In this document: one piece after another, positions 1 through 64,000 of the stretch
Layout of the letters: the number at the start of each line of letters is the position of its first letter
Numbering within the stretch: the stretch's first letter is position 1
Virus record (IMG/VR): IMGVR_UViG_3300045988_098233
Coordinates: 6,748-70,747 of that record
From: a virus
Reading direction: 5' to 3' (one strand)
DNA: 64,000 bases
The notes under the pieces: generated by a model
Databases searched by the model: none
The model's input: only the letters and a program-made list of their open reading frames with translations
What the model was told of the DNA's origin: nothing
Made by a program: the position numbers and the translations under genes

Positions 1-1660
1 GCACGTCCAGCCCGCCCTTAACGGCATCGGTGCTCACCATGCTTTGGATGAACTCCGTCCATTCGTTTTTCAGAATGTTTGTCTTGCGGGTCCAACTGTC
101 CAGTGCGTTCTCAATTTCCTTGTCCGCGCTGCCTACGGCGTTGGCGTAGTCCTTCAGCATGGACTGGTACATATCCCAGTTCTGGATCAGAGCCAGAAGC
201 TGAGAGGTCCGCAGCTTGCCGCCGATGTCGCTGACCATCTCCATCAGCTTTTGTTCGGTCAGCAGCCCGTCCTTCATGCTCTGGGCAAGGCCCCCGATGG
301 CCTCCATGGGGTCAATGACCTCGCCGGTGGCCTTCGCCGCTTCATACGCAGCCGGGGCGTACTCCCGGATCACGTCTTTCAATCCGGCGATCTCCCCGGT
401 AGTCCACGTCACGCCCTCGTCGATCTCGGTTTTCGTGTCCCCCACGATGTTCAGCACCAGTGCCCGGAACGCACGGGCCGCTTCGCTGCCGCTCCGCTGG
501 GTCACGGCGGTGATCGTACCGATTGCCGCCGTCAGTTCATCGATCCCCACATGGGCCTGTGCCGCCACCGGGGCCACGGTCCCCAAGCCCTCCGCCAGCT
601 TTTCAATGCTGGTGGCGTACTTGTTGTCGATCTCGTTGGCGCCGTCCAGCACCTTGGTCAATGCGTCAATGTTTCCCTTGTACTGATACGCCGCGTCCAC
701 GGACAACAGGAACTGCTGTGCCGTTTCCGCGTTGGTGTCGCCCACTAATTTTGTCTTGGTGGCCAGCTCCGCCAGCGCGTCCGCCTGTTCGCCGTAACCG
801 GCACGGGCAAACGCCGCCACAGAGTTCAGATATTCGTCCGCCGCCTCGCCGTAGGCCGATGCCGTCTCATACGCCCGGTCCCGCAGTTCCTCCATCTGCT
901 CTGCTGTAAAGCCAGTTACCTTGCGGACCGTCACCATCTCATCGTCTACGGCCTTCATGGTGGAAATGGCGTCTCGGAAAGCCCCAATGGTCTTGGAAAC
1001 GATAGTGCCCACCACTTGCCATTGCAGCATTTTCAGGTAGGCGTTGGTAAAACTGTCCCCTAACAGGTTGGTTTTCTCAGTCATCTCCTTCGTGCCCTTC
1101 TGGACCTTATCGGAGGTGTTCAAAAACGCTCTTTCAAATACACCGGCACTGTCCGCAGCGCTCTTGGCGGCATTCCCGATGCCCACCATGCCCTCGATCT
1201 GCCGCTGGATCGATGTGGGATTATAAGGGGTGTTCTGCGCTGCTCTGGTCTGCTGCTGTAAATAGGCGTTGGCCTGCCGGGTGGCTTTCAGTTCTGCGGC
1301 CGCGGCTTTCTCCGCCGCTTGGGCCTGCTGTCGGTAGTTCCGGGTCACGGTCTGCTGGGTCACAGCAAGATCCCCCGTCTCCTTGTTCAGCGTCGCCACC
1401 ACGCGGGTGGTCTCTCCCAGCCGTGCGGAGAAATCCCGCACCTGCCGCGTGGCCTGCCCGTTTGCGTCAAAGGTGGTGGAGACCTTCTGCAAGTTCCCCG
1501 CCAGCTTCCCGGCGGCATTGGCCGCGCCGTTCAGACCCTGCGCCGTGCCGTTCAGATTCACCTTTGTGGAAGAAACCGACGCAACCTCCTGCTTCAGCTT
1601 TGCGATCTCCGCCCGGACCTCTGTAAAATCGGGTACGCCCTTAAAGATAATTTTTGCCAT
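1..1660 (-). CDS. phage tail tape measure protein, N-terminal part (gene runs off left edge)
   Basis: Truncated ORF absent from the track. My minus-strand translation from ATG 1660-1658 (MAKIIFKGVPDFTEVRAEIAKLKQEV...) stays open to position 1. Coiled-coil N-term, then a TP901-type tape-measure core (KLVGDTNAETAQQFLLSVDAAYQ, LAEGLGTVAPVAAQA, QRSGSEAARAFRALVLNIVGD). Confidence 0.85.
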   Translation of the reverse strand, partial: MAKIIFKGVPDFTEVRAEIAKLKQEVASVSSTKVNLNGTAQGLNGAANAAGKLAGNLQKVSTTFDANGQATRQVRDFSARLGETTRVVATLNKETGDLAVTQQTVTRNYRQQAQAAEKAAAAELKATRQANAYLQQQTRAAQNTPYNPTSIQRQIEGMVGIGNAAKSAADSAGVFERAFLNTSDKVQKGTKEMTEKTNLLGDSFTNAYLKMLQWQVVGTIVSKTIGAFRDAISTMKAVDDEMVTVRKVTGFTAEQMEELRDRAYETASAYGEAADEYLNSVAAFARAGYGEQADALAELATKTKLVGDTNAETAQQFLLSVDAAYQYKGNIDALTKVLDGANEIDNKYATSIEKLAEGLGTVAPVAAQAHVGIDELTAAIGTITAVTQRSGSEAARAFRALVLNIVGDTKTEIDEGVTWTTGEIAGLKDVIREYAPAAYEAAKATGEVIDPMEAIGGLAQSMKDGLLTEQKLMEMVSDIGGKLRTSQLLALIQNWDMYQSMLKDYANAVGSADKEIENALDSWTRKTNILKNEWTEFIQSMVSTDAVKGGLDV

Positions 1661-1682
1661 GCTTCACCGCCCTGCCTTTACT

Positions 1683-2264
1683 TCAATATCCTTCGTCACC
1701 CTCCCGGCCCGTGTAGCCGTTGGCTTCGATCTGTAATTCTGCGTCCTGTTGGTTCATGGCCCGTACCAGCGTTTCCTCCGCCCGTCCGCTTTCTACCAGT
1801 TCCGTGACAAAATTTTCAAAAAACGGTCTGGCCGGGGGTCTCCGGGTCCAGTCATAGGGCGGGTCCAGATGCTCAATGCGCCCGATCAGTGTGTCTCCGT
1901 TCAACGGGTTTTCCACCTGTTCGCTCTCGCCGCTGGGCTGGTAATCCATGGAAACGCTGTCCTCTGTCACCGCAAACTCCGTGTTGCCGTCGATGTCGGC
2001 CAAGCCGCCGTATTCTCCCCGCCGGATATATTCCTTTGGGTCGAATTTTTCGTATACGTCGCCCTGCACGTGCTCGAAAAGGCATTGGGACAGATCCTCC
2101 CGCAGCGTGGGCATGGCCCCCGCCAGCGCCGCCTTGAACCGCTGTTCCAGTGCCGCCATGTCCTCGTCCAGCCCTGTGATCCTGACAGATGCGCTCCCGC
2201 TCATATCCCCGCTCCTTTCCATCATTTTCGTGATCTCACGAAAATGGTCCCAGGCATACGCCAA
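1683..2264 (-). CDS. hypothetical protein immediately upstream of tape measure (tail-chaperone position)
   Basis: 193-aa ORF-track ORF with TTG start, acidic. Assigned by position only. Confidence 0.45.
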   Translation of the reverse strand: MAYAWDHFREITKMMERSGDMSGSASVRITGLDEDMAALEQRFKAALAGAMPTLREDLSQCLFEHVQGDVYEKFDPKEYIRRGEYGGLADIDGNTEFAVTEDSVSMDYQPSGESEQVENPLNGDTLIGRIEHLDPPYDWTRRPPARPFFENFVTELVESGRAEETLVRAMNQQDAELQIEANGYTGREGDEGY

Positions 2265-2302
2265 AGCATGAGATCCTCATGCCCTCCCGTCTGCCGGGGA
2301 TC

Positions 2303-2379
2303 AAAAAGCGGGGCCGACCGCCGGGTTTCCCCGTCAGTCAGCCCCGCTCGGCTCATCCTATCCAACGCTTAGGATAAGG
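2303..2379 (-). promoter_or_regulatory. conserved-loop hairpin (loop UAAGCGUU) plus intrinsic terminator, copy C
   Basis: Minus sense: CCUUAUCC-UAAGCGUU-GGAUAGG (2379-2357), then GCGGGGC...GCCCCGC hairpin plus U5 (2347-2303). Confidence 0.55.
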
Positions 2380-2396
2380 CGTTTTTGGTGTGTCCC

Positions 2397-3524
2397 TTAC
2401 TCGGCGGTGACTTCCAGAACCGCCTGCGCGGTGTACTTGGCCGCCCCCTCGGCGGGATACTGGATGGCGATGCTCCCGGTGCCCTGAGTACTCCCGGCGG
2501 TCACAATGCCGTCCTTGGAGACCGTGGTCCCGGTAGCAGTCCCGGCGGTCACGGTATACTTCAGCAGGCTTGCGGGAGAGGGCGTCACCAGTTCCCCGTT
2601 TTTCATAACCAGCTTGGCATTCACGGGGGCAGTGCCGCTGACGGCCACGCTCACCACGCCGCCGATGACGGCGATCCCCGCTACCTCATCGCTTTCCTCG
2701 TCGGGAACCAGCACCACGTAGGCGGAAGTGCCCATGCCGCCGCAAGCGTCGCACTCGGCGGAGATCACATCAGCGTCCTCGTTGATGGCGCGGCCGGTAA
2801 TGGTGGTGGTGTCGTAGTTGGACTGGTCGCCGGTGGTGTTGGCCCCTTCGGGGTTCAGATACAGGCGGGGTACGATCAGGTAGGCCCAGCCCCAGCGGGT
2901 GCCCTTGTTCTTGCCGGACACGTTCTGGTATACGGCGATCTGCGCGGTGAAGTGGACGATGCGGCCATTAAAGGCGCTGTGCACCACGCCCACCTGAGCC
3001 GCGGGCTTCCGGGCAAAGTACCACACCTTGTAACTCTTGCCGCTCTCAGCGGTGAAGCCGGTAATGGCGCCGGTGGCGGGGTCAATGGGATAAGGAACGC
3101 CGCCCACAGAGTAGGAGGAAGCCGCGCCCACCTCCTGCACGTAGCAGAAAATGGAGGAATAGCCGTACTGGGCCACAGGCACCAGCTTACTCACGTCGGC
3201 CTTCAGGGAAGTGCCCGTGGCCTCCACCGTCTGACAGACGGGAGAAACGGCGTTGTAGCTCACGGTGCCGCCCACAGCCATCATCTTGCTCATCAGGTCG
3301 AAGTCCGCGCGGGTGAAGTTCACCTGCGTGTCGGAATCGCTTGCAATGATGGTGGCGATGCCGTTGCCCAGACCGGCCCGCAGAGGGTCGATGTTGCCGG
3401 AGAACTGGATGTTACCGGTGGAGAACTTGTCGCTCTGGCTCAGAACCTCGCCGGTAACAGGGTCCTGAAGCTGTGCGGAGCAAATGCCCTTCGGGTAGAG
3501 TCTCTTGTCAGTAAAAGTGATCAT
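2397..3524 (-). CDS. putative major tail protein with C-terminal Ig-like domain
   Basis: 375 aa. The C-terminal ~90 aa are Big_2-like (VSVAVSGTAPVNAKL...KYTVTAGTATGTTVSKDGIVTAGSTQGTGSIAIQY). Lies two genes upstream of the tape measure. Confidence 0.5.
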   Translation of the reverse strand: MITFTDKRLYPKGICSAQLQDPVTGEVLSQSDKFSTGNIQFSGNIDPLRAGLGNGIATIIASDSDTQVNFTRADFDLMSKMMAVGGTVSYNAVSPVCQTVEATGTSLKADVSKLVPVAQYGYSSIFCYVQEVGAASSYSVGGVPYPIDPATGAITGFTAESGKSYKVWYFARKPAAQVGVVHSAFNGRIVHFTAQIAVYQNVSGKNKGTRWGWAYLIVPRLYLNPEGANTTGDQSNYDTTTITGRAINEDADVISAECDACGGMGTSAYVVLVPDEESDEVAGIAVIGGVVSVAVSGTAPVNAKLVMKNGELVTPSPASLLKYTVTAGTATGTTVSKDGIVTAGSTQGTGSIAIQYPAEGAAKYTAQAVLEVTAE

Positions 3525-3541
3525 GTCTGTTCACACTCCTT

Positions 3542-4345
3542 TTAAATTTGTTCCTTGTTGTTGGTAAATTGACTCAGCGGGGTTACGGCCCCCGCATCCT
3601 CCCGCTCCCGGTCATAGAAAAGGTGGGGTACAGGGTTCCCGCCCTTCCACTTCACGCCGTTGCCCTCCGAAATGCCGCAGATCAGATAATCTGCCGCCCG
3701 CTGGATGGCTTCCTGACGCCGTTTCAGCTTTAAAATAGGCCATTCGTCCATCTCCGTTTCCTCGCATCCGGTAAACAGGGCGATGGAGGAAAGCAGACCG
3801 GCTGGGTCCCGTCGCAGCTTCGGCCCGTTTCTCCGGGCCAGCTCCGCCTCCGCTTCCAACAGGTCCGGGTTGGCGTCCTCATCCGTCAACTCAATGCCGT
3901 TCTGATAGGCCAGAATAGCCCTGAGCCGCTGGAATTGTACCGGGGTAATGGTGATTTCTTCCTCGCCGTTCCATGTAAAGCATATCCCCTTTAAATCCAT
4001 TGTGTTTTCAGGTGAAAGTTTCACATGAAACAGGCGGATGCGGTCCGAAAGGCTCCGGCCCTCCCCCAGCCGCAGCGCCAGCGCCAAAAACGCCAGCGCC
4101 CGGTTAAAAAGGCCCACAGGTTCCTCCCCCCGCTCCATGCTTTCCAGATCCATGACCCAATAGGCTGTCAGCAGAGGCATGACCGCATAGCGCACAGGGA
4201 GCGCCTGCTGGATCACGTCAATGGCGGGTCTCGCCCGCTCAAATTCCTCCCGCTCACAGACCCGGATGGGCCATAGGGTCAGTCCGGCGGTTTCTACGGG
4301 TTCGTAACGGTCCGCCGCCCGCTTGATATTCCGTGAGAGTTCCAT
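3542..4345 (-). CDS. hypothetical virion-module protein
   Basis: 267-aa ORF, tightly packed in the minus operon. No family recognised. Confidence 0.5.
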   Translation of the reverse strand: MELSRNIKRAADRYEPVETAGLTLWPIRVCEREEFERARPAIDVIQQALPVRYAVMPLLTAYWVMDLESMERGEEPVGLFNRALAFLALALRLGEGRSLSDRIRLFHVKLSPENTMDLKGICFTWNGEEEITITPVQFQRLRAILAYQNGIELTDEDANPDLLEAEAELARRNGPKLRRDPAGLLSSIALFTGCEETEMDEWPILKLKRRQEAIQRAADYLICGISEGNGVKWKGGNPVPHLFYDREREDAGAVTPLSQFTNNKEQI

Positions 4346-4376
4346 TCCTTTAATTCATCCTCTCCAATATCTGAAA

Positions 4377-4679
4377 TTAAATGGCAATGCCTGCGGTGGC
4401 AAACAGCGCCGCAATACAGGCCCCGGCGATCAGCCAGATCACTTTGTCCACGAGGCTGTCCCACCGTTTGGCGGACTTCCCTTCCATCTCCGTCATTTTC
4501 TCATCGATCCGGCTCACCTTTGTCCCCATTTCTTCCTGCTTGGTTGCCATTACCTCTACGCTGGCAGTCAGTTTGATCAGCGCCTGCTGATCCCGCTCCA
4601 CATCGGCCATGCGGTGATTCAGAGATTTGATCTCGTGCTCGTGGCCCTCTATTTTTACGGCTGCTTCTTCCATGTTCAT
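4377..4679 (-). CDS. XhlA-like coiled-coil membrane protein (lysis-associated family)
   Basis: 100 aa. Long coiled coil followed by a single C-terminal TM (VIWLIAGACIAALFATAGIAI), the architecture of PBSX XhlA. Confidence 0.55.
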   Translation of the reverse strand: MNMEEAAVKIEGHEHEIKSLNHRMADVERDQQALIKLTASVEVMATKQEEMGTKVSRIDEKMTEMEGKSAKRWDSLVDKVIWLIAGACIAALFATAGIAI

Positions 4680-4703
4680 GGTGGCTGTCCTCCCGTTGTG
4701 AAT

Positions 4704-5408
4704 TTAGTAGTCCTCAATGGTGTCCCCCATGGCGACTTCGCTTTCCGCCCAATGGATGCTCATTTTCAGTTCCCGGCCTACCACCGTGCCCGTCTGGTCA
4801 TAGACCGGGCGGCTGCCGTTGTCTGCGTGGGCGATACGGGAGAAGTCGCACACGCCGATCCCCGCTATGTTCACCCCGTTCAGTGCTTCGATGATGCACT
4901 GCTCCATATCGTAGGCTCTGGAATATGCCTCCGTTTTCGTGGTGGTCTCCTGATTCACGTTGCAGGCAATTACAAAGGTAATGCCGATCCGCGCGTCAAA
5001 GGGCGTCTGTGAAAAAATGCGGCCCAGATAGCACTTGATCATGCTTTTCGCCTCCGTCTGGGCTTCCCCCCAGAACTTCTGGGCGTAAAGGCGATACCCT
5101 TTTGGGTGCTTGCGGCGCTGGGTGCTGCTGTCTACCACAGGCTCGTTCCCGTCAAAAAGAAGGCTCTGCTTTTCCTTGGCCGTGGGCAGCCGCTCTCCCA
5201 GCGGCTTGGCCCCGTCATGCCATAGATATTTCATCAGCCGGACACGGGGGCGGGTGTTGTCATCCACCGGCTCGTAGCCGTCCGGCAGCGGCAGGTCCAT
5301 CAGATAGGTCAACAGCTTGTGGGGGATCTCCTCCGCCCCACGGAAGGTCAGAAAACCGGTCTGTACCCGCTCGTAGGGATAGGTGGGGCTGTGGAAGGCC
5401 GGATTCAT
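4704..5408 (-). CDS. hypothetical virion-module protein
   Basis: 234-aa ORF overlapping the upstream gene by 4 nt. Confidence 0.5.
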   Translation of the reverse strand: MNPAFHSPTYPYERVQTGFLTFRGAEEIPHKLLTYLMDLPLPDGYEPVDDNTRPRVRLMKYLWHDGAKPLGERLPTAKEKQSLLFDGNEPVVDSSTQRRKHPKGYRLYAQKFWGEAQTEAKSMIKCYLGRIFSQTPFDARIGITFVIACNVNQETTTKTEAYSRAYDMEQCIIEALNGVNIAGIGVCDFSRIAHADNGSRPVYDQTGTVVGRELKMSIHWAESEVAMGDTIEDY

Positions 5409-5977
5409 TGTGCGCCGCCCTTCCGCTGCTGAAAGGCCGCGTCAAAGGCGCTCCGGGCCTCTTTCAGATCGTCCAGCGTCTTTTGCACCGCCTCCGGCGT
5501 CATGCTCTGCGCCGCAAGATCCTGAAACCGGCTCACGGGATCGTTCATGGCTTGCAGCATCCCGTAAATCTCCGTTTTCAGCATCTTTTCCAGATCACGG
5601 TAGTCCGCCAGCAGGTCAAAGGCTTTGTCCCGCAGCTCCGGCCCCTTCCCCTTCATGCGGTCGATCTGGTTGAAGATGTGACCTCCGGCCCACCGGTCAT
5701 AGTCATCGGCGGACATGAGGTAGGTTTCTCCCTCCACCGGCTCAAAGTCCGCTCCCAGATACAGCTTCACAAAGCCGCCCATGAGATACCGGCTTCTCCG
5801 CTCCACGTTCTCCTTGAAGTAGGGGAGCACCTGTCCCCCCTCTACCCGGACCTCCATCCGATCAAAGCACCGTCCGGCGCACTCCGCCGCAAACGCCGCC
5901 TTTTCCATCAGGGGTACATAGTCTCTGGCTGCCAGCAGCCCTTCCTCCGTTAGTTTTTTCCATTCCATATACGTCAT
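5405..5977 (-). CDS. hypothetical virion-module protein
   Basis: 190-aa ORF, operon packing. Confidence 0.5.
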   Translation of the reverse strand: MTYMEWKKLTEEGLLAARDYVPLMEKAAFAAECAGRCFDRMEVRVEGGQVLPYFKENVERRSRYLMGGFVKLYLGADFEPVEGETYLMSADDYDRWAGGHIFNQIDRMKGKGPELRDKAFDLLADYRDLEKMLKTEIYGMLQAMNDPVSRFQDLAAQSMTPEAVQKTLDDLKEARSAFDAAFQQRKGGAQ

Positions 5978-5982
5978 TCCTT

Positions 5983-6180
5983 TCAGATTTTTTGGAATTT
6001 CTCACGGTCAATCCCCCGCAGGGGGCACACCGCCGCCTGCGGTGTATTCTCCCACTGCCCGGTCACGCCGCATAAATGCTGGTGTCCGCAGATGGGGAAT
6101 TTCTGCCCCGGCTGCATCTCACACAGCAAGCTCACCGTTCCGGGCCGCTTGTAGGCGTATGGACACTTCTCTGCCATCAC
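5983..6180 (-). CDS. small Cys-rich hypothetical protein
   Basis: 65 aa, several Cys/His, 4-nt overlap with the upstream gene. Confidence 0.4.
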   Translation of the reverse strand: MMAEKCPYAYKRPGTVSLLCEMQPGQKFPICGHQHLCGVTGQWENTPQAAVCPLRGIDREKFQKI

Positions 6181-7499
6181 AAGCCCTCCAATTCGATCTC
6201 CGCGCTGACGCTTTCACCCTCGCATCTGGCCGTTACCGTCAGCGGTTTCGGGCTGTTCCCCCAGCACCTCACTGTCAACCGGTTCCCATTGACACTCACG
6301 CTGTAAGAACCCTCTGCGGCTCCCTCATAGGTCCACTCCACTGCCGCGTCCTGGCGAACGCCGCCGATAAACAGCGCCGCCTCCAAGGTCTCTACATCGT
6401 AGGGGGCCATATACCGGGGAACCTCGTTCAAAAACCGTACCGCCGGTGTTTTTGCCGCCGATGCCTCCACCGTCACGGCGAAGGTCCCGCCGTAAGTCCG
6501 GTTTTGGTCCAGCACCGCCGTGATTTGGCAGGTGCCCTCGCCTACCGCTGTTACCACGCCTTTGCTGTCCACCGTGGCCACGTTGGTGTCGCTGGAACAC
6601 CATACATAGCCGATGGGGTGTTCCTCCGTGTTCTCCACCTCGGCCCCGTTCCGCCGGGAAGCAGCGGTGAATTGGAAGGCATCCCCCGCTGTCATGCGGG
6701 GCGCCCCGGTGACAAATACCGCCCAGGAGAAGTTCTTCCCCCCTGCCACCTTCGCTTCCAGATCGTCGATCTCGTGGTTCGGCTCCTGCATCCGGGCGTT
6801 GAAATACAGCAGGTGTGTGCTTTCATCGTCCCCGGTGAACTCCTGCGTCACGTCGGAGTAGCCCGTGATCTGGTAGGCCCGCCGCCCTAAGATCAGGCGG
6901 CTGTTCTGGTCTAACTGCTCCGTGTTGGCGTTTCGCTGGCAGATAATGTTGAAATATCCCTGCATGATGAGGGTCATTTCCTGAAAATCGTTGGCTGTGG
7001 CCTGCGCCAAGGACTTTTCCACAAGGATCGGTTCTTCTCGGATGTTCCCGTACCAGTCCAGAAACCGCCACACGGCGTTGCACCGCCGCATGATCCCGGT
7101 CCCTATTGCGCTGGACAGGTTGGATGGGTTCGTCACCAGCCAGTAGGAACCCATGGTCTCCACCTTGGCCCCCTCCGGGATGTAGTTCACTCCGGCGTCC
7201 GCCACCAGAAATGCCTTCTGATCATCGGTTTTCCGGGTGAGGCTGACGCCTTGCTTGGTGGTGTCGGAAAGCCGGATACGCTTTGTGCTCCACCGGTAGA
7301 AGTCACCGGAAACCAAGCCCTGCATCCGGGCCGTCACAAAGTCCGTGGCGTAAGGAGCCATTTCCTCCACAAACCGGGCCGTGGCATCCGCAAAATACTG
7401 CCGCTTCCGATCCCGATATTGAGGCGGTGCGTTGGTTGCCCTGCCGCTCCCGCCGCTCAGTAGGCCGATGTTTTTCATGCCGTGCTTGGCGTTCGCCAT
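6177..7499 (-). CDS. structural protein with Big_2-type Ig-like repeats
   Basis: 440 aa. Big_2 signature WCSSDTNVATVDSKGVVTAVGEGTCQITAVL plus a second Ig-like repeat at the C-terminus. Confidence 0.55.
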   Translation of the reverse strand: MANAKHGMKNIGLLSGGSGRATNAPPQYRDRKRQYFADATARFVEEMAPYATDFVTARMQGLVSGDFYRWSTKRIRLSDTTKQGVSLTRKTDDQKAFLVADAGVNYIPEGAKVETMGSYWLVTNPSNLSSAIGTGIMRRCNAVWRFLDWYGNIREEPILVEKSLAQATANDFQEMTLIMQGYFNIICQRNANTEQLDQNSRLILGRRAYQITGYSDVTQEFTGDDESTHLLYFNARMQEPNHEIDDLEAKVAGGKNFSWAVFVTGAPRMTAGDAFQFTAASRRNGAEVENTEEHPIGYVWCSSDTNVATVDSKGVVTAVGEGTCQITAVLDQNRTYGGTFAVTVEASAAKTPAVRFLNEVPRYMAPYDVETLEAALFIGGVRQDAAVEWTYEGAAEGSYSVSVNGNRLTVRCWGNSPKPLTVTARCEGESVSAEIELEGL

Positions 7500-7514
7500 A
7501 TGCGCCCCCTCCTC

Positions 7515-8228
7515 TCAGATCAGCTCCATCTGCCGCACCGACCGGCGGAACGCCGTTGCGTATAGGCAGTCCTGCTCATACTTCCGCAATTCCTGATTCA
7601 ACAGCCCCCGGTTTTGCAGTTTCTTCTTGTTGCCCTTTTCCATGTACTGCGGCTCGTTAGGTGGGTTAAAGCTCCGGTCATGATCCTTGGGCGCGTCGCC
7701 GAGCCAGTTGCGGAAAAACCGCTCGTCCCATACGGAAGCTACGCACAAGCCCAACAGCCGCTTCTGCTCCGCTGTCAGGTCATGGGCAAAGGCCCCGTCG
7801 GTGTAGAAGTCCATTTCGTACTGCAATCCCGCGTCCATCTGGGGAGGGAAGGTCACGGTCCCGGTCTCCGGGTCATACACCGCCTCTCCATACGGTACTA
7901 AGAGTACGGACTCGTCCGGCTGCTCCGCCCGCTGTGCGCAGGAGAATAATTCGTAGCCGGTCATCCCCGTCTCCACCTTCGTCTCTTTCGCAATGCTCTC
8001 CAAGGTGGAGACCCATGCGCTGTCTGCGTAGGCGGGTTCCGTCAGTCCCTCTTTTAGGTAAGCCACCATCTCAGGGGGACGGTTGAATACCGGGATCGCG
8101 TTCTTCATGTAAAGGCTCATCCGCCGCAGAAACCGTGCGGGGCTTTCCGCCGCCTGATCCGTCAGTCTCACGTCATCAATAAAAACCATGGCATGGTCCG
8201 AAATGATCTCGCTCCAACTCGTTCCCAT
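7515..8228 (-). CDS. hypothetical protein (head-tail joining region)
   Basis: 237-aa ORF. Assigned by position only. Confidence 0.45.
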   Translation of the reverse strand: MGTSWSEIISDHAMVFIDDVRLTDQAAESPARFLRRMSLYMKNAIPVFNRPPEMVAYLKEGLTEPAYADSAWVSTLESIAKETKVETGMTGYELFSCAQRAEQPDESVLLVPYGEAVYDPETGTVTFPPQMDAGLQYEMDFYTDGAFAHDLTAEQKRLLGLCVASVWDERFFRNWLGDAPKDHDRSFNPPNEPQYMEKGNKKKLQNRGLLNQELRKYEQDCLYATAFRRSVRQMELI

Positions 8229-8240
8229 AGCCGCCCCTCC

Positions 8241-8801
8241 TTACGTTTTTGGAATGTATACCAGCACGGTCCCTCCCGGTTCCGCGTCATTCATGGCAAT
8301 GCCGTCTGCGTTGGCGGAGTCCGTCCCCGCCCCGGTCGCCAGAATTACGTTCCTTGGGTAAAGGTCCGCAGCCGGATAAAGTGATGCGTCCGGCAGCAGT
8401 GCCGTGGCCAGTGCCCCCGCTGAGTCGCTCCTGACCCCGGTTCCGGGATACAGCGCCGTGCTTGGGTACAGGCTTGCGCTGGGATACAGCCCTGCTTCCA
8501 GCTTCACATAGTCTCCGATGTTGATTTTCTTGCCGCCGGGGTTTACGGGAAATTCCCGAAAGGTCCCGGCCGCGCATAGGTAGTGGGCTTCCCCGCCGCC
8601 TTGCTTCGGCAGCGTTACCCGCTGTACGGCGTTGTATTTCACGCCCGCTATTTTCACGTTTGCCTGCCATTGGGGCAAACTTCCCGGATCTCCGCCGATG
8701 TAAATGAAATCTCCGTTCCCCGTCCCGGTGGACAGGGGGATGGATAAACGCCCCACGCCGCTGTATGTCTTGTGGTTTACAATGACGGTTGGACTTGGCA
8801 T
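8241..8801 (-). CDS. hypothetical protein with LYP(S/G/A) repeats
   Basis: 186 aa. AAAGGAG RBS upstream of ATG 8801. Repeated LYPSASLYPSTALYPG / LYPAADLYP motifs. Confidence 0.5.
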   Translation of the reverse strand: MPSPTVIVNHKTYSGVGRLSIPLSTGTGNGDFIYIGGDPGSLPQWQANVKIAGVKYNAVQRVTLPKQGGGEAHYLCAAGTFREFPVNPGGKKINIGDYVKLEAGLYPSASLYPSTALYPGTGVRSDSAGALATALLPDASLYPAADLYPRNVILATGAGTDSANADGIAMNDAEPGGTVLVYIPKT

Positions 8802-9122
8802 GAAGCGTTCTCCTTTCTGTTATTCCCCCTTCCCCCCCCAAGGTGGGGTTTCCAAAGGGGAAAGCACCAAAGCGCCGCCAGTGGCGGATAAAGCGAGGTG
8901 CTTTCGAGGAAATGGCACGATTGGCAGCCCATCAGGGCCGGGAATCGTATAGCCATGACGGTGTTAGGGCCGCAGCCCTCGCCCTTTGTGCCGTTGGGGG
9001 TCCAGGGCGAAGTCGGAACGCCCTGGTGCTTTTCTTCCGGGGTGTGGGGCGGGTTCTTTTCCAGAAAAGAATGCGCCCCACGTCCATGACATGGGAATGT
9101 CCCATTGCGGGAGCAAGCCCAT
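8802..9122 (-). ncRNA. hairpin-rich structured intergenic element, copy 1 (unknown class)
   Basis: 321 nt with no ORF. Homologous to 11803-12041. Shared blocks are ACGGCACAAAGGG(G)CG and CCCCUUUGGRAACCCC, and the hairpins keep their loops while the stems differ. Confidence 0.5.
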
Positions 9123-9623
9123 TTAGGAAATACTCAGCACCCCATCCAGCAGCGAGATCGTCGGCATGGTGGTGGTGCCTGTGACCTTTTGGCCGTTCAC
9201 ATAGGCGGTTTTGCCGGAAAGAATGTCCCCGGCAGTGGCGTCCGCGTCATCGGTGTCCACCACGGAGGTTTTACCGGCTACGCCCAGAATGGTCGCCCCG
9301 GACTTGATGTTGCCGGGAATCACCTTTCCTTGCTCCGCCTCGGAAATCTGAACGGTGCCTCCGGTGGTGTAGCCTGCAGGAATCGTGACCGTTCCGTCCA
9401 CCGTGGAAATGGTTCCGTCGGTCTTTCCGTTGTTTGGCATGGAACCGCCGATCAGGCTTCCGTTGACGTATGCGTTTTTCCCGGTCAGAATATCGCCGGC
9501 CGCCGCAGTGGCGTCACTGGTCTCCACATAGCGGGCGCTGCCGCCTCCCTCCTGCAGGGGGATCTTTACTTCTTCCACGCCCTCATACGGAACTTTGTTG
9601 ATGATTACATTTTTCTTTGCCAT
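9123..9623 (-). CDS. fibre-like protein with internal repeat
   Basis: 166 aa. Duplicated motif ATAAAGDILTGKNAYVNG / ATAGDILSGKTAYVNG. RBS AAAAGGAG. Confidence 0.5.
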   Translation of the reverse strand: MAKKNVIINKVPYEGVEEVKIPLQEGGGSARYVETSDATAAAGDILTGKNAYVNGSLIGGSMPNNGKTDGTISTVDGTVTIPAGYTTGGTVQISEAEQGKVIPGNIKSGATILGVAGKTSVVDTDDADATAGDILSGKTAYVNGQKVTGTTTMPTISLLDGVLSIS

Positions 9624-9686
9624 GTTTCCGGTCTCCTTTTAAAAATTTTCGACCCCATCAACCGTTTTATATGGGGGTTGGATTTG

Positions 9687-10046
9687 TTAAGTCACGGTGA
9701 TCTCGTCTCCGCTGTAGGTGATTTTCCCGTAGTCGCTGGGAATGGCTTCCACGATCACGCGGGACAGCGCCGCGTAGTTGGCGTCCGGCGTCACAATCTG
9801 CTGGACTCCGGACGGCACCACGGTTTTTTCCTGATAGACCCGCCCTTCTCCATCGGTGACGTTCAGAACCACGTCCTGAATGTCCATCACCATAGGCTTG
9901 AAGCAGGTCTCCGGCGTCAGTGTAGAGTGCTTGTTGGGTGTCAGCTCAGCTCCTTTGACTGCGGTCGGTTCTTCCGTGTCCGGCGGTATCCCGGCAGTGG
10001 GAACGGCGCAGCCTTCCGGGGTCAGGGTGGAGTGTTTGTTCGCCAT
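9687..10046 (-). CDS. hypothetical protein (NKHSTLTPE duplicated)
   Basis: 119-aa ORF. Confidence 0.45.
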   Translation of the reverse strand: MANKHSTLTPEGCAVPTAGIPPDTEEPTAVKGAELTPNKHSTLTPETCFKPMVMDIQDVVLNVTDGEGRVYQEKTVVPSGVQQIVTPDANYAALSRVIVEAIPSDYGKITYSGDEITVT

Positions 10047-10351
10047 CAGATCACCCCTTCCACGATGGCCTTCCGCACGTTCACATCCGGTCCCCGGAAG
10101 CCCACCACCTCCTGATGGGGCAGTTTCATTCGTCCGCCGGTCTCAACGGGCCGGTCAGGCAGCTTCAGGCTCTGTTCCTGTGAAAGGGAGAAATACCACT
10201 GCCCCTCCGCGTAGGTCAGCCCGCCGTTGGGGTAGAACTTTGCAATGCCGCCGATCTTCAGCACCAGGAGTTCCACCATCTGCGGCTCGATCACAACATC
10301 GTTCTGCCGCACCACGATGGGGATCAGATAGGAGTCTCCCTGCATCGCCAT
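10046..10351 (-). CDS. hypothetical protein
   Basis: 101-aa ORF with a 1-nt overlap with the downstream gene. Confidence 0.45.
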   Translation of the reverse strand: MAMQGDSYLIPIVVRQNDVVIEPQMVELLVLKIGGIAKFYPNGGLTYAEGQWYFSLSQEQSLKLPDRPVETGGRMKLPHQEVVGFRGPDVNVRKAIVEGVI

Positions 10352-10381
10352 TGCTCTGTTCCCCCCTTCGGTTTAAAACTC

Positions 10382-11404
10382 TCAGCCGGTCCAGTCGGCT
10401 TTGCTCTCTCTCACGTCGATATGCGTGAATCCTTCCTTCGTGTAAATGCCCACGCCGCCCCAGTCCGGCATCAGCTGTCTGGCGTAGGCCGCCACCTGCG
10501 CCGGGGTCTTGCCCCGCACCACAATGTCAGCCGCCGTGCCGTAGCAGTGCTGGCTGTCCGTCACGCCGCCCACTTTGGCGTTGTACTGGGGCGTCCGATA
10601 CCCACTGTTGATGGTCACAGCCGCGCAAAAGTGACTGCGGAGGCTCTGCAAAACCATCACCAGCCGGGGCGCTACCAGCACGGCATCGGAGCCGTCCTTG
10701 CAGGCAAATTCTCTCACTGCAAAGTTTGTGGACAGTTTCTTGCCGCCGTCCTTCGCCTTGGAATAGGCGTTGATCTCTACCATGGGTTTTTCTCCTTCCG
10801 GTTCAAATGCGTCCCCGCTTTTCAGTTTCCAGACGAGGAAAAACGGGATCACCCGCCCGTCCCCGGTAAAACCATTGCCGTCCTTGTCCATGAAGCAGGT
10901 GCTTCCTCCGCCGTCCATCATAATGGCGTTGTCCCAGCCGGAGGATACCAGCAAATCACGGAGCTGTTCCGGCGACCGCCGGTCCTTGCTCACATAGTAG
11001 GCAAACCGCCCGTTCTTGGTGCCGATGGCCGTTCGGGGCGCACGGTAGCTCATATCCGCTCCGCAGGTGACGGGGCTGATCTTCTTCCCGCCGATGATAA
11101 GGTGAACGCACTCCATGTAGTTTGCGTCCCCGTTGGGCACGGTTTTTACGCCGAAATCCTCCGGGGTGTTCCAGCTGATGGCCCATGCCCGATAATCCGG
11201 GGCCTTGTAAACCTTTCCGTCTGCCTTCAGGTGGCAGGCGGGCTGCTGGTTCCTTAGAAAAATGGAGCCGTTGCAGATGGCATCTCCGCCTGTCTCTGCC
11301 AACATCTTCTTGAGGTTGGCCGTGGTGGAGCGGAGACGTTTTCTGTTGAAATAAATCCGCAACCATTGGAGGTCCTGAAGCGGAATTGTACCCGCTCTGG
11401 TCAT
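10382..11404 (-). CDS. two-domain endolysin: phosphodiester-glycosidase-like (DUF2233) N-domain plus peptidase M15A C-domain
   Basis: 340 aa. N-domain motifs NGSIF...MMDGGGST. C-domain FAVREFACKDG...INSGYRTPQYNAKVGGVTDSQHCYGTAADI...GFTHIDVR (Zn ligands H-D-H). Confidence 0.8.
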   Translation of the reverse strand: MTRAGTIPLQDLQWLRIYFNRKRLRSTTANLKKMLAETGGDAICNGSIFLRNQQPACHLKADGKVYKAPDYRAWAISWNTPEDFGVKTVPNGDANYMECVHLIIGGKKISPVTCGADMSYRAPRTAIGTKNGRFAYYVSKDRRSPEQLRDLLVSSGWDNAIMMDGGGSTCFMDKDGNGFTGDGRVIPFFLVWKLKSGDAFEPEGEKPMVEINAYSKAKDGGKKLSTNFAVREFACKDGSDAVLVAPRLVMVLQSLRSHFCAAVTINSGYRTPQYNAKVGGVTDSQHCYGTAADIVVRGKTPAQVAAYARQLMPDWGGVGIYTKEGFTHIDVRESKADWTG

Positions 11405-11784
11405 TTTCTCAGGTTCTTGCGGCTGTAGCAGCAGCCCCGGCTGTCATAGCTCAGCTCCCAGTGACCCACGGTGATGGTGGTGTCAGCGCGGCTCTCGTCC
11501 CGATCCATCACAGGGATGGCAATGCCGTAGACCCCGCCGCCCAGTGCCTTGTTGGAGTAGCGGATAGGCTTGCCGTCGCTGGCGATCTTGTAGATGCCGT
11601 CCTTCCCGTCATCCTCACCGGGGATGAAGCCCTCTTTCATCTCCTGCTCCGTCCAACCGGCCACGCCGCCGTCGGGATTCAGGTGGAAGTTGGCACCGGC
11701 CTCCTTCAGGGCCTCGTTGATCTCATCAATGGTCTTACCGGTGGCCTTGCCCTCGTTGATGATCTCTGCATATTTCTTGTCCAT
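11401..11784 (-). CDS. hypothetical protein upstream of endolysin
   Basis: Start trimmed to MDKKYAEI (ATG 11784, AAAGGAG RBS). 4-nt overlap with the endolysin. Confidence 0.5.
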   Translation of the reverse strand: MDKKYAEIINEGKATGKTIDEINEALKEAGANFHLNPDGGVAGWTEQEMKEGFIPGEDDGKDGIYKIASDGKPIRYSNKALGGGVYGIAIPVMDRDESRADTTITVGHWELSYDSRGCCYSRKNLRK

Positions 11785-11802
11785 GATTTGTTCTCCTTTC
11801 AA

Positions 11803-12041
11803 ATCAAAAAATGGTTGTTGATTCTATCTATGTCCCCCTCGTCCTTGCCCCCCCCTCCAAAGGAGGGGTTCCCAAAGGGGAGGAATCGCAATTCCGCCCC
11901 TTTGTGCCGTTTCAAGGGGGTGCGGGGGGAAATCGGAATCCCCCCGCGTTTCTCTTTAGGGGGCCGGGGGGACATTCTCTTTTCAAAAGAGAATATCCCC
12001 TTGGCTTCCGCTGGGGACCCCAGCCCTTTGCGGAAGCAATT
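11803..12041 (-). ncRNA. hairpin-rich structured intergenic element, copy 2 (unknown class)
   Basis: 239 nt with no ORF. A series of GC-clamped hairpins, e.g. GGGGGGA-UUCCGAUU-UCCCCCC and GGGGAuAUUCUCUUUUgAAAAGAGAAUgUCCCC. Homologous to 8802-9122. Confidence 0.5.
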
Positions 12042-12314
12042 TTAATTACTCATCTGCTTTGCAATCTGATTGACCCCGGTGCTGGCCAGGCCGCTCACAA
12101 TGCCCACTGCCACGGCGGTGAGATAGTCCGTTGCGGGGAAGTCTGCCATGATCAGCATCCCCACCACGCCCAGAACGCCGCCGGACACGCCCACAACAAT
12201 GGGGATCCATTTGTTCTCAATGGCGGTGGCCTTCACAGCCATGCCGATCAGGTAGCAGATCACCGTGATTACTGCCACGCTTGCAATGCCAAATCCAGAA
12301 ATATCCATGTTCAA
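12042..12314 (-). CDS. holin (Hol44 / holin superfamily V type)
   Basis: 90 aa, three hydrophobic segments. MDISGFGIASVAVITVICYLIGMAVKAT..NKWIPIVVGVSGGVLGVV..AVGIVSGLASTGVNQ pattern. Confidence 0.75.
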   Translation of the reverse strand: MNMDISGFGIASVAVITVICYLIGMAVKATAIENKWIPIVVGVSGGVLGVVGMLIMADFPATDYLTAVAVGIVSGLASTGVNQIAKQMSN

Positions 12315-12329
12315 TTCCTCCTGTTGACC

Positions 12330-13118
12330 TTAGTCCTCTTCCGCTGCCTCCGCGCTGTTCAGCGCGTCCAGCACCGGGCGGAACATTCCCTTCCGCCTGG
12401 GGTCCTCCTTGGGTTCTTCGGCATACCGGGCCTTGTTCTTTGCGTTCAGCTGCTTCAGCAGTTCCCGGCTGTCGGCGCTTACCTCGCCCCGCTCCCATGC
12501 GTCATAGTAAGCCTTGGCCACCATCTCCTGATGCTCCGTGCAGAGATCGTCGAAGATGTCCAGCAGCTTGTCCCCCATGGTCACGGCGCAGCGGAAAGCC
12601 GTCTCGTCCAGCACCTCGCCCTTGCGGTACGCGCAGTGGTACACCGCCCGTTCCGCATCGGTCATCCCGGAGAGCACCACCAGCCACCGCCGGTCAATAA
12701 GCCGTCTTGCCGTCTCGTCATAGAACCGGCTCCACTCGCTCTTGGGCACCATCACCGTTCCGTTCTTCCCCGTCACGGTGCCGTACATCCCGTTGGGTCC
12801 GAATACAGCCAGATTATCGTCCGCCACCGGGGCGCACCAGCGGAGCGTCACCTTTTCCGTGTCCGCCATCACCTGCACCACTTGGGGTTTGACCTCCGCC
12901 ATGGCCTTTGCAACGGCCTCCGCCGCCGCCTGTTTGGCGATCTCCGCTACCTCATCGGCTGTATAGAGCTTTTCGGGTTCCTTCTCCGCCGCAGGTGCTT
13001 TCTGCTCTGCCACGGGCGCAGCCTTTGTCTGTTCCCGCAAGGGCTGGTCGGCTGCTTCCAGCTCCTGGGCTTCAATCCCCGCCGCCACATCTGCGGCCGT
13101 CCGTTTCTCTTTTGCCAT
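12330..13118 (-). CDS. hypothetical protein (Ala/Glu-rich N-term)
   Basis: 262-aa ORF between the capsid gene and the holin. Confidence 0.5.
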   Translation of the reverse strand: MAKEKRTAADVAAGIEAQELEAADQPLREQTKAAPVAEQKAPAAEKEPEKLYTADEVAEIAKQAAAEAVAKAMAEVKPQVVQVMADTEKVTLRWCAPVADDNLAVFGPNGMYGTVTGKNGTVMVPKSEWSRFYDETARRLIDRRWLVVLSGMTDAERAVYHCAYRKGEVLDETAFRCAVTMGDKLLDIFDDLCTEHQEMVAKAYYDAWERGEVSADSRELLKQLNAKNKARYAEEPKEDPRRKGMFRPVLDALNSAEAAEED

Positions 13119-13232
13119 CTTTGTCCGCTCCTTTCAGATACAAGATGCTTTGTTTTCTGTTGCGCTCCGCCCTCATGCAGGCTTTGCGCCATATCTGCGG
13201 GAGAGAGGGTTTCCTCCCTCCCGCTTTGGGTC

Positions 13233-14486
13233 TTACGCGTTGATGACGGCCATGCGGGACGCCAACACGGGGACACAATCAATAGACATGGAGACAACCA
13301 CGTCGATGCTCATGTCTGCGGTCTGGTCGGGGGTCAGCTCCAACTGAATGGGCGTGCCCTCCTCCATGCCGATGTAGACAGGCTTGTAGCCGCCGGCGGG
13401 CACCAGCCAAATCTTGTCGGCGGGCACAATGTCGATCACGCTGGTATTCTGGGTTCCCGGCACAATGGCGGTGTCGATGGGCATCAGGTTCATGCCCATG
13501 TACTCGCCCAGGAAGCCGTACCGCGCCCAATCCACGCCCAGCATGGTAGACAGGGCGGCATCCAGGTTCACGGTGGAGGCGTTCACCACACCGCTGGGCA
13601 GCGCCTTGGTCAGGGCGGAGGGACGGCCAATGGCCATCACGTTCCGGTAGCGGGTCCCGTTCACAACGCTTACCCGCTCACCGGCAGTGACCCAGTTTGC
13701 GGAGGTGTTTGTGAAGTTCATGTTATTGGGCACATAGGCGGTGTTGCCCGTCATCTTGGTCAGGGTGCTGATCCACAGCGCGGTGATCTTGGAGTACATA
13801 CCGGCGGCCAGAGCGTTGAAGAACTGACCCATGTCGGCATCGTTGCCCACCAGCTGATACCACTTCACGCTCACCCGTGCGGTGCGCAGACGGGGATTCA
13901 GGGTCACGCTCTTGTTGAAGAGGGTGTTGGCGGGCTTGGAGCGGGAAGCGCCCCAGCTGTCGTCCTCAAAGAGGAAGATGTCGTTGGACATGATGTCCAG
14001 TTCCTTGGTCTGGCCGATGGGCACGGTGGTCATCTCGGCCAGCCAGCCCAGCCCGGAACTCATAACGGTGGGCAGCATGGGGGTCACGATCTCGGTGACG
14101 ATGCCGGCCAGAGTCTTGAGGTACAGGCTGTCGCTCATGAACTTGCGCTGGTTGCGGCGGAACTCGTCCAGATCAGCGGGAGGAATCTCGCCGCTCAGGG
14201 CGCACACCCGCTTGGCGCAGAAAAGCAGCAGGTTCTTCTGCAGGTTGCGGTTGGTCATGCTGTAACTGTTCTGCCCCTCGCCGTCCGCCAGCATGGCGGT
14301 GAAATCGTCGGGCTGCTTGGTCATGACCCGCAGGGCGCGCTCATCCCGGCCCAGACGCTCACGCATCAGCAGACGGCCGCAGGTCACGATGTAGGCCCGC
14401 TCACGTTCCGCGTTGCTGAACTCCTTGGCTGCGCTGTCATACACATCAGGATTGATGCTGTTCAGTTTGATTGCCATGATTGTCAC
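13233..14486 (-). CDS. putative major capsid protein
   Basis: 417 aa. Position is after the protease/scaffold-like gene. A strong GC hairpin (GCGGGAGGGAGGAAACCCUCUCUCCCGC) follows the stop. Confidence 0.6.
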   Translation of the reverse strand: MTIMAIKLNSINPDVYDSAAKEFSNAERERAYIVTCGRLLMRERLGRDERALRVMTKQPDDFTAMLADGEGQNSYSMTNRNLQKNLLLFCAKRVCALSGEIPPADLDEFRRNQRKFMSDSLYLKTLAGIVTEIVTPMLPTVMSSGLGWLAEMTTVPIGQTKELDIMSNDIFLFEDDSWGASRSKPANTLFNKSVTLNPRLRTARVSVKWYQLVGNDADMGQFFNALAAGMYSKITALWISTLTKMTGNTAYVPNNMNFTNTSANWVTAGERVSVVNGTRYRNVMAIGRPSALTKALPSGVVNASTVNLDAALSTMLGVDWARYGFLGEYMGMNLMPIDTAIVPGTQNTSVIDIVPADKIWLVPAGGYKPVYIGMEEGTPIQLELTPDQTADMSIDVVVSMSIDCVPVLASRMAVINA

Positions 14487-14500
14487 TCTCCTCTCGTTTC

Positions 14501-15133
14501 TCAGCCCGCTGCCGCGTCAACCTTGCAGGCCAGCACGTCCACGAACTCAAATGCGCTCTGTGCGCCCTCGGTAAAGGTGCCGCCGGTGGGCTGAACCTTG
14601 AAGTACGGAGTCCCCACGTCGGTGGGCGCGGCGGTGGCGGGCACCAGCAGACCGTTGGCAATGGTCAGGAACTTGTTGGCCCCCAGAGCGGTGGACACGT
14701 TGCCGATGCCGAACCGGTAAATCTTGTTCCCGTCGAACACGATCTTGGTGAAGGTCACGGGATAGCCCTTGGGAGCGGGCAGGCCCAGCGTGTTGGCGCC
14801 AACCTTGTAGAGGTTGCCGGTGGCGGGGTCCTGAACCATGTTCACGTCGTAGGGGTTGCAGGCGTAAATGCCGTCGCCCTCGCTCTTCACGGCGGCTCCG
14901 GTGGCCTTCATGTTCCAGCTGTTGCTGTTCTTGATGGTCACGGTGGAACCGGTGGGGCCGACGCCCACATAGCCCTCGCAGTCCATCAGCTCGTCCTTCA
15001 CGCACAGGAACCCGGCGGAGCAGGTCTCGTCCGCCTTATCGGCGTTCTGGAACTTGCCGGTGATGTTCAGGGTCTCGTCAAATACGCGGTTGGTCACGCG
15101 GGGCCAAAACGCAGTCTTTTCAATGTATGCCAT
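14501..15133 (-). CDS. hypothetical head protein (decoration-protein position)
   Basis: 210-aa ORF directly upstream of the capsid gene. Confidence 0.45.
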   Translation of the reverse strand: MAYIEKTAFWPRVTNRVFDETLNITGKFQNADKADETCSAGFLCVKDELMDCEGYVGVGPTGSTVTIKNSNSWNMKATGAAVKSEGDGIYACNPYDVNMVQDPATGNLYKVGANTLGLPAPKGYPVTFTKIVFDGNKIYRFGIGNVSTALGANKFLTIANGLLVPATAAPTDVGTPYFKVQPTGGTFTEGAQSAFEFVDVLACKVDAAAG

Positions 15134-15157
15134 TGTGATTCACTCTCCTCTCGTTTC

Positions 15158-16525
15158 TCAGCCGTTCATGTGGCTCAGCATCTCCATGATGCCGCCGCCC
15201 TCGCCGCCGTTGGTCTTGGGGTTGTTCCATGCGAAGGAATGCTGCTTGGCGGCCATTTCCTTCTTGCGCTTCTCGGTCTGTGCCTTGCCGTGGGCGGCCA
15301 TCAGGTCCAGCACGGCGCGGTCTGCACCGCAGAACTTCCCGTCAGTCTCCATGGCGGCGAACTCCTCTGCCCGGTCACACAGGCCCGTGGCAGTCTCGGT
15401 CATGTCGGCGTCGCCTTCCACAGAGCAGGCCCGGATGTCCTCCAAAGCGCCGTTCACAGCTTCCTTCACGGCCTCCACCCGGCGCTCATGCTCGGCGGCT
15501 TCCATGGTGCGGATCTTTTCCTCCGCTGCTTCCAGACGTGCCTTCAGTGCCTTCACGTCCTCCGCCTGCTGCCCCTTTGCGGCGCAGGCATAGTCCACGA
15601 TGTCGCTCACCTCTACCGTAGCCTCCACGCCCTCGCCAAAGGGGAAAGCTGCCGTGAGATAAGCGGGCTTGATGCGGCTCTCCACCACGGTGCCGTTATC
15701 CTCCGCGTTAAAGGCGTAGGTATAAGCGCTGCCGGCAGAGTCCACGAGGCCAACGTGCATCCCGTCCTCGCTCAGAGCGACCACGCGGTAACCCTTGAAC
15801 TTTTCGGACATGGCCTCCATTGCCTTCTTGCTCATGTTGTTCACTCCTTTTCTCTTGTTCGTTTCTTTGCTTCCCGTTCCGGGGTCCAAAGACGCCGCCC
15901 GCAGTTTTAATGTCTTAAACTCTTCCTGCATGGCACTCAGCGCCTTGATCCGCGCCCCCGGAATTGCCGGCGGCACATCGTCTCCCAACACGGTTACGCC
16001 AAGACCTGCCCAATCCGTAATGACCTCGGTCTTGCCCTCCATGTAGGATTTTTTCGTATCGGTTTCGGCGGAAACATCCATGCGCCCTGTCCGCACGATC
16101 TTTTCCACCAATTCCGGTGCGTAAAACTGAAATAACCGGCCCTTTGCCCTGATCCACTCGTTCCCGGCCTCTTCCACAATGGAAAAGTCCTTGGGATCGT
16201 CGGATAGGGTCCCCACGATGCGCTCCGCCGTTCCGTCCATGAACGTGTAGCCTTTTTCGCCGGTGTAGGGGTCCCACACCTCTCTCATGTTGTGTCCGTC
16301 TCCCACCTTGCGGCCCACATAGGCGCACAGGATGGGCTGTCCCACAAACGTCAGGTAGTGCTCCCGCATATTGCGGAAATCCCAATGATTTTCATTCAAC
16401 CCGGAGCGCATGACCCACAGCTCCACGCCGAACTCGTATTCACTGAGCCGCTGCATGACCCGCAGTTCGCCGGACATTTTTACGTGCTCCGGCGGGGTTC
16501 CTCTCGTCCGAAACGGCATGGTCAC
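15158..16525 (-). CDS. putative prohead protease / scaffolding fusion
   Basis: 455 aa. Globular N-half and a helical Ala/Glu/Lys-rich C-half. Position between portal and capsid. Catalytic residues not verified. Confidence 0.45.
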   Translation of the reverse strand: MTMPFRTRGTPPEHVKMSGELRVMQRLSEYEFGVELWVMRSGLNENHWDFRNMREHYLTFVGQPILCAYVGRKVGDGHNMREVWDPYTGEKGYTFMDGTAERIVGTLSDDPKDFSIVEEAGNEWIRAKGRLFQFYAPELVEKIVRTGRMDVSAETDTKKSYMEGKTEVITDWAGLGVTVLGDDVPPAIPGARIKALSAMQEEFKTLKLRAASLDPGTGSKETNKRKGVNNMSKKAMEAMSEKFKGYRVVALSEDGMHVGLVDSAGSAYTYAFNAEDNGTVVESRIKPAYLTAAFPFGEGVEATVEVSDIVDYACAAKGQQAEDVKALKARLEAAEEKIRTMEAAEHERRVEAVKEAVNGALEDIRACSVEGDADMTETATGLCDRAEEFAAMETDGKFCGADRAVLDLMAAHGKAQTEKRKKEMAAKQHSFAWNNPKTNGGEGGGIMEMLSHMNG

Positions 16526-17055
16526 GCCTCCTCTCCGTCAAACAGCTTTTCCACCCAGTTGTCATAGCTGGTGGCGCTGCCGTCGGTCTTGTCATACATC
16601 TGCCATGCGTAGAGCATGGTCTCGTAGCTTTTGCTGTTCTCCATCTGAAGATTTTCAAATTCCCTTGCCAGCGGATACAGCCCCACTTCTTCGCTGGTGC
16701 CCACGCAGTCCCGCAAGGCATCCTCAATGTCCTCCAACAGCCGGATCACCTCTAAGAAAACGCCGTCCATGTCCTCCGGCCGCTCCCGGTATTCCGGGGT
16801 CTCCGGGTATTCCTGCATCAGGTGCCGCTGGTGAAGAATGTCTCCGATCACGTCAAATCGCTTGGGCTGTTCGTGGGCCAGACGGTGAATGGCGTCCGCC
16901 GTGTGTACCAGTCCAAACTCCACCAGAACCCACTCTTTCAGCGTGTCCAGCCCCCGTGCGGCGTTCTGGTATGCCGCCGTGGCCCGCCTCGCCGCGTCCC
17001 GCAGCGGGGAAAAGCGGGGATTTTCGTAGTGGTAAATGTCCCGCAGCTTTGCCAT
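16522..17055 (-). CDS. hypothetical protein
   Basis: Start trimmed to MAKLRDIY (GAGAGGAGG RBS). Confidence 0.5.
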   Translation of the reverse strand: MAKLRDIYHYENPRFSPLRDAARRATAAYQNAARGLDTLKEWVLVEFGLVHTADAIHRLAHEQPKRFDVIGDILHQRHLMQEYPETPEYRERPEDMDGVFLEVIRLLEDIEDALRDCVGTSEEVGLYPLAREFENLQMENSKSYETMLYAWQMYDKTDGSATSYDNWVEKLFDGEEA

Positions 17056-17077
17056 GTGGTTTCCTCCTCTCATGTTG

Positions 17078-17170
17078 AAAAAAAGCGCTGCCCACGCCGG
17101 TCATTCCGGCGTCAGCAACGCTTTGCTCCTCCCGCTCACCGCTTAGAGCGGGGTGCTCTGTTCACTTTTT
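17078..17170 (-). promoter_or_regulatory. conserved-loop hairpin (loop UAAGCGGU) plus intrinsic terminator, copy A
   Basis: Minus sense: GAAAAAGUGAACAGAG, hairpin CCCGCUC-UAAGCGGU-GAGCGGG (17152-17131), AGGAGCAAAGCGUUGCUGA, long hairpin plus U7 (17123-17078). Confidence 0.55.
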
Positions 17171-17176
17171 CTTCGG

Positions 17177-18946
17177 CTATTCGCCGTAGGTGTCGATGTC
17201 CGCCTCCTGCCCCTCGCTGGTCACGGTGCCGTCCCCCTTGGGTCTACCGCCGGGGTTCATATCGTGGGCCGCCTGGGGCGGCAGTCCGCTTTCGGACTGC
17301 TTGGCGTTGTAGCTGGTCACAAGGGGCAGCCGCTTATCCATGATGCCGCTGGCCTTGATGGCGTTGGAAATGCTCAGATCGTCCAGCAGGGAAAGATCGT
17401 TCATGGCCATGTAGATGATGGTCTGAGGCAGGATGCCGAGGGTCATGCCCTGCTTGGCCTCCTCCATCCGCTTTTCCTCGGTGGAGAGGGTCCCGAACAA
17501 ACTGAACCGCCACGAATATTTCAGATTCAGCTTGTCCATAATGGCCGCCATCATCCGTTCGTAGCCCCGGTATACGCACTCCGCAAACTTCCCTTCGATC
17601 TGCAGGGAGATTTGGGCAATGCCTGCCTTGGGGTCCTCCGTGGTGGGCACGATGGCGGACAGCCCTGCCTTGTTCATGGCGTAGCTGTACCCGGCTGCGG
17701 AAATCTTGGTGGCGCTGGGTGCTTCTGCCAGCTGGTGCATTTTGATGTTTTCCACAGGGGCCGTGAACCAGCCGATCCCGCTGGTGTTGCTCTCTGACAG
17801 CATTTGATACCACAGGTACTCAAACAGCCGCCGTCCCGCGTCTGAAAGCCGGTAATCGTCCTCTGTGCTTGTAATTTCGGACTTATCCTTGTAGGGGATC
17901 TCGCCGGTAAACAAGGCGATCAGGGGGTTCTGCACCAGTTCCAGCTGGATTTGCTCGTACTGGGCCATCTGCACCAGAGAGAGATACAGCCCCGCCAGCG
18001 GGGAAATGGCGTTCCGGGATACATCGTCTGCCTCAAAGGTGAAAATCTTGTCCACCGGCAGCGTCACCCAGTAGAACCACCGCCCGTTCTGGGAGTATAC
18101 CTCCGGGTCTCCCGCCAAGCGGCCGCCGGTCTGCTTCCGCCGCTGTTCCAGCACGTTCAGGTCCACCCGGTCCCGCGCCGCGAAGATCACCCGCTTCCCC
18201 GTGCCCTCCGGTGCCCGCTCCGCCGATGCGTAGAAGTCATCCAGATAGGGCAGCAGCAGGTCTCCGAACTGCAAGGGGTCCGCCCCTGGCTGCATAAAGT
18301 ACATTAGGTTCAGCGCCACCGTGTATTTCGACACGTTGTTGAACCCCACGATCTTTACCCAGTCACTGGGGAGCTGCTGTAAAAAGGCGTGGTTTACCTT
18401 GTTGTGGGGCTTGTCCACGCTGATCCGGGGATAGTAGAAAACCTTCCCCTCCTGCAAGACCTGCCCTGCGATCTCATGGGCCGTTGCCTTCGGGTCCAGC
18501 GTTTTCCGCAGCTTGTCCAAAAGCTGCCATTCCCGCAGAAAGTCCTCCCGCTTCGCTTCTTCCTCTGTGGCGTACTCCGGGGCAATGTAGCTGTGGTAGG
18601 TCAGCATTTCCGTGTACACCTTCCGGGTGTGAAACAGGGGATACGCCGTCCATTCCAGCGCGTGAGCCACCTGCCGCAAGCCCTGCTCGTTGCCGTCCGG
18701 GGCGGTAAGCATTTCCGCCACCTTGTCCTTGCTGTAATTCACCGGCAGGGAGGAAATGGCCTTTACCCGGCGGTTCTGAATGTAGGGGTTATTCCGGGTG
18801 TAGGTGTTGCTGGCCGCCCGCATAAACGCGCCGCTTACGGCGTCCATGGGCAGGTCGCCGTACTGTGCCGCCAGTTCCCGCAACCTTCCGAATATCTTCG
18901 GGTACGAGGCGAACTGCACCGACCTCAATTCAGTTTGCAGGTCCAT
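17177..18946 (-). CDS. putative portal protein
   Basis: 589 aa. Size and position (after terL, before the protease/scaffold-like gene). Acidic C-terminus. Confidence 0.65.
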   Translation of the reverse strand: MDLQTELRSVQFASYPKIFGRLRELAAQYGDLPMDAVSGAFMRAASNTYTRNNPYIQNRRVKAISSLPVNYSKDKVAEMLTAPDGNEQGLRQVAHALEWTAYPLFHTRKVYTEMLTYHSYIAPEYATEEEAKREDFLREWQLLDKLRKTLDPKATAHEIAGQVLQEGKVFYYPRISVDKPHNKVNHAFLQQLPSDWVKIVGFNNVSKYTVALNLMYFMQPGADPLQFGDLLLPYLDDFYASAERAPEGTGKRVIFAARDRVDLNVLEQRRKQTGGRLAGDPEVYSQNGRWFYWVTLPVDKIFTFEADDVSRNAISPLAGLYLSLVQMAQYEQIQLELVQNPLIALFTGEIPYKDKSEITSTEDDYRLSDAGRRLFEYLWYQMLSESNTSGIGWFTAPVENIKMHQLAEAPSATKISAAGYSYAMNKAGLSAIVPTTEDPKAGIAQISLQIEGKFAECVYRGYERMMAAIMDKLNLKYSWRFSLFGTLSTEEKRMEEAKQGMTLGILPQTIIYMAMNDLSLLDDLSISNAIKASGIMDKRLPLVTSYNAKQSESGLPPQAAHDMNPGGRPKGDGTVTSEGQEADIDTYGE

Positions 18947-19298
18947 GCTCCCCGCCTCCCTTCATGCGTTCCCGCTCCTTCTGCAATTCCCATTCCAGCC
19001 GGTCCAGCGTGTTGACCCAGCGCTTCTCCGTCTCCTCCGGTGTCACGCCCGCCTGAGCCGCCGTCTCTGCCAGAATCATGGTGTTGCAGTCCGCCAGCCA
19101 CAGGCGGTCTCCGTCTGTCAGCCGGTCCAGGTCTGCCCCGGCCACCTCCACTGCGCCCTCCGGCTTTTTCCGTCCGGTGAGATACAGCAGAATGTACCCT
19201 GCGCAGATCCGGTAAAATCGGATGCCATACGCGATCTCTTCCGTTTTCCGGGTCCGCCCAATGGCGTACAACCGGTATCGTTTCTTCCGTTGAGCCAT
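18930..19298 (-). CDS. hypothetical protein between terL and portal
   Basis: Start trimmed to MAQRKKRYRLY (GGAGG RBS). Confidence 0.45.
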   Translation of the reverse strand: MAQRKKRYRLYAIGRTRKTEEIAYGIRFYRICAGYILLYLTGRKKPEGAVEVAGADLDRLTDGDRLWLADCNTMILAETAAQAGVTPEETEKRWVNTLDRLEWELQKERERMKGGGEHGPAN

Positions 19299-19300
19299 TG

Positions 19301-21160
19301 TCAAAACCTCCGGCCTCCCCGCCGCGCCGTCACCAGCCGTCCGCTGCCTCCGGTGCTGATAGGCGGTGCCACTTTGTTTTCCTTGAACCGATCCAGCGCC
19401 GATGCCCAATCGCTCTTGTTTCTGCCGTGGATCTCCGTCAGCAGCTCATCCCGCTCGATCAGCTGGGCCAGCCGCAGGGCGTATTTCGTGGCAGACCAGC
19501 TATCGCGCTGAATGGCCTTGGAAATGCGCTTCTCGCTCATCCCCGCCCCGCTGGGCACCAGCTTCAGGTTCTGTATCTGGCCGGACAGCTCCCGGCACTT
19601 CTGGTAGGGCTGTGCAAACTGATAATCCCTGTCATCGTCCCGGATGCGGTGCAGCCGCTTGTATGCCTCCACGCCCTCGTTGGCGTTCAGCGTCAGCAGT
19701 TCAACGTTGTGGTGCTCAAACTCCGTCTGCGCGTATTTCAGCATTTCAAAGTCCGGGTCCGTCACGCCGGTGCCGCCTGCCTTGATGGGGTAGATCACCG
19801 GAATCGCTCCCGGCAGCTCCGCCGCCGCATAGGCCGCGTGGTTCTTTACGCACAGAGGCGGAAGGCCGTCCCCCAAGTCGGTCATCAAATCTTCCAGCAC
19901 CCCGCGCCCGTACTGCCAGGAGTCAATGGCGATGTAGGTCTGGCTGCCGTCATAACAGAACCGGTTCCAAATGGCCTTCAGCCGCCGCGCCTGGGCCTTG
20001 CTCTGGTCCGGCGGGGGCCAGTCGTCAATGTAAACCAGCTGCTTCAAAAAGCGGTCCCGTTTCAGGTATTCCCGCTGGCGGGTCAGCTTTATCACCACGC
20101 AGGCGCATTTGGCGTTCTTTGCCGAATCCTCGTAGGAAACGTCATAGCCCACAATGTAAATAACTTCCTCCGGGTCCAGCTTGGGGTGCGGATCCTTGCA
20201 GCAGTGCTCCGTCTCCATCACCAGCACCCGCTGGGAATCCGTCAGCACCTCGTCGGAAAGCACGGGGAACTCGTCCGCGCCGGTGTACCGGCTCTCCATC
20301 TCCCGCATCCACCGTTCAATGGTCAGTTTCTCTTTCAGCTTTTGTGCCCAAGAATAGGGACGCATCTGCTGTAAAATCACGCATTGCCACGGAATATCCA
20401 CCGCAAAAGATTTTTCGCCACGCCACATGGCTTTCAATACGGAGCACCGAACCTGAAAGGCGTGGTTCTGCTTGCGCCCCGCGCTGGTAATGGAATGGCT
20501 TTTGTATGCCACAAAGTTGGGGTCCGGTTCTCCGTTTACGTTGTGCCGCAGACGAACCGCCGGAAGTACAACGGTGGTGTATTCGTCAAAGTCGAAGGGT
20601 GGGTTTTCCTCTTGGGCGAACTCCTCCGCCGTAGCTGCGTGAATGTTATCGCCACGCTTGGCCCCAATGTAAAAGGCGCTTCCGCCGTCCGTCTCGATCT
20701 TGAAATCGTCCTTGCTCTCCGCGCTGACCCGCCAGTGCTTGGCGAGGGCCGCATAGTCATGTTCCAAGGCGCGGAAGGTTTTCCCGCCGATACCCGCCAG
20801 CTGTTTTAGTGCCGGTCCCACATACAACACCTGTGTTCCCGGCCACACAACGCCATTTACCATCTCCGTCAGCAGCTTTGTGTAGGTTTTTGTCATGCCG
20901 CGGGTGCCGGTGATCGCAACTTCCTGATTGCGGGCGTAGGCCCGCATCATCATGCGCTGAAGCAGTTCTAATGTCTTAAAATCGCTGTCATCACTGCGGA
21001 GAATGTCCGCCAGAATGTCGGGGTGCTAATACCAACGGCCTGTCCAGATCAGGAACGCATACCACGCATCCTCATAGTCTGCGTAATTTCTGGTTTCCGT
21101 CTCTTTCTTCTGTACCCAGCCAGAAGTCGCAGACCAAACCTTTCCAGATCGTCTTGCCAT
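19301..21160 (-). CDS. terL: terminase large subunit, reading frame interrupted by one in-frame TAG (21028-21026)
   Basis: The 550-aa ORF has a Walker-A-like AITGTRGMTKT only ~14 aa from its first Met. The same frame continues upstream through one TAG to ATG 21160, which carries a GGAGGTGA RBS. No RBS precedes ATG 20953. Confidence 0.8.
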
Positions 21161-21188
21161 TGGTATCAACTCACCTCCCTTGTCCCGG

Positions 21189-22151
21189 TTATTTTTCCTT
21201 TACCGGCGGCATTTTCACAATGCCAAGTTCTTTGTACGACTCTTTTTCCTGTTCGTCAGGTTCCTCCGCAAACTCGCCCAAATCATCCCGCAGGCGCATA
21301 TCCGGCGGAAGCGTCGGCAATTCCGAAAGGCCGTCATTGACCCGCGTTGTGTTGGCCATGTACAAAAGAATCTGTTCGGCGGCATCCTTTGTGTAAGAAT
21401 ACTTGGGCCGCCGGTGAAACAGAATCTCAAACATTTCATCCGGGGAACACTGCTTTCCGTTTTTCAAAAGCCCCGCCTTTTCCAGACGGTCCACAATGCC
21501 GTCGATCCTCAAGTCATCAATCGGCTTGGCATCCCGTTTCCGCAGCCCCTCGCTGGACAGGTTGTCCTGAACCATCTTGTTCAGCTTGGCCGCCTTGTCA
21601 TATTGGCCGATGGCCCGCATCTTATCCCGGTCCAGCGTCATCTTCGCGCAGTCCCGCAGAATGAACTCCTGCTTCACGCTTACGCCGCCCGCCGCCATCA
21701 GGTCGCTGGACAGTGCCTCATAAATGCGGTCCAGCTCGTCATAGTCCTCAGAGGTGTAGGGGTTCTTTGCGGAGTTCTCACCCCAGTTCTTCCGCTGCTG
21801 TGCCGTCCCCACCTTCCGGTTCCGGGCGGACTTCTCATTGCCCACCGCCTTGGTAAACTCCCCGGCGGTCAGGCCCTCGCCAAAAATCTTGGTGATGTCC
21901 GTCAGCCCGTCCAGAAAGCCAAGGGGTTCTCCCCGCCGCGTGTCCAGCTTTTTCAGCCGCAGGTTGTCCAGATAGGCGATCCACTTCTCGCCTACGTCCG
22001 GCTCCTTTGGCACCGCCAGCATATCGAAGGGCCGGTCAAATTCAATGCAGCAGTAAAAAAGGGCAAGGCTGTCGCTTGTGGCACGGGCAATGGCATCATA
22101 ACGTTCCTGCTGTGCAGTCAGTTCCGCTGTATCCATCGGTTCCAGTTCCAT
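21189..22151 (-). CDS. putative terminase small subunit
   Basis: Start trimmed to MELEPMD (GGAAGGAGG RBS). Assigned by position immediately upstream of terL only. Confidence 0.4.
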   Translation of the reverse strand: MELEPMDTAELTAQQERYDAIARATSDSLALFYCCIEFDRPFDMLAVPKEPDVGEKWIAYLDNLRLKKLDTRRGEPLGFLDGLTDITKIFGEGLTAGEFTKAVGNEKSARNRKVGTAQQRKNWGENSAKNPYTSEDYDELDRIYEALSSDLMAAGGVSVKQEFILRDCAKMTLDRDKMRAIGQYDKAAKLNKMVQDNLSSEGLRKRDAKPIDDLRIDGIVDRLEKAGLLKNGKQCSPDEMFEILFHRRPKYSYTKDAAEQILLYMANTTRVNDGLSELPTLPPDMRLRDDLGEFAEEPDEQEKESYKELGIVKMPPVKEK

Positions 22152-22179
22152 TCGCGGCCTCCTTCCCTTGACACTCCCC

Positions 22180-23540
22180 ACAGCTAAAGCCGGGGCGATT
22201 CTCGGTTCACCGACTACCGCCTCCCGTTTCTGGGGGGGCTTACGCAGTCTCCTCGAGCGTATAGGTTCGGGCGTGTCCCGCCCTACCTTGTGTAGTGGCT
22301 ACGCCAACAGGCGCAAGCCCTCATTCAAAATGTTCTTTGCGGCGTTCACGTCCCTATCATGGACAGCACCGCACTTGGGGCAAGTCCATTCCCGGACGGA
22401 CAGGTCTTTTGTTCCGGGCCACTGTGCGCCGCAAGCGGAGCAAAGCTGACTGGACGGAAAGAAACGATCGACCGTGACCACCTGTTTTCCGTACAACGCC
22501 GCCTTGTACTCCAACTGCCGCCGGAACTCGCTCCAACTTGCATCAGAGATTGCCTTTGCCAGTTTGTGGTTCTTGACCATGTTCTTGGGAACTAAGTCCT
22601 CAATCGCAATCAAGTCATAAGTTCGCACAAGGATGGTGGACAGTTTATGGAGCATATCCTGCCGCTGATTGGCAACGTGTTCGTGGAGCCGTGCTACTTG
22701 TATCCTCGCCTTTTCCCGGCGGTTACTGCCCTTTGATTTTCGGGACAACTGCCGCTGGAGTTTGGCAAGTTTCTTCTGGCTCCGGGTCAGGTATTTATGG
22801 TTCGGATACTCTACGCCATCGGAGGTGATAGCAAATGCTTTCAGGCCCATGTCGATACCGGCCACCGCGCCGGTAGTGGGTAGCAGATTCATCTCCACAT
22901 CGGCGCAGCATAAAGAAACAAAGTATTTCCCACTGGAAGTGCGGGACACGGTAGCAGTCAAGATACGACCCTCCACCTTCTTGGAGATACGGCATTTTAC
23001 CCGCCCCAACTTGGGGAGTCGGACAGCCTTCTCCAAGACCTTTATGTTGGCATTAACACATCTGCTTGTATAGCTTTGTTTATAGCTTTTCTTACTCTTG
23101 AAACGCGGATAGCCAAACCGGTTGTCTCCCTCTTTGATGCTACGGAAGAAGTTCTGGAAGGCTTTATCTAAATTCTGCACCGCAGATTGCAGGGCGGTGG
23201 AATCCACCTCTTTCAGCCATAGCAGAGTTTTTTTCAGCATTGGAAGGTCGTTTCTCTGCTGGTAGCGAGAAGGTGAGTGCCCTGTATCCTTGTATTGGCT
23301 CTGCCACTGGTCGAGAAAGTAGTTATACACAAACCGACAGCAGCCGAAGGTTTTATTTATTTGACTCTTTTGCTGTGCGTTCGGATAAATGCGAAATTTA
23401 TAACTGTATCCATCCACCGTCCTCTCCCCCCTTCTGTGAGCGAGATACTATAAAGATGGTTAGTTTATTTGCTTGTGTATGCGTCTTATAGTCCCGTAGC
23501 AAAAGAACGTGTGTACGACGCTTTCCTAAAAAAAACAGAG
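22180..23540 (-). mobile_element. IS200/IS605-family element carrying only tnpB (IS1341-like); ends approximate
   Basis: tnpB plus a structured 3' flank (22182-22298, omega/reRNA position). Visibly lower GC than the flanks. Inserted between the early and late operons. Confidence 0.6.
22299..23417 (-). CDS. tnpB: TnpB RNA-guided nuclease (IS605 OrfB family)
   Basis: 372 aa. RuvC contexts GIDMG, AIEDL and [10 protein letters not shown]. Zinc finger CSACG...CPKCG. No tnpA nearby. Confidence 0.9.
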
Positions 23541-23571
23541 AGTGAAAAGACTTTATTGCTTCTCACTCTCT
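23528..23571 (-). terminator. intrinsic terminator of the early operon
   Basis: 13-bp hairpin AGAGAGUGAGAAG...CUUUUCACUCUCU followed by U8 on the minus strand. Confidence 0.6.
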
Positions 23572-23628
23572 ATTATTTCACAAGGTTTTCCCGATTTGGT
23601 AAACTTTAGTAGCCACTTGAAAATTTTT

Positions 23629-23937
23629 TTATTCAGGCTCCAAGCCAAGGATGTAATCCACACTCACGCCGTAAAAATCTGCCAGCGTGATTAGGGCCGT
23701 GGCCTTCGGTTCCTTCATGCCGCTTTCGTAAAAGCCTACCATGCCGTGGCTCATACCGCAGTATTCCGATACCCGGCGGCTGCTCATGCCTCTGGCCCGC
23801 CGCAATTCCCGCAGCCGTACCGCGTAGACCGGCAGTTCCTTGCCCTGCTTGCGGTCCTCAGTCCTCTCCATCGTTGCCTGAAGCAGCCGGTTGGTCTCGT
23901 TCTCCCACCGTTGCAAGTACCCAGATTGTTTAGCCAT
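23629..23937 (-). CDS. XRE-family HTH protein
   Basis: 102 aa. C-terminal HTH_3 pattern LRELRRARGMSSRRVSEYCGMSHGMVGFYESGMKEPKATALITLADFYGVSVDYILG. Confidence 0.7.
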   Translation of the reverse strand: MAKQSGYLQRWENETNRLLQATMERTEDRKQGKELPVYAVRLRELRRARGMSSRRVSEYCGMSHGMVGFYESGMKEPKATALITLADFYGVSVDYILGLEPE

Positions 23938-23938
23938 C

Positions 23939-24082
23939 TTACTTCCCCCTTAGCAAGTACAGTTTCAGCCACAGGGGGATGTCGGCGGTCAGAATGCTTT
24001 TGAAATAAAACACGATAAACGCAATGCCAGCGGCTATAACCATCGTCCAAAAGGCTATAATCAGCCAGTCTTTCCGTTTCAT
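23939..24082 (-). CDS. small membrane protein
   Basis: My translation is MKRKDWLIIAFWTMVIAAGIAFIVFYF... (47 aa). Stop overlaps the next start (TAAGATG). Confidence 0.4.
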   Translation of the reverse strand: MKRKDWLIIAFWTMVIAAGIAFIVFYFKSILTADIPLWLKLYLLRGK

Positions 24083-24118
24083 TCAGTACCTCCGTCCTTT
24101 CTTTTGCCGTAGATGTAC

Positions 24119-24340
24119 TTATCCATGCTGCTTCGTCTCCTCCTGAGTCTGGTTGAGCAGCATGATTTCTTCCAAGGACAATTCGTTGCGAGCAACTGCC
24201 AGCACCTGCCTGTCCGTCAGGCCGTACTTGTCTCTAAGTGGCGCCAAAATCGCACACATATTCTTCTTGGTGAAGGGGACCTGCCCAGACGTGAGCTTGC
24301 TGTAAGCTTTCTGAATTTCAACGGCTACTTCTAACTGCAT
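24119..24340 (-). CDS. hypothetical protein
   Basis: 73-aa ORF. Confidence 0.45.
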   Translation of the reverse strand: MQLEVAVEIQKAYSKLTSGQVPFTKKNMCAILAPLRDKYGLTDRQVLAVARNELSLEEIMLLNQTQEETKQHG

Positions 24341-24414
24341 AGTTTAATATCTCCTTTCAGTCGATGAGTTGATGCTGCAGCCCACGCAGCGCACTTTCGC
24401 AGGAAGCCGGGCGC

Positions 24415-24693
24415 TCAACGTTCAGTGTTGTCGCCTCCGTCCATCTTGGCCCCGCAATGGCAATACGGCTGTCGTCTACTCTCTACTCTACCGCAACGTG
24501 AGCATCGGTAGTATCGTTCCGGCATGATGTGGTCACCGTCCAAGAATGATATCCACCGCCCATGCACCACCGGCACGGCATCAACTGTCGGCATATTGTC
24601 AATGTCGCATTTTTCCACATAGTCATCATTTGTTTCCCCGTAATCATTGGGGTATGATTTCCACCGGATTTTGTCTGCATCAATCAGCCTCAT
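24415..24693 (-). CDS. hypothetical protein with C-terminal zinc ribbon
   Basis: Start trimmed to MRLIDADK (GGAGGTG RBS). CSRCG...CHCG. Confidence 0.5.
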   Translation of the reverse strand: MRLIDADKIRWKSYPNDYGETNDDYVEKCDIDNMPTVDAVPVVHGRWISFLDGDHIMPERYYRCSRCGRVESRRQPYCHCGAKMDGGDNTER

Positions 24694-24910
24694 GGTCAGC
24701 ACCTCCAAATTCCTCCTCGTACTGTTCCGGCGTGATAAGATCAATATCCTTTGCGGAATAGCCCAAGGTGTCGAGGCACAGCAGCTTCGCCAGTTTGTCT
24801 TTGTCAAGGGCCGCCGCAGCGTCCTCATAGGATACGCCAGGTTTTGCCTCAAAGCTGATTTGAGCGCCAAACGCCCCAGCCACGCTAAAGCAGATTTTGT
24901 ATTCAGCCAT
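24680..24910 (-). CDS. hypothetical protein
   Basis: Start trimmed to MAEYKICF (AAAGGAGG RBS). Confidence 0.45.
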   Translation of the reverse strand: MAEYKICFSVAGAFGAQISFEAKPGVSYEDAAAALDKDKLAKLLCLDTLGYSAKDIDLITPEQYEEEFGGADHEAD

Positions 24911-25145
24911 GGTCATTTCCTCCTTTATTCCCATGCGCGCACTCATCAATCAACTCGTTCAGCCGTTTAAGCCCTTCTATGGTAATTAGGCCCTGTGCGT
25001 ACAGGTCATCCTGCAAGCGCTTAAAGGCGTCTGCCGTGTCTTTGGCGCATGGAAAGCCTTCAGCAAAGTGTTCCTTTGCGAAAACGTCCGCTTCCGGCAT
25101 GGGAGCCACACATAAACGGCTGGTGTTGTTAATGTATTTGCCCAT
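24903..25145 (-). CDS. hypothetical protein
   Basis: Start trimmed to MGKYINN (AGGAGG RBS). Confidence 0.45.
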   Translation of the reverse strand: MGKYINNTSRLCVAPMPEADVFAKEHFAEGFPCAKDTADAFKRLQDDLYAQGLITIEGLKRLNELIDECAHGNKGGNDHG

Positions 25146-25320
25146 TGTCAGTCCTCCTGTTCCATTCCTTAGCAGCATCTTCTTTCGTGTGACCTCGCCT
25201 TGCAACGGCCCCACAACTCTGACACTGCGCGAAATACCGATAGTACAAATACTCGTTATCATCCGCAAGTATCTCTACGCCCTTATATCCGCAGAACGGG
25301 CACGGCTTTAATTCAGTCAT
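25129..25320 (-). CDS. Lar-family restriction-alleviation-like protein
   Basis: 63 aa. MTELKPCPFCG...CQSCGA...AAKEWNRR pattern. Confidence 0.6.
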   Translation of the reverse strand: MTELKPCPFCGYKGVEILADDNEYLYYRYFAQCQSCGAVARRGHTKEDAAKEWNRRTDNGQIH

Positions 25321-25771
25321 CCTTCATCGCCTCCACTGTCCTTTCAAATCTGATCTTCATTTGTGCGGGGCACAGATCAACCTCCGGCCTGCGCTTTCCT
25401 GTCCACCGTAGCCCGCCAGCTTGCCCCACGCACTTCCACCCGGCAGCCCGCAGGCTGGCCCCGTTTTCCGTGTCCAGAATATAAGTCACAAGCCGTTTAT
25501 AGCCCATAGCCCGTGCCGCCCTCCACGCCGCCGCATACAGCATAGAGCAGGCGTTGCGAGTTCCGTCTGTGCAAAGCCGGTTGACCTCCAACGTCCAACC
25601 ATCGTCCAGATGACGGGCCACCGGGCGCCCCACAATGGCAACCCCTACGATTTTCTCGCCATCGGACAGCCCAATGGAAAACTTATGCCCCACCACAGGC
25701 CCGTGGTGCCGGTGGTACTGCTCAACGTAGGCATTGGCTTCTCGCAGTGTCATGGGGCAGATTTCAAGCAT
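25313..25771 (-). CDS. GNAT-fold protein of a phage-associated family
   Basis: Start trimmed to MLEICPM (GGAGGAGG RBS). ANAYVEQYHRHH...GVAIVGRPVARHLDDGWTLEVNRLC...SMLYAAAWRAARAMGYKRLVTY...GASLRAAGW. Confidence 0.5.
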   Translation of the reverse strand: MLEICPMTLREANAYVEQYHRHHGPVVGHKFSIGLSDGEKIVGVAIVGRPVARHLDDGWTLEVNRLCTDGTRNACSMLYAAAWRAARAMGYKRLVTYILDTENGASLRAAGWKCVGQAGGLRWTGKRRPEVDLCPAQMKIRFERTVEAMKDD

Positions 25772-26003
25772 TTTCTTGCCTCCTCCACCGGCATCCGTTA
25801 CAGGCCCCCTCATGGGCCAGCGTGTAGTTTCCGCATTTCAGGCACAGTTCGTTCCGCAGTGCGTCAATTTCTTTCGCCCGCGCTTCGATCAAGTCAGCGG
25901 CTCCCGCCAGATCATCGCACAGGGTAATGAGCGTTTCCCACTCATTTGCCCGCGCCCATTCCGCGTGCTCACGCAGCGAATTTACGAGGTTTGTATCTCT
26001 CAT
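25764..26003 (-). CDS. hypothetical protein
   Basis: 79-aa ORF with GGGAGG RBS. Confidence 0.45.
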   Translation of the reverse strand: MRDTNLVNSLREHAEWARANEWETLITLCDDLAGAADLIEARAKEIDALRNELCLKCGNYTLAHEGACNGCRWRRQENA

Positions 26004-26012
26004 AGTTCCTCC

Positions 26013-26195
26013 CTACATTTCTTCATTCAGCCAGCTTGCCCACGTCACCATGCGGGTATCATCGGCATTGGATAGCTTCTCTGGGTATTTCAGATCAAGT
26101 GAGCAGCCCTTTGCTTCCAGCGCGTCATCCACGGCTTTTTCGATCAGCTCACCCAATCTGGCTGCGTTTTTCGTGTAAAACTCAAAGTTTGTCAT
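26013..26195 (-). CDS. hypothetical protein
   Basis: Start trimmed to MTNFEFY. ATGA overlap with the upstream gene. Confidence 0.45.
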   Translation of the reverse strand: MTNFEFYTKNAARLGELIEKAVDDALEAKGCSLDLKYPEKLSNADDTRMVTWASWLNEEM

Positions 26196-27082
26196 TCTTC
26201 GAACCCTCCAAGAACTTCTTGCCCCGGCAGAACGCCGTCCTCCATCCACCAGTGAAATACATCCACGCCGGAGCGCCAAGAGTATGCCTCCATGCCTCGT
26301 TCGATCCGTATTATCAACATTTTGTCAAACGAACGTATCCACGCTGCCTTGATCTCTGGATAGCGGGCAAATTCCATGATTCTGGTTTTGGATGCCATGG
26401 GACAGCCAATGCAGCCCACCCGGCAGAATCCCTCGCAGTACAGCGGATTCATGGATATTTTTTCTACGCCGACGTAATCCCAAATATCTGCCGCTTGCCA
26501 GTCCACAATGGGGTTCACCACCCGCTTCCCCTTGAGCTGGCACGTTTCAAATAATCGGCGATCCTCGTCGTTATCGTTTAATAGGATCAGTTTGTTTTGT
26601 GGCTTAGACGTTAATACCTCTAAGCCGCCACGGCGTTTCCTGGCCGTGGATTCAGCCCAGCGAACACCCGTAGCGATAAACCGATCCTTGCCTCCCCCCT
26701 CTTTAAGGACGGCGCAACAGTACCGCATCAGGCGTGTGGGCGGCATGAGCTTCTTTTGAATCAGTTTCCACATGGTCATACGGGAGCCGTCCGGCTGGAC
26801 GTGCTTGTCCACGTCGCACTTGATGCCCTTGCATTCCAGCTGATAAAACGTATCGTACACATGGCGCACCGTCTCTGGAGCGTCCGCCGTGGTCAGGCTG
26901 TGCAATACCTCAAATGGGATGCCGCTGGCCCTTGCCAGATGCAACAGCACATCGCTGTCCTTCCCGCCGGAGTAGGTGATCACTAACGGTTTTTCAAAAA
27001 GCCGCAGGCTCATATCCGATGCCGCTTTCAGCCGCTCGATGGCGGTCTGCTCCAAGTCGCTCATAAACTCTCCAATCTCCAA
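26192..27082 (-). CDS. PAPS-reductase-family (PP-loop ATP pyrophosphatase) protein
   Basis: 296 aa. PP-loop VITYSGGKDSDV, RYCCAVLKE, C-terminal Cys cluster CEGFCRVGCIGCP. Confidence 0.8.
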   Translation of the reverse strand: MEIGEFMSDLEQTAIERLKAASDMSLRLFEKPLVITYSGGKDSDVLLHLARASGIPFEVLHSLTTADAPETVRHVYDTFYQLECKGIKCDVDKHVQPDGSRMTMWKLIQKKLMPPTRLMRYCCAVLKEGGGKDRFIATGVRWAESTARKRRGGLEVLTSKPQNKLILLNDNDEDRRLFETCQLKGKRVVNPIVDWQAADIWDYVGVEKISMNPLYCEGFCRVGCIGCPMASKTRIMEFARYPEIKAAWIRSFDKMLIIRIERGMEAYSWRSGVDVFHWWMEDGVLPGQEVLGGFEE

Positions 27083-27999
27083 TCATCGTCCCGCACCTGA
27101 AACGCGTCGCCCAGTTGTACGGTGTCCGGGTAATTGTGCTGTGTGGTTTGGATGGCGTACTTGTCGATCTCGGTCGCATAGTAGGCAGTAACATTCACGC
27201 CCAGCTTGTCCAGCGCGATATGGCCGCAGCTCATACCGTCGTACATAGAAAGCACTTCCACCGACTCCTCCGTCAGTCCGGTAAAATGGCTCATAATGTG
27301 GGCGATCACATCCACTGTCCAGCCGTTGCCCAGCAGTGTAACTCCGATGTTCGATGGAACGCACGATGTATACCCCGCCGGTACTGTCTGTAGTTTTTCG
27401 CACCCTTTTGCATTGAGGGAAAAGATGGTTTCTCCAATCTTGTAAAGTCCCGTCCTTGCACCTCCCACTCCGGCAAGACCTTTAAGCGTGACAGACTTGC
27501 CGAGGATGTCATAAACCCTGACGGCCTGCCCGCCGCTGTCCCCTGTTTTTCCGATCTGCCACGTTGACGCGAATTTTGCGTGCAGGCCGGTTTTTAGCTT
27601 CTTAAACTCGCCTCCGTTATATGGCGCGAGATCATCAGCCGTCAGCACATCTAATAGGCACACGCCTCTGTCCTCCGGCTGCTCCACCGGCACTTGGCTG
27701 TATGTGCCGTCCGGGTTACGCTTTCCCACCCAGTAGAGCCGCTGGCGGTTTTGTGCGCTCACCAGGGCGCTGTTAATCAGGACAGGTTCCACGCCTAACT
27801 CCGCCGTGATCTGCGCCCGGATAGCGGGCGACATGGACTTGTTGTTTTCGTAGAGAAAAAAATCCGGCTTGTACTTGTCGCGGGCGATACGGTAGTTTAG
27901 AAATAGCTCCCAGCCGATGCCGCTGGCCTCTGTCTCGCGGTTCTTCGTCTGTGCGATGCTCCAATGTGTGCAGGGACTTCCGCCGATCAATAGTTTCAT
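27061..27999 (-). CDS. DNA (cytosine-5) methyltransferase with circularly permuted motif order
   Basis: Motifs in order: IV GGSPCTHWS, VI FLYENN, VIII SAQNRQRLYW, IX CEKLQTVPAGY, X LGNGWTV. Motifs I LSMYDGMSCG, II ATEIDKYA and III QLGDAF follow at the C-terminus. Confidence 0.85.
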   Translation of the reverse strand: MKLLIGGSPCTHWSIAQTKNRETEASGIGWELFLNYRIARDKYKPDFFLYENNKSMSPAIRAQITAELGVEPVLINSALVSAQNRQRLYWVGKRNPDGTYSQVPVEQPEDRGVCLLDVLTADDLAPYNGGEFKKLKTGLHAKFASTWQIGKTGDSGGQAVRVYDILGKSVTLKGLAGVGGARTGLYKIGETIFSLNAKGCEKLQTVPAGYTSCVPSNIGVTLLGNGWTVDVIAHIMSHFTGLTEESVEVLSMYDGMSCGHIALDKLGVNVTAYYATEIDKYAIQTTQHNYPDTVQLGDAFQVRDDDWRLESL

Positions 28000-28337
28000 A
28001 CGTCCTCCACCTCCGCAAGCCAGAACTCGCGGCGGCAGCCAGAGCAGTTGCCACCACTATATGTACATCCTCCATGTGCGTTCCTATGCGATGTAGAAAT
28101 TGGAGAGGGGCACACTTTTAGCACACCAAGATCATCAATACTCGCATCCGGCCACTGCTTCAAGAACTCGCTCTGTCTGGTTTTGATGGGGTGCGCGACG
28201 GCCCACCGCTCGACAAACTTCACCGCCCCTACGTTATCTCCTGCTGCCCTATAATCGGTGTAGCGCATTTTTTCTTCGGTAGATCCCCTTTTGCTGAGAC
28301 GGTCAACCTTGTCCAAAAACTCCACAGCATCCATCAT
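27996..28337 (-). CDS. hypothetical protein
   Basis: Start trimmed to MMDAVEF. ATGA overlaps at both ends. Confidence 0.45.
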   Translation of the reverse strand: MMDAVEFLDKVDRLSKRGSTEEKMRYTDYRAAGDNVGAVKFVERWAVAHPIKTRQSEFLKQWPDASIDDLGVLKVCPSPISTSHRNAHGGCTYSGGNCSGCRREFWLAEVEDV

Positions 28338-28498
28338 TCTGCCTCCCCTTCCTCGTCCAATTCGTTGAAATACTGGCTCCCGCAATAGGGACAGCCCACC
28401 TTCCGAAACCGCTCAAAAAAGCAGTCCGGTCTCGGCTCCGACCGGTCTAAGATCATCGGCGCTTCAAACTCCGCACCGCAGGTTTCACAGTGATACAT
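28334..28498 (-). CDS. small zinc-ribbon protein
   Basis: Start trimmed to MYHCETCG...CPYCG. Confidence 0.45.
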   Translation of the reverse strand: MYHCETCGAEFEAPMILDRSEPRPDCFFERFRKVGCPYCGSQYFNELDEEGEAE

Positions 28499-28722
28499 GG
28501 TGTTTTCCTTTCTCCGGGCGGTAAACATCACCCCGGTTCCACGCTTTTGTGGCGCAGTTCAGGCCGTGATACGGTCTGGTCCGCGCCCCGCAGGAAGCGC
28601 ACACCACGGCGAAGTCAAAGGGTGGCACCGCGTCCTCCATCCGCTCCCCACTGTACATTCCGCACAGGGCGCACGGTCCCAGTGCCCGGTGTTCCCCCGC
28701 TCTCCGATTTCCCCTGTTCACA
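28485..28722 (-). CDS. second Lar-like zinc-ribbon protein
   Basis: GTG start overlapping the upstream stop (GTGA). CALCG...CASCGA...ATKAWNRG. Confidence 0.4.
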
Positions 28723-28915
28723 GCGTACCGCCTCCCAGTATGACCTTCGACAAAAGAACCGCCAGCAGCAGTAAAAAGCAAATTCCGCCGATCATGGCGG
28801 AGGTGTCCGCCCGCTCCCGCCGCCGCTGCTCTCTGGTCTTGCGGTTCTTCTCCGCCCGCCGCCGTTCCATCTCCCAGTAGGCTTCCTGTTCCCAGTAATC
28901 GTTGCTGTGCTTCAT
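28718..28915 (-). CDS. small tail-anchored membrane protein
   Basis: Start trimmed to MKHSNDYW. C-terminal TM IGGICFLLLLAVLL. Confidence 0.45.
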   Translation of the reverse strand: MKHSNDYWEQEAYWEMERRRAEKNRKTREQRRRERADTSAMIGGICFLLLLAVLLSKVILGGGTL

Positions 28916-29295
28916 GTCCCGCTCCTTTCGTGTCTGGCCGTTCTTGGGGCCTCCCTCCGCAGCTTTCGTTTGCACCGACTTAGAAAATCCGCGTCCATAT
29001 GCATCTCCCGACAAATGTCCGCCGGGTCTGTCCGTGCTTCCAGCAACTCCCGCAGCTTCTGCATTTCCGCTTCCCGTAGAAGGGGCGGCCGGCCGCCGCG
29101 GCTGGTAGTCCGACCTCCGCCCGCGCAGTTCACGCATTCCGCATAGGGGCAGTGGTTCAGGCAGTAGTCGATCTGGCTCTGCCGGTCATGGGTGCATATC
29201 TCGATCCGGTCTTTCCCGTCTGCGCTGTCCCATGGCAGCACAGCCCGCACGATCATAGTTACGGTCTCCACCGGGCATATCTCCTTTCCGTTCAT
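28912..29295 (-). CDS. hypothetical Cys-rich protein
   Basis: Start trimmed to MNGKEICP. Confidence 0.45.
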   Translation of the reverse strand: MNGKEICPVETVTMIVRAVLPWDSADGKDRIEICTHDRQSQIDYCLNHCPYAECVNCAGGGRTTSRGGRPPLLREAEMQKLRELLEARTDPADICREMHMDADFLSRCKRKLRREAPRTARHERSGT

Positions 29296-29813
29296 ACCTC
29301 CCGCACGGTGATGTGCTTCATGTCCTGCATCAGTTTCACCTTCATGCGGTAGGTCTTGTCTTTTTTCGTGGAAGGGCCTTTTACGTCCTCCACAACCAGA
29401 TGCCATGTGCCGTCCTTCCCCCGCTCCTCGTAGGAGAAGTCCGCCCGATACGTCACGGCGCGGCTTCGGTCGCCGTTGGCCGTGATGTAGCTTTCCTTCA
29501 GCGTGAATTGGGGTTGGAGCCGCAGATCCCGGATGGCCCCGGCCTTGCTGAGCAGTACCAGCTCGTCATACCGTGCCGCCTCCTTGCGGCTGTCAAAGGT
29601 GTGCTCCGTTCCGTTGGGCAGGGTTCGGGCGGTGGGGTGGTTGTGGTGCTTGCGCTTGATCTCTGCCGCCGCTTCCGCCTTCCCCTTCTCCTCCGTCACG
29701 AACCGGGCCATCACCCTGGCCGTCCGGTCGATCTGCTGGGTCTGCATCTGTTGCTGTACCTGCTTCCGGTATCGCTCCGGCAGACTGTTCAGATCCTCCA
29801 AACAAACGCTCAT
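29292..29813 (-). CDS. DUF1064-family protein (putative nuclease/resolvase fold)
   Basis: 173 aa. C-terminal FDSRKEAARYDELVLL...YRADFSY...VEDVKG pattern typical of DUF1064. Confidence 0.55.
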   Translation of the reverse strand: MSVCLEDLNSLPERYRKQVQQQMQTQQIDRTARVMARFVTEEKGKAEAAAEIKRKHHNHPTARTLPNGTEHTFDSRKEAARYDELVLLSKAGAIRDLRLQPQFTLKESYITANGDRSRAVTYRADFSYEERGKDGTWHLVVEDVKGPSTKKDKTYRMKVKLMQDMKHITVREV

Positions 29814-30088
29814 CGCTTTTCCTCCTGATACTTCGGGCAGTCCAAAACCTGCACCCGCTCCACCACTCCGTCCCGATCCATGCGGGATCTCCGCCGGACC
29901 TTCCAGCCGGGAACGTCCTCAAAGCGGACCTTTCCGCTTTTTTCGTCCACCCGGCTCCATTCACACTGCCCATAGGCCAGCTTGCAGGACCAACACTTGT
30001 GCAGACTGTTGGAGGGGTCCTCCTTCTCCGCCTTCGTGCTGTATCTCCGCATACAGCTTGCCAGCGTAAAATTACCTGCCATCCCCAT
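29810..30088 (-). CDS. hypothetical protein
   Basis: 92-aa ORF. Confidence 0.45.
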   Translation of the reverse strand: MGMAGNFTLASCMRRYSTKAEKEDPSNSLHKCWSCKLAYGQCEWSRVDEKSGKVRFEDVPGWKVRRRSRMDRDGVVERVQVLDCPKYQEEKR

Positions 30089-30773
30089 CGGCCTTTCCCC
30101 GGAGATAGGCCATCACCTCATCCCGGCTGCGCCGCTGGGGCCGTACTGCATCCTTGAACCATTCCGGCGGCTTCACCGCCTCGGCTTCCGGTTTTGCTTC
30201 CGCCGCCGGCAGGGGCTTCTTCTCAGGCGCCGCCAGCTTCTCCGGCTCCGGCCCGGTGGCGATGCGCTGTACCAGCGCCCGAACCTCCGCAGGCAGGGCG
30301 TTGATCTCCTTCTCCCGGGCGGAAATAGCCCGGTAGCTGCGCTGGAAGTTGCTGGACACCACGCTATGCACCGTCTCCGTGTCCATCCGCGCCCACTCCC
30401 GCAGGGTGTTGGGACTGCCCACGATCCGCCGCACGATAGGTGGGAACTTCTCAAATTCCTCCTCCGCACCGTACAAGCCGTTGCGGATGGCTCTTGCCAC
30501 CAGACCCCACGCCTCTGCCTCCGTCATTTCCGGTTTTGCCGTCAGCAGGCGAAGTTTGGCCTTTACCTGCCCGATGGTGGGCGGGAAGCCCTTTTCGTCG
30601 CTTTCGATTACGCTTTTTACCGCCGCCGCCACCAGTGCCACCTCGTCATGGGCAAACATATCCGCCCACAGTTTGATGGCGTTGCGCATATCCGGCCCGG
30701 TGGTGCTGCTGTAAAACCGGGGATAGGCCGCCGTCAGAATATCCATGATGATGCCTGTCTCCTGTCTGGTCAT
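30072..30773 (-). CDS. putative helicase loader (SPP1 G39P-like)
   Basis: Start trimmed to MTRQETGIIMDILTAAYPRF (ATGA overlap). Position after the replisome organiser. Confidence 0.45.
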   Translation of the reverse strand: MTRQETGIIMDILTAAYPRFYSSTTGPDMRNAIKLWADMFAHDEVALVAAAVKSVIESDEKGFPPTIGQVKAKLRLLTAKPEMTEAEAWGLVARAIRNGLYGAEEEFEKFPPIVRRIVGSPNTLREWARMDTETVHSVVSSNFQRSYRAISAREKEINALPAEVRALVQRIATGPEPEKLAAPEKKPLPAAEAKPEAEAVKPPEWFKDAVRPQRRSRDEVMAYLRGKADGDGR

Positions 30774-31639
30774 GTTGTGCGGCCCTCCTCCGCGTCCATC
30801 TCCGCCGCCAGCTCCGTCCAGCTTTTCCGGGGCTTGTCCGTCCGGGATGCCGCCGGGGCGGACTTTCCTTTCCCGCTGTCCCGGCCCTCCCATGTGAGGA
30901 ACTTCTGCTTCCAGTTCTTCACCGGATTCCCCTTGCTGTCCCGCCACGAGCGGCCCTGCGCGTCCGGGGTGTTAAAATACTCAAAAAACCGACGGGGGTC
31001 CACCGTGCTCTGCCGGGACGCGGCGTAGGCTTCCACCTCTTCCAGCGTGGGCGGTACGAATTTCACCGCCGTCCGCTTTCCGCTCTCCGGTGCCTTTGGC
31101 TCACTGGGGGCACCGCCCCCCATATCTTCTGAATGTAATGAAGAAGATATATCTTCTATATCTACTTCTCTTTCTTCTTCTGAAACAGCGACAGGTAGCG
31201 ACTGGTCGGCATGGCGGTCGAGCGATGTGTCAGACGATTTTTCAATCAGCCGCTTTTGGCTTGCCCGCCGCTTCGCCTGATAAATCCGGTCCCGCTCCTT
31301 CTTTTTCTCGTAAGAATCTAACGTCTGGTGCTTCCCCCAATTTGGGATCGTGATCACATCGTCTACAATCTCGATCATGTCGAACTGCTCAAAGGTCCGA
31401 AGGGCCATCCGTACAAGGCCAATGTCCCGCCGGAAGATGGACGCCAGCATTTCATCCGTGTACGCAATGCGGTTGTTCAGAATAAACACGCCGCTGTTGT
31501 TCTGCTTCCCGGCCAGCACCAGCAATTTGAACCAGATCACGATGATGCTGTCCGCACTTGGCATGGATTCGATCATCAAAACCTTTTCATCGTCAAAAAT
31601 GTCCGTGGTAATCTTGATCCACTTCACGTCACTTGCCAT
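30770..31639 (-). CDS. phage replisome organiser (Phage_rep_org_N) with DnaD-like C-domain
   Basis: MASDVKWIKITTDIFDDEKVLMIESMPSADSIIVIWFKLLVLAGKQNNSG... is the characteristic N-domain. Confidence 0.75.
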   Translation of the reverse strand: MASDVKWIKITTDIFDDEKVLMIESMPSADSIIVIWFKLLVLAGKQNNSGVFILNNRIAYTDEMLASIFRRDIGLVRMALRTFEQFDMIEIVDDVITIPNWGKHQTLDSYEKKKERDRIYQAKRRASQKRLIEKSSDTSLDRHADQSLPVAVSEEEREVDIEDISSSLHSEDMGGGAPSEPKAPESGKRTAVKFVPPTLEEVEAYAASRQSTVDPRRFFEYFNTPDAQGRSWRDSKGNPVKNWKQKFLTWEGRDSGKGKSAPAASRTDKPRKSWTELAAEMDAEEGRTT

Positions 31640-31657
31640 GGCTTCGCTTCATCCTTC

Positions 31658-32158
31658 CTAAATCTGCGGTACATAATCGTAGGGTTCGTCCTCTTCGGGC
31701 TGTTCCCACGGCAAAACGGCGTCCTCATGACTGTCAAGGGAACCCGCCTGACTGCCGCTGTGTTCCATGGGCTTCGCCGGTTCGGAGACGGGCGTTTTCC
31801 CGCTTCCAGCCGCCAGCAGTTCCAGCACCGCTCCCATCACCGCCTGAGGAGCCACAAACTCCGCGTGAAGCTCGCTCCACTCCTTCTGTTCCCCGTCACG
31901 GGTGGTGTAGCTCCGGGTTTTCCACACGCCGCACACCAGAACGGCATCTCCCTTGTCCAGACACGCCGCCATGCGGGTCACGTCATCGTCCCCCACGGCG
32001 GACACGTTCATGAACTCGCCCTTGGCGTACTTCATGCCAAATTCCGCCTTCGGCGTTCCCTTGGCTGTGGTTCCGGTTTTGACTTCACGGGTGACGGTGC
32101 CGGCACACATCATGTACCGGCTCCCGTCCTCCTCCCGCGTCTTAATGGAGATCAGCAT
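31658..32158 (-). CDS. ssb: single-stranded DNA-binding protein (divergent)
   Basis: 166 aa. OB-fold-like N-part, acidic C-terminal tip EEDEPYDYVPQI. Position next to RecT. Confidence 0.5.
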   Translation of the reverse strand: MLISIKTREEDGSRYMMCAGTVTREVKTGTTAKGTPKAEFGMKYAKGEFMNVSAVGDDDVTRMAACLDKGDAVLVCGVWKTRSYTTRDGEQKEWSELHAEFVAPQAVMGAVLELLAAGSGKTPVSEPAKPMEHSGSQAGSLDSHEDAVLPWEQPEEDEPYDYVPQI

Positions 32159-32169
32159 GTCTCCTCACC

Positions 32170-33162
32170 TCATTCCCCAAAGAAGGTGGCCGCATAGTCC
32201 ATGCCCTCGTCCTGCGCCTTCTGAGTGGCCTCTGCGGTCTTTTCGACCTTGGGGGGTGTAACCATACCGGATTCGCTCTCCACAGTCTCCTGATGGGCTT
32301 CCACAGCCGCAGGCGCGGTCTCCACCACCTCTCCGGTAGATGCCACCGTGCGCTCCGGCATAGGCATATCCGGGATCATGCCCTCGTCCTCGGCGCTGGC
32401 TTCCTCCATGAGCTGGACCTTGACCTCCGGGGACAGGGGCGCGTAGCCGCTGTTCAGCAGCTGCCGCAGAATCGTCTTGCGGCACATCCGGTCCTGCCCA
32501 CCGTTGGGATCGTACCAGGGGGAACCGTTCAGCAGTTTTTCCACGTCCTTGGGGTTCATTTCCCCGCTCTGCATGGCCTTGAACTTCTCATAGCTGAACG
32601 CCTTGGAGTACCGGTCCGCATGGCGCAGGAGCCGGTCCATGGGCCAGTATTCAAAGCGGAAAGTGCCGTCCTTCAGCTCGTAGTAGCCGTAGTAGCCGAT
32701 AATGGGCTTGCTCTGCCGTTCCTCGTCGCTCTCGTACTTGGCAAGGTTCACGATGGGCTTACCGGTCCGACGGCTCCGCCCCTCGATCTCGCCCTCACGA
32801 ATGTCCGTGCAGTCAATGTCTGCATAAAACCCGGTGGACATGGCAAGCTGGATGTAGCCCTTGTAGCCCAAAATGTACGTTGCAGTAGTCCCATAGGGCA
32901 CCACATAGTAGCCGTGGCCGAAGATCAGGCCCATGCCCTCGCCCCGAAGCGCCGCCGCCACAATGGTGCTGGGTTCACAGTTTTTCAGCTGTTCACTGGC
33001 ATTCACGGCGGAGATCAGCGTGGAGGTCAGCCGCGCCGCCGCCTTGTCGCTCCGCAGAGCGCTCTGGATCATCTTCTGCATACTGGGGGCCGCGATAGCC
33101 ATGGAAAACGTGGGCTTGTTGTCCCGTTGGGCCTGGGGCGCAAAGCTGTTTGTTGCCTTCAT
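32170..33162 (-). CDS. recT: RecT-family single-strand annealing protein
   Basis: 330 aa. RecT pattern (ISAVNASEQLKNCEPSTIVAAALRGEGMGL...GYYVVPYG...GYKGYIQL). Confidence 0.8.
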   Translation of the reverse strand: MKATNSFAPQAQRDNKPTFSMAIAAPSMQKMIQSALRSDKAAARLTSTLISAVNASEQLKNCEPSTIVAAALRGEGMGLIFGHGYYVVPYGTTATYILGYKGYIQLAMSTGFYADIDCTDIREGEIEGRSRRTGKPIVNLAKYESDEERQSKPIIGYYGYYELKDGTFRFEYWPMDRLLRHADRYSKAFSYEKFKAMQSGEMNPKDVEKLLNGSPWYDPNGGQDRMCRKTILRQLLNSGYAPLSPEVKVQLMEEASAEDEGMIPDMPMPERTVASTGEVVETAPAAVEAHQETVESESGMVTPPKVEKTAEATQKAQDEGMDYAATFFGE

Positions 33163-33181
33163 GTCAAAATTCCTCCCTTAT

Positions 33182-34099
33182 TCAGTCCGCGCGGCCAAAG
33201 GCAATGCCGTTGGCCAGCATATAATCCCGCAGTCCGTTCAGCTGCTCCACAGTGCCTGTCACCCGGAACGAAAGCGTAATGAGAGGCGGTTCCATTGCGG
33301 CTTTCACCGCCGCTTTTACCGGCTCCGAAACGGACGGGCTTGTCTGAATGGCTCTGGCCGCTTCCACGACGGCCTGCAACCGCTCCGCTTTGGCGGCTTC
33401 CTCCGCCGCCCGCGCAGCCTCGGCCTGCTGTCTGCGCTGTTCCTGTTCCGCCTTCCGCTGTTCCTCGATCTCCTTCACCCGCTTGAGCGCCTGATCCTTT
33501 TTCAGCACCGTGGGCAGATCGTGACACTGCTTGTACTCTTCCAGCAAGGTTGTCTCGAACTCGCTGTTCAGCCCGCGGATGGCGGCAATACTGCTGTCGC
33601 ACTTGCTGATCGCCACTAAAATGTCCTTGTGGGCCTGTTCCTCGGAATAGGTGGCGTTGCCCCACCGCTTGTCCAGAACCGCTTCCCACGGGAGAAATTC
33701 CGCAAGCTCTCCGATGCGCTCATCAAAAAAGGTCCGGATAGCGTCCAGCTTCTCCGTGCGGCGCCGCTCGTCGAAGGCTTTGATCTGGCCGTCCAGATTG
33801 GCGGCAGATTCGTCGCACAGGGCTGTCAGTGCCTTGCACTTCCCCTCAAAGGGTGCGTAGCTTGCCAGCGCCGCCGCCTTTGCCATCTTGCGGCACTCGT
33901 CGATGCGTGCGGCCACGGAGCGGATGCTGGCCCGGTACTTCTTTGCCGCGCCGATAGCCTCCTCCGTCACCACCATGCCCCGGTATGGAGCCAGATTCTC
34001 TTCCAGCCACTCCTGACACTCCGCAAAGTTGGCGGAGATGTTAAACTCCTTCAGCGGAGTAAGATCCGTGGTAATGGCAAATTCCATTGCGCTGCTCAT
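33182..34099 (-). CDS. DUF1351-family protein
   Basis: 305 aa, coiled-coil, typical partner of RecT in siphophage early regions. Confidence 0.55.
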   Translation of the reverse strand: MSSAMEFAITTDLTPLKEFNISANFAECQEWLEENLAPYRGMVVTEEAIGAAKKYRASIRSVAARIDECRKMAKAAALASYAPFEGKCKALTALCDESAANLDGQIKAFDERRRTEKLDAIRTFFDERIGELAEFLPWEAVLDKRWGNATYSEEQAHKDILVAISKCDSSIAAIRGLNSEFETTLLEEYKQCHDLPTVLKKDQALKRVKEIEEQRKAEQEQRRQQAEAARAAEEAAKAERLQAVVEAARAIQTSPSVSEPVKAAVKAAMEPPLITLSFRVTGTVEQLNGLRDYMLANGIAFGRAD

Positions 34100-34344
34100 G
34101 CGTCCGCGTCCTCCTTTTCCCCGGTGTCATAGGCCGTGATCTCCTTCAGCAGCGGCATGATCCGCTCGTCCACACGGCTCTCCGGCACGTTGATCTCCAC
34201 CACCATGGCCCGCTTGTCTCCGCCCTGCGTGGGAGCCATCACCTTGTCCCCCACCGTCAGGGGCAGTGCCGTCCGGTAGGTAAATGCGTTCCCTGCGTAT
34301 GCCTTGTGCAGGGGCTTATAATAGCGAATGTTTACCAGCATCAT
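34096..34344 (-). CDS. hypothetical protein
   Basis: 82-aa ORF. Confidence 0.45.
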   Translation of the reverse strand: MMLVNIRYYKPLHKAYAGNAFTYRTALPLTVGDKVMAPTQGGDKRAMVVEINVPESRVDERIMPLLKEITAYDTGEKEDADA

Positions 34345-34625
34345 GCCTGCGCCTCCTTGTCATCGTCCTCTTCTGTGCAGGGAATGATCGACAGAAAAAG
34401 TGCCAAAACTGGGAATTTTCTGCAAATACGCTTGACCTCAAGCAATGTCCGGCGAATCAGATTCACCAGCACATTTGCGTTGGAGGTGGAAATGGCGCTG
34501 CATACCTGTGAATTCGCATCGTCCACAGCTACGCAGATAAACGCCGCAGGGGTTTTGTCCATCAAAACCTCGCCGGTTTTGATGTTCCTCACCGTGATGT
34601 GAACCTCGTTCTTTTCCATATTCAT
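34341..34625 (-). CDS. hypothetical protein
   Basis: 94-aa ORF. Confidence 0.45.
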   Translation of the reverse strand: MNMEKNEVHITVRNIKTGEVLMDKTPAAFICVAVDDANSQVCSAISTSNANVLVNLIRRTLLEVKRICRKFPVLALFLSIIPCTEEDDDKEAQA

Positions 34626-34664
34626 GTCTCCTCGTCTTTCTTAAATTTTTCGGAGTTGTGCGCC

Positions 34665-35312
34665 TTACAAAATCAAAGTCTGGGCGGGCATCGTCCCCGC
34701 CTCCACATGGTCCCAAAAGGCCGTCTCCTGTTCCAGCAGCCATTTCAGGTCCGCCTCGTGCTCCCGCCGCTCAAAGTCATAGCGGCGCAGTGTGATGTTG
34801 CCGGACAGATCATAGAGCGCCGCATAGAGCACGGCGAAGTCATACCCGGTGGCAAGCAGCTGGTGAAGGATCTGCGTGAAATAGTTCTCAGGAACCTGAT
34901 CCCGCCATTTCGCCCAGTCAATCCCCCGGCTCACCGTCGAGGTTTTGATCTCCAAAATACCCTTCCGTCCGGTGTCCGTCTCCGTCAGTTCTCCATCCAG
35001 CGTGGCAAAAAGCCATGGGCGGTCGCTCTGGTAGAGAATGTCATAGGCACCGTAGTAAAGCTCGTAGCCGGGATACTGGGCCATGAAGAAGTCCCGGATG
35101 GCCGGTTCCATTCGCCGCCCCAGCTCCACGGCCTCGTTGCCGCCGAGATCAGGCGCGGCTTGCGCCCCGGTTTTCTCCTTCCACAGCGTCAGCGCCGTTT
35201 TCCATGGGCTTCGCCCAATGGCCGCCGCCGCCTCGCTGCCGCCGATGCCACGGCACCGTCCTGTCAGCCATTGCGGCCGGTCCGGGAAAGTCAGTCGTAC
35301 CAACTCACCCAT
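34665..35312 (-). CDS. YqaJ-type viral recombinase exonuclease
   Basis: 215 aa. GIGGSEAAAAIGRSPWKTALTLWKEKTG N-motif and a PD-(D/E)XK core (LEIKT). Confidence 0.8.
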   Translation of the reverse strand: MGELVRLTFPDRPQWLTGRCRGIGGSEAAAAIGRSPWKTALTLWKEKTGAQAAPDLGGNEAVELGRRMEPAIRDFFMAQYPGYELYYGAYDILYQSDRPWLFATLDGELTETDTGRKGILEIKTSTVSRGIDWAKWRDQVPENYFTQILHQLLATGYDFAVLYAALYDLSGNITLRRYDFERREHEADLKWLLEQETAFWDHVEAGTMPAQTLIL

Positions 35313-36045
35313 TTTTCAGTTCCTCCCAATACCCCATCACGGTTCTGGCATAATCGCTGTGCCCCGGATGGCCGCTGTTGTAGGCCGTCAAGGCGTTCTC
35401 TACGTCATACCGGCTCAAAAGCTCCGCCATGTAGTCGCAGGCCACCCGGAAATTTCCAAAGGGGTCCATCAGGTCTGTGACCCCCAGCCGCTCCATCCGG
35501 GCCTTATGCCACCGGGGCTGTACCTGGCAGTAGCCCCAACTGGCTCCGCCGTCCCCCTTCACGTTCCGGTAGCCGGTCTCCTTGCGGATGATCGCCAGCA
35601 TCAGCGTGTACTCCACGCCGCTTTCCTCGCAGGCCGCCCGGAGATAGCTTTGCAGGTCTCCGTCCAGCGGAACATCCGCCCGGAAGTAGCCGCTGTCAAA
35701 CAGCGCCGCTTCGATCTTCTCGTTCTCGTAGTCCTCCTGAACCGGCGGGGCTGTCTCCGGATCCAGCTCCTGCCAGAGGACAAGTGAGGCGTACTCCACC
35801 GCCGGTGTCTCGTCCCCGGCCAGCCGTCCCGCCGTCACGGTGGGCGCCTCCGGCTCCGGCTTCCCGGTCTCCCGCGTCAGCCACAGTGCTGCCAGCACCA
35901 GCGCCACAGACACCCACAGCAGAACCGCTCTGCGGATGGCCTTCCGCCTCCGCTCCGCAGCTTCCCGCCGTGCCACGTGAAGGGCGTTTTCCAAGTGGGC
36001 TTCCCACGCGGCCTCCGCCTCGTATTCCTCAAAGGTTTTCATCAA
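35305..36045 (-). CDS. membrane-anchored lytic transglycosylase (SLT domain)
   Basis: 246 aa. N-terminal TM. SLT motif LMLAIIRKETGYRN...GYCQV. Confidence 0.75.
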   Translation of the reverse strand: MMKTFEEYEAEAAWEAHLENALHVARREAAERRRKAIRRAVLLWVSVALVLAALWLTRETGKPEPEAPTVTAGRLAGDETPAVEYASLVLWQELDPETAPPVQEDYENEKIEAALFDSGYFRADVPLDGDLQSYLRAACEESGVEYTLMLAIIRKETGYRNVKGDGGASWGYCQVQPRWHKARMERLGVTDLMDPFGNFRVACDYMAELLSRYDVENALTAYNSGHPGHSDYARTVMGYWEELKNG

Positions 36046-36064
36046 ATTTCCGTCTCCTTACAGC

Positions 36065-36168
36065 AAAAACAAAAAGCGCCGCCGAATAGACACCGGTCTC
36101 CCGGTTCCATCAGCAACGCTCTGCTCCTCTGCCCCAACGCTTAGGGACAGGCATCTCATTCACTTTTC
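36065..36168 (-). promoter_or_regulatory. conserved-loop hairpin (loop UAAGCGUU) plus intrinsic terminator, copy B
   Basis: Minus sense: GGAAAAGUGAAUGAGAUG, hairpin CUGUCCC-UAAGCGUU-GGGGCAG (36150-36129), AGGAGCAGAGCGUUGCUGA, long hairpin plus U-run (36120-36065). Confidence 0.55.
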
Positions 36169-36176
36169 CCATAGGC

Positions 36177-36317
36177 TTACTTGATCTCGTCCCGCCGGAC
36201 GCGGATTACCTTCACACCGTCCTTCACCGGGATCAGCTCCACCCGGTCTCCGTGGGCCAGTGCCTTTTCAATGGCTTCCAGCGTCTTGGCGCTGACATAC
36301 TTTGTTCCCTGTATCAT
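36177..36317 (-). CDS. small hypothetical protein
   Basis: Start trimmed to MIQGTKYV (AAAGGAG RBS). Confidence 0.45.
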   Translation of the reverse strand: MIQGTKYVSAKTLEAIEKALAHGDRVELIPVKDGVKVIRVRRDEIK

Positions 36318-36333
36318 GGTTTCCCGACTCCTT

Positions 36334-36573
36334 TCAGTAGCGGATGGCATCCCGCAGCTCCTCAATGGGAATGTCCAGCGCCCGCCCCAGCTTCAATAGT
36401 TCCTTCAGCGAAAAATCCTGCGGTGACTTCTTCCGCGACCGTAGGGTCTGCGGCGTCATGCCCGCTTTCTCCGCCATGGTGCCGATCGGCATCCCCATGG
36501 CGGCCTGTCTGCCCCACAGCAGAGAGATCAAAACCTCGTCATTGGGCTTCCGCCCCAGCTTTACCCGCGGCAT
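36334..36573 (-). CDS. small HTH protein
   Basis: 79 aa. MAEKAGMTPQTLRSRKK...LKLGRALDIPIEEL. Confidence 0.5.
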   Translation of the reverse strand: MPRVKLGRKPNDEVLISLLWGRQAAMGMPIGTMAEKAGMTPQTLRSRKKSPQDFSLKELLKLGRALDIPIEELRDAIRY

Positions 36574-36593
36574 CCCGCCGCCTCCTTTCGTGG

Positions 36594-36911
36594 TTAGTAA
36601 TCAACTGAATCAGGCTGATTGGTTCCATTCCTAAGTCCAGTTATATAGTTGCGAACCGCAATCGCCAACTCCAACAAGGAGTTGCACTTTAGGGCTGAAA
36701 CCTCACATGTGGCTTCAATCAGAATCTCTTCTGCCGAGTCATATTCCCCAATTCGAGCAAAAGTGGAGGCATCTGCCAACTTGCTTGCAACCTTGCCAAA
36801 CTTTGCAAACTGCTGTTCCAAGGTTAACCCATCAAACGCAGAACTCCAAAAAACGTTTATATCCTTATCTGCCATGGTTTGCCCCTCTGGTTTCACAGCT
36901 TTTTTCTCCAA
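36594..36911 (-). CDS. hypothetical protein
   Basis: 105-aa ORF. Confidence 0.45.
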   Translation of the reverse strand: MEKKAVKPEGQTMADKDINVFWSSAFDGLTLEQQFAKFGKVASKLADASTFARIGEYDSAEEILIEATCEVSALKCNSLLELAIAVRNYITGLRNGTNQPDSVDY

Positions 36912-37677
36912 GAAACTTGTTCACGAAATAGATCTGCGCTTTTGGGGTTACTTTGACGGTCTTGCTCACCGTCACCGTCCCGTCCGCATGGGTGATCGCC
37001 GTTTCCTTGATAGTGAAAAGGCCCATCTCCATACTCCGCTGCGTGGGCATATTGTAGTCCGAACCGGAGCGTCTAATGAGATACCCGTTTTCCCGCATCC
37101 AGCGGAACAATCTCGTCCCTCCAATGTCCACGCCGTTCTGCCGGAGCAGTTTTGCCAACTCCCCAACAAGGATAGAGGTGTTGGACGCCGCCACGCTGTC
37201 CGCAAACAACACTTTAGGCCGGTTCTCTTCCGCCTTGGCTTCCAGCACCCGGCGCTTCTGCCGTTCCTCCTTCAAGGTGGTCGCAAGCTGGATGATGTAG
37301 TCCGGGTCAGTCAGCGTCCGTTCGATCACGTCCGGCGTCATGTAGGCCCCATGTTTGCGGATGATGGGGATCACCTCATGCGTAATCCAATGCTTAAACT
37401 TCTTCGCATTCGGAAGTTTGCTGGACAATACCAGTGAATAAAGGCCGCTTTCATTGATAATCCATCCGCCGCGTTGCCCGAGGTTTAAATTCAAACTCGA
37501 TAACGATTCGTTATTGAGTTTATCTTCTGCATCCACATGGTCTGATAGCGCCTTGCTTGGATTTGCATATCCGAGAATTTCTGCCACATCCTTACCTACG
37601 AACCAAGGCTCCCCATCCATTTCAATGATCCTGATCTCCCCAAACTCCGGGTTATTGAAAATCTGCAATTCATTCAT
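36865..37677 (-). CDS. antirepressor (Bro-N plus KilAC domains)
   Basis: Start trimmed to MNELQIFNNPEFGEIRIIEMDGEPWFVGKDVAEILGY (Bro-N). The KilAC-like C-half contains VAASNTSILVGELAKLLRQNG. Confidence 0.8.
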   Translation of the reverse strand: MNELQIFNNPEFGEIRIIEMDGEPWFVGKDVAEILGYANPSKALSDHVDAEDKLNNESLSSLNLNLGQRGGWIINESGLYSLVLSSKLPNAKKFKHWITHEVIPIIRKHGAYMTPDVIERTLTDPDYIIQLATTLKEERQKRRVLEAKAEENRPKVLFADSVAASNTSILVGELAKLLRQNGVDIGGTRLFRWMRENGYLIRRSGSDYNMPTQRSMEMGLFTIKETAITHADGTVTVSKTVKVTPKAQIYFVNKFLGEKSCETRGANHGR

Positions 37678-37882
37678 TTTCAGTAACCTCCTGTGCGGCT
37701 TTCTCAATCAGTCTATCAAGCGCCGCCCGCAGCTTCGCCTCCGCTTTCGGCGCGTCCGTGTCCTGATTGAGCACGGTGCTAATGTACTTAGGGTTCATAC
37801 CAGCCTCCGCCGCAACCTCTTTGATCGTCAATCCGGCGTTGTGGATCTTCCCCACCAACTCGCCGGTCCATTTTGCAGGCAT
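37670..37882 (-). CDS. Cro-like small HTH regulator (first gene of the early leftward operon)
   Basis: 70 aa, divergent from the CI-like gene. LTIKEVAAEAGMNPKYISTVLN. Confidence 0.6.
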   Translation of the reverse strand: MPAKWTGELVGKIHNAGLTIKEVAAEAGMNPKYISTVLNQDTDAPKAEAKLRAALDRLIEKAAQEVTENE

Positions 37883-38102
37883 TAAATCTTACCTCCTTCA
37901 TCAAAAATGTTGACTTTGGTTAGATTCCATGTTATGATGCAAGTGACCAAACCAGCAAAATCCATCAACCTAACCGCCGTCAAATTAACTGACCAAAATC
38001 AGTTTATACACTTATAGTACCTGACTGCGGTCAGATTGTCAACCTGTTTTTTCTGATTTTGGTTAGTTTCGGCATAATGATCAAAATCAGGGGGCAAGAC
38101 TT
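37883..38102. promoter_or_regulatory. lysogeny switch: divergent promoters and operator repeats
   Basis: TTGACT-17-TATGAT (37909-37937). Repeated CTGACCAAAATCAG / CTGATTTTGGTTAG / CTGACTGCGGTCAG / GATCAAAATCAG half-palindromes. Confidence 0.6.
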
Positions 38103-38621
38103 ATGTTTTATGACAGATTTAAACTGCTGTGCAAGCGGAAAGGCATTTCCTGTACGAAAGCAGCTACGGAAAATGGTTTCAGCAACTCTACGCCGACTAA
38201 GTGGAAAAAGACGGCCGCCACGCCGGAGGGTTCTACCATTTCCGTTTTTGCCGATTACTTTAAAGTCCCCGTAGAATATTTGATGGGCTTAACCACACAA
38301 TCTCAAATCGACGAATACACTTTCCGCTTGGCGGAGCTGGAAAAAGCGTTGAAAACCGCCACGGAGGAAGATGCGGACAAAATTGCGCTGGAAATCGACG
38401 TCCTGCGGGAATCCCTCAACGACCTGACCTTTAGCCAGAACATCGAGGCTGCGGCTGACCGTCAGGCCAAAAAAAATACCCGCCCCGCCAAAAGCGGGAC
38501 GGGCAGTGGTTACGCAAAAGCCATCTATGAATTTGTCGATTCCTGCGGAGAGGATCAGTTATCCGACCTTGCGCAGTACGTTGAGTTTTTGAAAAGCCGT
38601 CAGGGGAAGCCTACTACCTGA
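38103..38621 (+). CDS. CI-like repressor (XRE HTH N-domain)
   Basis: 172 aa. FYDRFKLLCKRKGISCTKAATENGFSNSTPTKWKK...VFADYFKVPVEYLMG. Confidence 0.7.
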   Translation: MFYDRFKLLCKRKGISCTKAATENGFSNSTPTKWKKTAATPEGSTISVFADYFKVPVEYLMGLTTQSQIDEYTFRLAELEKALKTATEEDADKIALEIDVLRESLNDLTFSQNIEAAADRQAKKNTRPAKSGTGSGYAKAIYEFVDSCGEDQLSDLAQYVEFLKSRQGKPTT

Positions 38622-38876
38622 TTCCCAGTTTACTTCGGTGCGCCGAACGCCCCGCATTGAATGGCTTCCCACAGCTTTTTCATGCTTTCATCCGACAGTC
38701 CTTTGATCTGGTGCTTCAATTTCTCACGGAGACCCGCGTCGGTATGAAGGTCCGCTTCTGTTGATTCCATTTCTACACATACAAGTCCTTTCTCCCCATC
38801 CTTTCCGTTTTTTCTTCCGCCCCCCTGAAGCTGTGATGGAGAGCCGCCGCCCCAGCCACGAAAGCGGCGGCCCATA

Positions 38877-38915
38877 GCAGACCCGCCGCTTGGGGGTGCG
38901 GTAGGTCTGCTTTTA
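38877..38915 (+). terminator. intrinsic terminator
   Basis: GCAGACC...GGUCUGC hairpin plus UUUU. Confidence 0.5.
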
Positions 38916-39035
38916 TCGTACCATCAAAGCCTCAAGTTTGATAGTCTTAATACACACGATTTCGGTGTTGATACACACAATTCCGATTGCTATTTCGCAC
39001 ATTTTGTCAATTTTCAACAAGGAGGTACTCTATGT

Positions 39036-39488
39036 ATGCTGTCATTGATTGACCAGTGCCGCGCGGTAAAAGAAGAAAAACACATCACAAACAAGGAAAT
39101 CGCGGACGGCAGCGGAGTTCCTCTCAACACGGTGAACAATATGTTCCGTGCCACCACCCATTCCCCTACGTTGGAAACTCTCGGCCCCATCTGCGTTTTC
39201 CTCGGAATTTCCATTGACCAGTTTTTAGGGATGAAACCAACGGAAGATTCTCCGCCACCGGAAACCATAGAGGAAATCGTAAACCGGGAACTGGATGTCT
39301 ACCGTCAGGAGATCAACGGCCTGAACGCCCAGAACGAACTTCTCCGGGAATTTGTGGAACGTCAGTCCCGCGGCATCCGCAACCGGGACCGTCTTTTGCG
39401 ATGGATGTTGGTCCTTTTGATCTTCGTCGTGGCTTACGCCGTTTATCTGGACCTGCACTGTCTGGAATTTGGGTTCTTCCACGGCTGA
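39036..39488 (+). CDS. membrane-anchored XRE-family regulator
   Basis: 150 aa. N-terminal HTH_3 (ITNKEIADGSGVPLNTVNNMF), coiled coil, C-terminal TM (WMLVLLIFVVAYAVYL). Confidence 0.6.
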   Translation: MLSLIDQCRAVKEEKHITNKEIADGSGVPLNTVNNMFRATTHSPTLETLGPICVFLGISIDQFLGMKPTEDSPPPETIEEIVNRELDVYRQEINGLNAQNELLREFVERQSRGIRNRDRLLRWMLVLLIFVVAYAVYLDLHCLEFGFFHG

Positions 39489-39508
39489 TACACACGGGAG
39501 GTGTGCGC

Positions 39509-40672
39509 ATGAAATGCAAAAACTGTAAGCGTGTCATTGATGATGATTCTATCTTCTGCAAGTGGTGCGGTGAACGCCAGATCAGGGAGCGAAAAAAGAA
39601 GGACGAGATCAAAGTCCCCTCCCCACGTCAGTTGAAGTCCGGCAAGTGGAACATCGAACTGCGGGCCGAAGGGCAAAGTATCACGGAAGATACCGCCGCT
39701 CTCTGCGAAGCCAAGGCCCGCGCCATCCGCGCCGGCTTTCTGGAAGCTAAAAAGGAAGCAAAATGCAGTCTCACGCTTCTTCAGGCAATCGACAGTTATT
39801 TGGAAAAAAATCAATCTTTGTCTCCATCCACGATCCGGGGATATGAGTGTATCAAAAAGAATCGCTTCCCCGGAAAGATCAATGCCAAAATACAGGATAT
39901 ATCAAATTGGCAGCAGGAGATCGACGAAGCCAGTGAAACCCTGTCCCCTAAAACAGTGTATAATTCATGGGGCCTTGTTTGCACCGTGATGCGGGACAAT
40001 CATATACCTCCGCCGGAAGTCCGTCTCCCTCAAAGCATAAAAAAAGACCTTCCCTGGCTGACCTACCAGCAGATCCTTGTTTTTGTGGGCGCTGTGAGCG
40101 GCAGCCGGTTTGAAGTGGGCGCGCTGCTGGCCCTTCACAGCCTCCGCCGGTCTGAAATATTCGGCCTATCTTGGGAAAACATCGACTTAAAGAAAAAGCG
40201 GATCAAAATTCAAGGCGCACGGGTCATGGATAAAAACGGAGACTTTGTGTATAAAAAGACCAACAAAAACGTTTCGTCTCAACGCACGATCCAAATTATG
40301 ATCCCCGCCCTTTACGAGCTGCTTTCGCAGCGGAAAAGCGCCGGCCTTCCCATTCTGGATTGTACTGAAAATTCTTTGCGCGGCGGCATCAACCTGATCT
40401 GCAAAAAGAATGACCTTCCTGAGTGCGGTGTTCACGGTCTCCGTCGCTCCTTTGCCTCCCTCGGTTTCCATCTTGGGCTTAGCGAATTGGAAGTGCAAGA
40501 AATCGGTGGATGGAGCGACCACAACACCGTTCATAAGATTTATCTCAAACTCGCCAGAGAGGACCGTCTCAACGCTGAAAACAAAATGGAGCAGTTTTAC
40601 AAAAACCGAGGCGATGACCCTGCTCCGGACGAAGAACAGCCCCCTGACCAAACGCCTCGCGCATCCGCCTGA
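39509..40672 (+). CDS. int: tyrosine integrase with N-terminal zinc ribbon
   Basis: ATG 39509 with GGGAGGTG RBS. CKNCK...CKWCG. Catalytic contexts LHSLRRSE, HGLRRSFAS and HNTVHKIYL. Confidence 0.9.
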   Translation: MKCKNCKRVIDDDSIFCKWCGERQIRERKKKDEIKVPSPRQLKSGKWNIELRAEGQSITEDTAALCEAKARAIRAGFLEAKKEAKCSLTLLQAIDSYLEKNQSLSPSTIRGYECIKKNRFPGKINAKIQDISNWQQEIDEASETLSPKTVYNSWGLVCTVMRDNHIPPPEVRLPQSIKKDLPWLTYQQILVFVGAVSGSRFEVGALLALHSLRRSEIFGLSWENIDLKKKRIKIQGARVMDKNGDFVYKKTNKNVSSQRTIQIMIPALYELLSQRKSAGLPILDCTENSLRGGINLICKKNDLPECGVHGLRRSFASLGFHLGLSELEVQEIGGWSDHNTVHKIYLKLAREDRLNAENKMEQFYKNRGDDPAPDEEQPPDQTPRASA

Positions 40673-40699
40673 CTCTCCCATGTCCCCCACCGCCAAACC

Positions 40700-40950
40700 T
40701 CGCGTTTTACGAACGATTTTACGAACGCCGCAAAACGCCCATTCATTTTCAACGGTTATAGCCGTTTATTAGTGGGTTCGACTCCCGCCACTCGGACCAA
40801 CCCCACAATCCTTGTGATTGTGGGGTTTTCCTTATATTCCAACGGGTTCAGCCGTTTTTGGATGGTAAAAATATTTTCCATTACGTCAATAAAAATACCA
40901 AATGCAAGGAGTTTTATCTTCGATTTTACGAACGGTTTTACGAACGAAAA
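40700..40950 (+). other. attP-like attachment region: arm repeats on both sides of a tRNA 3' end mimic plus terminator
   Basis: TTTTACGAACG twice at 40705-40727 and twice at 40924-40946. CAACGGTTATAGCCGTTT / CAACGGGTTCAGCCGTTT flank GTGGGTTCGACTCCCGCCACTCGGACCA (40772-40799: T-arm, acceptor 3' strand, CCA). Hairpin plus U-run at 40801-40830. Confidence 0.6.
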
Positions 40951-40981
40951 ACCCCCGCTTCAAAAGCGAGGGGTTTTTGCA

Positions 40982-41527
40982 TTATTTGGTTTGCAAGTCA
41001 TCCACATAGCACCAGCTTTGGGGTGGGCGACCGATAACCCGGCCATCACAACCCATTTTGGTGTAATTGTAATAAGGGCAGGCACAGCAATCGGCATCGA
41101 CTCTACATAGCGTCTTGAACTCGCTCAATTCTTTCGGCGCATCATAAATGCGCAGGTCGGAAATATGCCAGCCGTAACAACGCCCCTTATCGCCGATATA
41201 AGCTATAATTTCTGCCTGAGATAAGCACGTCGCAGGGGAAAAGGCGGCATTTGTCGGACACCATAGCCTGCCGCCATCGTATGTGATCGGGACGATCCGC
41301 TCACAGGTAAACTCGCCTATAACCTTGCCGCCGCCGTAAAACTGTGGCATTGGATAGTCCGTCGCAATGAAGTCCTCGTGCGGATATTTTGGCAGCGTGC
41401 AATAGATATAGGCCTTAAACGGCGTTTCCAGCTTCGGCTTGGTCTTGCGGACTTCGATAGTCTTTTCGCCGGAGGCAATCTTTTGACACCACTTCGGGCG
41501 GACGCTCAACATAACAGCCTTACTCAT
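40982..41527 (-). CDS. ASCH-domain protein
   Basis: Start trimmed to MSKAVMLSVRPKWCQKIASGEKTIEVRKTKP (ASCH N-motif). Confidence 0.65.
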   Translation of the reverse strand: MSKAVMLSVRPKWCQKIASGEKTIEVRKTKPKLETPFKAYIYCTLPKYPHEDFIATDYPMPQFYGGGKVIGEFTCERIVPITYDGGRLWCPTNAAFSPATCLSQAEIIAYIGDKGRCYGWHISDLRIYDAPKELSEFKTLCRVDADCCACPYYNYTKMGCDGRVIGRPPQSWCYVDDLQTK

Positions 41528-41921
41528 GCTTTCTCCCCACCTTCTCCAAAAACTCATCGATCCTGCCCTGGTCTGCCACAACAACCTCTTTCCCGATTTT
41601 CTCGGCGTAGGCCCGCTCTAACCGTGCCCCAGAACTCTCACGCCAGTCCGGCAGCAGAACCACACAGTCCGCACAGTCAATCATGGAAAAGCAGATACGC
41701 ATATAATCGCCCTGCTCCATGCCGGAGGGGAGGTTCGCCGGGTTTAGGACGCAATGTCCCATGGCAGTGAGGGCTTGCTCTGCCTTGGCAAATTTCTCCC
41801 GATAGTTCTTGTCACCGGTGATCTTCCCGGCAATATACACACGAAGGTGCGCCCCGACCTGCATATCAAACGCCCGCTTTGCGGGCCGCTGCTTGCTTAC
41901 AACTTTGATGTATTCAATCAT
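41520..41921 (-). CDS. DUF4406 / nucleoside 2-deoxyribosyltransferase-like protein
   Basis: Start trimmed to MIEYIKV. YIAGKITGD...CADCVVLLPDWRESSGARLE pattern. Confidence 0.6.
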   Translation of the reverse strand: MIEYIKVVSKQRPAKRAFDMQVGAHLRVYIAGKITGDKNYREKFAKAEQALTAMGHCVLNPANLPSGMEQGDYMRICFSMIDCADCVVLLPDWRESSGARLERAYAEKIGKEVVVADQGRIDEFLEKVGRKHE

Positions 41922-42279
41922 CCTTACTCTCCTTTGCATCCCGCATACGCAGTTCATTGACGGCATCCACAAGCTCATTCAGTTTCCACAATATAGCTGT
42001 TTCGTCTGTGTAAATTAGTTTGTCAATCTTTGGAACTTGCACTGACTGGGGAACTTGAACTGCCTGGGCAAAAGTATACTGGCCAATGCGTTTGTAACCC
42101 GGAAACCCTTTCTCATACTCGTAAGCTGTGATGTAATCGCCGTTGCCGTCCGTATATAGGACGAAAGGTTCGTAGAAACCGCGCGCCTTGCACTGCTCAC
42201 ATTGGCAGATGGACTGGATATAACCGACCCGACCAGTAGCATCTTCAACGTAGTCCCCAACACGAAAATCATACTTCAT
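41914..42279 (-). CDS. hypothetical protein
   Basis: Start trimmed to MKYDFRVGDY (TGATG overlap). Confidence 0.45.
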   Translation of the reverse strand: MKYDFRVGDYVEDATGRVGYIQSICQCEQCKARGFYEPFVLYTDGNGDYITAYEYEKGFPGYKRIGQYTFAQAVQVPQSVQVPKIDKLIYTDETAILWKLNELVDAVNELRMRDAKESKDD

Positions 42280-42503
42280 CACAAATGCCCCTCCCCACTC
42301 AGCAGTAAAATTATTGTATAAATGCTTGCACAAATTGCGAACGTGCCAAAGGCCCCAAACATTGTAGCGTATAAGGCGCATAGCATCGTTAATTTAGGTT
42401 TGTACTCAAGTCCTTGTTGTTTAAGCAAGTCTTTTACATAGAAAAAGATTTTACGGAAAAGGAAAAGAAAAACAATACCAGATAGAATCGCCAGTTTAGC
42501 CAT
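42279..42503 (-). CDS. small two-TM membrane protein
   Basis: Start trimmed to MAKLAILSGIVFLFLF. Confidence 0.45.
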   Translation of the reverse strand: MAKLAILSGIVFLFLFRKIFFYVKDLLKQQGLEYKPKLTMLCALYATMFGAFGTFAICASIYTIILLLSGEGHL

Positions 42504-43092
42504 TTTTATTTCCTGCTCCCATCTCTGGCCGCGTAAGCGGACGGTACACCGTCTGAATATCATTCTTCCATGGCGTCAGCCAGACGCACCACATCACGTC
42601 CATCAGCGGACTTCCCTTCTCTCCGGGCATCCGCTTCTTGAAAAAGAAATCCGGGCGCCACGTCAGCGGCAGAATGTAGCTGGGCGGGATTTCGTCAAAC
42701 AGCTTCCGCCGGCACGTTGCGTTCCAATACTGAGACTTCAGGAGAAAAGCAAATGGCTTGCCCAGTTCCGCTGCTCTGCGGATAAATGCCTCCGCCAGCG
42801 AGAAAGGCGGGTTCGTGATGATCCAATCCGCCGCATCAATGCTGGACTTCAAGAAGTCCGTCCCATCCAGAATGTCCGTTGTATAGACGGTTTCAAAGTA
42901 AGTTTGAAGCACACCGGCCATATCGCCCTCTCCCGTTGCCGGTTCCCACACGGACGTTGTGCGCGGAAGATTCAAAAAGCGCATAAGTGCCACCGTCACA
43001 TCCGGCGGGGTGGGATAGAAGTCTGACTGACTCCGCCCATACGCACTGTTCCCGCCAGCTATCCTGCTTGCATTCAAGCTATCCATATTCAA
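42496..43092 (-). CDS. putative N6-adenine DNA methyltransferase (gamma-like motif order)
   Basis: 198 aa. FYPTPP, WEPATGEGDM (motif I-like), ITNPPFS (motif IV). Confidence 0.6.
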   Translation of the reverse strand: MNMDSLNASRIAGGNSAYGRSQSDFYPTPPDVTVALMRFLNLPRTTSVWEPATGEGDMAGVLQTYFETVYTTDILDGTDFLKSSIDAADWIITNPPFSLAEAFIRRAAELGKPFAFLLKSQYWNATCRRKLFDEIPPSYILPLTWRPDFFFKKRMPGEKGSPLMDVMWCVWLTPWKNDIQTVYRPLTRPEMGAGNKNG

Positions 43093-43790
43093 CCTCCCGT
43101 AAACAAACTGATCTGCGCCGTGTATTCTGCAAAGCGCTTTTCCTGCGCCTGAAAATAGTGAGGGTCGATCTCACACCCAACAAAATCAAAGCCAAGATCA
43201 TAGGCGGCTATGCGGCTGCTGCCGCTGCCTAAGTGGGTGTCCAGTATCTTGTCCCCCGGCTTTGCGTACTTCTGCAAGATCCATGTGTATAGCGCCACTG
43301 GCTTCTGCGTCGGGTGAATGCGCTTCTCGTTCAGCGACTTATTACCTTGCTGGACTGTCCCCTCTGCAATACTCTTTCCTTGCATCATGCCGCGCCACAT
43401 GAACCTGAATATATCAGTCCGAAGGTTCAAAGAGTTGAATGCGATCTCAGCCCCAGACTGATCGGCCCCGTCATTGCACTTGTCCCACACGATTGCTCCG
43501 CCGCGAGGAAGAACAAAATAGTTTGCTCCCCAGATGATCTGATTCTTGCTGACCCGGAAAAGCTCCGCAAAGTACCGCTCATCCGCAGGGAAACGGTCAA
43601 AGCCGGTCTTTTCGTAGCCGCCATCCTTGACGTAAATCCGTGCTCCATTCTTCTGCGTTACATAGCGGCTCCGGTCCTTACCGCCATCTTCTCCGATTCC
43701 ATAAGGAGGGTCTACCACAGCCAGATCAAACGAATTGTCGGCCAGCGCCCGCATATACTCCATGCAGTCCATGTTATAGGCTACGTTCAA
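43089..43790 (-). CDS. N4/N6 DNA methyltransferase (beta class, N6_N4_Mtase family)
   Basis: 233 aa. VVDPPYGI near the N-term, HPTQKP, DTHLGSGSS near the C-term. Confidence 0.85.
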   Translation of the reverse strand: MNVAYNMDCMEYMRALADNSFDLAVVDPPYGIGEDGGKDRSRYVTQKNGARIYVKDGGYEKTGFDRFPADERYFAELFRVSKNQIIWGANYFVLPRGGAIVWDKCNDGADQSGAEIAFNSLNLRTDIFRFMWRGMMQGKSIAEGTVQQGNKSLNEKRIHPTQKPVALYTWILQKYAKPGDKILDTHLGSGSSRIAAYDLGFDFVGCEIDPHYFQAQEKRFAEYTAQISLFTGG

Positions 43791-44080
43791 TCCTTTTTCC
43801 CTCCCTTGATAACAGTAAACGCCCCTCGGCGCTTGACCGCCGCACGGGCCTCCTTCTGCTTCACCTGTTCCAGATACTCTTTATACTTCGCCGGTAGGCG
43901 AAATTTTTCACACGATTTTCGCCATTGGCTCCGCTTCGTATAATCCCCATCGAACCACTTGCACTCATCACAGCAATAGCAGACGTCCTCCACGTCCTTG
44001 ATCTCTCCCGGCGTGAAGTATGCGCTGAATAACTCGCAGTTATAGAGGCAGTTGTTGCAGACACACCCATAGCAGCTCAT
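43787..44080 (-). CDS. Cys-rich hypothetical protein
   Basis: 97 aa. CYGCVCNNCLYNC...CYCCDEC. Confidence 0.45.
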   Translation of the reverse strand: MSCYGCVCNNCLYNCELFSAYFTPGEIKDVEDVCYCCDECKWFDGDYTKRSQWRKSCEKFRLPAKYKEYLEQVKQKEARAAVKRRGAFTVIKGGKKD

Positions 44081-44292
44081 TTCGCATCTCCATCAGCCGG
44101 AACGTTCTTGTCTGCAAAATAAAGATGTCTGCCACCGATTTCCCTGATAAGCATATCAAGCTGCCAGTGCATAAAGACTTGTTTGTGAACCGTCCTTCCA
44201 TGCCAGAAAAAATACTGCATCTCTGGGGAATGCAGAAAGTCCTCAATGCTCTTGACCTGCGCCCCCTGCCTGTATTTCCGCGTGTATGCCAT
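44077..44292 (-). CDS. hypothetical protein
   Basis: 71-aa ORF. Confidence 0.45.
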   Translation of the reverse strand: MAYTRKYRQGAQVKSIEDFLHSPEMQYFFWHGRTVHKQVFMHWQLDMLIREIGGRHLYFADKNVPADGDAK

Positions 44293-44313
44293 GTCTCTCG
44301 ACCTCCTACTGCT

Positions 44314-44661
44314 TTACGTCTCAAGGCCAATTTCCGTGATCGTCATTCCGATGACAATTTCTGTTTTATCGAAAATCACATCTTCGCACGTTCCACCAAA
44401 CCGCAAAACTCCATTTACCTCAACGAAGCCTTCCGGGTCCCACTTGATAGACTTGACAATACCAATCCTTTTAGAAGTACCGTCTGCCCGAAACTGAATG
44501 ACCGGGACGTTCGTATCCCCCTTGCAGGAATTTTTAATAGCATCAATCGTATAAACAACACCGTTCGCATCCCGAAAGCGTGGGGCGTGGTCGCAACCAC
44601 CTCTATCGTAATTCTCAGAAACAGGAAATCTCGCGTGAAATTCAACTGGTGTACATCTCAT
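44314..44661 (-). CDS. hypothetical protein
   Basis: 115-aa ORF, first gene of this leftward block. Confidence 0.45.
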   Translation of the reverse strand: MRCTPVEFHARFPVSENYDRGGCDHAPRFRDANGVVYTIDAIKNSCKGDTNVPVIQFRADGTSKRIGIVKSIKWDPEGFVEVNGVLRFGGTCEDVIFDKTEIVIGMTITEIGLET

Positions 44662-45641
44662 AAATCATTCCTCCTATCTTTAGCATAGCAACCCCCTCCA
44701 ATAGGGTTTTTGCACACCCGCTTCACCTACCGCCTACCAGCACGTCACCTACCGACCGCCTGCGCCCCGCCCGCACCGCGCAACCTAAGCACGTATTCCC
44801 CACATAAGCGAAGCGTTTTTATAAAAATTTTTTTTGACCCCTTTTTGACTTTTCCGTTTTTTGCCCCCGGTTTTCTAAACTACCCCCCCCTTAAAGGGGT
44901 AGGAAAGGCGACGGGGATGAGAACGTGGGTGGAGGGGGAAGAGTTGTGGAGAGATTCTGCGCCGATCCGGTGTCCAGGTCTGTAAACCACCCCCCACCCA
45001 GCCGGGGCCGTGGTCAGCTGGTCAGCTGGTCAGCCGGTGCCATTGGAGCGGAGGCGGGGCCGCTGGGCGGGTCTCGGAGAGGGTCAAAACCTGTTGCAAA
45101 TGCCTGAACTGTTGCCATAATAAGCAATTAGGGCAACAGTTACCGCCTTTTTGGGTGGTAAATGCAACAACAGCCCATGCCGCCATTGTGCAACCTGACG
45201 AAAGGCGGCGGGAGCCGGGGCCGCTGGGCGGGTCTCTGGTCTTGGTGCCGGTGGTGGTGGCCGTCCTCAGATGGTCGGCGGTGGCCGTGGAGGTCGGGCC
45301 GATGCAATCAGCCGGAACAGACCCCCGGCGGTGACTCCTCCACCCCTTCCCCTTTTTCCGTTGTCCATTGCTTCCGGGCCTGCGGGAGTGCTCCGCGCCT
45401 TTCTTCATTTGGGTAAAGCGTCCGGGGGTTCTTGGGGGTACGTTTTAGGGTACTCTAATCAAGCGCGCCCGCAAGAAACGCGCGCGCACGCATAGGGGCT
45501 AAAAATAGGCCACTGGCGTGGCTCAGGATGTAAGCGGCTGCGCGGCGTGGGTCTGTGGTGCGGTGCTGGGCTGTATCGCTCAGAGGGCACGAGAAAAGCC
45601 CGCCGGGGCGGTTCCCGGTGGGCTGGTGGTGGCGGGTGGTA
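44662..45641. repeat. ORF-free repeat-rich region (ori/pac/partition-like candidate)
   Basis: AT-rich tract 44810-44870. GGTCAGC(T/C)GG three times (45011-45037). 20-nt direct repeat GGGGCCGCTGGGCGGGTCTC at about 45055 and 45215. Five TGTTGC/GCAACA boxes, including a perfect 10-bp inverted repeat AACTGTTGCC...GGCAACAGTT (45107-45141). Confidence 0.5.
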
Positions 45642-46004
45642 TTAGGTTAGAAACAGTTCGCCATTGATCTCCAGGCTCACGGCCTCTTGTTTCATCTCGT
45701 GTTTGATCTTCCGGCAGATGGCGACGATTTCGGCGCCGTGGCGCTCGATGTCCTCCGCTGCGGCGTTGCTGTAAACGATGGTGACGGCCTCGCCCACGAG
45801 TCCGGCGGACTGGCTCACCCAGTAGCCGCGGGCCTCGGTGGCGGTGGCTCCGCCAAACATGGCGGACAGCTTCGCGGCGACTTCCTCCACCTGGCGCCGG
45901 TTGTCGGTGGGGTGGTCGGTGTCGGTGGTGCTCGGCACATAGATAGCAACGCGGGAGTCCAGGCGGACGACGCCGGGGATCGTGTCAAAAAAACTCTTTT
46001 TCAT
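45642..46004 (-). CDS. hypothetical protein
   Basis: 120-aa ORF. Confidence 0.5.
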   Translation of the reverse strand: MKKSFFDTIPGVVRLDSRVAIYVPSTTDTDHPTDNRRQVEEVAAKLSAMFGGATATEARGYWVSQSAGLVGEAVTIVYSNAAAEDIERHGAEIVAICRKIKHEMKQEAVSLEINGELFLT

Positions 46005-46023
46005 TTTGTGTTCCTCCTCTTCC

Positions 46024-46200
46024 TTATGCGGTCGCCCGTGCGCGGCGGTTGATCTCTGCGAGTGCTGCCCTTACTGCGGTTTCATCCTCGGCGTATGCCG
46101 TGCCGGAGATCGTCCCGCAGGCCCTCCGGTATGCTGCCCGGTCATCAGCCCAGGCGATCAGCTCGCGGAGCTTGTCCATGCTCATTTTGCTGTAATCCAT
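46024..46200 (-). CDS. small hypothetical protein
   Basis: Start trimmed to MDYSKMSMDKL. Confidence 0.4.
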   Translation of the reverse strand: MDYSKMSMDKLRELIAWADDRAAYRRACGTISGTAYAEDETAVRAALAEINRRARATA

Positions 46201-46284
46201 TTTGTGATCCTTTCCGGGGCGGTGCCCCTCTGGCCCGGTGGGCCTCCGTGGTGTTGTCCTGTTCTGTATGATCCCATTATATAT

Positions 46285-46420
46285 GAGTAAACCCCATATT
46301 TCAATAGGCACTTTCGCCAAAAGTAAACCCCATATTTTGTATAATATTTATGGGGTAAACCCCTTGTTTTTCTGTTTCCGGCCCCCTATAATAATAGATG
46401 TCAAGAGGATAGCACACCAT
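46285..46420. promoter_or_regulatory. divergent promoter region with three GTAAACCCC operator-like repeats
   Basis: GTAAACCCCATATT at 46287 and 46323, GGGGTAAACCCCTTG at 46352. TATAAT at 46340 and a second TATAAT near 46387. Confidence 0.5.
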
Positions 46421-46461
46421 CACCGGACCGGCGGCCGCTCCGCCGGAGAAAGGACAGCCCC

Positions 46462-46644
46462 ATGGCCAATTACTATATCAGAGATGCGGCCCATGCCGCC
46501 GCGATCCTCGACGAGTTCCGCCGCTGCGGTGACTGCGGCAACTGCGGACTAAACACCCCGGAGGGCTGGCGCTGCTCCCACATGGCGGAGCAGGCCGAAA
46601 AATACTTGAGAGCCCATCGAGAGGAGGCCCGGGACAATGGCTAA
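46462..46644 (+). CDS. small Cys-containing hypothetical protein
   Basis: 60-aa ORF. Confidence 0.45.
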   Translation: MANYYIRDAAHAAAILDEFRRCGDCGNCGLNTPEGWRCSHMAEQAEKYLRAHREEARDNG

Positions 46645-46770
46645 TTTGTTTGAGCGCTACGAGGCCCACCCCAACGAGGCGCGGATCACGGTAAACGGTG
46701 CCGCCCTGCTGAGTATCTGACAGCACCAGCAGAACAGCGACCCGGCTACACCGGGAGAAAGGACGAAATC

Positions 46771-55576: not shown

Positions 55577-55639
55577 GCAGACGTCCAAGCCGCGGCCGAT
55601 CACGCGGGGAGTTGGGGACATCTCCAACCGTCTGCACCA
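55577..55639 (+). ncRNA. acceptor-stem module 2
   Basis: Same GCAGACG...CGTCTGC-A-CCA ends. CCGCG-GCCGATCA-CGCGG arm and a 7-bp GTTGGGG/CTCCAAC tetraloop hairpin. Confidence 0.35.
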
Positions 55640-55817
55640 TGGCAGGGAACGTTTTCGGGTGATGCGTCTCTGCCACTGCTCCATAAATATATAAGCTGCG
55701 GCCCGCAAAAGCAGCTCGCCTCCGGCAACTGGTCCTTGCCCTTGACGCCCCGGTGCAATTCCGGTTGGGCATAGGACCCCTCGCACCTCTCAACGATGTG
55801 TCCAAAGCGGGACATTT

Positions 55818-55889
55818 GCAGACGTAGCTCAGTAGGCAGAGCACCGCGCCAGGAGGTATGCGCTGGTTCAAGTCCAGCCGTCTGCACCA
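55818..55889 (+). ncRNA. acceptor-stem module 3: tRNA-like with normal D and T arms but aberrant anticodon arm
   Basis: GCAGACG TA GCTCAGTAGGCAGAGC A ... GCTGG-TTCAAGT-CCAGC CGTCTGC A CCA. Only 18 nt (CCGCGCCAGGAGGTATGC) sit where a 17-nt anticodon arm plus variable loop should be. Confidence 0.45.
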
Positions 55890-56029
55890 CATCCAGCGCC
55901 GTGAGAAGTACACTCACAAACGGGTTGCCCGGAGATGGGCGCAGCAGGGCAACAGAAACGTGTACCTATGGGGGCCAACCGCAGGCAGCCGACACGCAGC
56001 GGTGACAGTCTGGAAAGACAGACAAACAT

Positions 56030-56104
56030 AGGGGTGTAGCCAAGCGGTAAGGCAAGGGACTTTGACTCCCTCACGCGCTGGTCCGAATCCAGCCATCCCT
56101 GCCA
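56030..56104 (+). tRNA. tRNA-Gln (UUG)
   Basis: Acceptor AGGGGTG/CATCCCT, D arm GCCAAGCGGTAAGGC (Gln-typical), anticodon stem AGGGA/TCCCT with loop CTTTGAC, T arm GCTGG-TCCGAAT-CCAGC, G73, CCA. Confidence 0.9.
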
Positions 56105-56132
56105 TTGAAATTTTAGGAAAGGAGGATGTCCC

Positions 56133-56408
56133 ATGAACAAGACTGAATTGATCGCCGCCGTTGCGGAGCGCACCGGCCACACCAAGCATGACACCGCTCT
56201 GCTGGCCGACGCTCTGTTCACCGTCATTGAGGAATCCCTGCTCAACGGCAGCGAGGTCAAAGTCCCCGGCTTCGGCAAGTTCGCCGTGAAGCACCGGGAA
56301 GCACGGGTGGGGAAAGACCCCCGCACCGGCGAGGAAAAGGAATTTCCCGCCAAAACGGTTGCGGTGTTCCGCCCCGCAAAGCCCCTGAAGGACGCCCTGA
56401 ACGGCTGA
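56133..56408 (+). CDS. hup: HU-family DNA-binding protein
   Basis: 91 aa. MNKTELIAAVAE...VKVPGFGKFAVKHREARVGKDPRTGEEKEFPA. Confidence 0.9.
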   Translation: MNKTELIAAVAERTGHTKHDTALLADALFTVIEESLLNGSEVKVPGFGKFAVKHREARVGKDPRTGEEKEFPAKTVAVFRPAKPLKDALNG

Positions 56409-56680
56409 TACCCCCATTGCGTAAATCGCCCACAGAAGCCCTGTAAGCGCCCCTTGAGTTTCGTGGGGCAGTTTTCAGCCCCTCGCCTCTCTCTTATCTC
56501 TCAGGCCGCTTGTGGGGTCGTCAGCGCAAGAATTTTAATCAAGACCATACTCATACCGAAAAAGGGGGAACGGTTTCCGTTTTGGAAAAGGTTCCTCCCT
56601 TTTTTATCTCGACATTCCATGCAAAAGCGCCTATAATTTCCCCATAAAAAGGAATTACACACCTGAAGGAGATTTTTACG

Positions 56681-56980
56681 ATGAAGATCATGAACCCCGC
56701 CGCCATGAACCGATACAACGCCCTGCGGGAGGCCGCCGGTAAGATCGACCGGCTGGTTCCTCAGGTCCGCTTGCTGGATCAGCCGCCCCACGAGAACCGG
56801 GAGAACGCCTCCGTTGCGCTGGAATTTCCCACTCCCCTTGTGGTCCTTAATTTCACCATCCGTCAGGCCCTCTCCTTCCTGTTCTGCCAGTGCGACACTG
56901 TGCAGACGGACAAGACGGACCGGGGCATCTGCTTCACCTTTACCGTCTCTGAAATCTGGATCACGGAGGAAACCACATGA
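56681..56980 (+). CDS. hypothetical protein
   Basis: 99-aa ORF downstream of TCGACA-17-TATAAT (56611-56639). Confidence 0.5.
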   Translation: MKIMNPAAMNRYNALREAAGKIDRLVPQVRLLDQPPHENRENASVALEFPTPLVVLNFTIRQALSFLFCQCDTVQTDKTDRGICFTFTVSEIWITEETT

Positions 56981-57171
56981 ACCTGAAAACCAATGTCACC
57001 CGCCGGGACTTCGCTTTCAGCGTCACCGCCGAGACCAAGGCGGGAGAGCTGCGGATGTTCGATCATACCGTGGACGCCGAAAGCGAGGAAGCCGCCCGCC
57101 TGCTCCTGATCTCCTATCTGGAAAGCCGGGGAATGGAGCTGGTGGAGGCCCGTCTGACCGGCGCGGAATAA
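56977..57171 (+). CDS. hypothetical protein
   Basis: 64-aa ORF with ATGA overlap. Confidence 0.45.
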   Translation: MNLKTNVTRRDFAFSVTAETKAGELRMFDHTVDAESEEAARLLLISYLESRGMELVEARLTGAE

Positions 57172-57184
57172 CGAGGTGCACTGC

Positions 57185-57484
57185 ATGAGTAATCAAAACG
57201 CCGACATGAAAGCACTGGCCGATAACTTCTGGAATAACTACTTTCGACCCAAGGTGGCGGATGCCACCCGCTCCTGTCTCCGTCTGGAAAAGGCCACCGT
57301 GAAAGCGGCCCCCAGCGGCGGCACCGTGGCCGTCCAGCTTCCCTTTGACGATACCGTGCTAAACCTGCCCTACGCCTCGTCACTCTCCGGTCTCACCGTC
57401 GGACAGGCCGTTTGGGTGGGCATTCCCTACTCCGACCTATCCAACGGCGTTGTGATGTTCGACGCCATCTTCCAGAACCTTTAA
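57185..57484 (+). CDS. hypothetical protein
   Basis: Start trimmed to MSNQNADMK. Confidence 0.45.
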   Translation: MSNQNADMKALADNFWNNYFRPKVADATRSCLRLEKATVKAAPSGGTVAVQLPFDDTVLNLPYASSLSGLTVGQAVWVGIPYSDLSNGVVMFDAIFQNL

Positions 57485-57496
57485 ACGGAGGAACCG

Positions 57497-57799
57497 ATGA
57501 AAAACAGATTAACGGTCAGACATGGGATGCTGTCCGACCTGAAAACGTATCTGACCCAAAGCGGCTGGAACCTTGAAGATCCCGTTGGCAAATACGAGGT
57601 TTTGCGGGCGCGGAATCTAAATTACCCGCGTCCGCTGCTCGTCCACAACCGCTCTGAGCGCGGAATCGGATACAGCATCGACGAGCGCGATATGAAGATT
57701 TACAGCGAATGGAGGCGAAACCGCCGCAAGCGGGGACTCTCTCCTGACTTTCCGACAGAGGAAGAAAACGCGGCATACTGGCGCGGAGAGGGCCTATAA
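57497..57799 (+). CDS. hypothetical protein
   Basis: 100-aa ORF. Confidence 0.5.
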   Translation: MKNRLTVRHGMLSDLKTYLTQSGWNLEDPVGKYEVLRARNLNYPRPLLVHNRSERGIGYSIDERDMKIYSEWRRNRRKRGLSPDFPTEEENAAYWRGEGL

Positions 57800-57872
57800 G
57801 CAAACAGTTAGCAAACACTTTGCAAAATCTAAGCAAGATTTAAGCAAGTTCTAAGCAAGCTAAAAAGCAAAG
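57796..57872 (+). repeat. seven helically phased (T)AAGCAA(G) repeats, 11-bp period
   Basis: GCAA cores start at 57800, 57811, 57822, 57833, 57844, 57855 and 57867. Confidence 0.6.
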
Positions 57873-57897
57873 CCGCCCACCACGGGCGGCTTTTTTT
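57868..57897. terminator. bidirectional intrinsic terminator
   Basis: GCCGCCC-ACCAC-GGGCGGC flanked by an A-run and T7. Confidence 0.6.
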
Positions 57898-58196
57898 CAT
57901 TTCGCAAATGTAATGGAAATAAAGAATAAAACGAATATTACCACACAGATCAAAAGCACAACGCTCCATTCAAGCCTTTCCTGATTGCCTTTCCCCTCGC
58001 GTCCGTTCTTGGGCGCAAAGCAGCTTGGATCGTCTGATTTTCCGTACAGTGCGCAAATATCGCTGTTTTGACAATCCGCACACCGGCGTTCCCGTTCAGG
58101 CAAGGAACGCCTTCGGCTCCTTTTGCTGTGTCGACTCCACCACCACAGGTTATACTCCCGCTTTGCGTTGTTTCGGAATCGCTGTCCTCTTATCAT
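57897..58196 (-). CDS. tail-anchored membrane protein (basic, Cys-containing)
   Basis: Start trimmed to MIRGQRF. C-terminal TM VVLLICVVIFVLFFISITF. Confidence 0.4.
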   Translation of the reverse strand: MIRGQRFRNNAKREYNLWWWSRHSKRSRRRSLPERERRCADCQNSDICALYGKSDDPSCFAPKNGREGKGNQERLEWSVVLLICVVIFVLFFISITFAK

Positions 58197-58227
58197 ACAT
58201 CTTGTCCCCTTTCGCCTCGCTTCCCCC

Positions 58228-58285
58228 TTGACTTTTGCCAGACAAAATGCTATGATACTTGTGCCAGACAAAATAGGAGGTGATC
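58228..58285 (+). promoter_or_regulatory. promoter with duplicated operator
   Basis: TTGACT (58228)-17 nt-TATGAT (58251). TGCCAGACAAAAT occurs twice, overlapping the spacer and the +1 region. Confidence 0.55.
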
Positions 58286-58291
58286 ATCCCC

Positions 58292-58468
58292 ATGTCTGCC
58301 GCAAAACTGGGCCGTCCCACAGACAACCCCCGCCCTCACAAAATCAGCATCCGCATCAATGACCGCAGCCAGCAGATTTTAGACACCTACTGCCGGGAGC
58401 AGAACGTCACGAAAACGGAAGCCATCGAGCGCGGGATCAAACTGTTGGCGACCGCCAAACCCATATAA
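58292..58468 (+). CDS. ribbon-helix-helix (CopG/MetJ-type) regulator
   Basis: Start trimmed to MSAAKLGRPTDNPRPHKISIRINDRSQQILDTYCREQNVTKTEAIERGI. AGGAGGTG RBS. Confidence 0.6.
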   Translation: MSAAKLGRPTDNPRPHKISIRINDRSQQILDTYCREQNVTKTEAIERGIKLLATAKPI

Positions 58469-58652
58469 AAATCCCCATGCTGCTCTATCTTGCCGGACGG
58501 ACAGCATGAGGAAACGGCAAATATCCGCAGGGACTCGCCAAATTCATTATGGCGCGGGCCTTGTGAAAAGTCAAGTATTCTGTCAAAAAGCCCCTTGTCA
58601 GCGGCTGGGACAATAAAGATAGAATACAGGAAAGATCAAGGAGGAATCCCCA

Positions 58653-59735
58653 ATGCTCAAGAGTTACTATTTTGACGCGGCGGCCCACGAACCGCCCTCC
58701 CCTGCCGCAGTTAAGGCGTTCACCCGCGCCCTGCCCCTCGGCAACCCCAGCGCCCTGCATGACCGCGGTATCGCCGCAAAACAGGCGTTGGAGCACGCAC
58801 GGGAAAGGATCGCCCAAGACCTGAACTGTCTCCCGGAGGAAGTCTACTTCACCAGCGGGGCCACGGAAGCCTGTAACTGGATGATGGAGACGCTGGAAGC
58901 GTTCTGCACGCACATCAAATTCCCCCGGCACTACGAGCACCACGCCGTTCTGGAATATCCCCCCGTGGATCATCCCCACCGCACGAACCGCACCGGCTTC
59001 ACCCATATGCTGGCCCACAACGAGACCGGCGAGATTTACGACATTCTCTCCATGCGGCGCAACGAGTCTGACGCCCTCTTTGCTGCCTGTGACGGTACTG
59101 CCGCTGTCGGTCATATCCCCGTGGACTTCAAGGCCCTTGGCGTGGACTATCTGGCTTTCGGTGCCCATAAGTTCGGCGGCATCGCCGGGATCGGCTGTCT
59201 GATCGTCCGTCGGGGCGCACCCCTGATCGCCATGATCCGCGGCGGAGCGCAGGAGCGGGGCAAGCGGGCGGGAACGGAAAGCGTGGCCCTCGCCTGTGCG
59301 ATGGCTGCCGCCCTCCATGAGCGCACTGTCCATATGGACGCTGACCGGGAACACCTTGCCAAATGCCGCGATCTGCTGATTTCCTATCTGTTGCGATTCA
59401 TCCCGGATACCTACGTCAACGGCTTTTATGAACCCGGCGATACGATCCGCCGTCTGCCCGGAAACGCCAACCTCTCCTTCTTGGGCGTGGAATCCCCCGC
59501 CCTCGTCATGGCCCTGTCTGCGGAGGGCGTGTACGCATCCTCCGGCTCCGCCTGTACCAGCGGGGAGGCAGGCGGAAGCTATGCGCTCCGGGCGATGGGC
59601 TACCCTGCCAGCCGTGCCAGCTCCGCTGTCCGCTTCACCCTGCCCCACACCGTCACCGAGGATGATGTGCTGGGCGCCGTCCCTTTGATCGTCAGCACCG
59701 TGGAAAAACTCCGTCGCCTGACCCCCACCCCCTGA
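58653..59735 (+). CDS. divergent class-V aminotransferase / cysteine desulfurase (NifS/IscS-like)
   Basis: 360 aa. FTSGATEA, HNETGEI, PLP-Lys FGAHKFGG, RAGTE, active-site loop SSGSACTSGE. Confidence 0.85.
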   Translation: MLKSYYFDAAAHEPPSPAAVKAFTRALPLGNPSALHDRGIAAKQALEHARERIAQDLNCLPEEVYFTSGATEACNWMMETLEAFCTHIKFPRHYEHHAVLEYPPVDHPHRTNRTGFTHMLAHNETGEIYDILSMRRNESDALFAACDGTAAVGHIPVDFKALGVDYLAFGAHKFGGIAGIGCLIVRRGAPLIAMIRGGAQERGKRAGTESVALACAMAAALHERTVHMDADREHLAKCRDLLISYLLRFIPDTYVNGFYEPGDTIRRLPGNANLSFLGVESPALVMALSAEGVYASSGSACTSGEAGGSYALRAMGYPASRASSAVRFTLPHTVTEDDVLGAVPLIVSTVEKLRRLTPTP

Positions 59736-59768
59736 TACCCGCCTGTTTAACTGGAAAGGACTGATTTT

Positions 59769-60776
59769 ATGGGAAGAACCTCTGCGCAGGAGCGCCGGGT
59801 CATGTCGGCCTTAGACTCATGGCTCCGCAACGTGCAGGCCAGCGGTGCGGCGGAGCGCACCGTCACCGCCTACGCCGCCGTCACAAACAGTTTTTATTCC
59901 TTCCTCGTGGAAAGCGGCCTTTCCACCGAGGAACCCACCTTCACCACCATGCAAGCCTACCGGGATCACCTCTTTGACCGGGGCCTTTCCCCTGTCTCCG
60001 TCCGGTATCATCTGGTGGTCCTCCGCTCCTTCTTCACCTACGCCAGTTCCCCGGAACTGGGCGAGGATCGCTTTTATGAGCAAAACCCTGTTTCCCTCTA
60101 CCTCATGCCCTCCCTCCGCAAATTGGGAAAGCGCCCCTATGACGTGCTGCTCACCGATGAGCAGGTCTGCAAGCTATGGCGGGATTCCCCCGTCCGCACC
60201 ACCCACCCGGAGAACTGGCCCCGGAATTACGCCATCGTGATCCTGCTGCTAACCACCGAACTGCGCAACGCCGAACTGCGGGCCTTGACCCCGGCGGACA
60301 TCGACTTGGAGGACGCCGCCCTCCGTGTGGAACACGGCAAGGGCGATAAATTCCGGGTGGTGGACCTGCCCGACATCGCCGTGATTGCCCTCCGCCATTA
60401 CCTCGCAAGCGGCATCCGCCCGGACGATCTCCCGGATACCGCCCCCGTGTTCGGCACCCTCCGTTCCGGCGAATGGAAGGCCGGCACAAAACAGTGGCTT
60501 TCGGAGCTGGTGGAGCGTCACGTCCGCTCTGTCACCGGCGTTCCTGACATCCGCAGCCACGATCTCCGCCACGTCGGCTCCCGTCTGGACCTCAATTCTG
60601 GTATGCCCGAAAATGAACTGCAAGCCAAATTGGGCCATGCCAGTCCCATCACCACCCAGCGTTATTCCGGGCGGCTCATGGACCGTTCCGGGCGGAAAAG
60701 CGCCAAGAAGGTCTTTGCCGAACGGGACTTGCAAGCCAAGCGCAGTGCCGACAAACTTGCCTCCTTTTCCGCCTGA
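59769..60776 (+). CDS. tyrosine recombinase (XerC/D-like)
   Basis: 335 aa. TTELRNAELRAL, VEHGKGDKFR, SHDLRHVGSR, LGHASPITTQRYSG. Confidence 0.85.
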   Translation: MGRTSAQERRVMSALDSWLRNVQASGAAERTVTAYAAVTNSFYSFLVESGLSTEEPTFTTMQAYRDHLFDRGLSPVSVRYHLVVLRSFFTYASSPELGEDRFYEQNPVSLYLMPSLRKLGKRPYDVLLTDEQVCKLWRDSPVRTTHPENWPRNYAIVILLLTTELRNAELRALTPADIDLEDAALRVEHGKGDKFRVVDLPDIAVIALRHYLASGIRPDDLPDTAPVFGTLRSGEWKAGTKQWLSELVERHVRSVTGVPDIRSHDLRHVGSRLDLNSGMPENELQAKLGHASPITTQRYSGRLMDRSGRKSAKKVFAERDLQAKRSADKLASFSA

Positions 60777-60878
60777 TCCCTCAACATTCACCCTGAAACC
60801 AAAACACACGTCCGTGCGTTCCGATCGCATGGGCGTGTGTTTTTATCGTGCGTTTTACGAAAGAAAGGACAATTCATT

Positions 60879-61526
60879 ATGATTTACGGCTATATCCGCG
60901 TCTCCACCGACAAGCAGACCTTGGAAAATCAGCGCCATATCATCCTCAATTACTGTGAAGTGAACGGGCTTCACATAGATGGCTGGATCGAGGAAACCAT
61001 CTCCGGCACCAAAGCCCCGGACAAACGAAAGCTGGGCCAGCTTCTCCGCCATGTCCAGCCGGGAGACACCATCCTCTGTTCCGAGATTTCCCGCCTTGGC
61101 CGCAGCCTGTTTATGGTCATGTCCATCCTCTCCCTCTGCATGAGCAAGCGCGTCAGCGTCCACACCATCAAGGACGGCTTTGACCTCAGTGATGATCTCC
61201 AATCCAAGGTCCTCGCCTTCGCCTTTGCCCTTGCCGCCGAGATCGAGCGTCAGATGATCTCCCAGCGGACGCGGGAAGCGCTGGACCTCCGCCGCAGTCA
61301 GGGTGTCACCCTTGGACGTCCCAAGGGCGCTCTGGGCAAGCACACGAAACTGTCCGACTATGAATCCACCATCCGCGTCCTGATCGAGCAGGACAATTCC
61401 TATGCGGAGCTGGCCCGACTGTTCCATGTGGACCGCTCCACCATGAAGCGTTTCTGCGACGCGCGGGACATCAAACGCCCCTTTTCCCGCAACGCCGCCG
61501 GGTTCATTTCCGATGTTGCGGGATAA
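60879..61526 (+). CDS. serine recombinase, DNA invertase type (Hin/Gin/Cin-like)
   Basis: Start trimmed to MIYGYIRVSTDKQ (catalytic Ser motif). Resolvase N-domain. C-terminal HTH (YAELARLFHVDRSTMKR). Confidence 0.9.
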   Translation: MIYGYIRVSTDKQTLENQRHIILNYCEVNGLHIDGWIEETISGTKAPDKRKLGQLLRHVQPGDTILCSEISRLGRSLFMVMSILSLCMSKRVSVHTIKDGFDLSDDLQSKVLAFAFALAAEIERQMISQRTREALDLRRSQGVTLGRPKGALGKHTKLSDYESTIRVLIEQDNSYAELARLFHVDRSTMKRFCDARDIKRPFSRNAAGFISDVAG

Positions 61527-61646
61527 CCCCCTCTATTTCGCCCGGAAACGCCCTCAGATGCCTTCTGATGCTTCCCTATCACCGTATATCCCCTGACCCG
61601 TCCTCACCCTCCTGCGCCCACCCCTGCCCCCGCCGTTGCCGTTTAT

Positions 61647-61769
61647 CGGCCGATAGTTTGGCCGGGAAGGAGCGTGGCTGATATGGCGTACACACCGACC
61701 GTCTGGAAGAACGGAGAATTTCCTCCGATTGATGCGGAACACCTCAACAAGATCGAACAGGGGATTGCC
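61647..61769 (+). repeat. inverted repeat, left arm (contains crossover site 1, GGCCGATAGTTTGG at 61648-61661)
   Basis: About 123 bp matches the reverse complement of 63527-63649 with a few mismatches. Covers the RBS and the first ~29 codons of the fibre gene. Confidence 0.8.
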
Positions 61770-62411
61770 AACTCTGCCCCCGGTGGGTTTGGGCTGGGTG
61801 GTGCGTCAAAGCTATTATCTGCTGCTGATGACTTGAATAATATTCGTATCACAGGCTGGTATGTCTGGTCCTATACTTCGCCTCCTCAAAATGCCCCGGA
61901 TAATAATTGGGGCAAATATGGTTGCTCAATGTACGTAGTTGCAACTGAACCGAATGGTTATGCAATCCAAACAGTATATGATTTAAGCGATGATATTACT
62001 CATGGATGTGCTATACAGCGCACTATATGCCCGAGTACATCTGGCAATATATATTATCCGTGGGAATGGATTAACCCGCCCATGCAGCTCGGCACTGAAT
62101 ACCGCACCACGGAGCGGTATCTTGGCAAGCCGGTTTACACGCAAATCGTACAATTCGACAATTTAAGTACAAACCAAGCTTTTGCTCCTGGCGGCGAAAT
62201 TTTCCGTGCGATTGGTGAATACCAGTACCCGGATTCTTCCGGTAAATACATACCAAACATGCCCACAAATCCTACTGGGGGAACGATGACCGCTAATAGC
62301 CCATACATGGAGTTTGGTGACAATTATAACAGAACGCTTAGAGTGCAGTTGAAATCGGACTCTCAATGCCTTGGAAAGAGTGCCCGCGTGCAAATGTGGT
62401 ACACGAAGTAG
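61683..62411 (+). CDS. tail fibre / receptor-binding protein, cassette A
   Basis: Start set at MAYTPTVWKNGEFPPIDAEHLNKIEQGI (GGAAGGAG RBS), the typical phage fibre N-terminus. The variable C-part has lower GC. Confidence 0.7.
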   Translation: MAYTPTVWKNGEFPPIDAEHLNKIEQGIANSAPGGFGLGGASKLLSAADDLNNIRITGWYVWSYTSPPQNAPDNNWGKYGCSMYVVATEPNGYAIQTVYDLSDDITHGCAIQRTICPSTSGNIYYPWEWINPPMQLGTEYRTTERYLGKPVYTQIVQFDNLSTNQAFAPGGEIFRAIGEYQYPDSSGKYIPNMPTNPTGGTMTANSPYMEFGDNYNRTLRVQLKSDSQCLGKSARVQMWYTK

Positions 62412-62419
62412 GTGGCTCT

Positions 62420-62593
62420 ATGGAAAACACCTGCATCTGTTGTGACGCTATTATTTCAGAAGGACGGCAAATCTGCGCTGATTGCGAAAGAGTAGGATGG
62501 GATATGAATAACAGCTGTGTATGCTGCGGGGCAATCATCCCCGAAGGCCGTCAGGTGTGTTTCAGTTGCGAAAGGAAATGGCCCACATTTTGA
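62420..62593 (+). CDS. small duplicated zinc-ribbon protein (fibre accessory/chaperone position)
   Basis: MENTCICCDAIISEGRQICADCE...NNSCVCCGAIIPEGRQVCFSCE, two copies of the same Cys motif. Confidence 0.5.
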   Translation: MENTCICCDAIISEGRQICADCERVGWDMNNSCVCCGAIIPEGRQVCFSCERKWPTF

Positions 62594-62627
62594 AAAGCCG
62601 GAGGGGATTTCCCTCCGGCTTTTTTTA
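62593..62627. terminator. bidirectional terminator between convergent fibre cassettes
   Basis: AAAAGCCGGAGGGGATTTCCCTCCGGCTTTTTTT. Confidence 0.7.
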
Positions 62628-62713
62628 GAACTCCGGCCACCGTCTCTCGCACAAAGGGCAAACCCACCGCCCCTCCGGCACAATGGCTCCACATATCACA
62701 CAATAGTCCATGG

Positions 62714-63613
62714 TCAGTCGGTGGTTTTGGTGTAGCGCATAAGCGCCACGGTAGCATTCGCTGACTGATCGCTAACGCCAGATGCGGATTGGAGGAAAAC
62801 ATTAACACCGTCAGCTCCGATAGTATATTTTTCTACAAACGGGACCGTATTCCCGTTGCTCATCCGTGCCGTTATACTAACTGGATAGCAGTTGCTTATG
62901 CCATGAGCAACCTGACGCGAATTGCCAGGGGGTGGGAATTTGCCGCAATCTATTAGCCTGCAATACACCGGCTTTCCGAGATACCGCTCCATAGTTTTGT
63001 ATTCCACGCCAAGCAGCATGGGTGGGTTTTGGTATTCCATCACGGCCGCAAGCGTCTCCCCGCTCGGGAGCGTATCATCTGTGGAAATAAATGTCGGAGT
63101 AGTCAGTGTAATCGGATTGTGTCCGCAATTGCAGAGTTGCAAGTTCCAATCATTTTTGCCCGTTCCCGATACGTAGAGGTCCAAAGCTAACGTGCTTCCG
63201 TCGACTTTTACAAGACGAGCATTGGAAATATATGGCACGCTATTGATTTGGCCAACGCTCCTCAAACATTGGAGTTTTCCATGCGTATCGGGTGCCGAAG
63301 ATACGCCTAAGAGCAACTCGGACGCGCCTCCGTTCGCCCATGCATGGGATACTGTGAGATACCCGCTTGTGTTGTATTGAACGAATGGCTCCGTGATTCG
63401 ATACCAGCCGATTTGCCCACCAGCACTTTCTGCAACTAAAAACTGTCCGTTTAACGCGGAAATATTTCCCCTCGCCTGGGCCTTCTCTTTATTGGAAAGA
63501 TTCTGCGGCGTGACACTGATTGCATCGGCAATGCCCTGCTCGATCTTGTTGAGATGTTCCGCGTCAATCGGAGGAAATTCTCCGTTCTTCCAGACTGTCG
63601 GTGTGTATGCCAT
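62714..63613 (-). CDS. tail fibre / receptor-binding protein, cassette B
   Basis: Same N-terminus MAYTPTVWKNGEFPPIDAEHLNKIEQGI, different C-part. Shares the NPPM(Q/L)LG(T/V)EY(R/K)T(T/M)ERYLGKPVY block with cassette A. Confidence 0.7.
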   Translation of the reverse strand: MAYTPTVWKNGEFPPIDAEHLNKIEQGIADAISVTPQNLSNKEKAQARGNISALNGQFLVAESAGGQIGWYRITEPFVQYNTSGYLTVSHAWANGGASELLLGVSSAPDTHGKLQCLRSVGQINSVPYISNARLVKVDGSTLALDLYVSGTGKNDWNLQLCNCGHNPITLTTPTFISTDDTLPSGETLAAVMEYQNPPMLLGVEYKTMERYLGKPVYCRLIDCGKFPPPGNSRQVAHGISNCYPVSITARMSNGNTVPFVEKYTIGADGVNVFLQSASGVSDQSANATVALMRYTKTTD

Positions 63614-63649
63614 ATCAGCCACGCTCCTTCCCGGCCAAACTATCGGCCG
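63527..63649 (-). repeat. inverted repeat, right arm (crossover site 2 at 63635-63648)
   Basis: Reverse complement of 61647-61769. Confidence 0.8.
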
Positions 63650-63679
63650 TTTGGACGCAACGCAAAAAGGAACGCACGG

Positions 63680-63817
63680 TCAATCCGTGCGCTCCACGTA
63701 CAGGGCTTCCGCTCTGCGCTGTGCGTCCAGCAGGTCTGCTTTCAGCCGATCCAGTTCTTCAATGGCTTCCGTAATGGCGTGAAACAAGCAGAGGTATTCC
63801 GGGGTCAGATGCTCCAT
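63680..63817 (-). CDS. small coiled-coil protein inside the site2-site3 segment
   Basis: My translation is MEHLTPEYLCLFHAITEAIEELDRLKADLLDAQRRAEALYVERTD. AAAGGAGGGG RBS. Confidence 0.45.
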   Translation of the reverse strand: MEHLTPEYLCLFHAITEAIEELDRLKADLLDAQRRAEALYVERTD

Positions 63818-63923
63818 ATCGTCCCCTCCTTTCTGCGGTCAGTGTACCACGTACACCGTGTCGAAAAAGCGGGAAATCCGGCGGTGAGCAGAAAACTTTT
63901 TTCATCAACCGTTGCGCCTAAAT

Positions 63924-63937
63924 GGCCGATAGTTTGG
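63924..63937 (+). repeat. crossover site 3 (GGCCGATAGTTTGG)
   Basis: Third exact copy of the 14-mer, preceded by the shared GTTGCG block, 10 nt upstream of the next fibre ATG. Confidence 0.6.
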
Positions 63938-63947
63938 AGGTGGCGTA

Positions 63948-64000
63948 ATGGCTTACGAAAAAACCGTGTGGGCCAACGGTCAGGCCCCGGCGCTGGATGC
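63948..64000 (+). CDS. tail fibre cassette C, N-terminal fragment (runs off right edge)
   Basis: MAYEKTVWANGQAPALDA parallels the N-termini of cassettes A and B. Confidence 0.6.
   Translation, partial: MAYEKTVWANGQAPALD

Follow-up and report, generated by a model that had tools for sequence, protein, structure and literature searches.

We identified three copies of a conserved dual-hairpin RNA element, each overlapping its own intrinsic terminator, in a phage genome (IMG/VR record IMGVR_UViG_3300045988_098233; the window, that is the whole stretch analysed, is 64,000 nt long and covers record positions 6,748-70,747). The best reading of the sequence evidence, to which we give a probability of roughly 0.55, is that these elements are the targets of a phage-encoded, probably dimeric, RNA-binding antiterminator with ANTAR-like logic, for which the candidate is a 46-aa protein encoded directly upstream of one copy. 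By its sequence, the element falls into a divergent subclass of Rfam gut-2 (RF02990), an RNA that was described without an assigned function by Weinberg et al. 2017 (PMC5737381).

The elements lie on the minus strand at approximately 2378-2303 (copy A), 17152-17078 (copy B) and 36150-36065 (copy C); sequence and folding bear out the hairpins and terminators that an initial annotation had placed there. Each consists, in order, of P1 (7 bp, loop UAAGCGKU), a 3-nt linker, P2 (4 bp, hexaloop RAGCGK) and a long intrinsic terminator. Formally the P1 loop is 8 nt, that is the hexaloop RAGCGK flanked by U.U or U.G, and the same hexaloop recurs in P2. In copy A, P1 is CUUAUCC-UAAGCGUU-GGAUAGG (2357-2378) and P2, the putative antiterminator arm, is the mini-hairpin AGCC-GAGCGG-GGCU (2340-2353; -6.5 kcal/mol), whose pairs covary in relatives. 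Its terminator (2303-2347; -36 to -40 kcal/mol) comprises a hairpin at 2347-2308 and UUUUU at 2307-2303. Copy B has P1 CCCGCUC-UAAGCGGU-GAGCGGG (17131-17152), P2 AGCA-AAGCGU-UGCU (17114-17127; -3.4 kcal/mol) and a terminator (17078-17121; -30 to -34 kcal/mol) made up of a hairpin at 17121-17085 and UUUUUUU at 17084-17078. In copy C, P1 is CUGUCCC-UAAGCGUU-GGGGCAG (36129-36150), the U.G pair of which is replaced by U-A or C-G in orthologues, P2 is AGCA-GAGCGU-UGCU (36112-36125; -3.4 kcal/mol) and the terminator (36065-36119; -27 to -33 kcal/mol) is a hairpin at 36119-36076 followed by UUUUUGUUUUU at 36075-36065. The blocks GAAAAGUGAAYRGAG and AGGAGCARAGCGUUGCUGA had been ascribed to copies A and B; they are in fact common to copies B and C, and copy A has the homologous AUGAGCCGAGCGGGGCUGA.

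A covariance model of P1 and P2 scored copy C at 71.2, copy A at 67.5 and copy B at 63.2 bits (E 1e-18 to 2e-16), and with filters off the fourth-ranked match in the 64-kb window reached only 15 bits. The 8-mer TAAGCGKT is by itself not significant (5 matches against 2.6 expected). Moreover, among the compact minus-strand terminator hairpins of the phage part, the three copies rank first to third in strength. At least one further compact terminator in the same gene array (~23572-23528) is without the motif, which counts against the proposed switch.

In copy A the 5′ strand of the terminator takes in the P2 loop and the 3′ half of P2, and the terminators of copies B and C likewise overlap P2. 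Because the terminator uses this part of P2 as its 5′ strand, the two structures are mutually exclusive. The alternative hairpin previously suspected of competing with the terminator is real and corresponds to P2, a second conserved hairpin with the same loop as P1. Computed energies in the window range from -3.4 to -6.5 kcal/mol for P2 and from -33 to -40 kcal/mol for the terminators; the latter are far more stable, so that termination is predicted to be the default state. In an automatic test the terminator stem paired the P2 loop and 3′ strand and ended at the U-run in 32/40 members of the family. By eye, most of the failures were due to the U-run finder, and therefore nearly all members fit the overlap.

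Both loops are kept in around 40 distinct relatives, which come from phages and prophages of gut Clostridia. Among 39 distinct members found by pattern, 99% of cells were paired against 63% in shuffles, although this percentage is biased since the set was selected on pairing. In the same set there were 145 double-sided changes (40 in shuffles), compensatory changes occurred in 7/7 P1 pairs and 3/4 P2 pairs, and slid controls fell to 0.09-0.21. Covariation was likewise found in 22 distinct members that were located via the protein gene, independent of RNA pairing. The P2 variants include AGCC/GGCU, AGCA/UGCU, ACCC/GGGU, AACC/GGUU, GACC/GGUC and GUCC/GGAC, and these compensated changes point to selection on P2 as an independent helix, beyond the terminator sequence. 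The comparison with relatives supports the earlier claim that RNA signals, conserved and covarying, are joined to terminators within operons; the anatomy, the covariation and the P2/terminator overlap are established by the analysis.

These data bear on the idea that the elements act constitutively, as partly leaky terminators or as 3′-end stabilisers that set expression ratios such as much major tail against little tape measure, with loops for RNA processing or stability. Such a role would suit the strength of every copy as a terminator, the position of copy A, which follows the presumed major tail gene and precedes those for chaperone and tape measure, a usual place for lowered expression, and the Rfam class of gut-2 as an sRNA-type gene. 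However, nothing in a stabiliser or a plain terminator calls for independent covariation of P2, for the same loop twice over or for loop letters that dictate the terminator base ...CGCUUUU in unrelated phages. Strong terminators that were never overridden before scaffold, capsid, tape-measure and replication genes would also be costly, and we regard this explanation as unlikely.

The element had been thought to match no known RNA. Against the Rfam gut-2 model copy A scores 26.2 bits (E 0.029), below the gathering threshold of 39.8 bits, and copies B and C gave no reported match at E<=10. Relatives with the same loops close this gap (L145, 43.2 bits; L292, 39.7 bits; L130, 37.9, 34.4 and 30.6 bits), the first of them exceeding the threshold, and classic gut-2 copies score 41-58.7 bits with the same model. 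The alignment of copy A is full-length and keeps both helices, both of which are supported by covariation. Common to the two forms are a P1 of ~7-8 bp capped by a hexaloop, a linker of purines (GAAG, AAG or AGG), a 4-bp P2 with the hexaloop repeated, and occurrence in phages of gut bacteria; classic copies also have a terminator overlapping P2 and a homologue of the small protein upstream. The loops differ, with AAUUGG (RAUNGR) in both hairpins of classic gut-2 but (U)AAGCGK(U) and RAGCGK in the window class, as does copy number, with one copy in each classic gut-2 phage checked and three in the window phage. We came across neither the terminator overlap nor a protein partner in publications.

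The candidate partner is encoded in the early operon, which presumably starts at a sigma-70-like promoter on the minus strand (TTGACA-17-TACTAT, 38014-38042), as indicated by a consensus scan and gene content. The order of this operon is cro-like gene, antirepressor, 105-aa gene, HTH gene, small protein gene and copy C. The initial annotation had sought the RNA-binding partner among small HTH proteins within 36177-36573. The region holds up, but the 79-aa Xre-type HTH protein (36334-36573, minus strand; PF01381 match) does not; the best candidate is the 46-aa non-HTH protein encoded just downstream of it (36177-36317, minus strand; MIQGTKYVSAKTLEAIEKALAHGDRVELIPVKDGVKVIRVRRDEIK), whose gene has an AAAGGAG ribosome-binding site and a stop codon 26 nt ahead of P1 of copy C. 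This protein matches the HMM of PHROG phrog_29211 ("unknown function") at E = 6e-4, its relatives do so at 6e-6 to 1e-5 and the companion protein of classic gut-2 at 1e-12. In public metagenomes the family comprises 495 clusters when grouped at 50% identity. An AlphaFold model predicts a helix and a beta-hairpin (pLDDT 86), with no recognisable RNA-binding domain, Pfam match or structural relative, and such a fold could just as well serve in DNA binding or oligomerisation. A natural tandem duplication, seen once, is compatible with a dimer, and in one metagenomic relative a fusion protein (P0043) joins an HTH to the small domain.

Gene and motif are closely linked. A gene for a ~40-aa small protein lies just 5′ of a motif copy in essentially all motif-bearing phages examined, and a strict pattern places the motif on the same strand, 3′ of the gene, in 128/138 protein-bearing loci. 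Loci outside this pattern include three of gut-2 type with classic gut-2 in place of the motif, two with weaker model matches, one with a partial match and three with the motif elsewhere in the record. The small protein was absent from all ~115 chance-hit control loci. Its gene is directly 5′ of the motif in the window, in D-type phages, in Flavonifractor phage Chenonceau and in Acutalibacter, Ruminococcus and Oscillospiraceae prophages, and the cassette spans phages whose capsids, portals and tails are of unrelated types. Moreover, protein subfamily and loop type are matched: DRVELIPVKDGVKVIRV-type proteins pair with RAGCGK loops, HRVQLKQLKDGTIKVQIV-type and NNAEIKQ.KDG-type proteins with RAUNGR loops of the classic gut-2 form, and no cross combinations were seen among the loci compared. 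A diverged subfamily accompanies the classic gut-2 loops (RAUNGR) only. Both the linkage and the subfamily/loop-type match are established by the analysis. As there are several RNA sites but a single protein gene per genome, the small protein would act in trans.

An alternative without a trans-acting protein is translation-coupled attenuation, whereby a ribosome at the upstream stop codon decides between P1/P2 and the terminator. The stop codon of the upstream gene is indeed 17-26 nt 5′ of P1 in 3/3 window copies and 1-12 nt from the motif in some relatives; yet the distance from the stop codon of the small gene to the motif varies from ~1 to >1,100 nt. Attenuation also leaves the identical loops and the subfamily/loop-type match unexplained, and it is the least probable of the explanations that we considered.

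Close parallels to the proposed antiterminator are the ANTAR systems (EutV/eut, NasR/nasF, AmiR/amiE; PMC3369931, PMC8934654), with which the element shares two small hairpins with similar terminal loops, a second hairpin that excludes an intrinsic terminator and several target sites per regulon. ANTAR substrates are experimentally proven dual-hairpin antiterminators whose loops require A in the first and G in the fourth position (PMC3369931). The window element has this architecture, with two hexaloop hairpins of which the second is exclusive with the terminator; its loops instead follow the pattern R1-A2-G3-C4-G5-K6, with A or G at position 1 and C, rarely A or U, at position 4. In ANTAR systems a dimeric protein on both loops prevents termination, which is only proposed for the window element. 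Furthermore, the window system has no two-component signal input, its sites lie between phage genes whereas ANTAR sites lie in metabolic 5′ leaders, and the proposed ~40-aa partner of helix and beta-hairpin has no detectable ANTAR relation.

This likeness also raises the possibility that the switch is real and its ligand a host RNA-binding protein, such as an ANTAR regulator, or another phage factor, with the small protein merely co-travelling. The shared dual-hairpin architecture is in keeping with this, as are the want of a recognisable RNA-binding domain in the small protein and its usual position in the head-gene module, which would also suit a morphogenesis protein. Against it, a search of the 70.7-kb phage record in all six frames gave no match to the ANTAR domain (PF03861) at E<=1, and the loops do not carry the ANTAR signature. 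Gene and motif are, moreover, adjacent even in the early operon of the window and across unrelated structural genes, and loop type follows protein subfamily. We consider another ligand rather unlikely, though worth keeping in mind.

Phage antitermination offers a second comparison. The proposed switch resembles lambda N/nut and HK022 put in being phage-encoded readthrough control at terminators that divide temporal gene classes, and copy C is placed like tR1, past cro-like immediate-early genes. N/nut and put act by processive modification of RNA polymerase from promoter-proximal sites, with no terminator overlap, and lambda boxB has just one hairpin, whose pentaloop is GNRA-like. The initial annotation had drawn this analogy, and the phage setting and the two hairpins, as in HK022 put, speak for a signal that modifies RNA polymerase once so that downstream terminators are ignored. 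It is nonetheless very probably the wrong model: all copies are joined to a terminator of their own and overlap it, in direct structural competition, and a processive signal would need neither the overlap nor multiple copies, which several phages carry, with two or three terminators involved. Nothing like boxA/boxB was seen in the sequence, and Rfam nut, nut-like and put families were unmatched. One overlapping element per terminator argues for local, ANTAR-like antitermination instead, and we hold processive modification to be very improbable. The proposal also recalls the CAT/RAT systems (BglG, SacY, LicT), whose small RNA-binding module, a dimer, stabilises an antiterminator hairpin that overlaps a terminator. 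RAT consists of one hairpin with internal loops, and the CAT domain is all-beta, ~55 aa long and fused to PTS regulation domains; here the RNA has two hairpins and the small protein has no Pfam match.

From these data we infer RNA binding by the small protein, its dimer stoichiometry, the antitermination outcome and the timing that follows. Each of the three sites would be a protein-dependent terminator/antiterminator switch. In the nascent RNA, P1 would fold first and the weak 4-bp P2 next, both showing the hexaloop RAGCGK. Without bound protein the terminator would capture the P2 loop and 3′ strand and transcription would end; the 46-aa protein, probably as a dimer, would bind the twin loops and lock P2, blocking the terminator so that RNA polymerase continues. 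The small gene would be the final immediate-early gene, directly 5′ of copy C, and build-up of its product may open copy C first, giving access to the SLT, recombination and replication genes. Copy B, past the portal gene (an assignment of the initial annotation that phrog_2739 supports), would be opened later, as would copy A, which precedes the genes for the tail chaperone and tape measure. The gene for the tape measure is located downstream of copy A. No Pfam, PHROG or annotated-phage match was obtained for the presumed major tail gene at 2397-3524. It counts against the proposal that a phage has no obvious gain from a conditional terminator directly before the genes it needs in greatest amount (scaffold, capsid).

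More broadly, we see about an even chance that the ~40-aa proteins of PHROG 29211 are an unrecognised family of phage RNA-binding antiterminators, whose dimers read the twin hexaloops of gut-2-type RNAs in at least two orthogonal classes (RAGCGK and RAUNGR) and, in many phages that infect gut Clostridia, control access to delayed-early, scaffold/capsid and tape-measure genes. What appears to be new here, from sequence comparison, is a small protein gene next to the motif copies with its subfamily matched to loop type. If the proposal is true, the orphan Rfam RNA gut-2 gains a mechanism and a protein partner, and a phage protein family of "unknown function" that is widespread in gut viromes gains a function. 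To our knowledge, the only dual-hairpin binders that prevent termination are the ANTAR families, plus HutP by some accounts, and these would be joined by a very small phage-borne one. The module is tractable, the protein being within synthetic-peptide size and the RNA 48 nt, and a cultured lysogen that carries it exists in Flavonifractor plautii YL31 (phage Chenonceau). The natural protein-RNA variants resemble orthogonal pairs and are attractive as compact synthetic-biology switches. Lastly, the proposed switch would reveal a way for temperate phages of Oscillospiraceae and related Clostridia to time their delayed-early and late structural genes without a lambda-type N or Q.

The three hairpins described in the initial annotation are present on the minus strand exactly as listed, in copies A (~2378-2303), B (17152-17078) and C (36150-36065); in each copy a long, GC-rich hairpin with a U-run comes after. 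The extra blocks GAAAAGUGAA... and AGGAGCARAGCGUUGCUGA, attributed there to copies A and B, are in fact shared by copies B and C (at 17 kb and 36 kb). By itself the 8-mer TAAGCGKT carries no significance (5 matches observed, 2.6 expected), and all of its matches lie on the minus strand. RNA folding of the ~100-nt units gave -51 to -54 kcal/mol, with z-scores of -3.7 to -6.5 against shuffles. A 48-nt covariance model covering two small hairpins, P1 and P2, scored 71.2, 67.5 and 63.2 bits at the three sites, the runner-up across the whole window reaching 15 bits with filters off. Each unit comprises P1 (7 bp, loop U-AAGCGK-U), a 3-nt linker (AKG), P2 (4 bp, AGCN/NGCU, hexaloop RAGCGK) and a terminator hairpin, whose 5′ strand begins within the P2 loop and takes in the P2 3′ strand, with the U-run after it. 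The two small hairpins thus share one loop sequence, and P2 and the terminator are mutually exclusive. The terminators (-33 to -40 kcal/mol) are far more stable than P2 (-3.4 to -6.5 kcal/mol) and the default is therefore termination. No other compact terminator on the minus strand of the window's phage part is as strong as those of copies A, B and C. One of lesser strength, UAGAGAGUGAGAAG...CUUUUCACUCUCUG plus U8 (-18.9 kcal/mol), is found between gene blocks at 23572-23528 (minus strand); it lacks the dual-hairpin motif and may mark the end of an early/middle unit before the packaging genes.

Within the 70.7-kb virus record the pattern of both loops occurs at only three sites. The same pattern was found in more than 111 IMG/VR stretches, mostly orthologues of copies A, B and C from close relatives, together with a fourth motif type from another phage group. 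Prophages in Acutalibacter, Ruminococcus and Oscillospiraceae genomes carry copies confirmed by the model. A loose DNA pattern searched against genome contigs returned mostly chance matches from unrelated phyla, the real ones being 10 model-confirmed sites at 6 loci. Further copies came from loci reached via a small protein encoded in the window, bringing the collection to about 40 distinct motif sequences. One relative (IMGVR_UViG_3300045988_077100, L096:1646-1750) has a chimeric element combining the P1/P2 of copy C with the inner terminator hairpin of copy B (GACGCCGGAAUGACCGGCGUGGGCAGCGC), which suggests recombination or gene conversion between paralogous copies inside one phage genome.

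The initial annotation had proposed a covariance model search of related phages and prophages as its check, and the motif proved to be both kept and covarying in these relatives. Across 39 distinct sequences 99.3% of cells are paired, compared with 63% in column shuffles, a percentage inflated by the choice of this set with a pattern requiring pairing. Double-sided changes number 145 (40 in shuffles), compensatory changes affect 7/7 P1 pairs and 3/4 P2 pairs, and the covariation score of 0.96 falls to 0.09-0.21 when partners are slid by 1-3 columns. Because of the selection bias, the count was redone on 22 distinct sequences found by the model downstream of the protein gene; the outcome was unchanged (99.2% paired against 67%; score 0.83 against 0.22). 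P2 takes the forms AGCC/GGCU, AGCA/UGCU, ACCC/GGGU, AACC/GGUU, GACC/GGUC and GUCC/GGAC, and such varied complementary forms argue that P2 is kept as a helix and not only as terminator sequence. Constitutive attenuating terminators or 3′ stabilisers would suit the stability of the terminator hairpins; with P2 itself kept as a helix, we consider that reading distinctly unlikely. In 32/40 members an automatic test detects a terminator stem, with a U-run at its end, in which the P2 loop and 3′ strand are base-paired; the failures, judged by eye, are mostly cases of the U-run finder halting at an internal T-run. Terminators of unrelated phages share the ending ...ACGCUUUUU because loop 2 is conserved.

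Two other RNA pairings were considered and rejected. Members with a GAGAGG loop 2 speak against a pseudoknot of the P1 loop (AAGCG) with the terminator's 3′ base (CGCUU), since their terminators end ...CCCCUUUU, with no complement to loop 1. A loop-pairing sRNA was rejected as same-strand transcripts contain no complementary 8-mer, the TAAGCGKT matches being on the minus strand only.

According to the initial annotation the motif matched no known element. At gathering thresholds Rfam gave no match at the motif sites, the matches in the window being tRNAs only. However, copy A aligns over its full length, in a sensitive search, to gut-2 (RF02990), an orphan Rfam motif; its score of 26.2 bits is below the threshold (39.8), and a relative with the same loops (L145) scores 43.2 bits, so that the claim has to be withdrawn. 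The plan of gut-2 is that of the window motif (P1 with AAUUGG, GAAG, GNCC with AAUUGG), and classic gut-2 likewise has a terminator immediately after and overlapping P2. With the RF02990 model, classic gut-2 copies from viral contigs (loop class RAUNGR) score 41-58.7 bits, and members of the RAGCGK class to which the window belongs score, besides L145, 39.7 (L292) and 30.6-37.9 bits (L130). Given these overlapping scores, the two loop classes grade into each other, and the window copies are a divergent gut-2 subclass missed by the Rfam model at threshold. The gut-2 motif originates in the survey of Weinberg et al. 2017, whose main text has no discussion of it (PMC5737381). Full-text literature searches found no paper on the function of gut-2 RNA, nor on a phage dual-hairpin antiterminator protein.

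The small ORF of the window (MIQGTKYVSAKTLEAIEKALAHGDRVELIPVKDGVKVIRVRRDEIK; 36317-36177, minus strand) ends 26 nt before copy C. At classic gut-2 loci a gene ending just before P1 encodes a ~42-aa protein (MTEKVICAIETALAQGHRVQLKQLKDGTIKIQVVFQKELKVN) that is plainly homologous to it. In every independent motif-bearing lineage (the window, D-type phages and the Acutalibacter, Ruminococcus and Oscillospiraceae prophages) the small protein gene lies just upstream of a motif copy, and it is absent from ~115 unrelated control loci drawn from the chance matches. By a strict pattern, 128 of the 138 protein-bearing loci have the motif downstream on the same strand. The other ten comprise three gut-2-type loci, two weaker model matches, one partial match, three with the motif elsewhere in the record and one duplicate, a fragmentary second protein match in an already counted locus. 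The phages carrying this cassette are unrelated in capsid, portal and tail, being siphovirus-like with Phage_cap_E, sheathed with a PF09950 capsid, or HK97-like. Moreover, RAGCGK loops occur with RVELIPVKDG-type proteins (about 40 distinct loci), and RAUNGR loops with two other protein types, HRVQLKQLKDG (8 distinct loci) and NNAEIKQ.KDG (3 loci); no cross combination was seen among the loci compared, and the window-class covariance model has no match in gut-2-type genomes. The RNA switch might instead be read by another factor; set beside the linkage to the small protein gene and the matching of protein and loop types, this explanation seems to us unlikely.

In a 1.8-billion-protein library the family forms 495 clusters at 50% identity; its core, G-[DE]-RVELIPVKDGVKVIRVRR-E-K, is nearly invariant. 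No Pfam or NCBIfam model matches the window protein, and its single family match, phrog_29211, is annotated "unknown function". AlphaFold2 predicts one helix and a beta-hairpin (pLDDT 86), for which no significant PDB relative was found by fold or sequence. The domain occurs in natural tandem duplication in an 87-aa metagenomic protein (P0115) and fused to an Xre-HTH in another of 129 aa (P0043), a fusion that mirrors the adjacent HTH and small genes of the window. In one subgroup (L319, L293 and phage Chenonceau, L329:4110-4139) the protein ends ...ETRPG*, and the final codons, with the stop codon, fold into a hairpin of their own, CCCGCCCC-GGUUAG-GGGGCGG.

On the minus strand, a sigma-70-like promoter (38042-38014) is succeeded by genes for a cro-like protein, an antirepressor, a 105-aa protein, an Xre-type HTH protein (36573-36334) and the small protein, then by copy C, with SLT, a YqaJ-like nuclease and further early genes beyond. 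Copy C thus sits like lambda tR1. Such a position might recall nut/put-like processive signals; with a terminator built into each unit, we regard these as very improbable. Translation-coupled attenuators would be in keeping with the short distance from the small gene to copy C and are the most improbable of the readings considered; leader-peptide attenuation does not fit, the spacing from stop codon to motif being variable and long genes preceding copies A and B. Upstream of the early promoter, a strong terminator-like hairpin (13 bp, U8) at 38469-38505, minus strand, is antisense within the cI-like repressor ORF (38103-38621, plus strand). The virus record, classified in IMG/VR as having inverted terminal repeats, also contains three tRNA-like genes at 55168-56104: tRNA-Gly(CCC), tRNA-Gln(UUG) and a third (55818-55886) by Rfam only.

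Copy B follows the portal gene (phrog_2739). Copy A has a 375-aa protein without a family match on one side and the genes that lead up to the tape measure on the other. Among annotated relatives of this 375-aa protein and of a 183-aa protein, the two that flank copies A and B, none was informative. Most other phages have the order terminase, portal, minor capsid, small gene, (morons), motif and terminator, scaffold and major capsid. The Acutalibacter prophage and Flavonifractor phage Chenonceau have a second copy directly before the tape-measure gene, a site matching that of copy A.

Several further features accompany the head-module copies. L145:1798-1858, which closely follows the motif terminator and precedes the scaffold gene, is a near-threshold match to GP20-b (RF03003; 35.5 against 36.2 bits), and a hairpin GGUAAAACCCGC...GCGGnUUUUAU after the motif terminator is common to many loci (L130, L316, L294 and others); the scaffold leader may thus hold two stacked RNA elements. 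Many loci with no other relationship (e.g. L286:2440-2466, L316:1775-1800, L242:10275-10301) have a conserved 5′ flank, TAAATAYYGYUY, at ~7-20 nt before P1, and it is missing from the three window copies. It could be a -10-like promoter element, placing the motif at the 5′ end of the scaffold/capsid transcript, or conserved stop-codon context. In an Oscillospiraceae MAG (L234:2985-3186) a phage tRNA gene (3043-3112) stands between two motif-terminator units, themselves located between the small protein and scaffold genes.

Chenonceau (ON453904.1), with the motif at 26221-26268 and a weaker copy at 31066-31113, can be induced from F. plautii YL31 of the OMM12 consortium, where it resides as a prophage (PMC10197239); a cultured test system therefore exists. 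The analysis itself shows the RNA structure, its covariation, the exclusion of P2 by the terminator, the linkage of gene and motif, and the matching of protein and loop classes; binding, its stoichiometry, the direction of its effect and its timing we infer as follows. The small protein, probably as a dimer, would bind both identical loops on the nascent RNA, and once bound would stabilise P2 and so block formation of the terminator. Antitermination by ANTAR proteins (PMC3369931) is likewise local; here the protein is different, much smaller and phage-encoded, with another loop code, and ANTAR (PF03861) has no match in the phage record. We hypothesise, with a probability of roughly 55%, that the small protein is a dual-loop-binding local antiterminator of these phages.

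Follow-up and report, generated by a model that had tools for sequence, protein, structure and literature searches.

Two hairpin-rich stretches on the minus strand of an uncultured phage genome, one of them directly behind the holin gene, raise the question to which class of element they belong and what they do between lysis genes. A sequence-only reading had described them as homologous, ORF-free elements around the lysis cassette and offered four options: a cis-regulatory leader, a processing or stability element, a small RNA or a mobile structured repeat. The window, that is, the whole 64-kb stretch of DNA analysed, was compared with related phages, human-gut metagenomes and host chromosomes.

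Two collinear mosaics beside the lysis genes

Both elements were found on the minus strand and are collinear (Table 1). Searched against the whole window, the copies align with 71 % identity over 97 nt and 87 % over 30 nt (E 7e-6 and 8e-5). Exactly two matches to a 21-nt block, CCCCTTTGGRAACCCCWCCTT, lie in the window, against none in 100 shuffles, and both elements fold far more stably than their shuffled controls (z = -5.1 and -4.2). For modules C and D, a covariance model built from relatives and run over the 64-kb window scored 93.5 bits for copy 2 (E 8.5e-20) and 54.8 bits for copy 1 (E 6.4e-11), with no third match at E < 0.3. A weaker fragment, suspected at 44882-44900, is merely a short CCCCTTTAAGGGG palindrome; neither the covariance model nor BLAST with host copies gave support, and a third copy at about 44.9 kb was rejected.

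Table 1. Positions of the elements, their modules and neighbouring genes in the window.
Feature	Position	Strand	Description
186-aa ORF	8241..8801	minus	downstream of copy 1
Element copy 1	8802..9122	minus	mosaic A-B-C-D(+X)-E plus tail; between 166-aa ORF stop codon and 186-aa ORF start
Copy 1 linker and module E	8836..8852	minus	linker GAAAC, module E CCCACCUUGGGG
Copy 1 module D, split by X	8853..8988	minus	5' half 8966-8988, 3' half 8853-8859
Module X	8860-8965	minus	106-nt two-hairpin insert at internal C.U mismatch of D
Copy 1 module C, allele 3	9002..9026	minus	CCAGGGCG-UUCCGACUU-CGCCCUGG
Copy 1 module B, allele 3	9044..9081	minus	GUGGGGCG-CAUUCUUUUCUGGAAAAGAACC-CGCCCCAC
166-aa ORF	9123-9623		upstream of copy 1
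Endolysin	10382..11404	minus	NAGPA + peptidase M15; inside bracket
127-aa ORF	11401-11784		upstream of endolysin, inside bracket
Copy 2 tail	11785..11852	minus	purine-rich, conserved CAUAGAUAGAAUCAACAACC block, ribosome-binding site of 127-aa ORF
Element copy 2	11803..12041	minus	complete mosaic A-B-C-D-E plus purine-rich tail; between holin stop codon and 127-aa ORF start
Copy 2 linker and module E	11853..11872	minus	linker GGAAC, hairpin CCCUCC-UUU-GGAGGG
Copy 2 module D	11873..11904	minus	hairpin CAAAGG-GG-C-GGAAU-UGCG-AUUCC-U-CC-CCUUUG
Copy 2 module C	11922..11947	minus	hairpin GCGGGGGGA-UUCCGAUU-UCCCCCCGC
Copy 2 module B	11968..12000	minus	GC-clamped hairpin GGGGAUAUUCUCUUUU-G-AAAAGAGAAUGUCCCC
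Copy 2 module A	12004..12037	minus	hairpin GCUUCCGC...GCGGAAGC, inner CUGGGG-UCC-CCAG
Holin	12042..12314	minus	PF16079, E 2.7e-24; directly upstream of copy 2

The four modules listed earlier were all present in both elements, only the last two are not separate blocks: CAAAGG pairs with CCUUUG and thus one hairpin, D, is formed. In copy 2, module A begins 4 nt past the holin stop codon. Relatives and hosts also have a second allele of this module, a hairpin with a UCCC loop and a covarying stem, GACAU/AUGUC versus GUAGU/ACUAC. Module B has three alleles among relatives, and allele 3 of copy 1 also occurs in other phages at the post-holin site. Module C is flanked by conserved linkers, AGAAAC before and ACCCCC after the hairpin. 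Module D combines a conserved lower stem and C.U mismatch with a variable upper stem and a UNCG-type loop. The purine-rich tail of copy 2 is specific for the phage site, lies outside the dispersed repeat and is unique in the window. The insert of about 100 nt proposed for copy 1 is real and has its own stem (GAAAGCACC/GGUGCUUUC); as module X it recurs in host chromosomes, elsewhere in the mosaic and with compensated stems.

The elements contain mechanical ORFs of 52-58 aa, hence the label ORF-free holds only in the sense that these ORFs are unconserved, as the element lengths are distributed 20/15/9 over the three values modulo 3 among 44 variants and some variants lack any ATG ORF. The internal ORFs differ from allele to allele, and the protein-coding reading was rejected on the grounds of length and missing ORFs. 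The view of a bracketed lysis cassette was correct for the endolysin, but the bracket does not include the holin, which is situated upstream of copy 2. The two direct copies enclose a 2.7-kb cassette of the 127-aa ORF, the endolysin and three small ORFs.

Variable modules and a conserved fold in related phages

All close relatives of the phage have both sites occupied by an element; phages whose holin is 63 % identical lack it. Between near-identical flanks (holin 97-99 % identical) we obtained 44 distinct elements. The phage mosaics are about 210-340 nt long, and their modules are shuffled, deleted between short C/G runs or tandemly repeated, with the D/E unit in one to four tandem copies. 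Modules C and D were found in the allele combinations C1-D1, C1-D2, C1-D3, C2-D2, C2-D3 and C3-D3. Alleles are also exchanged between the two sites, with copy-1 alleles found post-holin and the reverse. Another phage lineage has one copy between a non-homologous holin and a module of a small ORF and a NAGPA endolysin. In GenBank phages, blastn matched the holin and the endolysin, never the elements, and a search of viral contigs with the 14-mer AACGGCACAAAGGG returned mostly chance matches.

The suggestion of conserved loops on compensated stems was borne out by formal covariation counts. Among 70 distinct sequences, 10 of 21 pairs had double changes, and 111 double-change cells were observed versus 31 ± 4 in shuffles, in an alignment that is model-based and biased towards the given structure, an alignment by MAFFT only having misaligned hairpin D; slid controls collapsed. 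Helix 1 (module C) had double changes in six of nine pairs, and variants of the C stem have changes from AU to GC and from GC to CG. The 37 variants of module D have a single common architecture, and swapping arms between variants costs about 4.7 kcal/mol. Strong covariation in the stems thus goes together with invariant loops, invariant linkers and a single invariant C.U mismatch. Therefore some partner, an enzyme, a protein or an RNA, must read the hairpins. The strand that is read cannot be taken from the fold: departures to G.U and to A.C occur about equally often in the stems, and the fold of the antisense strand is favoured by about 11 kcal/mol over that of the sense strand, a comparison that is uninformative because the composition favours antisense.

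Copies in the chromosomes of gut Oscillospiraceae

The mosaic is also present in chromosomes of Oscillospiraceae. A genome scan for the D-hairpin pattern revealed three chromosomal sites in Dysosmobacter segnis (matches to a strict 21-nt pattern in one genome), two in Neopoerus faecalis and matches in four Oscillibacter MAGs, with an identical module order throughout. Scanning of metagenomes added at least 119 human-gut loci, with 21 clusters of upstream and 18 of downstream flanks. The family, found in Oscillospiraceae chromosomes and several phage lineages, occupies at least about 20 unrelated genomic sites. Host copies share 90 % with copy 2 over 162 nt and 75 % with copy 1 over 305 nt, X included. 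Genes adjacent to host copies are mutS, arginine deiminase (arcA), pnp, smc, tdk, dut, comF-like, aspS and miaB. The copies lie in both orientations, 14 of 21 co-oriented with the upstream gene and some between divergent genes. They reach about 700 nt with varying module number and an extra tail of about 350 nt; no tRNA or tmRNA origin of this tail block was found.

One host locus presents the element in opposite orientations (L231/L288). A simple inversion does not fit, because the adjoining XRE-like gene is likewise another allele. At L231 a 59-nt inverted partial copy of A-B was observed. Two host composite loci (L238 and L228) had no terminal inverted repeats of 24 nt or more, and neither target-site duplications nor a recombinase were found at the copies.

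Known RNA families do not account for the elements. Rfam 15 was searched at gathering and E-value thresholds and no family matched: in the window only tRNAs reached the gathering score, the element region gave best matches at E 0.2-0.6 to miRNA hairpins or whalefall-1, the nine host loci gave none and the host composite just sub-threshold miRNA-type matches. A literature search found no description of the repeat family.

Both elements are, with a probability of about 60 %, copies of a previously undescribed interspersed mosaic repeat of the REP/BIME/BOX type, common to gut Oscillospiraceae and their phages. Each copy consists of palindromic, GC-rich modules, A, B, C, D, E and the optional X, lined up in fixed order and joined by conserved A/C-rich linkers. 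Among the options named by the sequence-only reading, the mobile structured repeat fits best, given the dispersal over chromosomes and phage lineages. Like the REP/BIME elements of Enterobacteria and Pseudomonas, the copies are extragenic mosaics at many unrelated chromosomal sites, with imperfect palindromes, conserved linkers and a variable unit number, often just past stop codons or between operon genes and in both orientations. They differ from REP/BIME in an unrelated sequence and a Firmicute host, in much longer mosaics with five or more distinct hairpins in fixed order, in the lack of an apparent invariant GTAG-type 5' tetranucleotide among the variants and of a RAYT detected in the loci scanned, and in copies within phage genomes. 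The BOX elements of Streptococcus pneumoniae (boxA-boxB(n)-boxC) are likewise modular intergenic repeats of Firmicutes with a strong predicted fold, a variable number of the central unit, here D/E in one to four copies, and copies that differ by whole modules. The present repeat has no complementary terminal modules at L238 and L228, its hairpins are far more GC-rich, and the family is shared with phages. That linkers and loops are fixed may be due to a specific binding partner, which the mosaic-repeat model leaves unnamed.

Alternative explanations and the putative role in the phage

Selection as a cis-acting structured RNA in the phage, a leader, processing site or translational switch that sets the holin-to-endolysin ratio, with incidental host copies, is unlikely, although several features of the phage copies point in this direction. 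In every relative the element has the sense orientation inside a co-directional operon with the first hairpin 0-4 nt after the upstream stop codon, and in another lineage it again stands ahead of the same small-ORF and NAGPA endolysin module, there behind a non-homologous holin. The loops are of the C(UNCG)G type, the unpaired linkers of the sense strand consist solely of A and C, and the X insert sits at an internal loop like RNA expansion segments. However, the same mosaic stands beside unrelated housekeeping genes in both orientations, even between divergent genes; the elements are therefore not a phage-specific riboregulator, and a dedicated leader of the lysis genes, as considered earlier, is unsupported. 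Wobble pairs have no strand asymmetry, no terminator/antiterminator pair or Rfam match was found, and phages whose flanking genes are identical differ one- to fourfold in module content, which would be unexpected of a tuned switch. The homologous stem-loops repeated between genes of one phage in T7 (RNase III sites) and T4-like phages (PeSL) are similar in their location at module-exchange junctions and in the read-through within polycistronic RNA. Those are phage-specific, with a promoter or a defined RNase III site, whereas the present family is also chromosomal and its elements have neither a promoter nor a long perfect duplex of at least 20 bp.

Simple repeat decay does not account for loops, linkers and a C.U mismatch that stay fixed, for the nested module X or for an element that lies in opposite orientations at one host locus. 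It is quite unlikely that the mosaic is instead the footprint of an undescribed structure-dependent system. Such a system could be a non-autonomous element, mobile in the form of folded single-stranded nucleic acid and passed between chromosomes of Oscillospiraceae and their phages, and it could then mark the boundaries of swappable phage cassettes by an attC-like logic with no known integrase. It could also be a multi-copy structured RNA with C-rich loops that is exploited by host and phage.

A recombination or transposition site for a host or phage enzyme that cuts and joins folded single strands, comparable to integron attC, REP/RAYT or IS200/IS605 ends and mobilising the bracketed cassette, is highly doubtful. 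As in attC, structure is more conserved than sequence, an unpaired, extrahelical-like stem base (the C.U mismatch in D) is conserved and a gene cassette is flanked by direct copies; moreover, module X occurs at three different positions, and the family is dispersed in both orientations, with opposite orientations at one host locus. Yet attC is a single bulged hairpin and not a multi-hairpin mosaic, and its R/L cores (GTTRRRY/RYYYAAC, R''/R') are absent from both strands of both copies. No integrase was present among the annotated neighbours and no RAYT nearby. The sole transposase gene of the window, a solo tnpB, is 10 kb away, and its flanks have no similarity to the repeat. A crude motif scan for Y1 transposases was negative in about 2.8 Mb of fetched loci. 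Indel boundaries are imprecise and lie in C/G runs, which fits slippage, unlike site-specific cutting, and no variant has the whole cassette between the copies missing or swapped. The proposal that the repeat delivered the cassette is unsupported: target-site duplications, terminal inverted repeats and a recombinase were not found, the holin lies outside the bracket, and in other phages a single copy precedes this endolysin module.

A small RNA or sponge acting in trans, through pairing of its many C-rich loops and linkers (UCCC, CCCCC) with G-rich Shine-Dalgarno regions or through titration of an RNA-binding protein, is very improbable. It would agree with the conserved UCCC loop of module A on covarying stems and with the C-rich unpaired linkers, and the presence in several copies would be in keeping with the C-rich-motif sRNAs of Firmicutes. 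But the phage copies have no signals that delimit a discrete transcript: a sigma-70 promoter (-35/-10, 16-18 nt spacing) was absent from 8802-9122 and 11803-12041 on the minus strand, and neither element has a convincing intrinsic terminator (GC hairpin and U tract), the scan returning one copy 1 match with a weak tail and a total of sites below shuffle expectation. The host copies, at about 700 nt, differ in module number. A CRISPR-repeat mimic acting as RNA anti-CRISPR is extremely unlikely: the D unit with GC stem, tetraloop and 11-nt tail ending GGAAAC, in one to four tandem copies, resembles type I-C repeats in architecture only and matches the I-C handle at only 6 of 11 tail positions, the same units stand beside housekeeping genes in host chromosomes, the stems vary freely where a mimic is expected to match one host repeat, and a scan for regularly spaced CCTTTGGAAAC yielded the repeat family and unrelated, mostly apparently coding tandem repeats, but no CRISPR array.

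For the interspersed mosaic repeat, spread and diversification would proceed via homologous or illegitimate recombination and replication slippage among copies, with phage-host exchange during infection as a part; this mode is inferred, as the searches revealed neither a transposase nor target-site duplications or terminal inverted repeats. The hairpin fold may be kept either since propagation needs it or since the transcript uses it, as single-stranded DNA or RNA. Transcription of the late operon presumably runs through both phage copies in the sense direction. Because of this read-through and the first hairpins 0-4 nt past the stop codons, the action is most likely REP/BIME-like; REP/BIME elements are known to influence the decay of mRNA and how the upstream gene is translated. 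The copies probably serve as structured intercistronic RNA spacers that block 3'-5' decay or undergo processing. Expression of the holin would thus be uncoupled from the endolysin block, and that of the 166-aa gene from the 186-aa gene. In addition, the copies may supply portable homology at the junctions of gene-module swaps, and recombination-prone junctions are the best reading of the phage copies.

A newly defined, unannotated repeat family, absent from Rfam, is herewith described in abundant human-gut Oscillospiraceae and uncultured phages. Judged from the shared repeat, Dysosmobacter/Oscillibacter are the likely hosts of this orphan phage group. The repeat accounts for phage assemblies that break or turn chimeric at element positions, and the elements mark hypervariable junctions by lysis genes as sites of module exchange. 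With the partner that reads the hairpins identified, it would become apparent by what route non-coding DNA passes between phages and hosts, and whether host repeats help phages to shape late-gene expression.

The two spacers of the lysis region

Two spacers in the late operon of the window belong to a new family of interspersed mosaic repeats, which occurs in the Oscillospiraceae and also in their phages. Searched against the whole window, the spacers were collinear over 97 nt (71 % identity) and 30 nt (87 %) with E-values of 7e-6 and 8e-5. A 21-nt block (CCCCTTTGGRAACCCCWCCTT) occurred exactly twice in the window, with zero occurrences expected, and both spacers folded well beyond shuffled sequences (z = -5.1 and -4.2). 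This confirmed two homologous hairpin-rich elements, as proposed in the sequence-only reading, and the four modules and the insertion of about 100 nt described there were all present. Its third and fourth blocks are not separate modules: the pairing of CAAAGG with CCUUUG joins them into one hairpin (D). The holin lies outside the bracket, and the fragment at 44.9 kb is no copy of the element. The spacers had been considered free of ORFs; mechanical ORFs of 52-58 aa do lie inside, but these are not conserved. The elements lacked the defining features of intrinsic terminators and Rfam families: scanning both copies revealed neither a sigma-70 promoter nor an intrinsic terminator, and no Rfam family matched the elements in searches of the window, the region and the host loci.

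Features of the window, with genes of the lysis region in minus-strand order, followed by the modules of the elements and by further features
Feature	Position	Strand	Description
Holin	12042-12314	-	PF16079; first in order
239-nt spacer (copy 2)	11803-12041	-	between holin and 127-aa ORF
127-aa ORF		-	between 239-nt spacer and endolysin
Endolysin	10382-11404	-	NAGPA + peptidase M15; next after 127-aa ORF
ORFs of 101, 119 and 166 aa		-	between endolysin and 321-nt spacer
321-nt spacer (copy 1)	8802-9122	-	between 166-aa and 186-aa ORFs
186-aa ORF		-	after 321-nt spacer; last in order
Module A			hairpin; starts 0-4 nt past upstream stop codon
Module B			GC-clamped hairpin, 16 bp, around UUCUCUUUU/AAAAGAGAA
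B-C linker			C/A-rich, AGAAAC at end
Module C			G-run/C-run hairpin; loop UUCCGAYU
C-D linker			ACCCCC...GGCAC
Module D, lower stem			invariant, 6-8 bp, CAAAGG(GG)/(CC)CCUUUG
Module D, interior			C.U mismatch or bulged C, then variable upper stem of 4-6 bp
Module D, loop			four bases, usually UGCG; closing pair C-G
D-E linker			GAAAC
Module E			hairpin; C-rich arm 5'
Tail			purine-rich, 3' of E, into ribosome-binding site
Insert X	8860-8965	-	106 nt, two hairpins; of the two copies only in copy 1, exactly at internal mismatch of D
Block CATAGATAGAATCAACAACC	11813-11832	-	just 5' of ribosome-binding site of 127-aa ORF
Spacer of 119-aa/166-aa ORFs	9624-9686	-	CCCCAT/ATGGGG hairpin, then T run
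Solo tnpB	22299-23417	-	IS605 OrfB / Cas12f-like; PF12323 + PF01385 + PF07282; phrog_506
Lower-GC stretch	22-28 kb		GC 0.52-0.54; contains tnpB
Clustered 11-12-nt repeats	40705-40946	+	TTTTACGAACG(R); intergenic, at minus-to-plus gene switch
45-nt motif	52472-52516, 54817-54861, 58584-58628	+	CAAAAACCCCCTTGG...ACAATRAAAT
tRNA cluster	55168-56104	+	Rfam: three tRNAs (55168, 55818, 56030); ARAGORN: only two (Gly-CCC, Gln-TTG)
35-38-nt direct repeats	55387-55421/55607-55641, 55403-55440/55873-55910		amid tRNA cluster

The block CATAGATAGAATCAACAACC is single in the window and kept in nearly all post-holin elements of the relatives, while host copies are devoid of it; it may be a phage-specific signal distinct from the repeat. 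In the spacer of the 119-aa and 166-aa ORFs the hairpin with its T run looks like a weak terminator; it has no relation to the repeat family. No tnpA adjoins the tnpB gene, whose flanks have nothing in common with the repeat family. The copies of the 45-nt motif may represent promoters or operators that recur along the block of plus-strand genes. The clustered repeats at the gene switch resemble iterons and may mark an origin.

Occurrence in related phages and in chromosomes of the probable hosts

Relatives were gathered with the 21-nt block (18 IMG/VR loci) and with the holin as anchor (80 loci). About 40 of the 80 holin loci encoded a holin 97-99 % identical to that of the window, all followed by the element; the remaining loci, mostly with a holin of about 63 % identity, had little or no spacer before the next ORF and no element. 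The 186-aa gene was present on 13 contigs, each with an element 5' of it. Between near-identical flanking genes 44 distinct elements were found, 40 of them at the two window-type sites (lengths 209-342 nt). They presented two alleles of A, three each of B and C and four main upper-stem types of D, in the combinations C1-D1, C1-D2, C1-D3, C2-D2, C2-D3 and C3-D3. A tandem D/E-like unit was present in one to four copies per element, and deletion boundaries were short C or G runs. In other phages the post-holin site contained the alleles of copy 1 (B3-C3-D3), and those of copy 2 (B1-C1-D1) were present at the other site, thus the two sites exchange sequence. The repeat turns over by recombination and slippage. 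In another phage lineage the element follows an unrelated, holin-like membrane protein of 63 aa and precedes an ORF homologous to the C-terminal half of the 127-aa ORF, followed by an NAGPA lysin and an M15 peptidase encoded separately.

One genome per species, covering 185,579 species, was scanned for the pattern GCACAAAGG-N17-23-CCTTTGRAAACC. Nine true loci were obtained: three in Dysosmobacter segnis BX15, two in Neopoerus faecalis and four in Oscillibacter MAGs. Eight further matches were unrelated, and the three inspected were apparently coding, non-repeat sequence. Dysosmobacter and Neopoerus are classified within the Oscillospiraceae. The true host loci had the same order A-B-C-D-E and usually extended into a conserved hairpin block of about 350 nt, which the window lacks. 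In the host loci L228, L231, L238, L271, L288 and L318 this block 3' of E contained GAGCGGCAGCGGAAAG..., GGTATAGCGCAGCCGGTAGG..., GAGTTGAC...GTCAACTC and TTTTCTTTTCC...GGAAAAGAAAA; it matched neither Rfam families nor tRNAs. The host composite of about 700 nt may represent a larger unit. A metagenome scan revealed at least 119 loci, and every listed contig with a source in its name originated from human gut. All instances together formed at least 21 upstream and at least 18 downstream flank clusters. Housekeeping genes adjoin the element: mutS, arginine deiminase, pnp, smc, tdk, dut, a comF-like gene, aspS and miaB. The repeat family is dispersed across host and phage genomes. Among the matches listed, the element was co-oriented with the upstream gene at 14 of 21 sites and not at the rest. 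A host copy in the miaB-mutS spacer reached 90 % identity to copy 2 over 162 nt, and host copies shared 75 % with copy 1 over 305 nt, X included. Elsewhere in hosts X occupied other positions of the mosaic with compensated stems, e.g., GAAAGCACC/GGUGCUUUC versus GAAAGCGGGC/GCCCGCUUUC.

Between an XRE-like gene and rnhA, the flanks of L231 (D. segnis) and L288 (metagenome) were 94-95 % identical, and an element of about 500 nt lay in opposite orientations; L231 had an extra inverted partial A-B copy of 59 nt at the far end. A simple inversion does not account for this, because the adjacent XRE-like gene was a different allele too. A phage locus at a contig end (L145, 3270-3820; IMGVR_UViG_3300045988_102448) combined a post-holin element containing X with a host-type tail of about 350 nt. 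At its other end (L012) this contig starts within module B and continues differently. Either a phage variant of such length is real, or L145 is a chimera assembled at the shared repeat.

Structure and possible function of the repeat

A covariance model of C and D yielded 116 matches from 100 sources, and 70 distinct sequences were analysed. In this alignment, fitted to the model and composed of sequences related to one another, 92 % of the cells pair, both sides change in 10 of 21 pairs, 111 double-change cells were observed versus 31 ± 4 after shuffling (none of 500 shuffles reached the observed value), and the covariation score was 0.202 versus at most 0.054 with slid partners. Checks on D variants and C stems, independent of the model statistics, agree with the covariation: the architecture of lower stem, mismatch, upper stem and tetraloop was common to all 37 D variants, arm chimeras between them lost about 4.7 kcal/mol, and C stems switched from AU to GC and from GC to CG at identical positions. 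The structure of the repeat is under selection.

The form under selection may be RNA or DNA. Several features point to a sense RNA: C(UNCG)G loops, linkers of A and C only, the location of X at an internal loop and the constant sense orientation within the phage operon. Other observations speak against a strand-specific RNA: the antisense fold is more stable by about 11 kcal/mol, local hairpins contain 112 G.U pairs when read as sense and 537 when read as antisense, A.C is the most frequent 1x1 mismatch of the sense strand, and host copies occur in both orientations. Beside the interspersed repeat, we give lower weight to a riboregulator selected in the phage, to a structure-specific recombination site, to a C-rich RNA acting in trans and to a mimic of CRISPR repeats. 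The defining features of attC sites were looked for and are absent.

The interpretation offered by the sequence-only reading was partly supported: among its options, a mobile structured repeat came closest to the interspersed family. In mode of action, the nearest analogues are REP/BIME and BOX elements. In E. coli, REP elements are reported to reduce the output of the upstream gene. The hairpins in the late polycistronic RNA would act as decay barriers or processing sites and so uncouple neighbouring genes; hairpin A, near the stop codon, may damp the output of the gene upstream. Some partner probably reads the invariant loops, the linkers and the C.U mismatch. The repeat is a useful marker for phage-host linkage and for hypervariable junctions.

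Follow-up and report, generated by a model that had tools for sequence, protein, structure and literature searches.

In the Min system of p15B, and in the two-site systems Gin, Cin and Pin, crossover takes place within the fibre ORF, and a constant N-terminal part is fused to variable C-terminal parts. In the R64 shufflon, the tyrosine recombinase Rci swaps the C-terminal end of a single gene, which encodes a conjugative-pilus adhesin and not a phage fibre. Mpi acts in trans, flipping promoter segments at many loci scattered over the chromosome. Fibre shufflons with multiple sites have already been described, namely Min (p15B) and Rin, the latter in bifidophages (PMC6109161). For Rin, a comparison of prophage with virion assemblies revealed the isomers (PMC6109161).

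The locus described here occupies the end of a viral sequence of 64,000 nucleotides, which was analysed as a whole and is called the window below. We read it as a switch that varies the receptor-binding tail fibre of a gut siphophage of about 72 kb through programmed multiple inversion, with a serine invertase of the Mpi family and with the slot at site S4 expressed, and we give this reading a probability of about 0.75. A first-pass annotation, made from the letters alone, had already proposed a multi-site invertible fibre switch adjoining an invertase gene, and natural inversion isomers and junctions in public assemblies bear this out. The parts lying in or next to the switch within the window are the following.

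59769-60776, plus strand: XerC/D-like tyrosine recombinase adjoining the invertase (Pfam Phage_integrase and SAM-like domain)
60879-61526, plus strand: small serine recombinase of 215 aa, probably the invertase that operates the switch (Pfam, PHROG, NCBIfam)
61635-61661, plus strand: crossover site S1, with outer half o1 GTTGCCGTTTATC, core GGCC at 61648-61651 and inner half GATAGTTTGG
61683-62411, plus strand: fibre cassette A, an entire ORF of 242 aa that has a ribosome-binding site of its own
62420-62593, plus strand: pair of zinc-ribbon mini-ORFs in tandem, belonging to cassette A (zrA1, 62420-62503; zrA2, 62504-62593)
62593-62623, no strand: perfect 13-bp hairpin between the convergent cassettes A and B, preceded by an A-run and followed by a T-run
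62625-62711, minus strand: zinc-ribbon mini-ORF of cassette B (28 aa), translation MDYCVICGAIVPEGRWVCPLCERRWPEF, with weak zinc-ribbon Pfam matches
62714-63613, minus strand: fibre cassette B (299 aa), an ORF with an AF2 model and fold matches
63635-63661, minus strand: crossover site S2, with outer half o2 GTTGCGTCCAAAC and core GGCC at 63645-63648
63662-63910, no strand: spacer 'seg2' between the back-to-back S2 and S3, holding a 45-aa ORF and a terminator
63669-63695, minus strand: predicted terminator in the spacer, facing S2 (a stem of 11 pairs, of which 8 are G-C, and a T-run)
63680-63817, minus strand: 45-aa ORF in the spacer, with ribosome-binding sequence AAAGGAGGGG
63911-63937, plus strand: crossover site S3, with outer half o3 GTTGCGCCTAAAT and core GGCC at 63924-63927
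63948-64000, plus strand: fibre cassette C (139 aa in full), 5' end only, cut by the window end
Predicted mini-ORF peptide: MKKICCGKTADSLEVA

Cassette C starts at 63948, and the locus runs on past the window end at 64000. The first-pass annotation had advised extending the contig, and this yields a fourth site and a fourth cassette: positions 60879-64000 are 100% identical to positions 10001-13122 of a 72-kb contig, L002, in which cassette C is followed by zrC, zrD, cassette D (248 aa, minus strand), site S4 (minus strand) and a 418-aa tail gene (minus strand). The whole locus, with four crossover sites and four cassettes, measures about 3.9 kb. Each cassette consists of a complete fibre ORF and then a 28-aa zinc-ribbon ORF, and the four are arranged as the convergent pairs A><B and C><D; a hairpin parts the members of each pair, and a 275-bp spacer links one pair to the other. 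From its sequence, the hairpin at 62593-62623 is likely to act as a bidirectional terminator.

Several details of this anatomy had been recognised at first sight. The fibre genes next to the sites share their N-terminus, the ORFs of A and B beginning with MAYTPTVWKNGEFPPIDAEHLNKIEQGI and that of C with MAYEKTVWANGQAP; the zinc-ribbon gene of cassette A is duplicated in tandem; the short segment between sites 2 and 3 does carry the 45-aa ORF with its ribosome-binding site; and the variable parts are lower in G+C (0.41-0.50 within the cassettes versus about 0.60 in the flanks). The mini-ORFs zrA1 and zrA2 match Pfam DZR_2/DZR below cut-off, and their CxxC...CxxC motif is common to zrB, zrC and zrD. 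The 45-aa ORF is 100% conserved in 32 index blocks. Past the site, cassettes of the A/B type and of the C/D type are only about 79% identical.

The crossover site was first noticed as a 14-mer present three times with a shared GTTGCG block. Exact copies of this 14-mer, GGCCGATAGTTTGG, are indeed found at 61648-61661 (plus), 63635-63648 (minus) and 63924-63937 (plus), compared with none in 100 shuffles (0 expected), and the 64 kb contain no further match even when two mismatches are allowed. GTTGC precedes every copy at a spacing of exactly 8 nt. The three 27-nt sites of the window thus consist of GTTGCCGTTTATC, GTTGCGTCCAAAC or GTTGCGCCTAAAT, each joined to GGCCGATAGTTTGG, and their general form is GTTGC-N8-GGCC-GATAGTTTGG, with a palindromic core, a variable outer half and a conserved inner half that leads into the ribosome-binding site. 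The GGCC at which crossover occurs lies 19-31 nt 5' of each ATG, ahead of the ribosome-binding site and not inside the fibre ORF. Sites 1 and 2 are contained in an inverted repeat of 136 nt with 91% identity (61634-61769 / 63527-63662), estimated earlier at about 123 bp, which spans the ribosome-binding site and about 29 codons. Sites 2 and 3 form a 28-nt inverted repeat and sites 1 and 3 a 29-nt direct repeat, in the orientations originally assigned to them. Conservation of the 14-mer in related switches had been singled out as critical to the proposal: about ten IMG/VR contigs keep the site, with differing cassettes (139-369 aa), and the exact copies in related contigs are all within the switch. 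In GenBank, the switch DNA matched none of 50,697 phages.

Three pairs of contigs, drawn from different assemblies, represent precise inversions, with about 99.9% identity in reverse complement and conserved flanks. Between L003 and L005, a segment of 1481 nt is identical at 1479 positions in reverse complement, and both 300-nt flanks are identical throughout (300/300); L148 and L151 likewise agree at 1479 of 1481 positions in reverse complement; and between L149 and L152 the entire 3.3-kb switch is turned relative to swapped flanks. A census of junctions in public contigs found all four cassettes (A to D) attached to outer half o1 and likewise to o4, with A and B attached to o2, and C and D to o3. 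All twelve of these outer-inner combinations are joined exactly at GGCC, and the idea that the 14-mer marks the crossover holds for every natural junction. A protein identical to that of cassette A is present in slots o1, o2 and o4 of other assemblies, and cassette B also occurs in o1, o2 and o4. The 275-bp segment, which had been described as flippable, is seen in both orientations beside the invertase flank (one way in L148, L151, L154, L155 and L156, the other way in L010). Deletion between S1 and S3 had been considered possible, and L005 is a natural two-cassette form that matches its product.

The census also contains two junctions between outer halves: o2/o1, present in five contigs as GTTGCGTCCAAAC-GGCC-GATAAACGGCAAC, and o1/o3, present in L010. 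The partners share GGCC or GGCCGATA and nothing longer. Because such junctions exist, exchange must be confined to the symmetric GGCC core. The converse palindromic inner/inner junction, CCAAACTATCGGCCGATAGTTTGG, was found in none of the IMG/VR or JGI contigs, so that the outer/outer junctions alone provide direct evidence for recombination between similarly oriented sites.

The question arises as to whether a dedicated switch is needed to account for these forms. General homologous recombination between the repeats of 110-136 bp (leader and conserved N-terminal codons) might have shuffled the cassettes in the course of phage evolution. These repeats are long enough for RecA-type exchange, and the 3' partners of the cassettes have demonstrably been reassorted by homologous exchange in the zinc-ribbon ORFs, within identical stretches of 32 nt and 14 nt. 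However, cassettes of the A/B and C/D types swap in the same slots exactly at the 14-mer despite their divergence after it, the outer/outer junctions join partners that share almost nothing, the cassettes vary while the site stays conserved, and loss of the switch goes with loss of the invertase (see below). We therefore regard this explanation as highly improbable and retain that of a site-specific switch.

At the 3' side of the cassettes, several convergent pairings occur (A><B, A><C, B><C, B><D and C><D). A second recombination site at the cassette 3' ends was considered and ruled out: the junctions fall in different short identical stretches within the zinc-ribbon ORFs, with a reciprocal zrA2/zrD exchange in a stretch of 32 nt and an exchange between zrC and zrA2 in one of 14 nt. 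Judging from these positions, reassortment at the 3' ends is homologous and not site-specific. A '190-aa' gene beside some cassettes also turned out to be merely an antisense ORF of the invertase gene.

In L017/L025 and in L023, the same unique flank is present at both contig ends, which we interpret as the assembler's signature of both orientations within one sample. Switching within a population, and its rates, are only hinted at by such sequences. Several contigs of 68-72 kb terminate at S1; the switch breaks assemblies.

The gene next to S1 has the features expected of an invertase. Its product matches Pfam Resolvase (9.6e-35) with a C-terminal HTH at residues 155-191, PHROG 125 'DNA invertase' (6e-48), and the NCBIfam equivalog NF009949, 'master DNA invertase Mpi family', with 279.3 bits against a curated cut-off of 272 (the match covers residues 1-198 of 203 profile positions). 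Its best relative of solved structure (PDB) is Gin (7.7e-15, about 30% identity). Homologues with about 50% identity are encoded by Bacteroides phage B124-14 and by gut metagenome fragments; near the closest annotated invertases (B124-14 and two unverified faecal contigs), no fibre cassettes were found. In three single-cassette relatives, L052, L112 and L146, the invertase gene is missing and so is the switch: the loss of one coincides with the loss of the other. Inversion systems of the Gin/Cin/Pin/Min type also have a recombinational enhancer to which Fis binds. The phage encodes an HU-like protein, at 56133-56408.

The main rival candidate is the adjacent tyrosine recombinase (59769-60776), which might run the switch as Rci does in the R64 shufflon, or Rin in bifidophages, leaving the serine recombinase to do other work. 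It adjoins the switch in every switch-bearing contig that reaches far enough upstream. Its Xer-type NCBIfam matches stay below the cut-offs and no arm-binding-domain family is detected, a layout described for Rin (PMC6109161). Since a separate integrase of 423 aa is encoded at 39401-40672, the tyrosine recombinase has no obvious role in integration. The sites lend themselves to this scenario as well: in each of them a conserved arm is paired with a variable one, an asymmetry like that of sfx sites; S2 can be read as CCAAAC-N8-GTTTGG; and a palindromic 6-bp overlap, CGGCCG, could fit most junctions too. However, the tyrosine recombinase gene persists at 98-99% identity in L052, L112 and L146, which have neither the serine recombinase nor the switch. 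Moreover, the outer/outer junctions limit exchange to GGCC, which a 2-bp serine crossover fits directly, whereas an overlap of 6-8 bp would require the palindrome CGGCCG, and S3 carries TGGCCG. The serine enzyme, finally, passes the Mpi equivalog model. The tyrosine recombinase is thus probably not the switch enzyme, and we hold this alternative to be unlikely; the serine recombinase remains our preferred candidate.

As to which slot is expressed, the first-pass annotation had favoured the one behind the invertase (S1), and had the 275-bp segment redirect a promoter or leader between cassettes B and C. The invertase gene indeed runs in the same direction as the S1 slot, across a gap of 121 nt in which no terminator is predicted; it is itself preceded by a promoter-like site; and a strong ribosome-binding site accompanies the 45-aa ORF. 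However, the tail operon that lies on the minus strand beyond the window end (tape measure (PF10145), 700 aa, 418-aa tail protein (phrog_1887)) enters S4 on the opposite strand, and the stretch from the 418-aa gene to S4 contains no predicted terminator. In each of L052, L112 and L146, the single-cassette relatives, the one full fibre gene occupies the o4 (S4) slot, not S1. The 275-bp segment ends in a strong predicted terminator directly before S2, and no promoter-like site pointing at B or C was found in it. Both the expression from the invertase side and the promoter in the 275-bp segment are therefore probably wrong, and we judge this wiring quite unlikely. Because the operon reads into S4 and the single-fibre relatives use that slot, S4 is most likely the expressed position, with D on and A, B and C silent in the isomer of the window; whichever cassette occupies S1 may show weak expression.

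The assignment of the cassette products to tail fibres is based on gene position, collagen-bearing homologues and moderate fold matches. The fibre slot is placed at the distal end of the tail operon, directly after the genes listed above. The AF2 model of fibre B (pLDDT 81.7) matches tail-fibre, collagen-like and EPS-depolymerase proteins in BFVD (6e-14 to 1e-4, with low TM-scores of about 0.3), and marginal or weak tailspike matches only in the PDB; homologues of fibre B carry collagen repeats. Pfam gave no match for the fibre cassette proteins, and PHROG gave weak N-terminal matches only, for fibres B and C. In a host search, GTDB genomes yielded four single chance matches only to the 27-nt site pattern. 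Strong Shine-Dalgarno sequences and homologues bearing collagen or dockerin hint at a host among Firmicutes.

We propose that the Mpi-family serine recombinase cuts the central GC of GGCC and swaps DNA between any two sites. Whole promoterless cassettes, fibre plus zinc ribbon, would thereby be moved between one expressed position and three silent ones. The S4 slot alone, right behind the 418-aa tail gene that ends the late tail operon, would be transcribed with the virion genes, and the other three would serve as storage. Removal of site polarity by a symmetric core is known for a serine recombinase, the A118 integrase (PMC3556126); the symmetric core would likewise leave the sites of the switch without chemical polarity, and the reaction that produces inversions could equally link one outer half to another, turn the spacer round, and remove or add a pair of cassettes. 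This may be taken further, although we offer the extension tentatively and think it somewhat doubtful. With orientation-blind sites (symmetric GGCC, central GC), the invertase might, besides joining outer halves and flipping the terminator spacer, excise and insert cassette pairs as circles carrying the palindromic inner/inner site. In that case the locus would resemble a small integron, a platform on which related phages could trade fibre and zinc-ribbon genes, and the 275-bp spacer an invertible transcriptional insulator against read-through from the invertase.

In using and understanding gut phages, host range is the chief obstacle. The locus would offer a compact way for one phage genome to hold four or more receptor-binding proteins and show them one at a time. 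Whole genes pass a fixed entry point for transcription and translation, and therefore unrelated fibre folds, from 139 to 369 aa, could be slotted in with no need to keep a reading frame. With the symmetric core, the two-cassette, four-cassette and 'empty' (outer/outer-junction) forms in public metagenomes would also be accounted for. Host prediction from one assembled fibre gene would mislead. The recombinase belongs by its profile match to the Mpi family, known from surface variation in Bacteroides, rather than to the Hin/Gin group, and the 27-bp site with its 215-aa enzyme could serve as a small new inversion tool.

Compared with the systems described, the locus resembles Min (p15B) and the two-site systems Gin/G (Mu), Cin/C (P1) and Pin (e14), in which a small serine recombinase is likewise encoded beside the invertible DNA. 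In the Min type too, the tail-fibre expression signals are followed by a single specificity at any given time, host-range variation being the purpose. The differences lie in the crossover, inside the ORF in the Min type and upstream of the ribosome-binding site here, where the units exchanged are entire ORFs that each bring a conserved N-terminus of 30 aa; in the site, the 26-bp hix, gix and cix sites having an asymmetric central dinucleotide, unlike the symmetric GGCC; in the enzyme, which scores with the Mpi family and is about 30% identical to Gin; and in the accessory gene, a 28-aa zinc ribbon instead of the U/Tfa-type assembly protein.

The R64 shufflon (Rci/sfx, pilV) also has several sites in both orientations, with one conserved and one variable arm, and also obtains many isomers from few segments; here, phage fibre genes are moved, not a pilus adhesin. 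With Mpi, the master DNA invertase of Bacteroides fragilis, the recombinase shares the NCBIfam equivalog threshold that it passes. The repeats used by Mpi presumably contain ARACGTWCGT, which would resemble AAACG-GC-CGAT here. Unlike Mpi, the enzyme is phage-encoded, and it would act locally, moving promoterless genes past a fixed expression site; there is no sign of dispersed promoter invertons, all copies of the 14-mer (in the window, and exact copies in related contigs) being in the switch. The homologue of B124-14 lies in a replication module, with no fibre cassettes nearby.

Rin, from Bifidobacterium prophages (Mavrich et al. 2018, PMC6109161), is likewise a multi-cassette receptor-binding-protein shufflon of human-gut phages, located by the tail genes and with short asymmetric repeats 5' of each variable unit. 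The evidence here favours a serine recombinase instead, and the cassettes are complete genes. The first-pass annotation had placed the locus beyond the simple two-state design of Mu and P1; this is true, and yet overstated, since the multi-site Min and Rin systems had already been described, Min with more than two crossover sites and several stored alternative fibre specificities, as here (PMC6109161). The locus is a new layout of the long-known principle of Mu, P1 and p15B, and what it adds to Min and Rin is the swapping of whole genes 5' of the ribosome-binding site, an enzyme of the Mpi family and a symmetric core.

Three exact copies of the 14-mer GGCCGATAGTTTGG, as the first-pass annotation had claimed, lie at 61648 (+), 63635-63648 (-) and 63924 (+). 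No further copy was found in the window with up to two mismatches allowed, and 100 shuffles gave 0 matches at zero mismatches. The shared block reported ahead of the 14-mer reads GTTGC and stands 8 nt before every copy, and the inverted repeat around sites 1 and 2 is also present (136 nt, 91%); the repeat shared by sites 2 and 3 is inverted and spans 28 nt, and that of sites 1 and 3 is direct and 29 nt long. All the annotated ORFs, including the zinc-ribbon mini-ORFs and the 45-aa ORF, were recovered, as was the low G+C content of the cassettes (0.41-0.50 versus about 0.60).

The window cuts the switch locus in half. The invertase protein is present on 23 contigs, several of them 68-74 kb long; one, L002 (ENA ERZ28576496 scaffold_208), is 100% identical to window 60879-64000, and so extends it. 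This extension, suggested in the first-pass annotation as a means of counting cassettes, adds a fourth fibre cassette (D) and a fourth crossover site (S4):

59769-60776: XerC/D-like tyrosine recombinase, 335 aa, immediately 5' of the serine recombinase gene
60879-61526: small serine recombinase, upstream of S1 (Pfam Resolvase + HTH; PHROG 'DNA invertase')
L002, order past 64000: remainder of cassette C (139 aa) and zinc-ribbon ORF, hairpin, zinc-ribbon ORF and cassette D, S4
L002, past the window end (-): cassette D, 248 aa, zinc-ribbon ORF adjoining
L002, past the window end (-): S4, outer half GTTGCGGAAAAAC
Beyond S4 (-): tail operon, with a 418-aa tail protein (phrog_1887, 5e-38), a 700-aa protein and a 1621-aa tape-measure protein (PF10145)

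On the minus strand, 73 nt separate S4 from the terminal part of the tail operon. Elsewhere the window is phage, with genes for a portal, a major tail protein with an Ig domain, a primase, another integrase and tRNAs.

About 40 related contigs were obtained by searching with fibre A, fibre B and the 45-aa protein and by scanning IMG/VR for patterns; most of their cassettes match the window's own at 100% identity. Three natural pairs among these contigs are exact inversion isomers: in L003 and L005, a 1481-nt segment matches in reverse complement at 1479/1481 positions between two 300-nt flanks that are both identical (300/300); L148 and L151 give the same count (1479/1481 in reverse complement); and in L149 and L152 the entire 3.3-kb switch is reversed relative to exchanged flanks. 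In the contig census, the variable outer halves o1 and o4 (of S1 and S4) are each joined to cassettes A, B, C and D, o2 to A and B, and o3 to C and D, all junctions falling exactly at GGCC. Two contigs carry an identical unique flank at both ends (o2 in L017/L025, o1 in L023), an assembler product of both orientations coexisting in one sample, and several long contigs end at S1 (L006, L007). The multi-site fibre switch is real, and the core idea of the first-pass annotation holds; the expression wiring that it proposed probably does not.

Variants of the locus exist. In L001 and L004 (11940-11975), where the invertase-gene DNA is 96-97% identical and the 418-aa tail gene 85%, the inner half of S4 has diverged (GGCCGATATTCTGACTGG) and the two cassettes (162 and 191 aa) have no zinc-ribbon ORFs; orientation is the same in both contigs, so that this switch may be locked. 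In a more distant relative (L153, ENA ERZ28576038 scaffold_7414, 1800-4431), the switch occupies a different genomic neighbourhood: cassette C adjoins the spacer at its o2 side, and after it come three small ORFs, a holin and a homologue of the window 10.8-11.8 kb gene, with no convergent cassette or invertase there.

Where does the exchange take place? Outer halves diverge right up to GGCC, and the leaders of A/B-type and C/D-type cassettes diverge straight after GTTTGG, which places the crossover within the 14-mer. Outer/outer junctions, o2 to o1 in five contigs (L148, L151, L154, L155, L156; GTTGCGTCCAAAC-GGCC-GATAAACGGCAAC) and o1 to o3 in L010, narrow it to the palindromic GGCC. A serine recombinase cutting with a 2-bp stagger at the central GC fits such confinement. 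The 275-bp spacer between S2 and S3 is seen in both orientations beside the invertase flank (o1-o2 and o1-o3 contigs), and for the A118 integrase, symmetric cores were shown experimentally to yield deletions as well as inversions (PMC3556126). The symmetric core may likewise remove the polarity of the switch sites, a suggestion made less secure because neither the IMG/VR nor the JGI contigs yielded the reciprocal inner/inner palindrome junction.

The serine recombinase has Gin as its closest relative of solved structure, and scores 279.3 bits with the NCBIfam Mpi-family equivalog, above its curated threshold of 272. [quoted passage not shown] However, three IMG/VR relatives (L052, L112, L146) have one complete fibre gene each and still encode the tyrosine recombinase (98-99% identity), while the serine recombinase gene is absent; in L052 and L112, the left flank and spacer are reduced to remnants. 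These loci span only 4.5-14 kb, and a serine recombinase may lie elsewhere in those genomes; within that span, the comparison suggests that the switch goes with the serine enzyme, not the tyrosine enzyme. L112 (IMG/VR UViG_3300045988_110437, 1080-2101), with no invertase gene, still has the second site, whose 'cassette', a 33-aa zinc-ribbon ORF only, looks like a decayed storage slot.

Other genes deserve mention. A second, integrase-like tyrosine recombinase (423 aa, 39401-40672) lies 20 kb from the Xer-like one. Just 5' of the recombinases, a class-V aminotransferase/cysteine-desulfurase-like gene (58653-59735; Pfam Aminotran_5, 8e-32), an unusual phage auxiliary gene, is kept in all related contigs. 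Within 55168-56408, a cluster of three tRNAs (Gly-CCC, 55168-55241; 55818-55886, Rfam only; Gln-TTG, 56030-56104) precedes a gene for an HU-like DNA-binding protein (56133-56408). Proteins of the HU type help some serine recombinases, and a connection of this one with the switch is speculation. A 372-aa ORF (22299-23417, minus strand; PHROG 506 'transposase', 5e-137) is presumably an insertion sequence within the phage genome.

As for expression, the first-pass annotation placed it on the invertase side, with a promoter or leader in the spacer. The evidence is against this: the sole fibre gene of the single-cassette relatives (L052, L112, L146) sits at S4, directly behind the 418-aa tail gene, with no terminator predicted from that gene to S4; a strong terminator is predicted ahead of the o2 slot (63669-63695, minus strand); and no promoter-like sites directed at B or C were found. 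The invertase gene reads in the same direction as the S1 slot, no terminator is predicted between them, and weak read-through may reach the slot. At S4, a mini-ORF just past the window end (L002 14535-14607, minus strand; also in L001, L003, L013 and L021) begins within the constant flank that follows the 418-aa gene, behind a strong ribosome-binding site (AAAGGAGGAACTTTTATG), and spans S4, its peptide reading MKKICCGKTADSLEVA* or ...SLAGKERG* according to cassette type. In every o4 isomer, its stop falls on the fibre ATG or 1 nt before, whichever cassette is installed, which suggests translational coupling, perhaps one specific to S4 as the likely expressed slot; L001, whose flank and 418-aa gene are 85% identical, has the same arrangement.

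Every cassette contains a fibre ORF, whose N-terminal 30 aa or so are conserved and come in two subtypes (MAYTPTVWKNGEFPP... and MAYEKTVWANGQAP...), and a 28-aa zinc-ribbon ORF (CxxC...CxxC). Pfam has no model for the fibre; 642 homologues were found, some with collagen or dockerin domains. The AF2 model of fibre B is confident (pLDDT 81.7), with tail-fibre, collagen-like and depolymerase proteins among its BFVD matches and marginal matches in the PDB. The convergent 3' partners of cassettes vary among contigs, with junctions at short identical stretches in zinc-ribbon ORFs (window 62420-62711, L002 13533-13755; hybrids in L012, L015 and L021). One pair is reciprocal: contigs with A facing C and B facing D carry zrA2/zrD hybrids exchanged inside a 32-nt identical stretch; B facing C has a zrC/zrA2 hybrid exchanged inside 14 nt. 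The zinc-ribbon ORFs serve as homology patches by which homologous recombination reassorts cassette pairs at their 3' ends. A second site-specific recombination site at the cassette 3' ends was ruled out, as junctions vary, each at short zinc-ribbon identity.

In the literature searched, no comparable locus was described, and a description may exist elsewhere. The switch works on the principle of Gin/Cin/Pin and, among systems with more than two sites, on that of Min (p15B) and Rin (bifidophages) (PMC6109161). In contrast to these, the crossover here precedes the ribosome-binding site, and whole genes are consequently swapped rather than C-terminal exons; the enzyme belongs to the Mpi family; the site, dissimilar to hix or gix, has a symmetric core; a zinc ribbon is the accessory gene; and a terminator-bearing spacer separates back-to-back sites.
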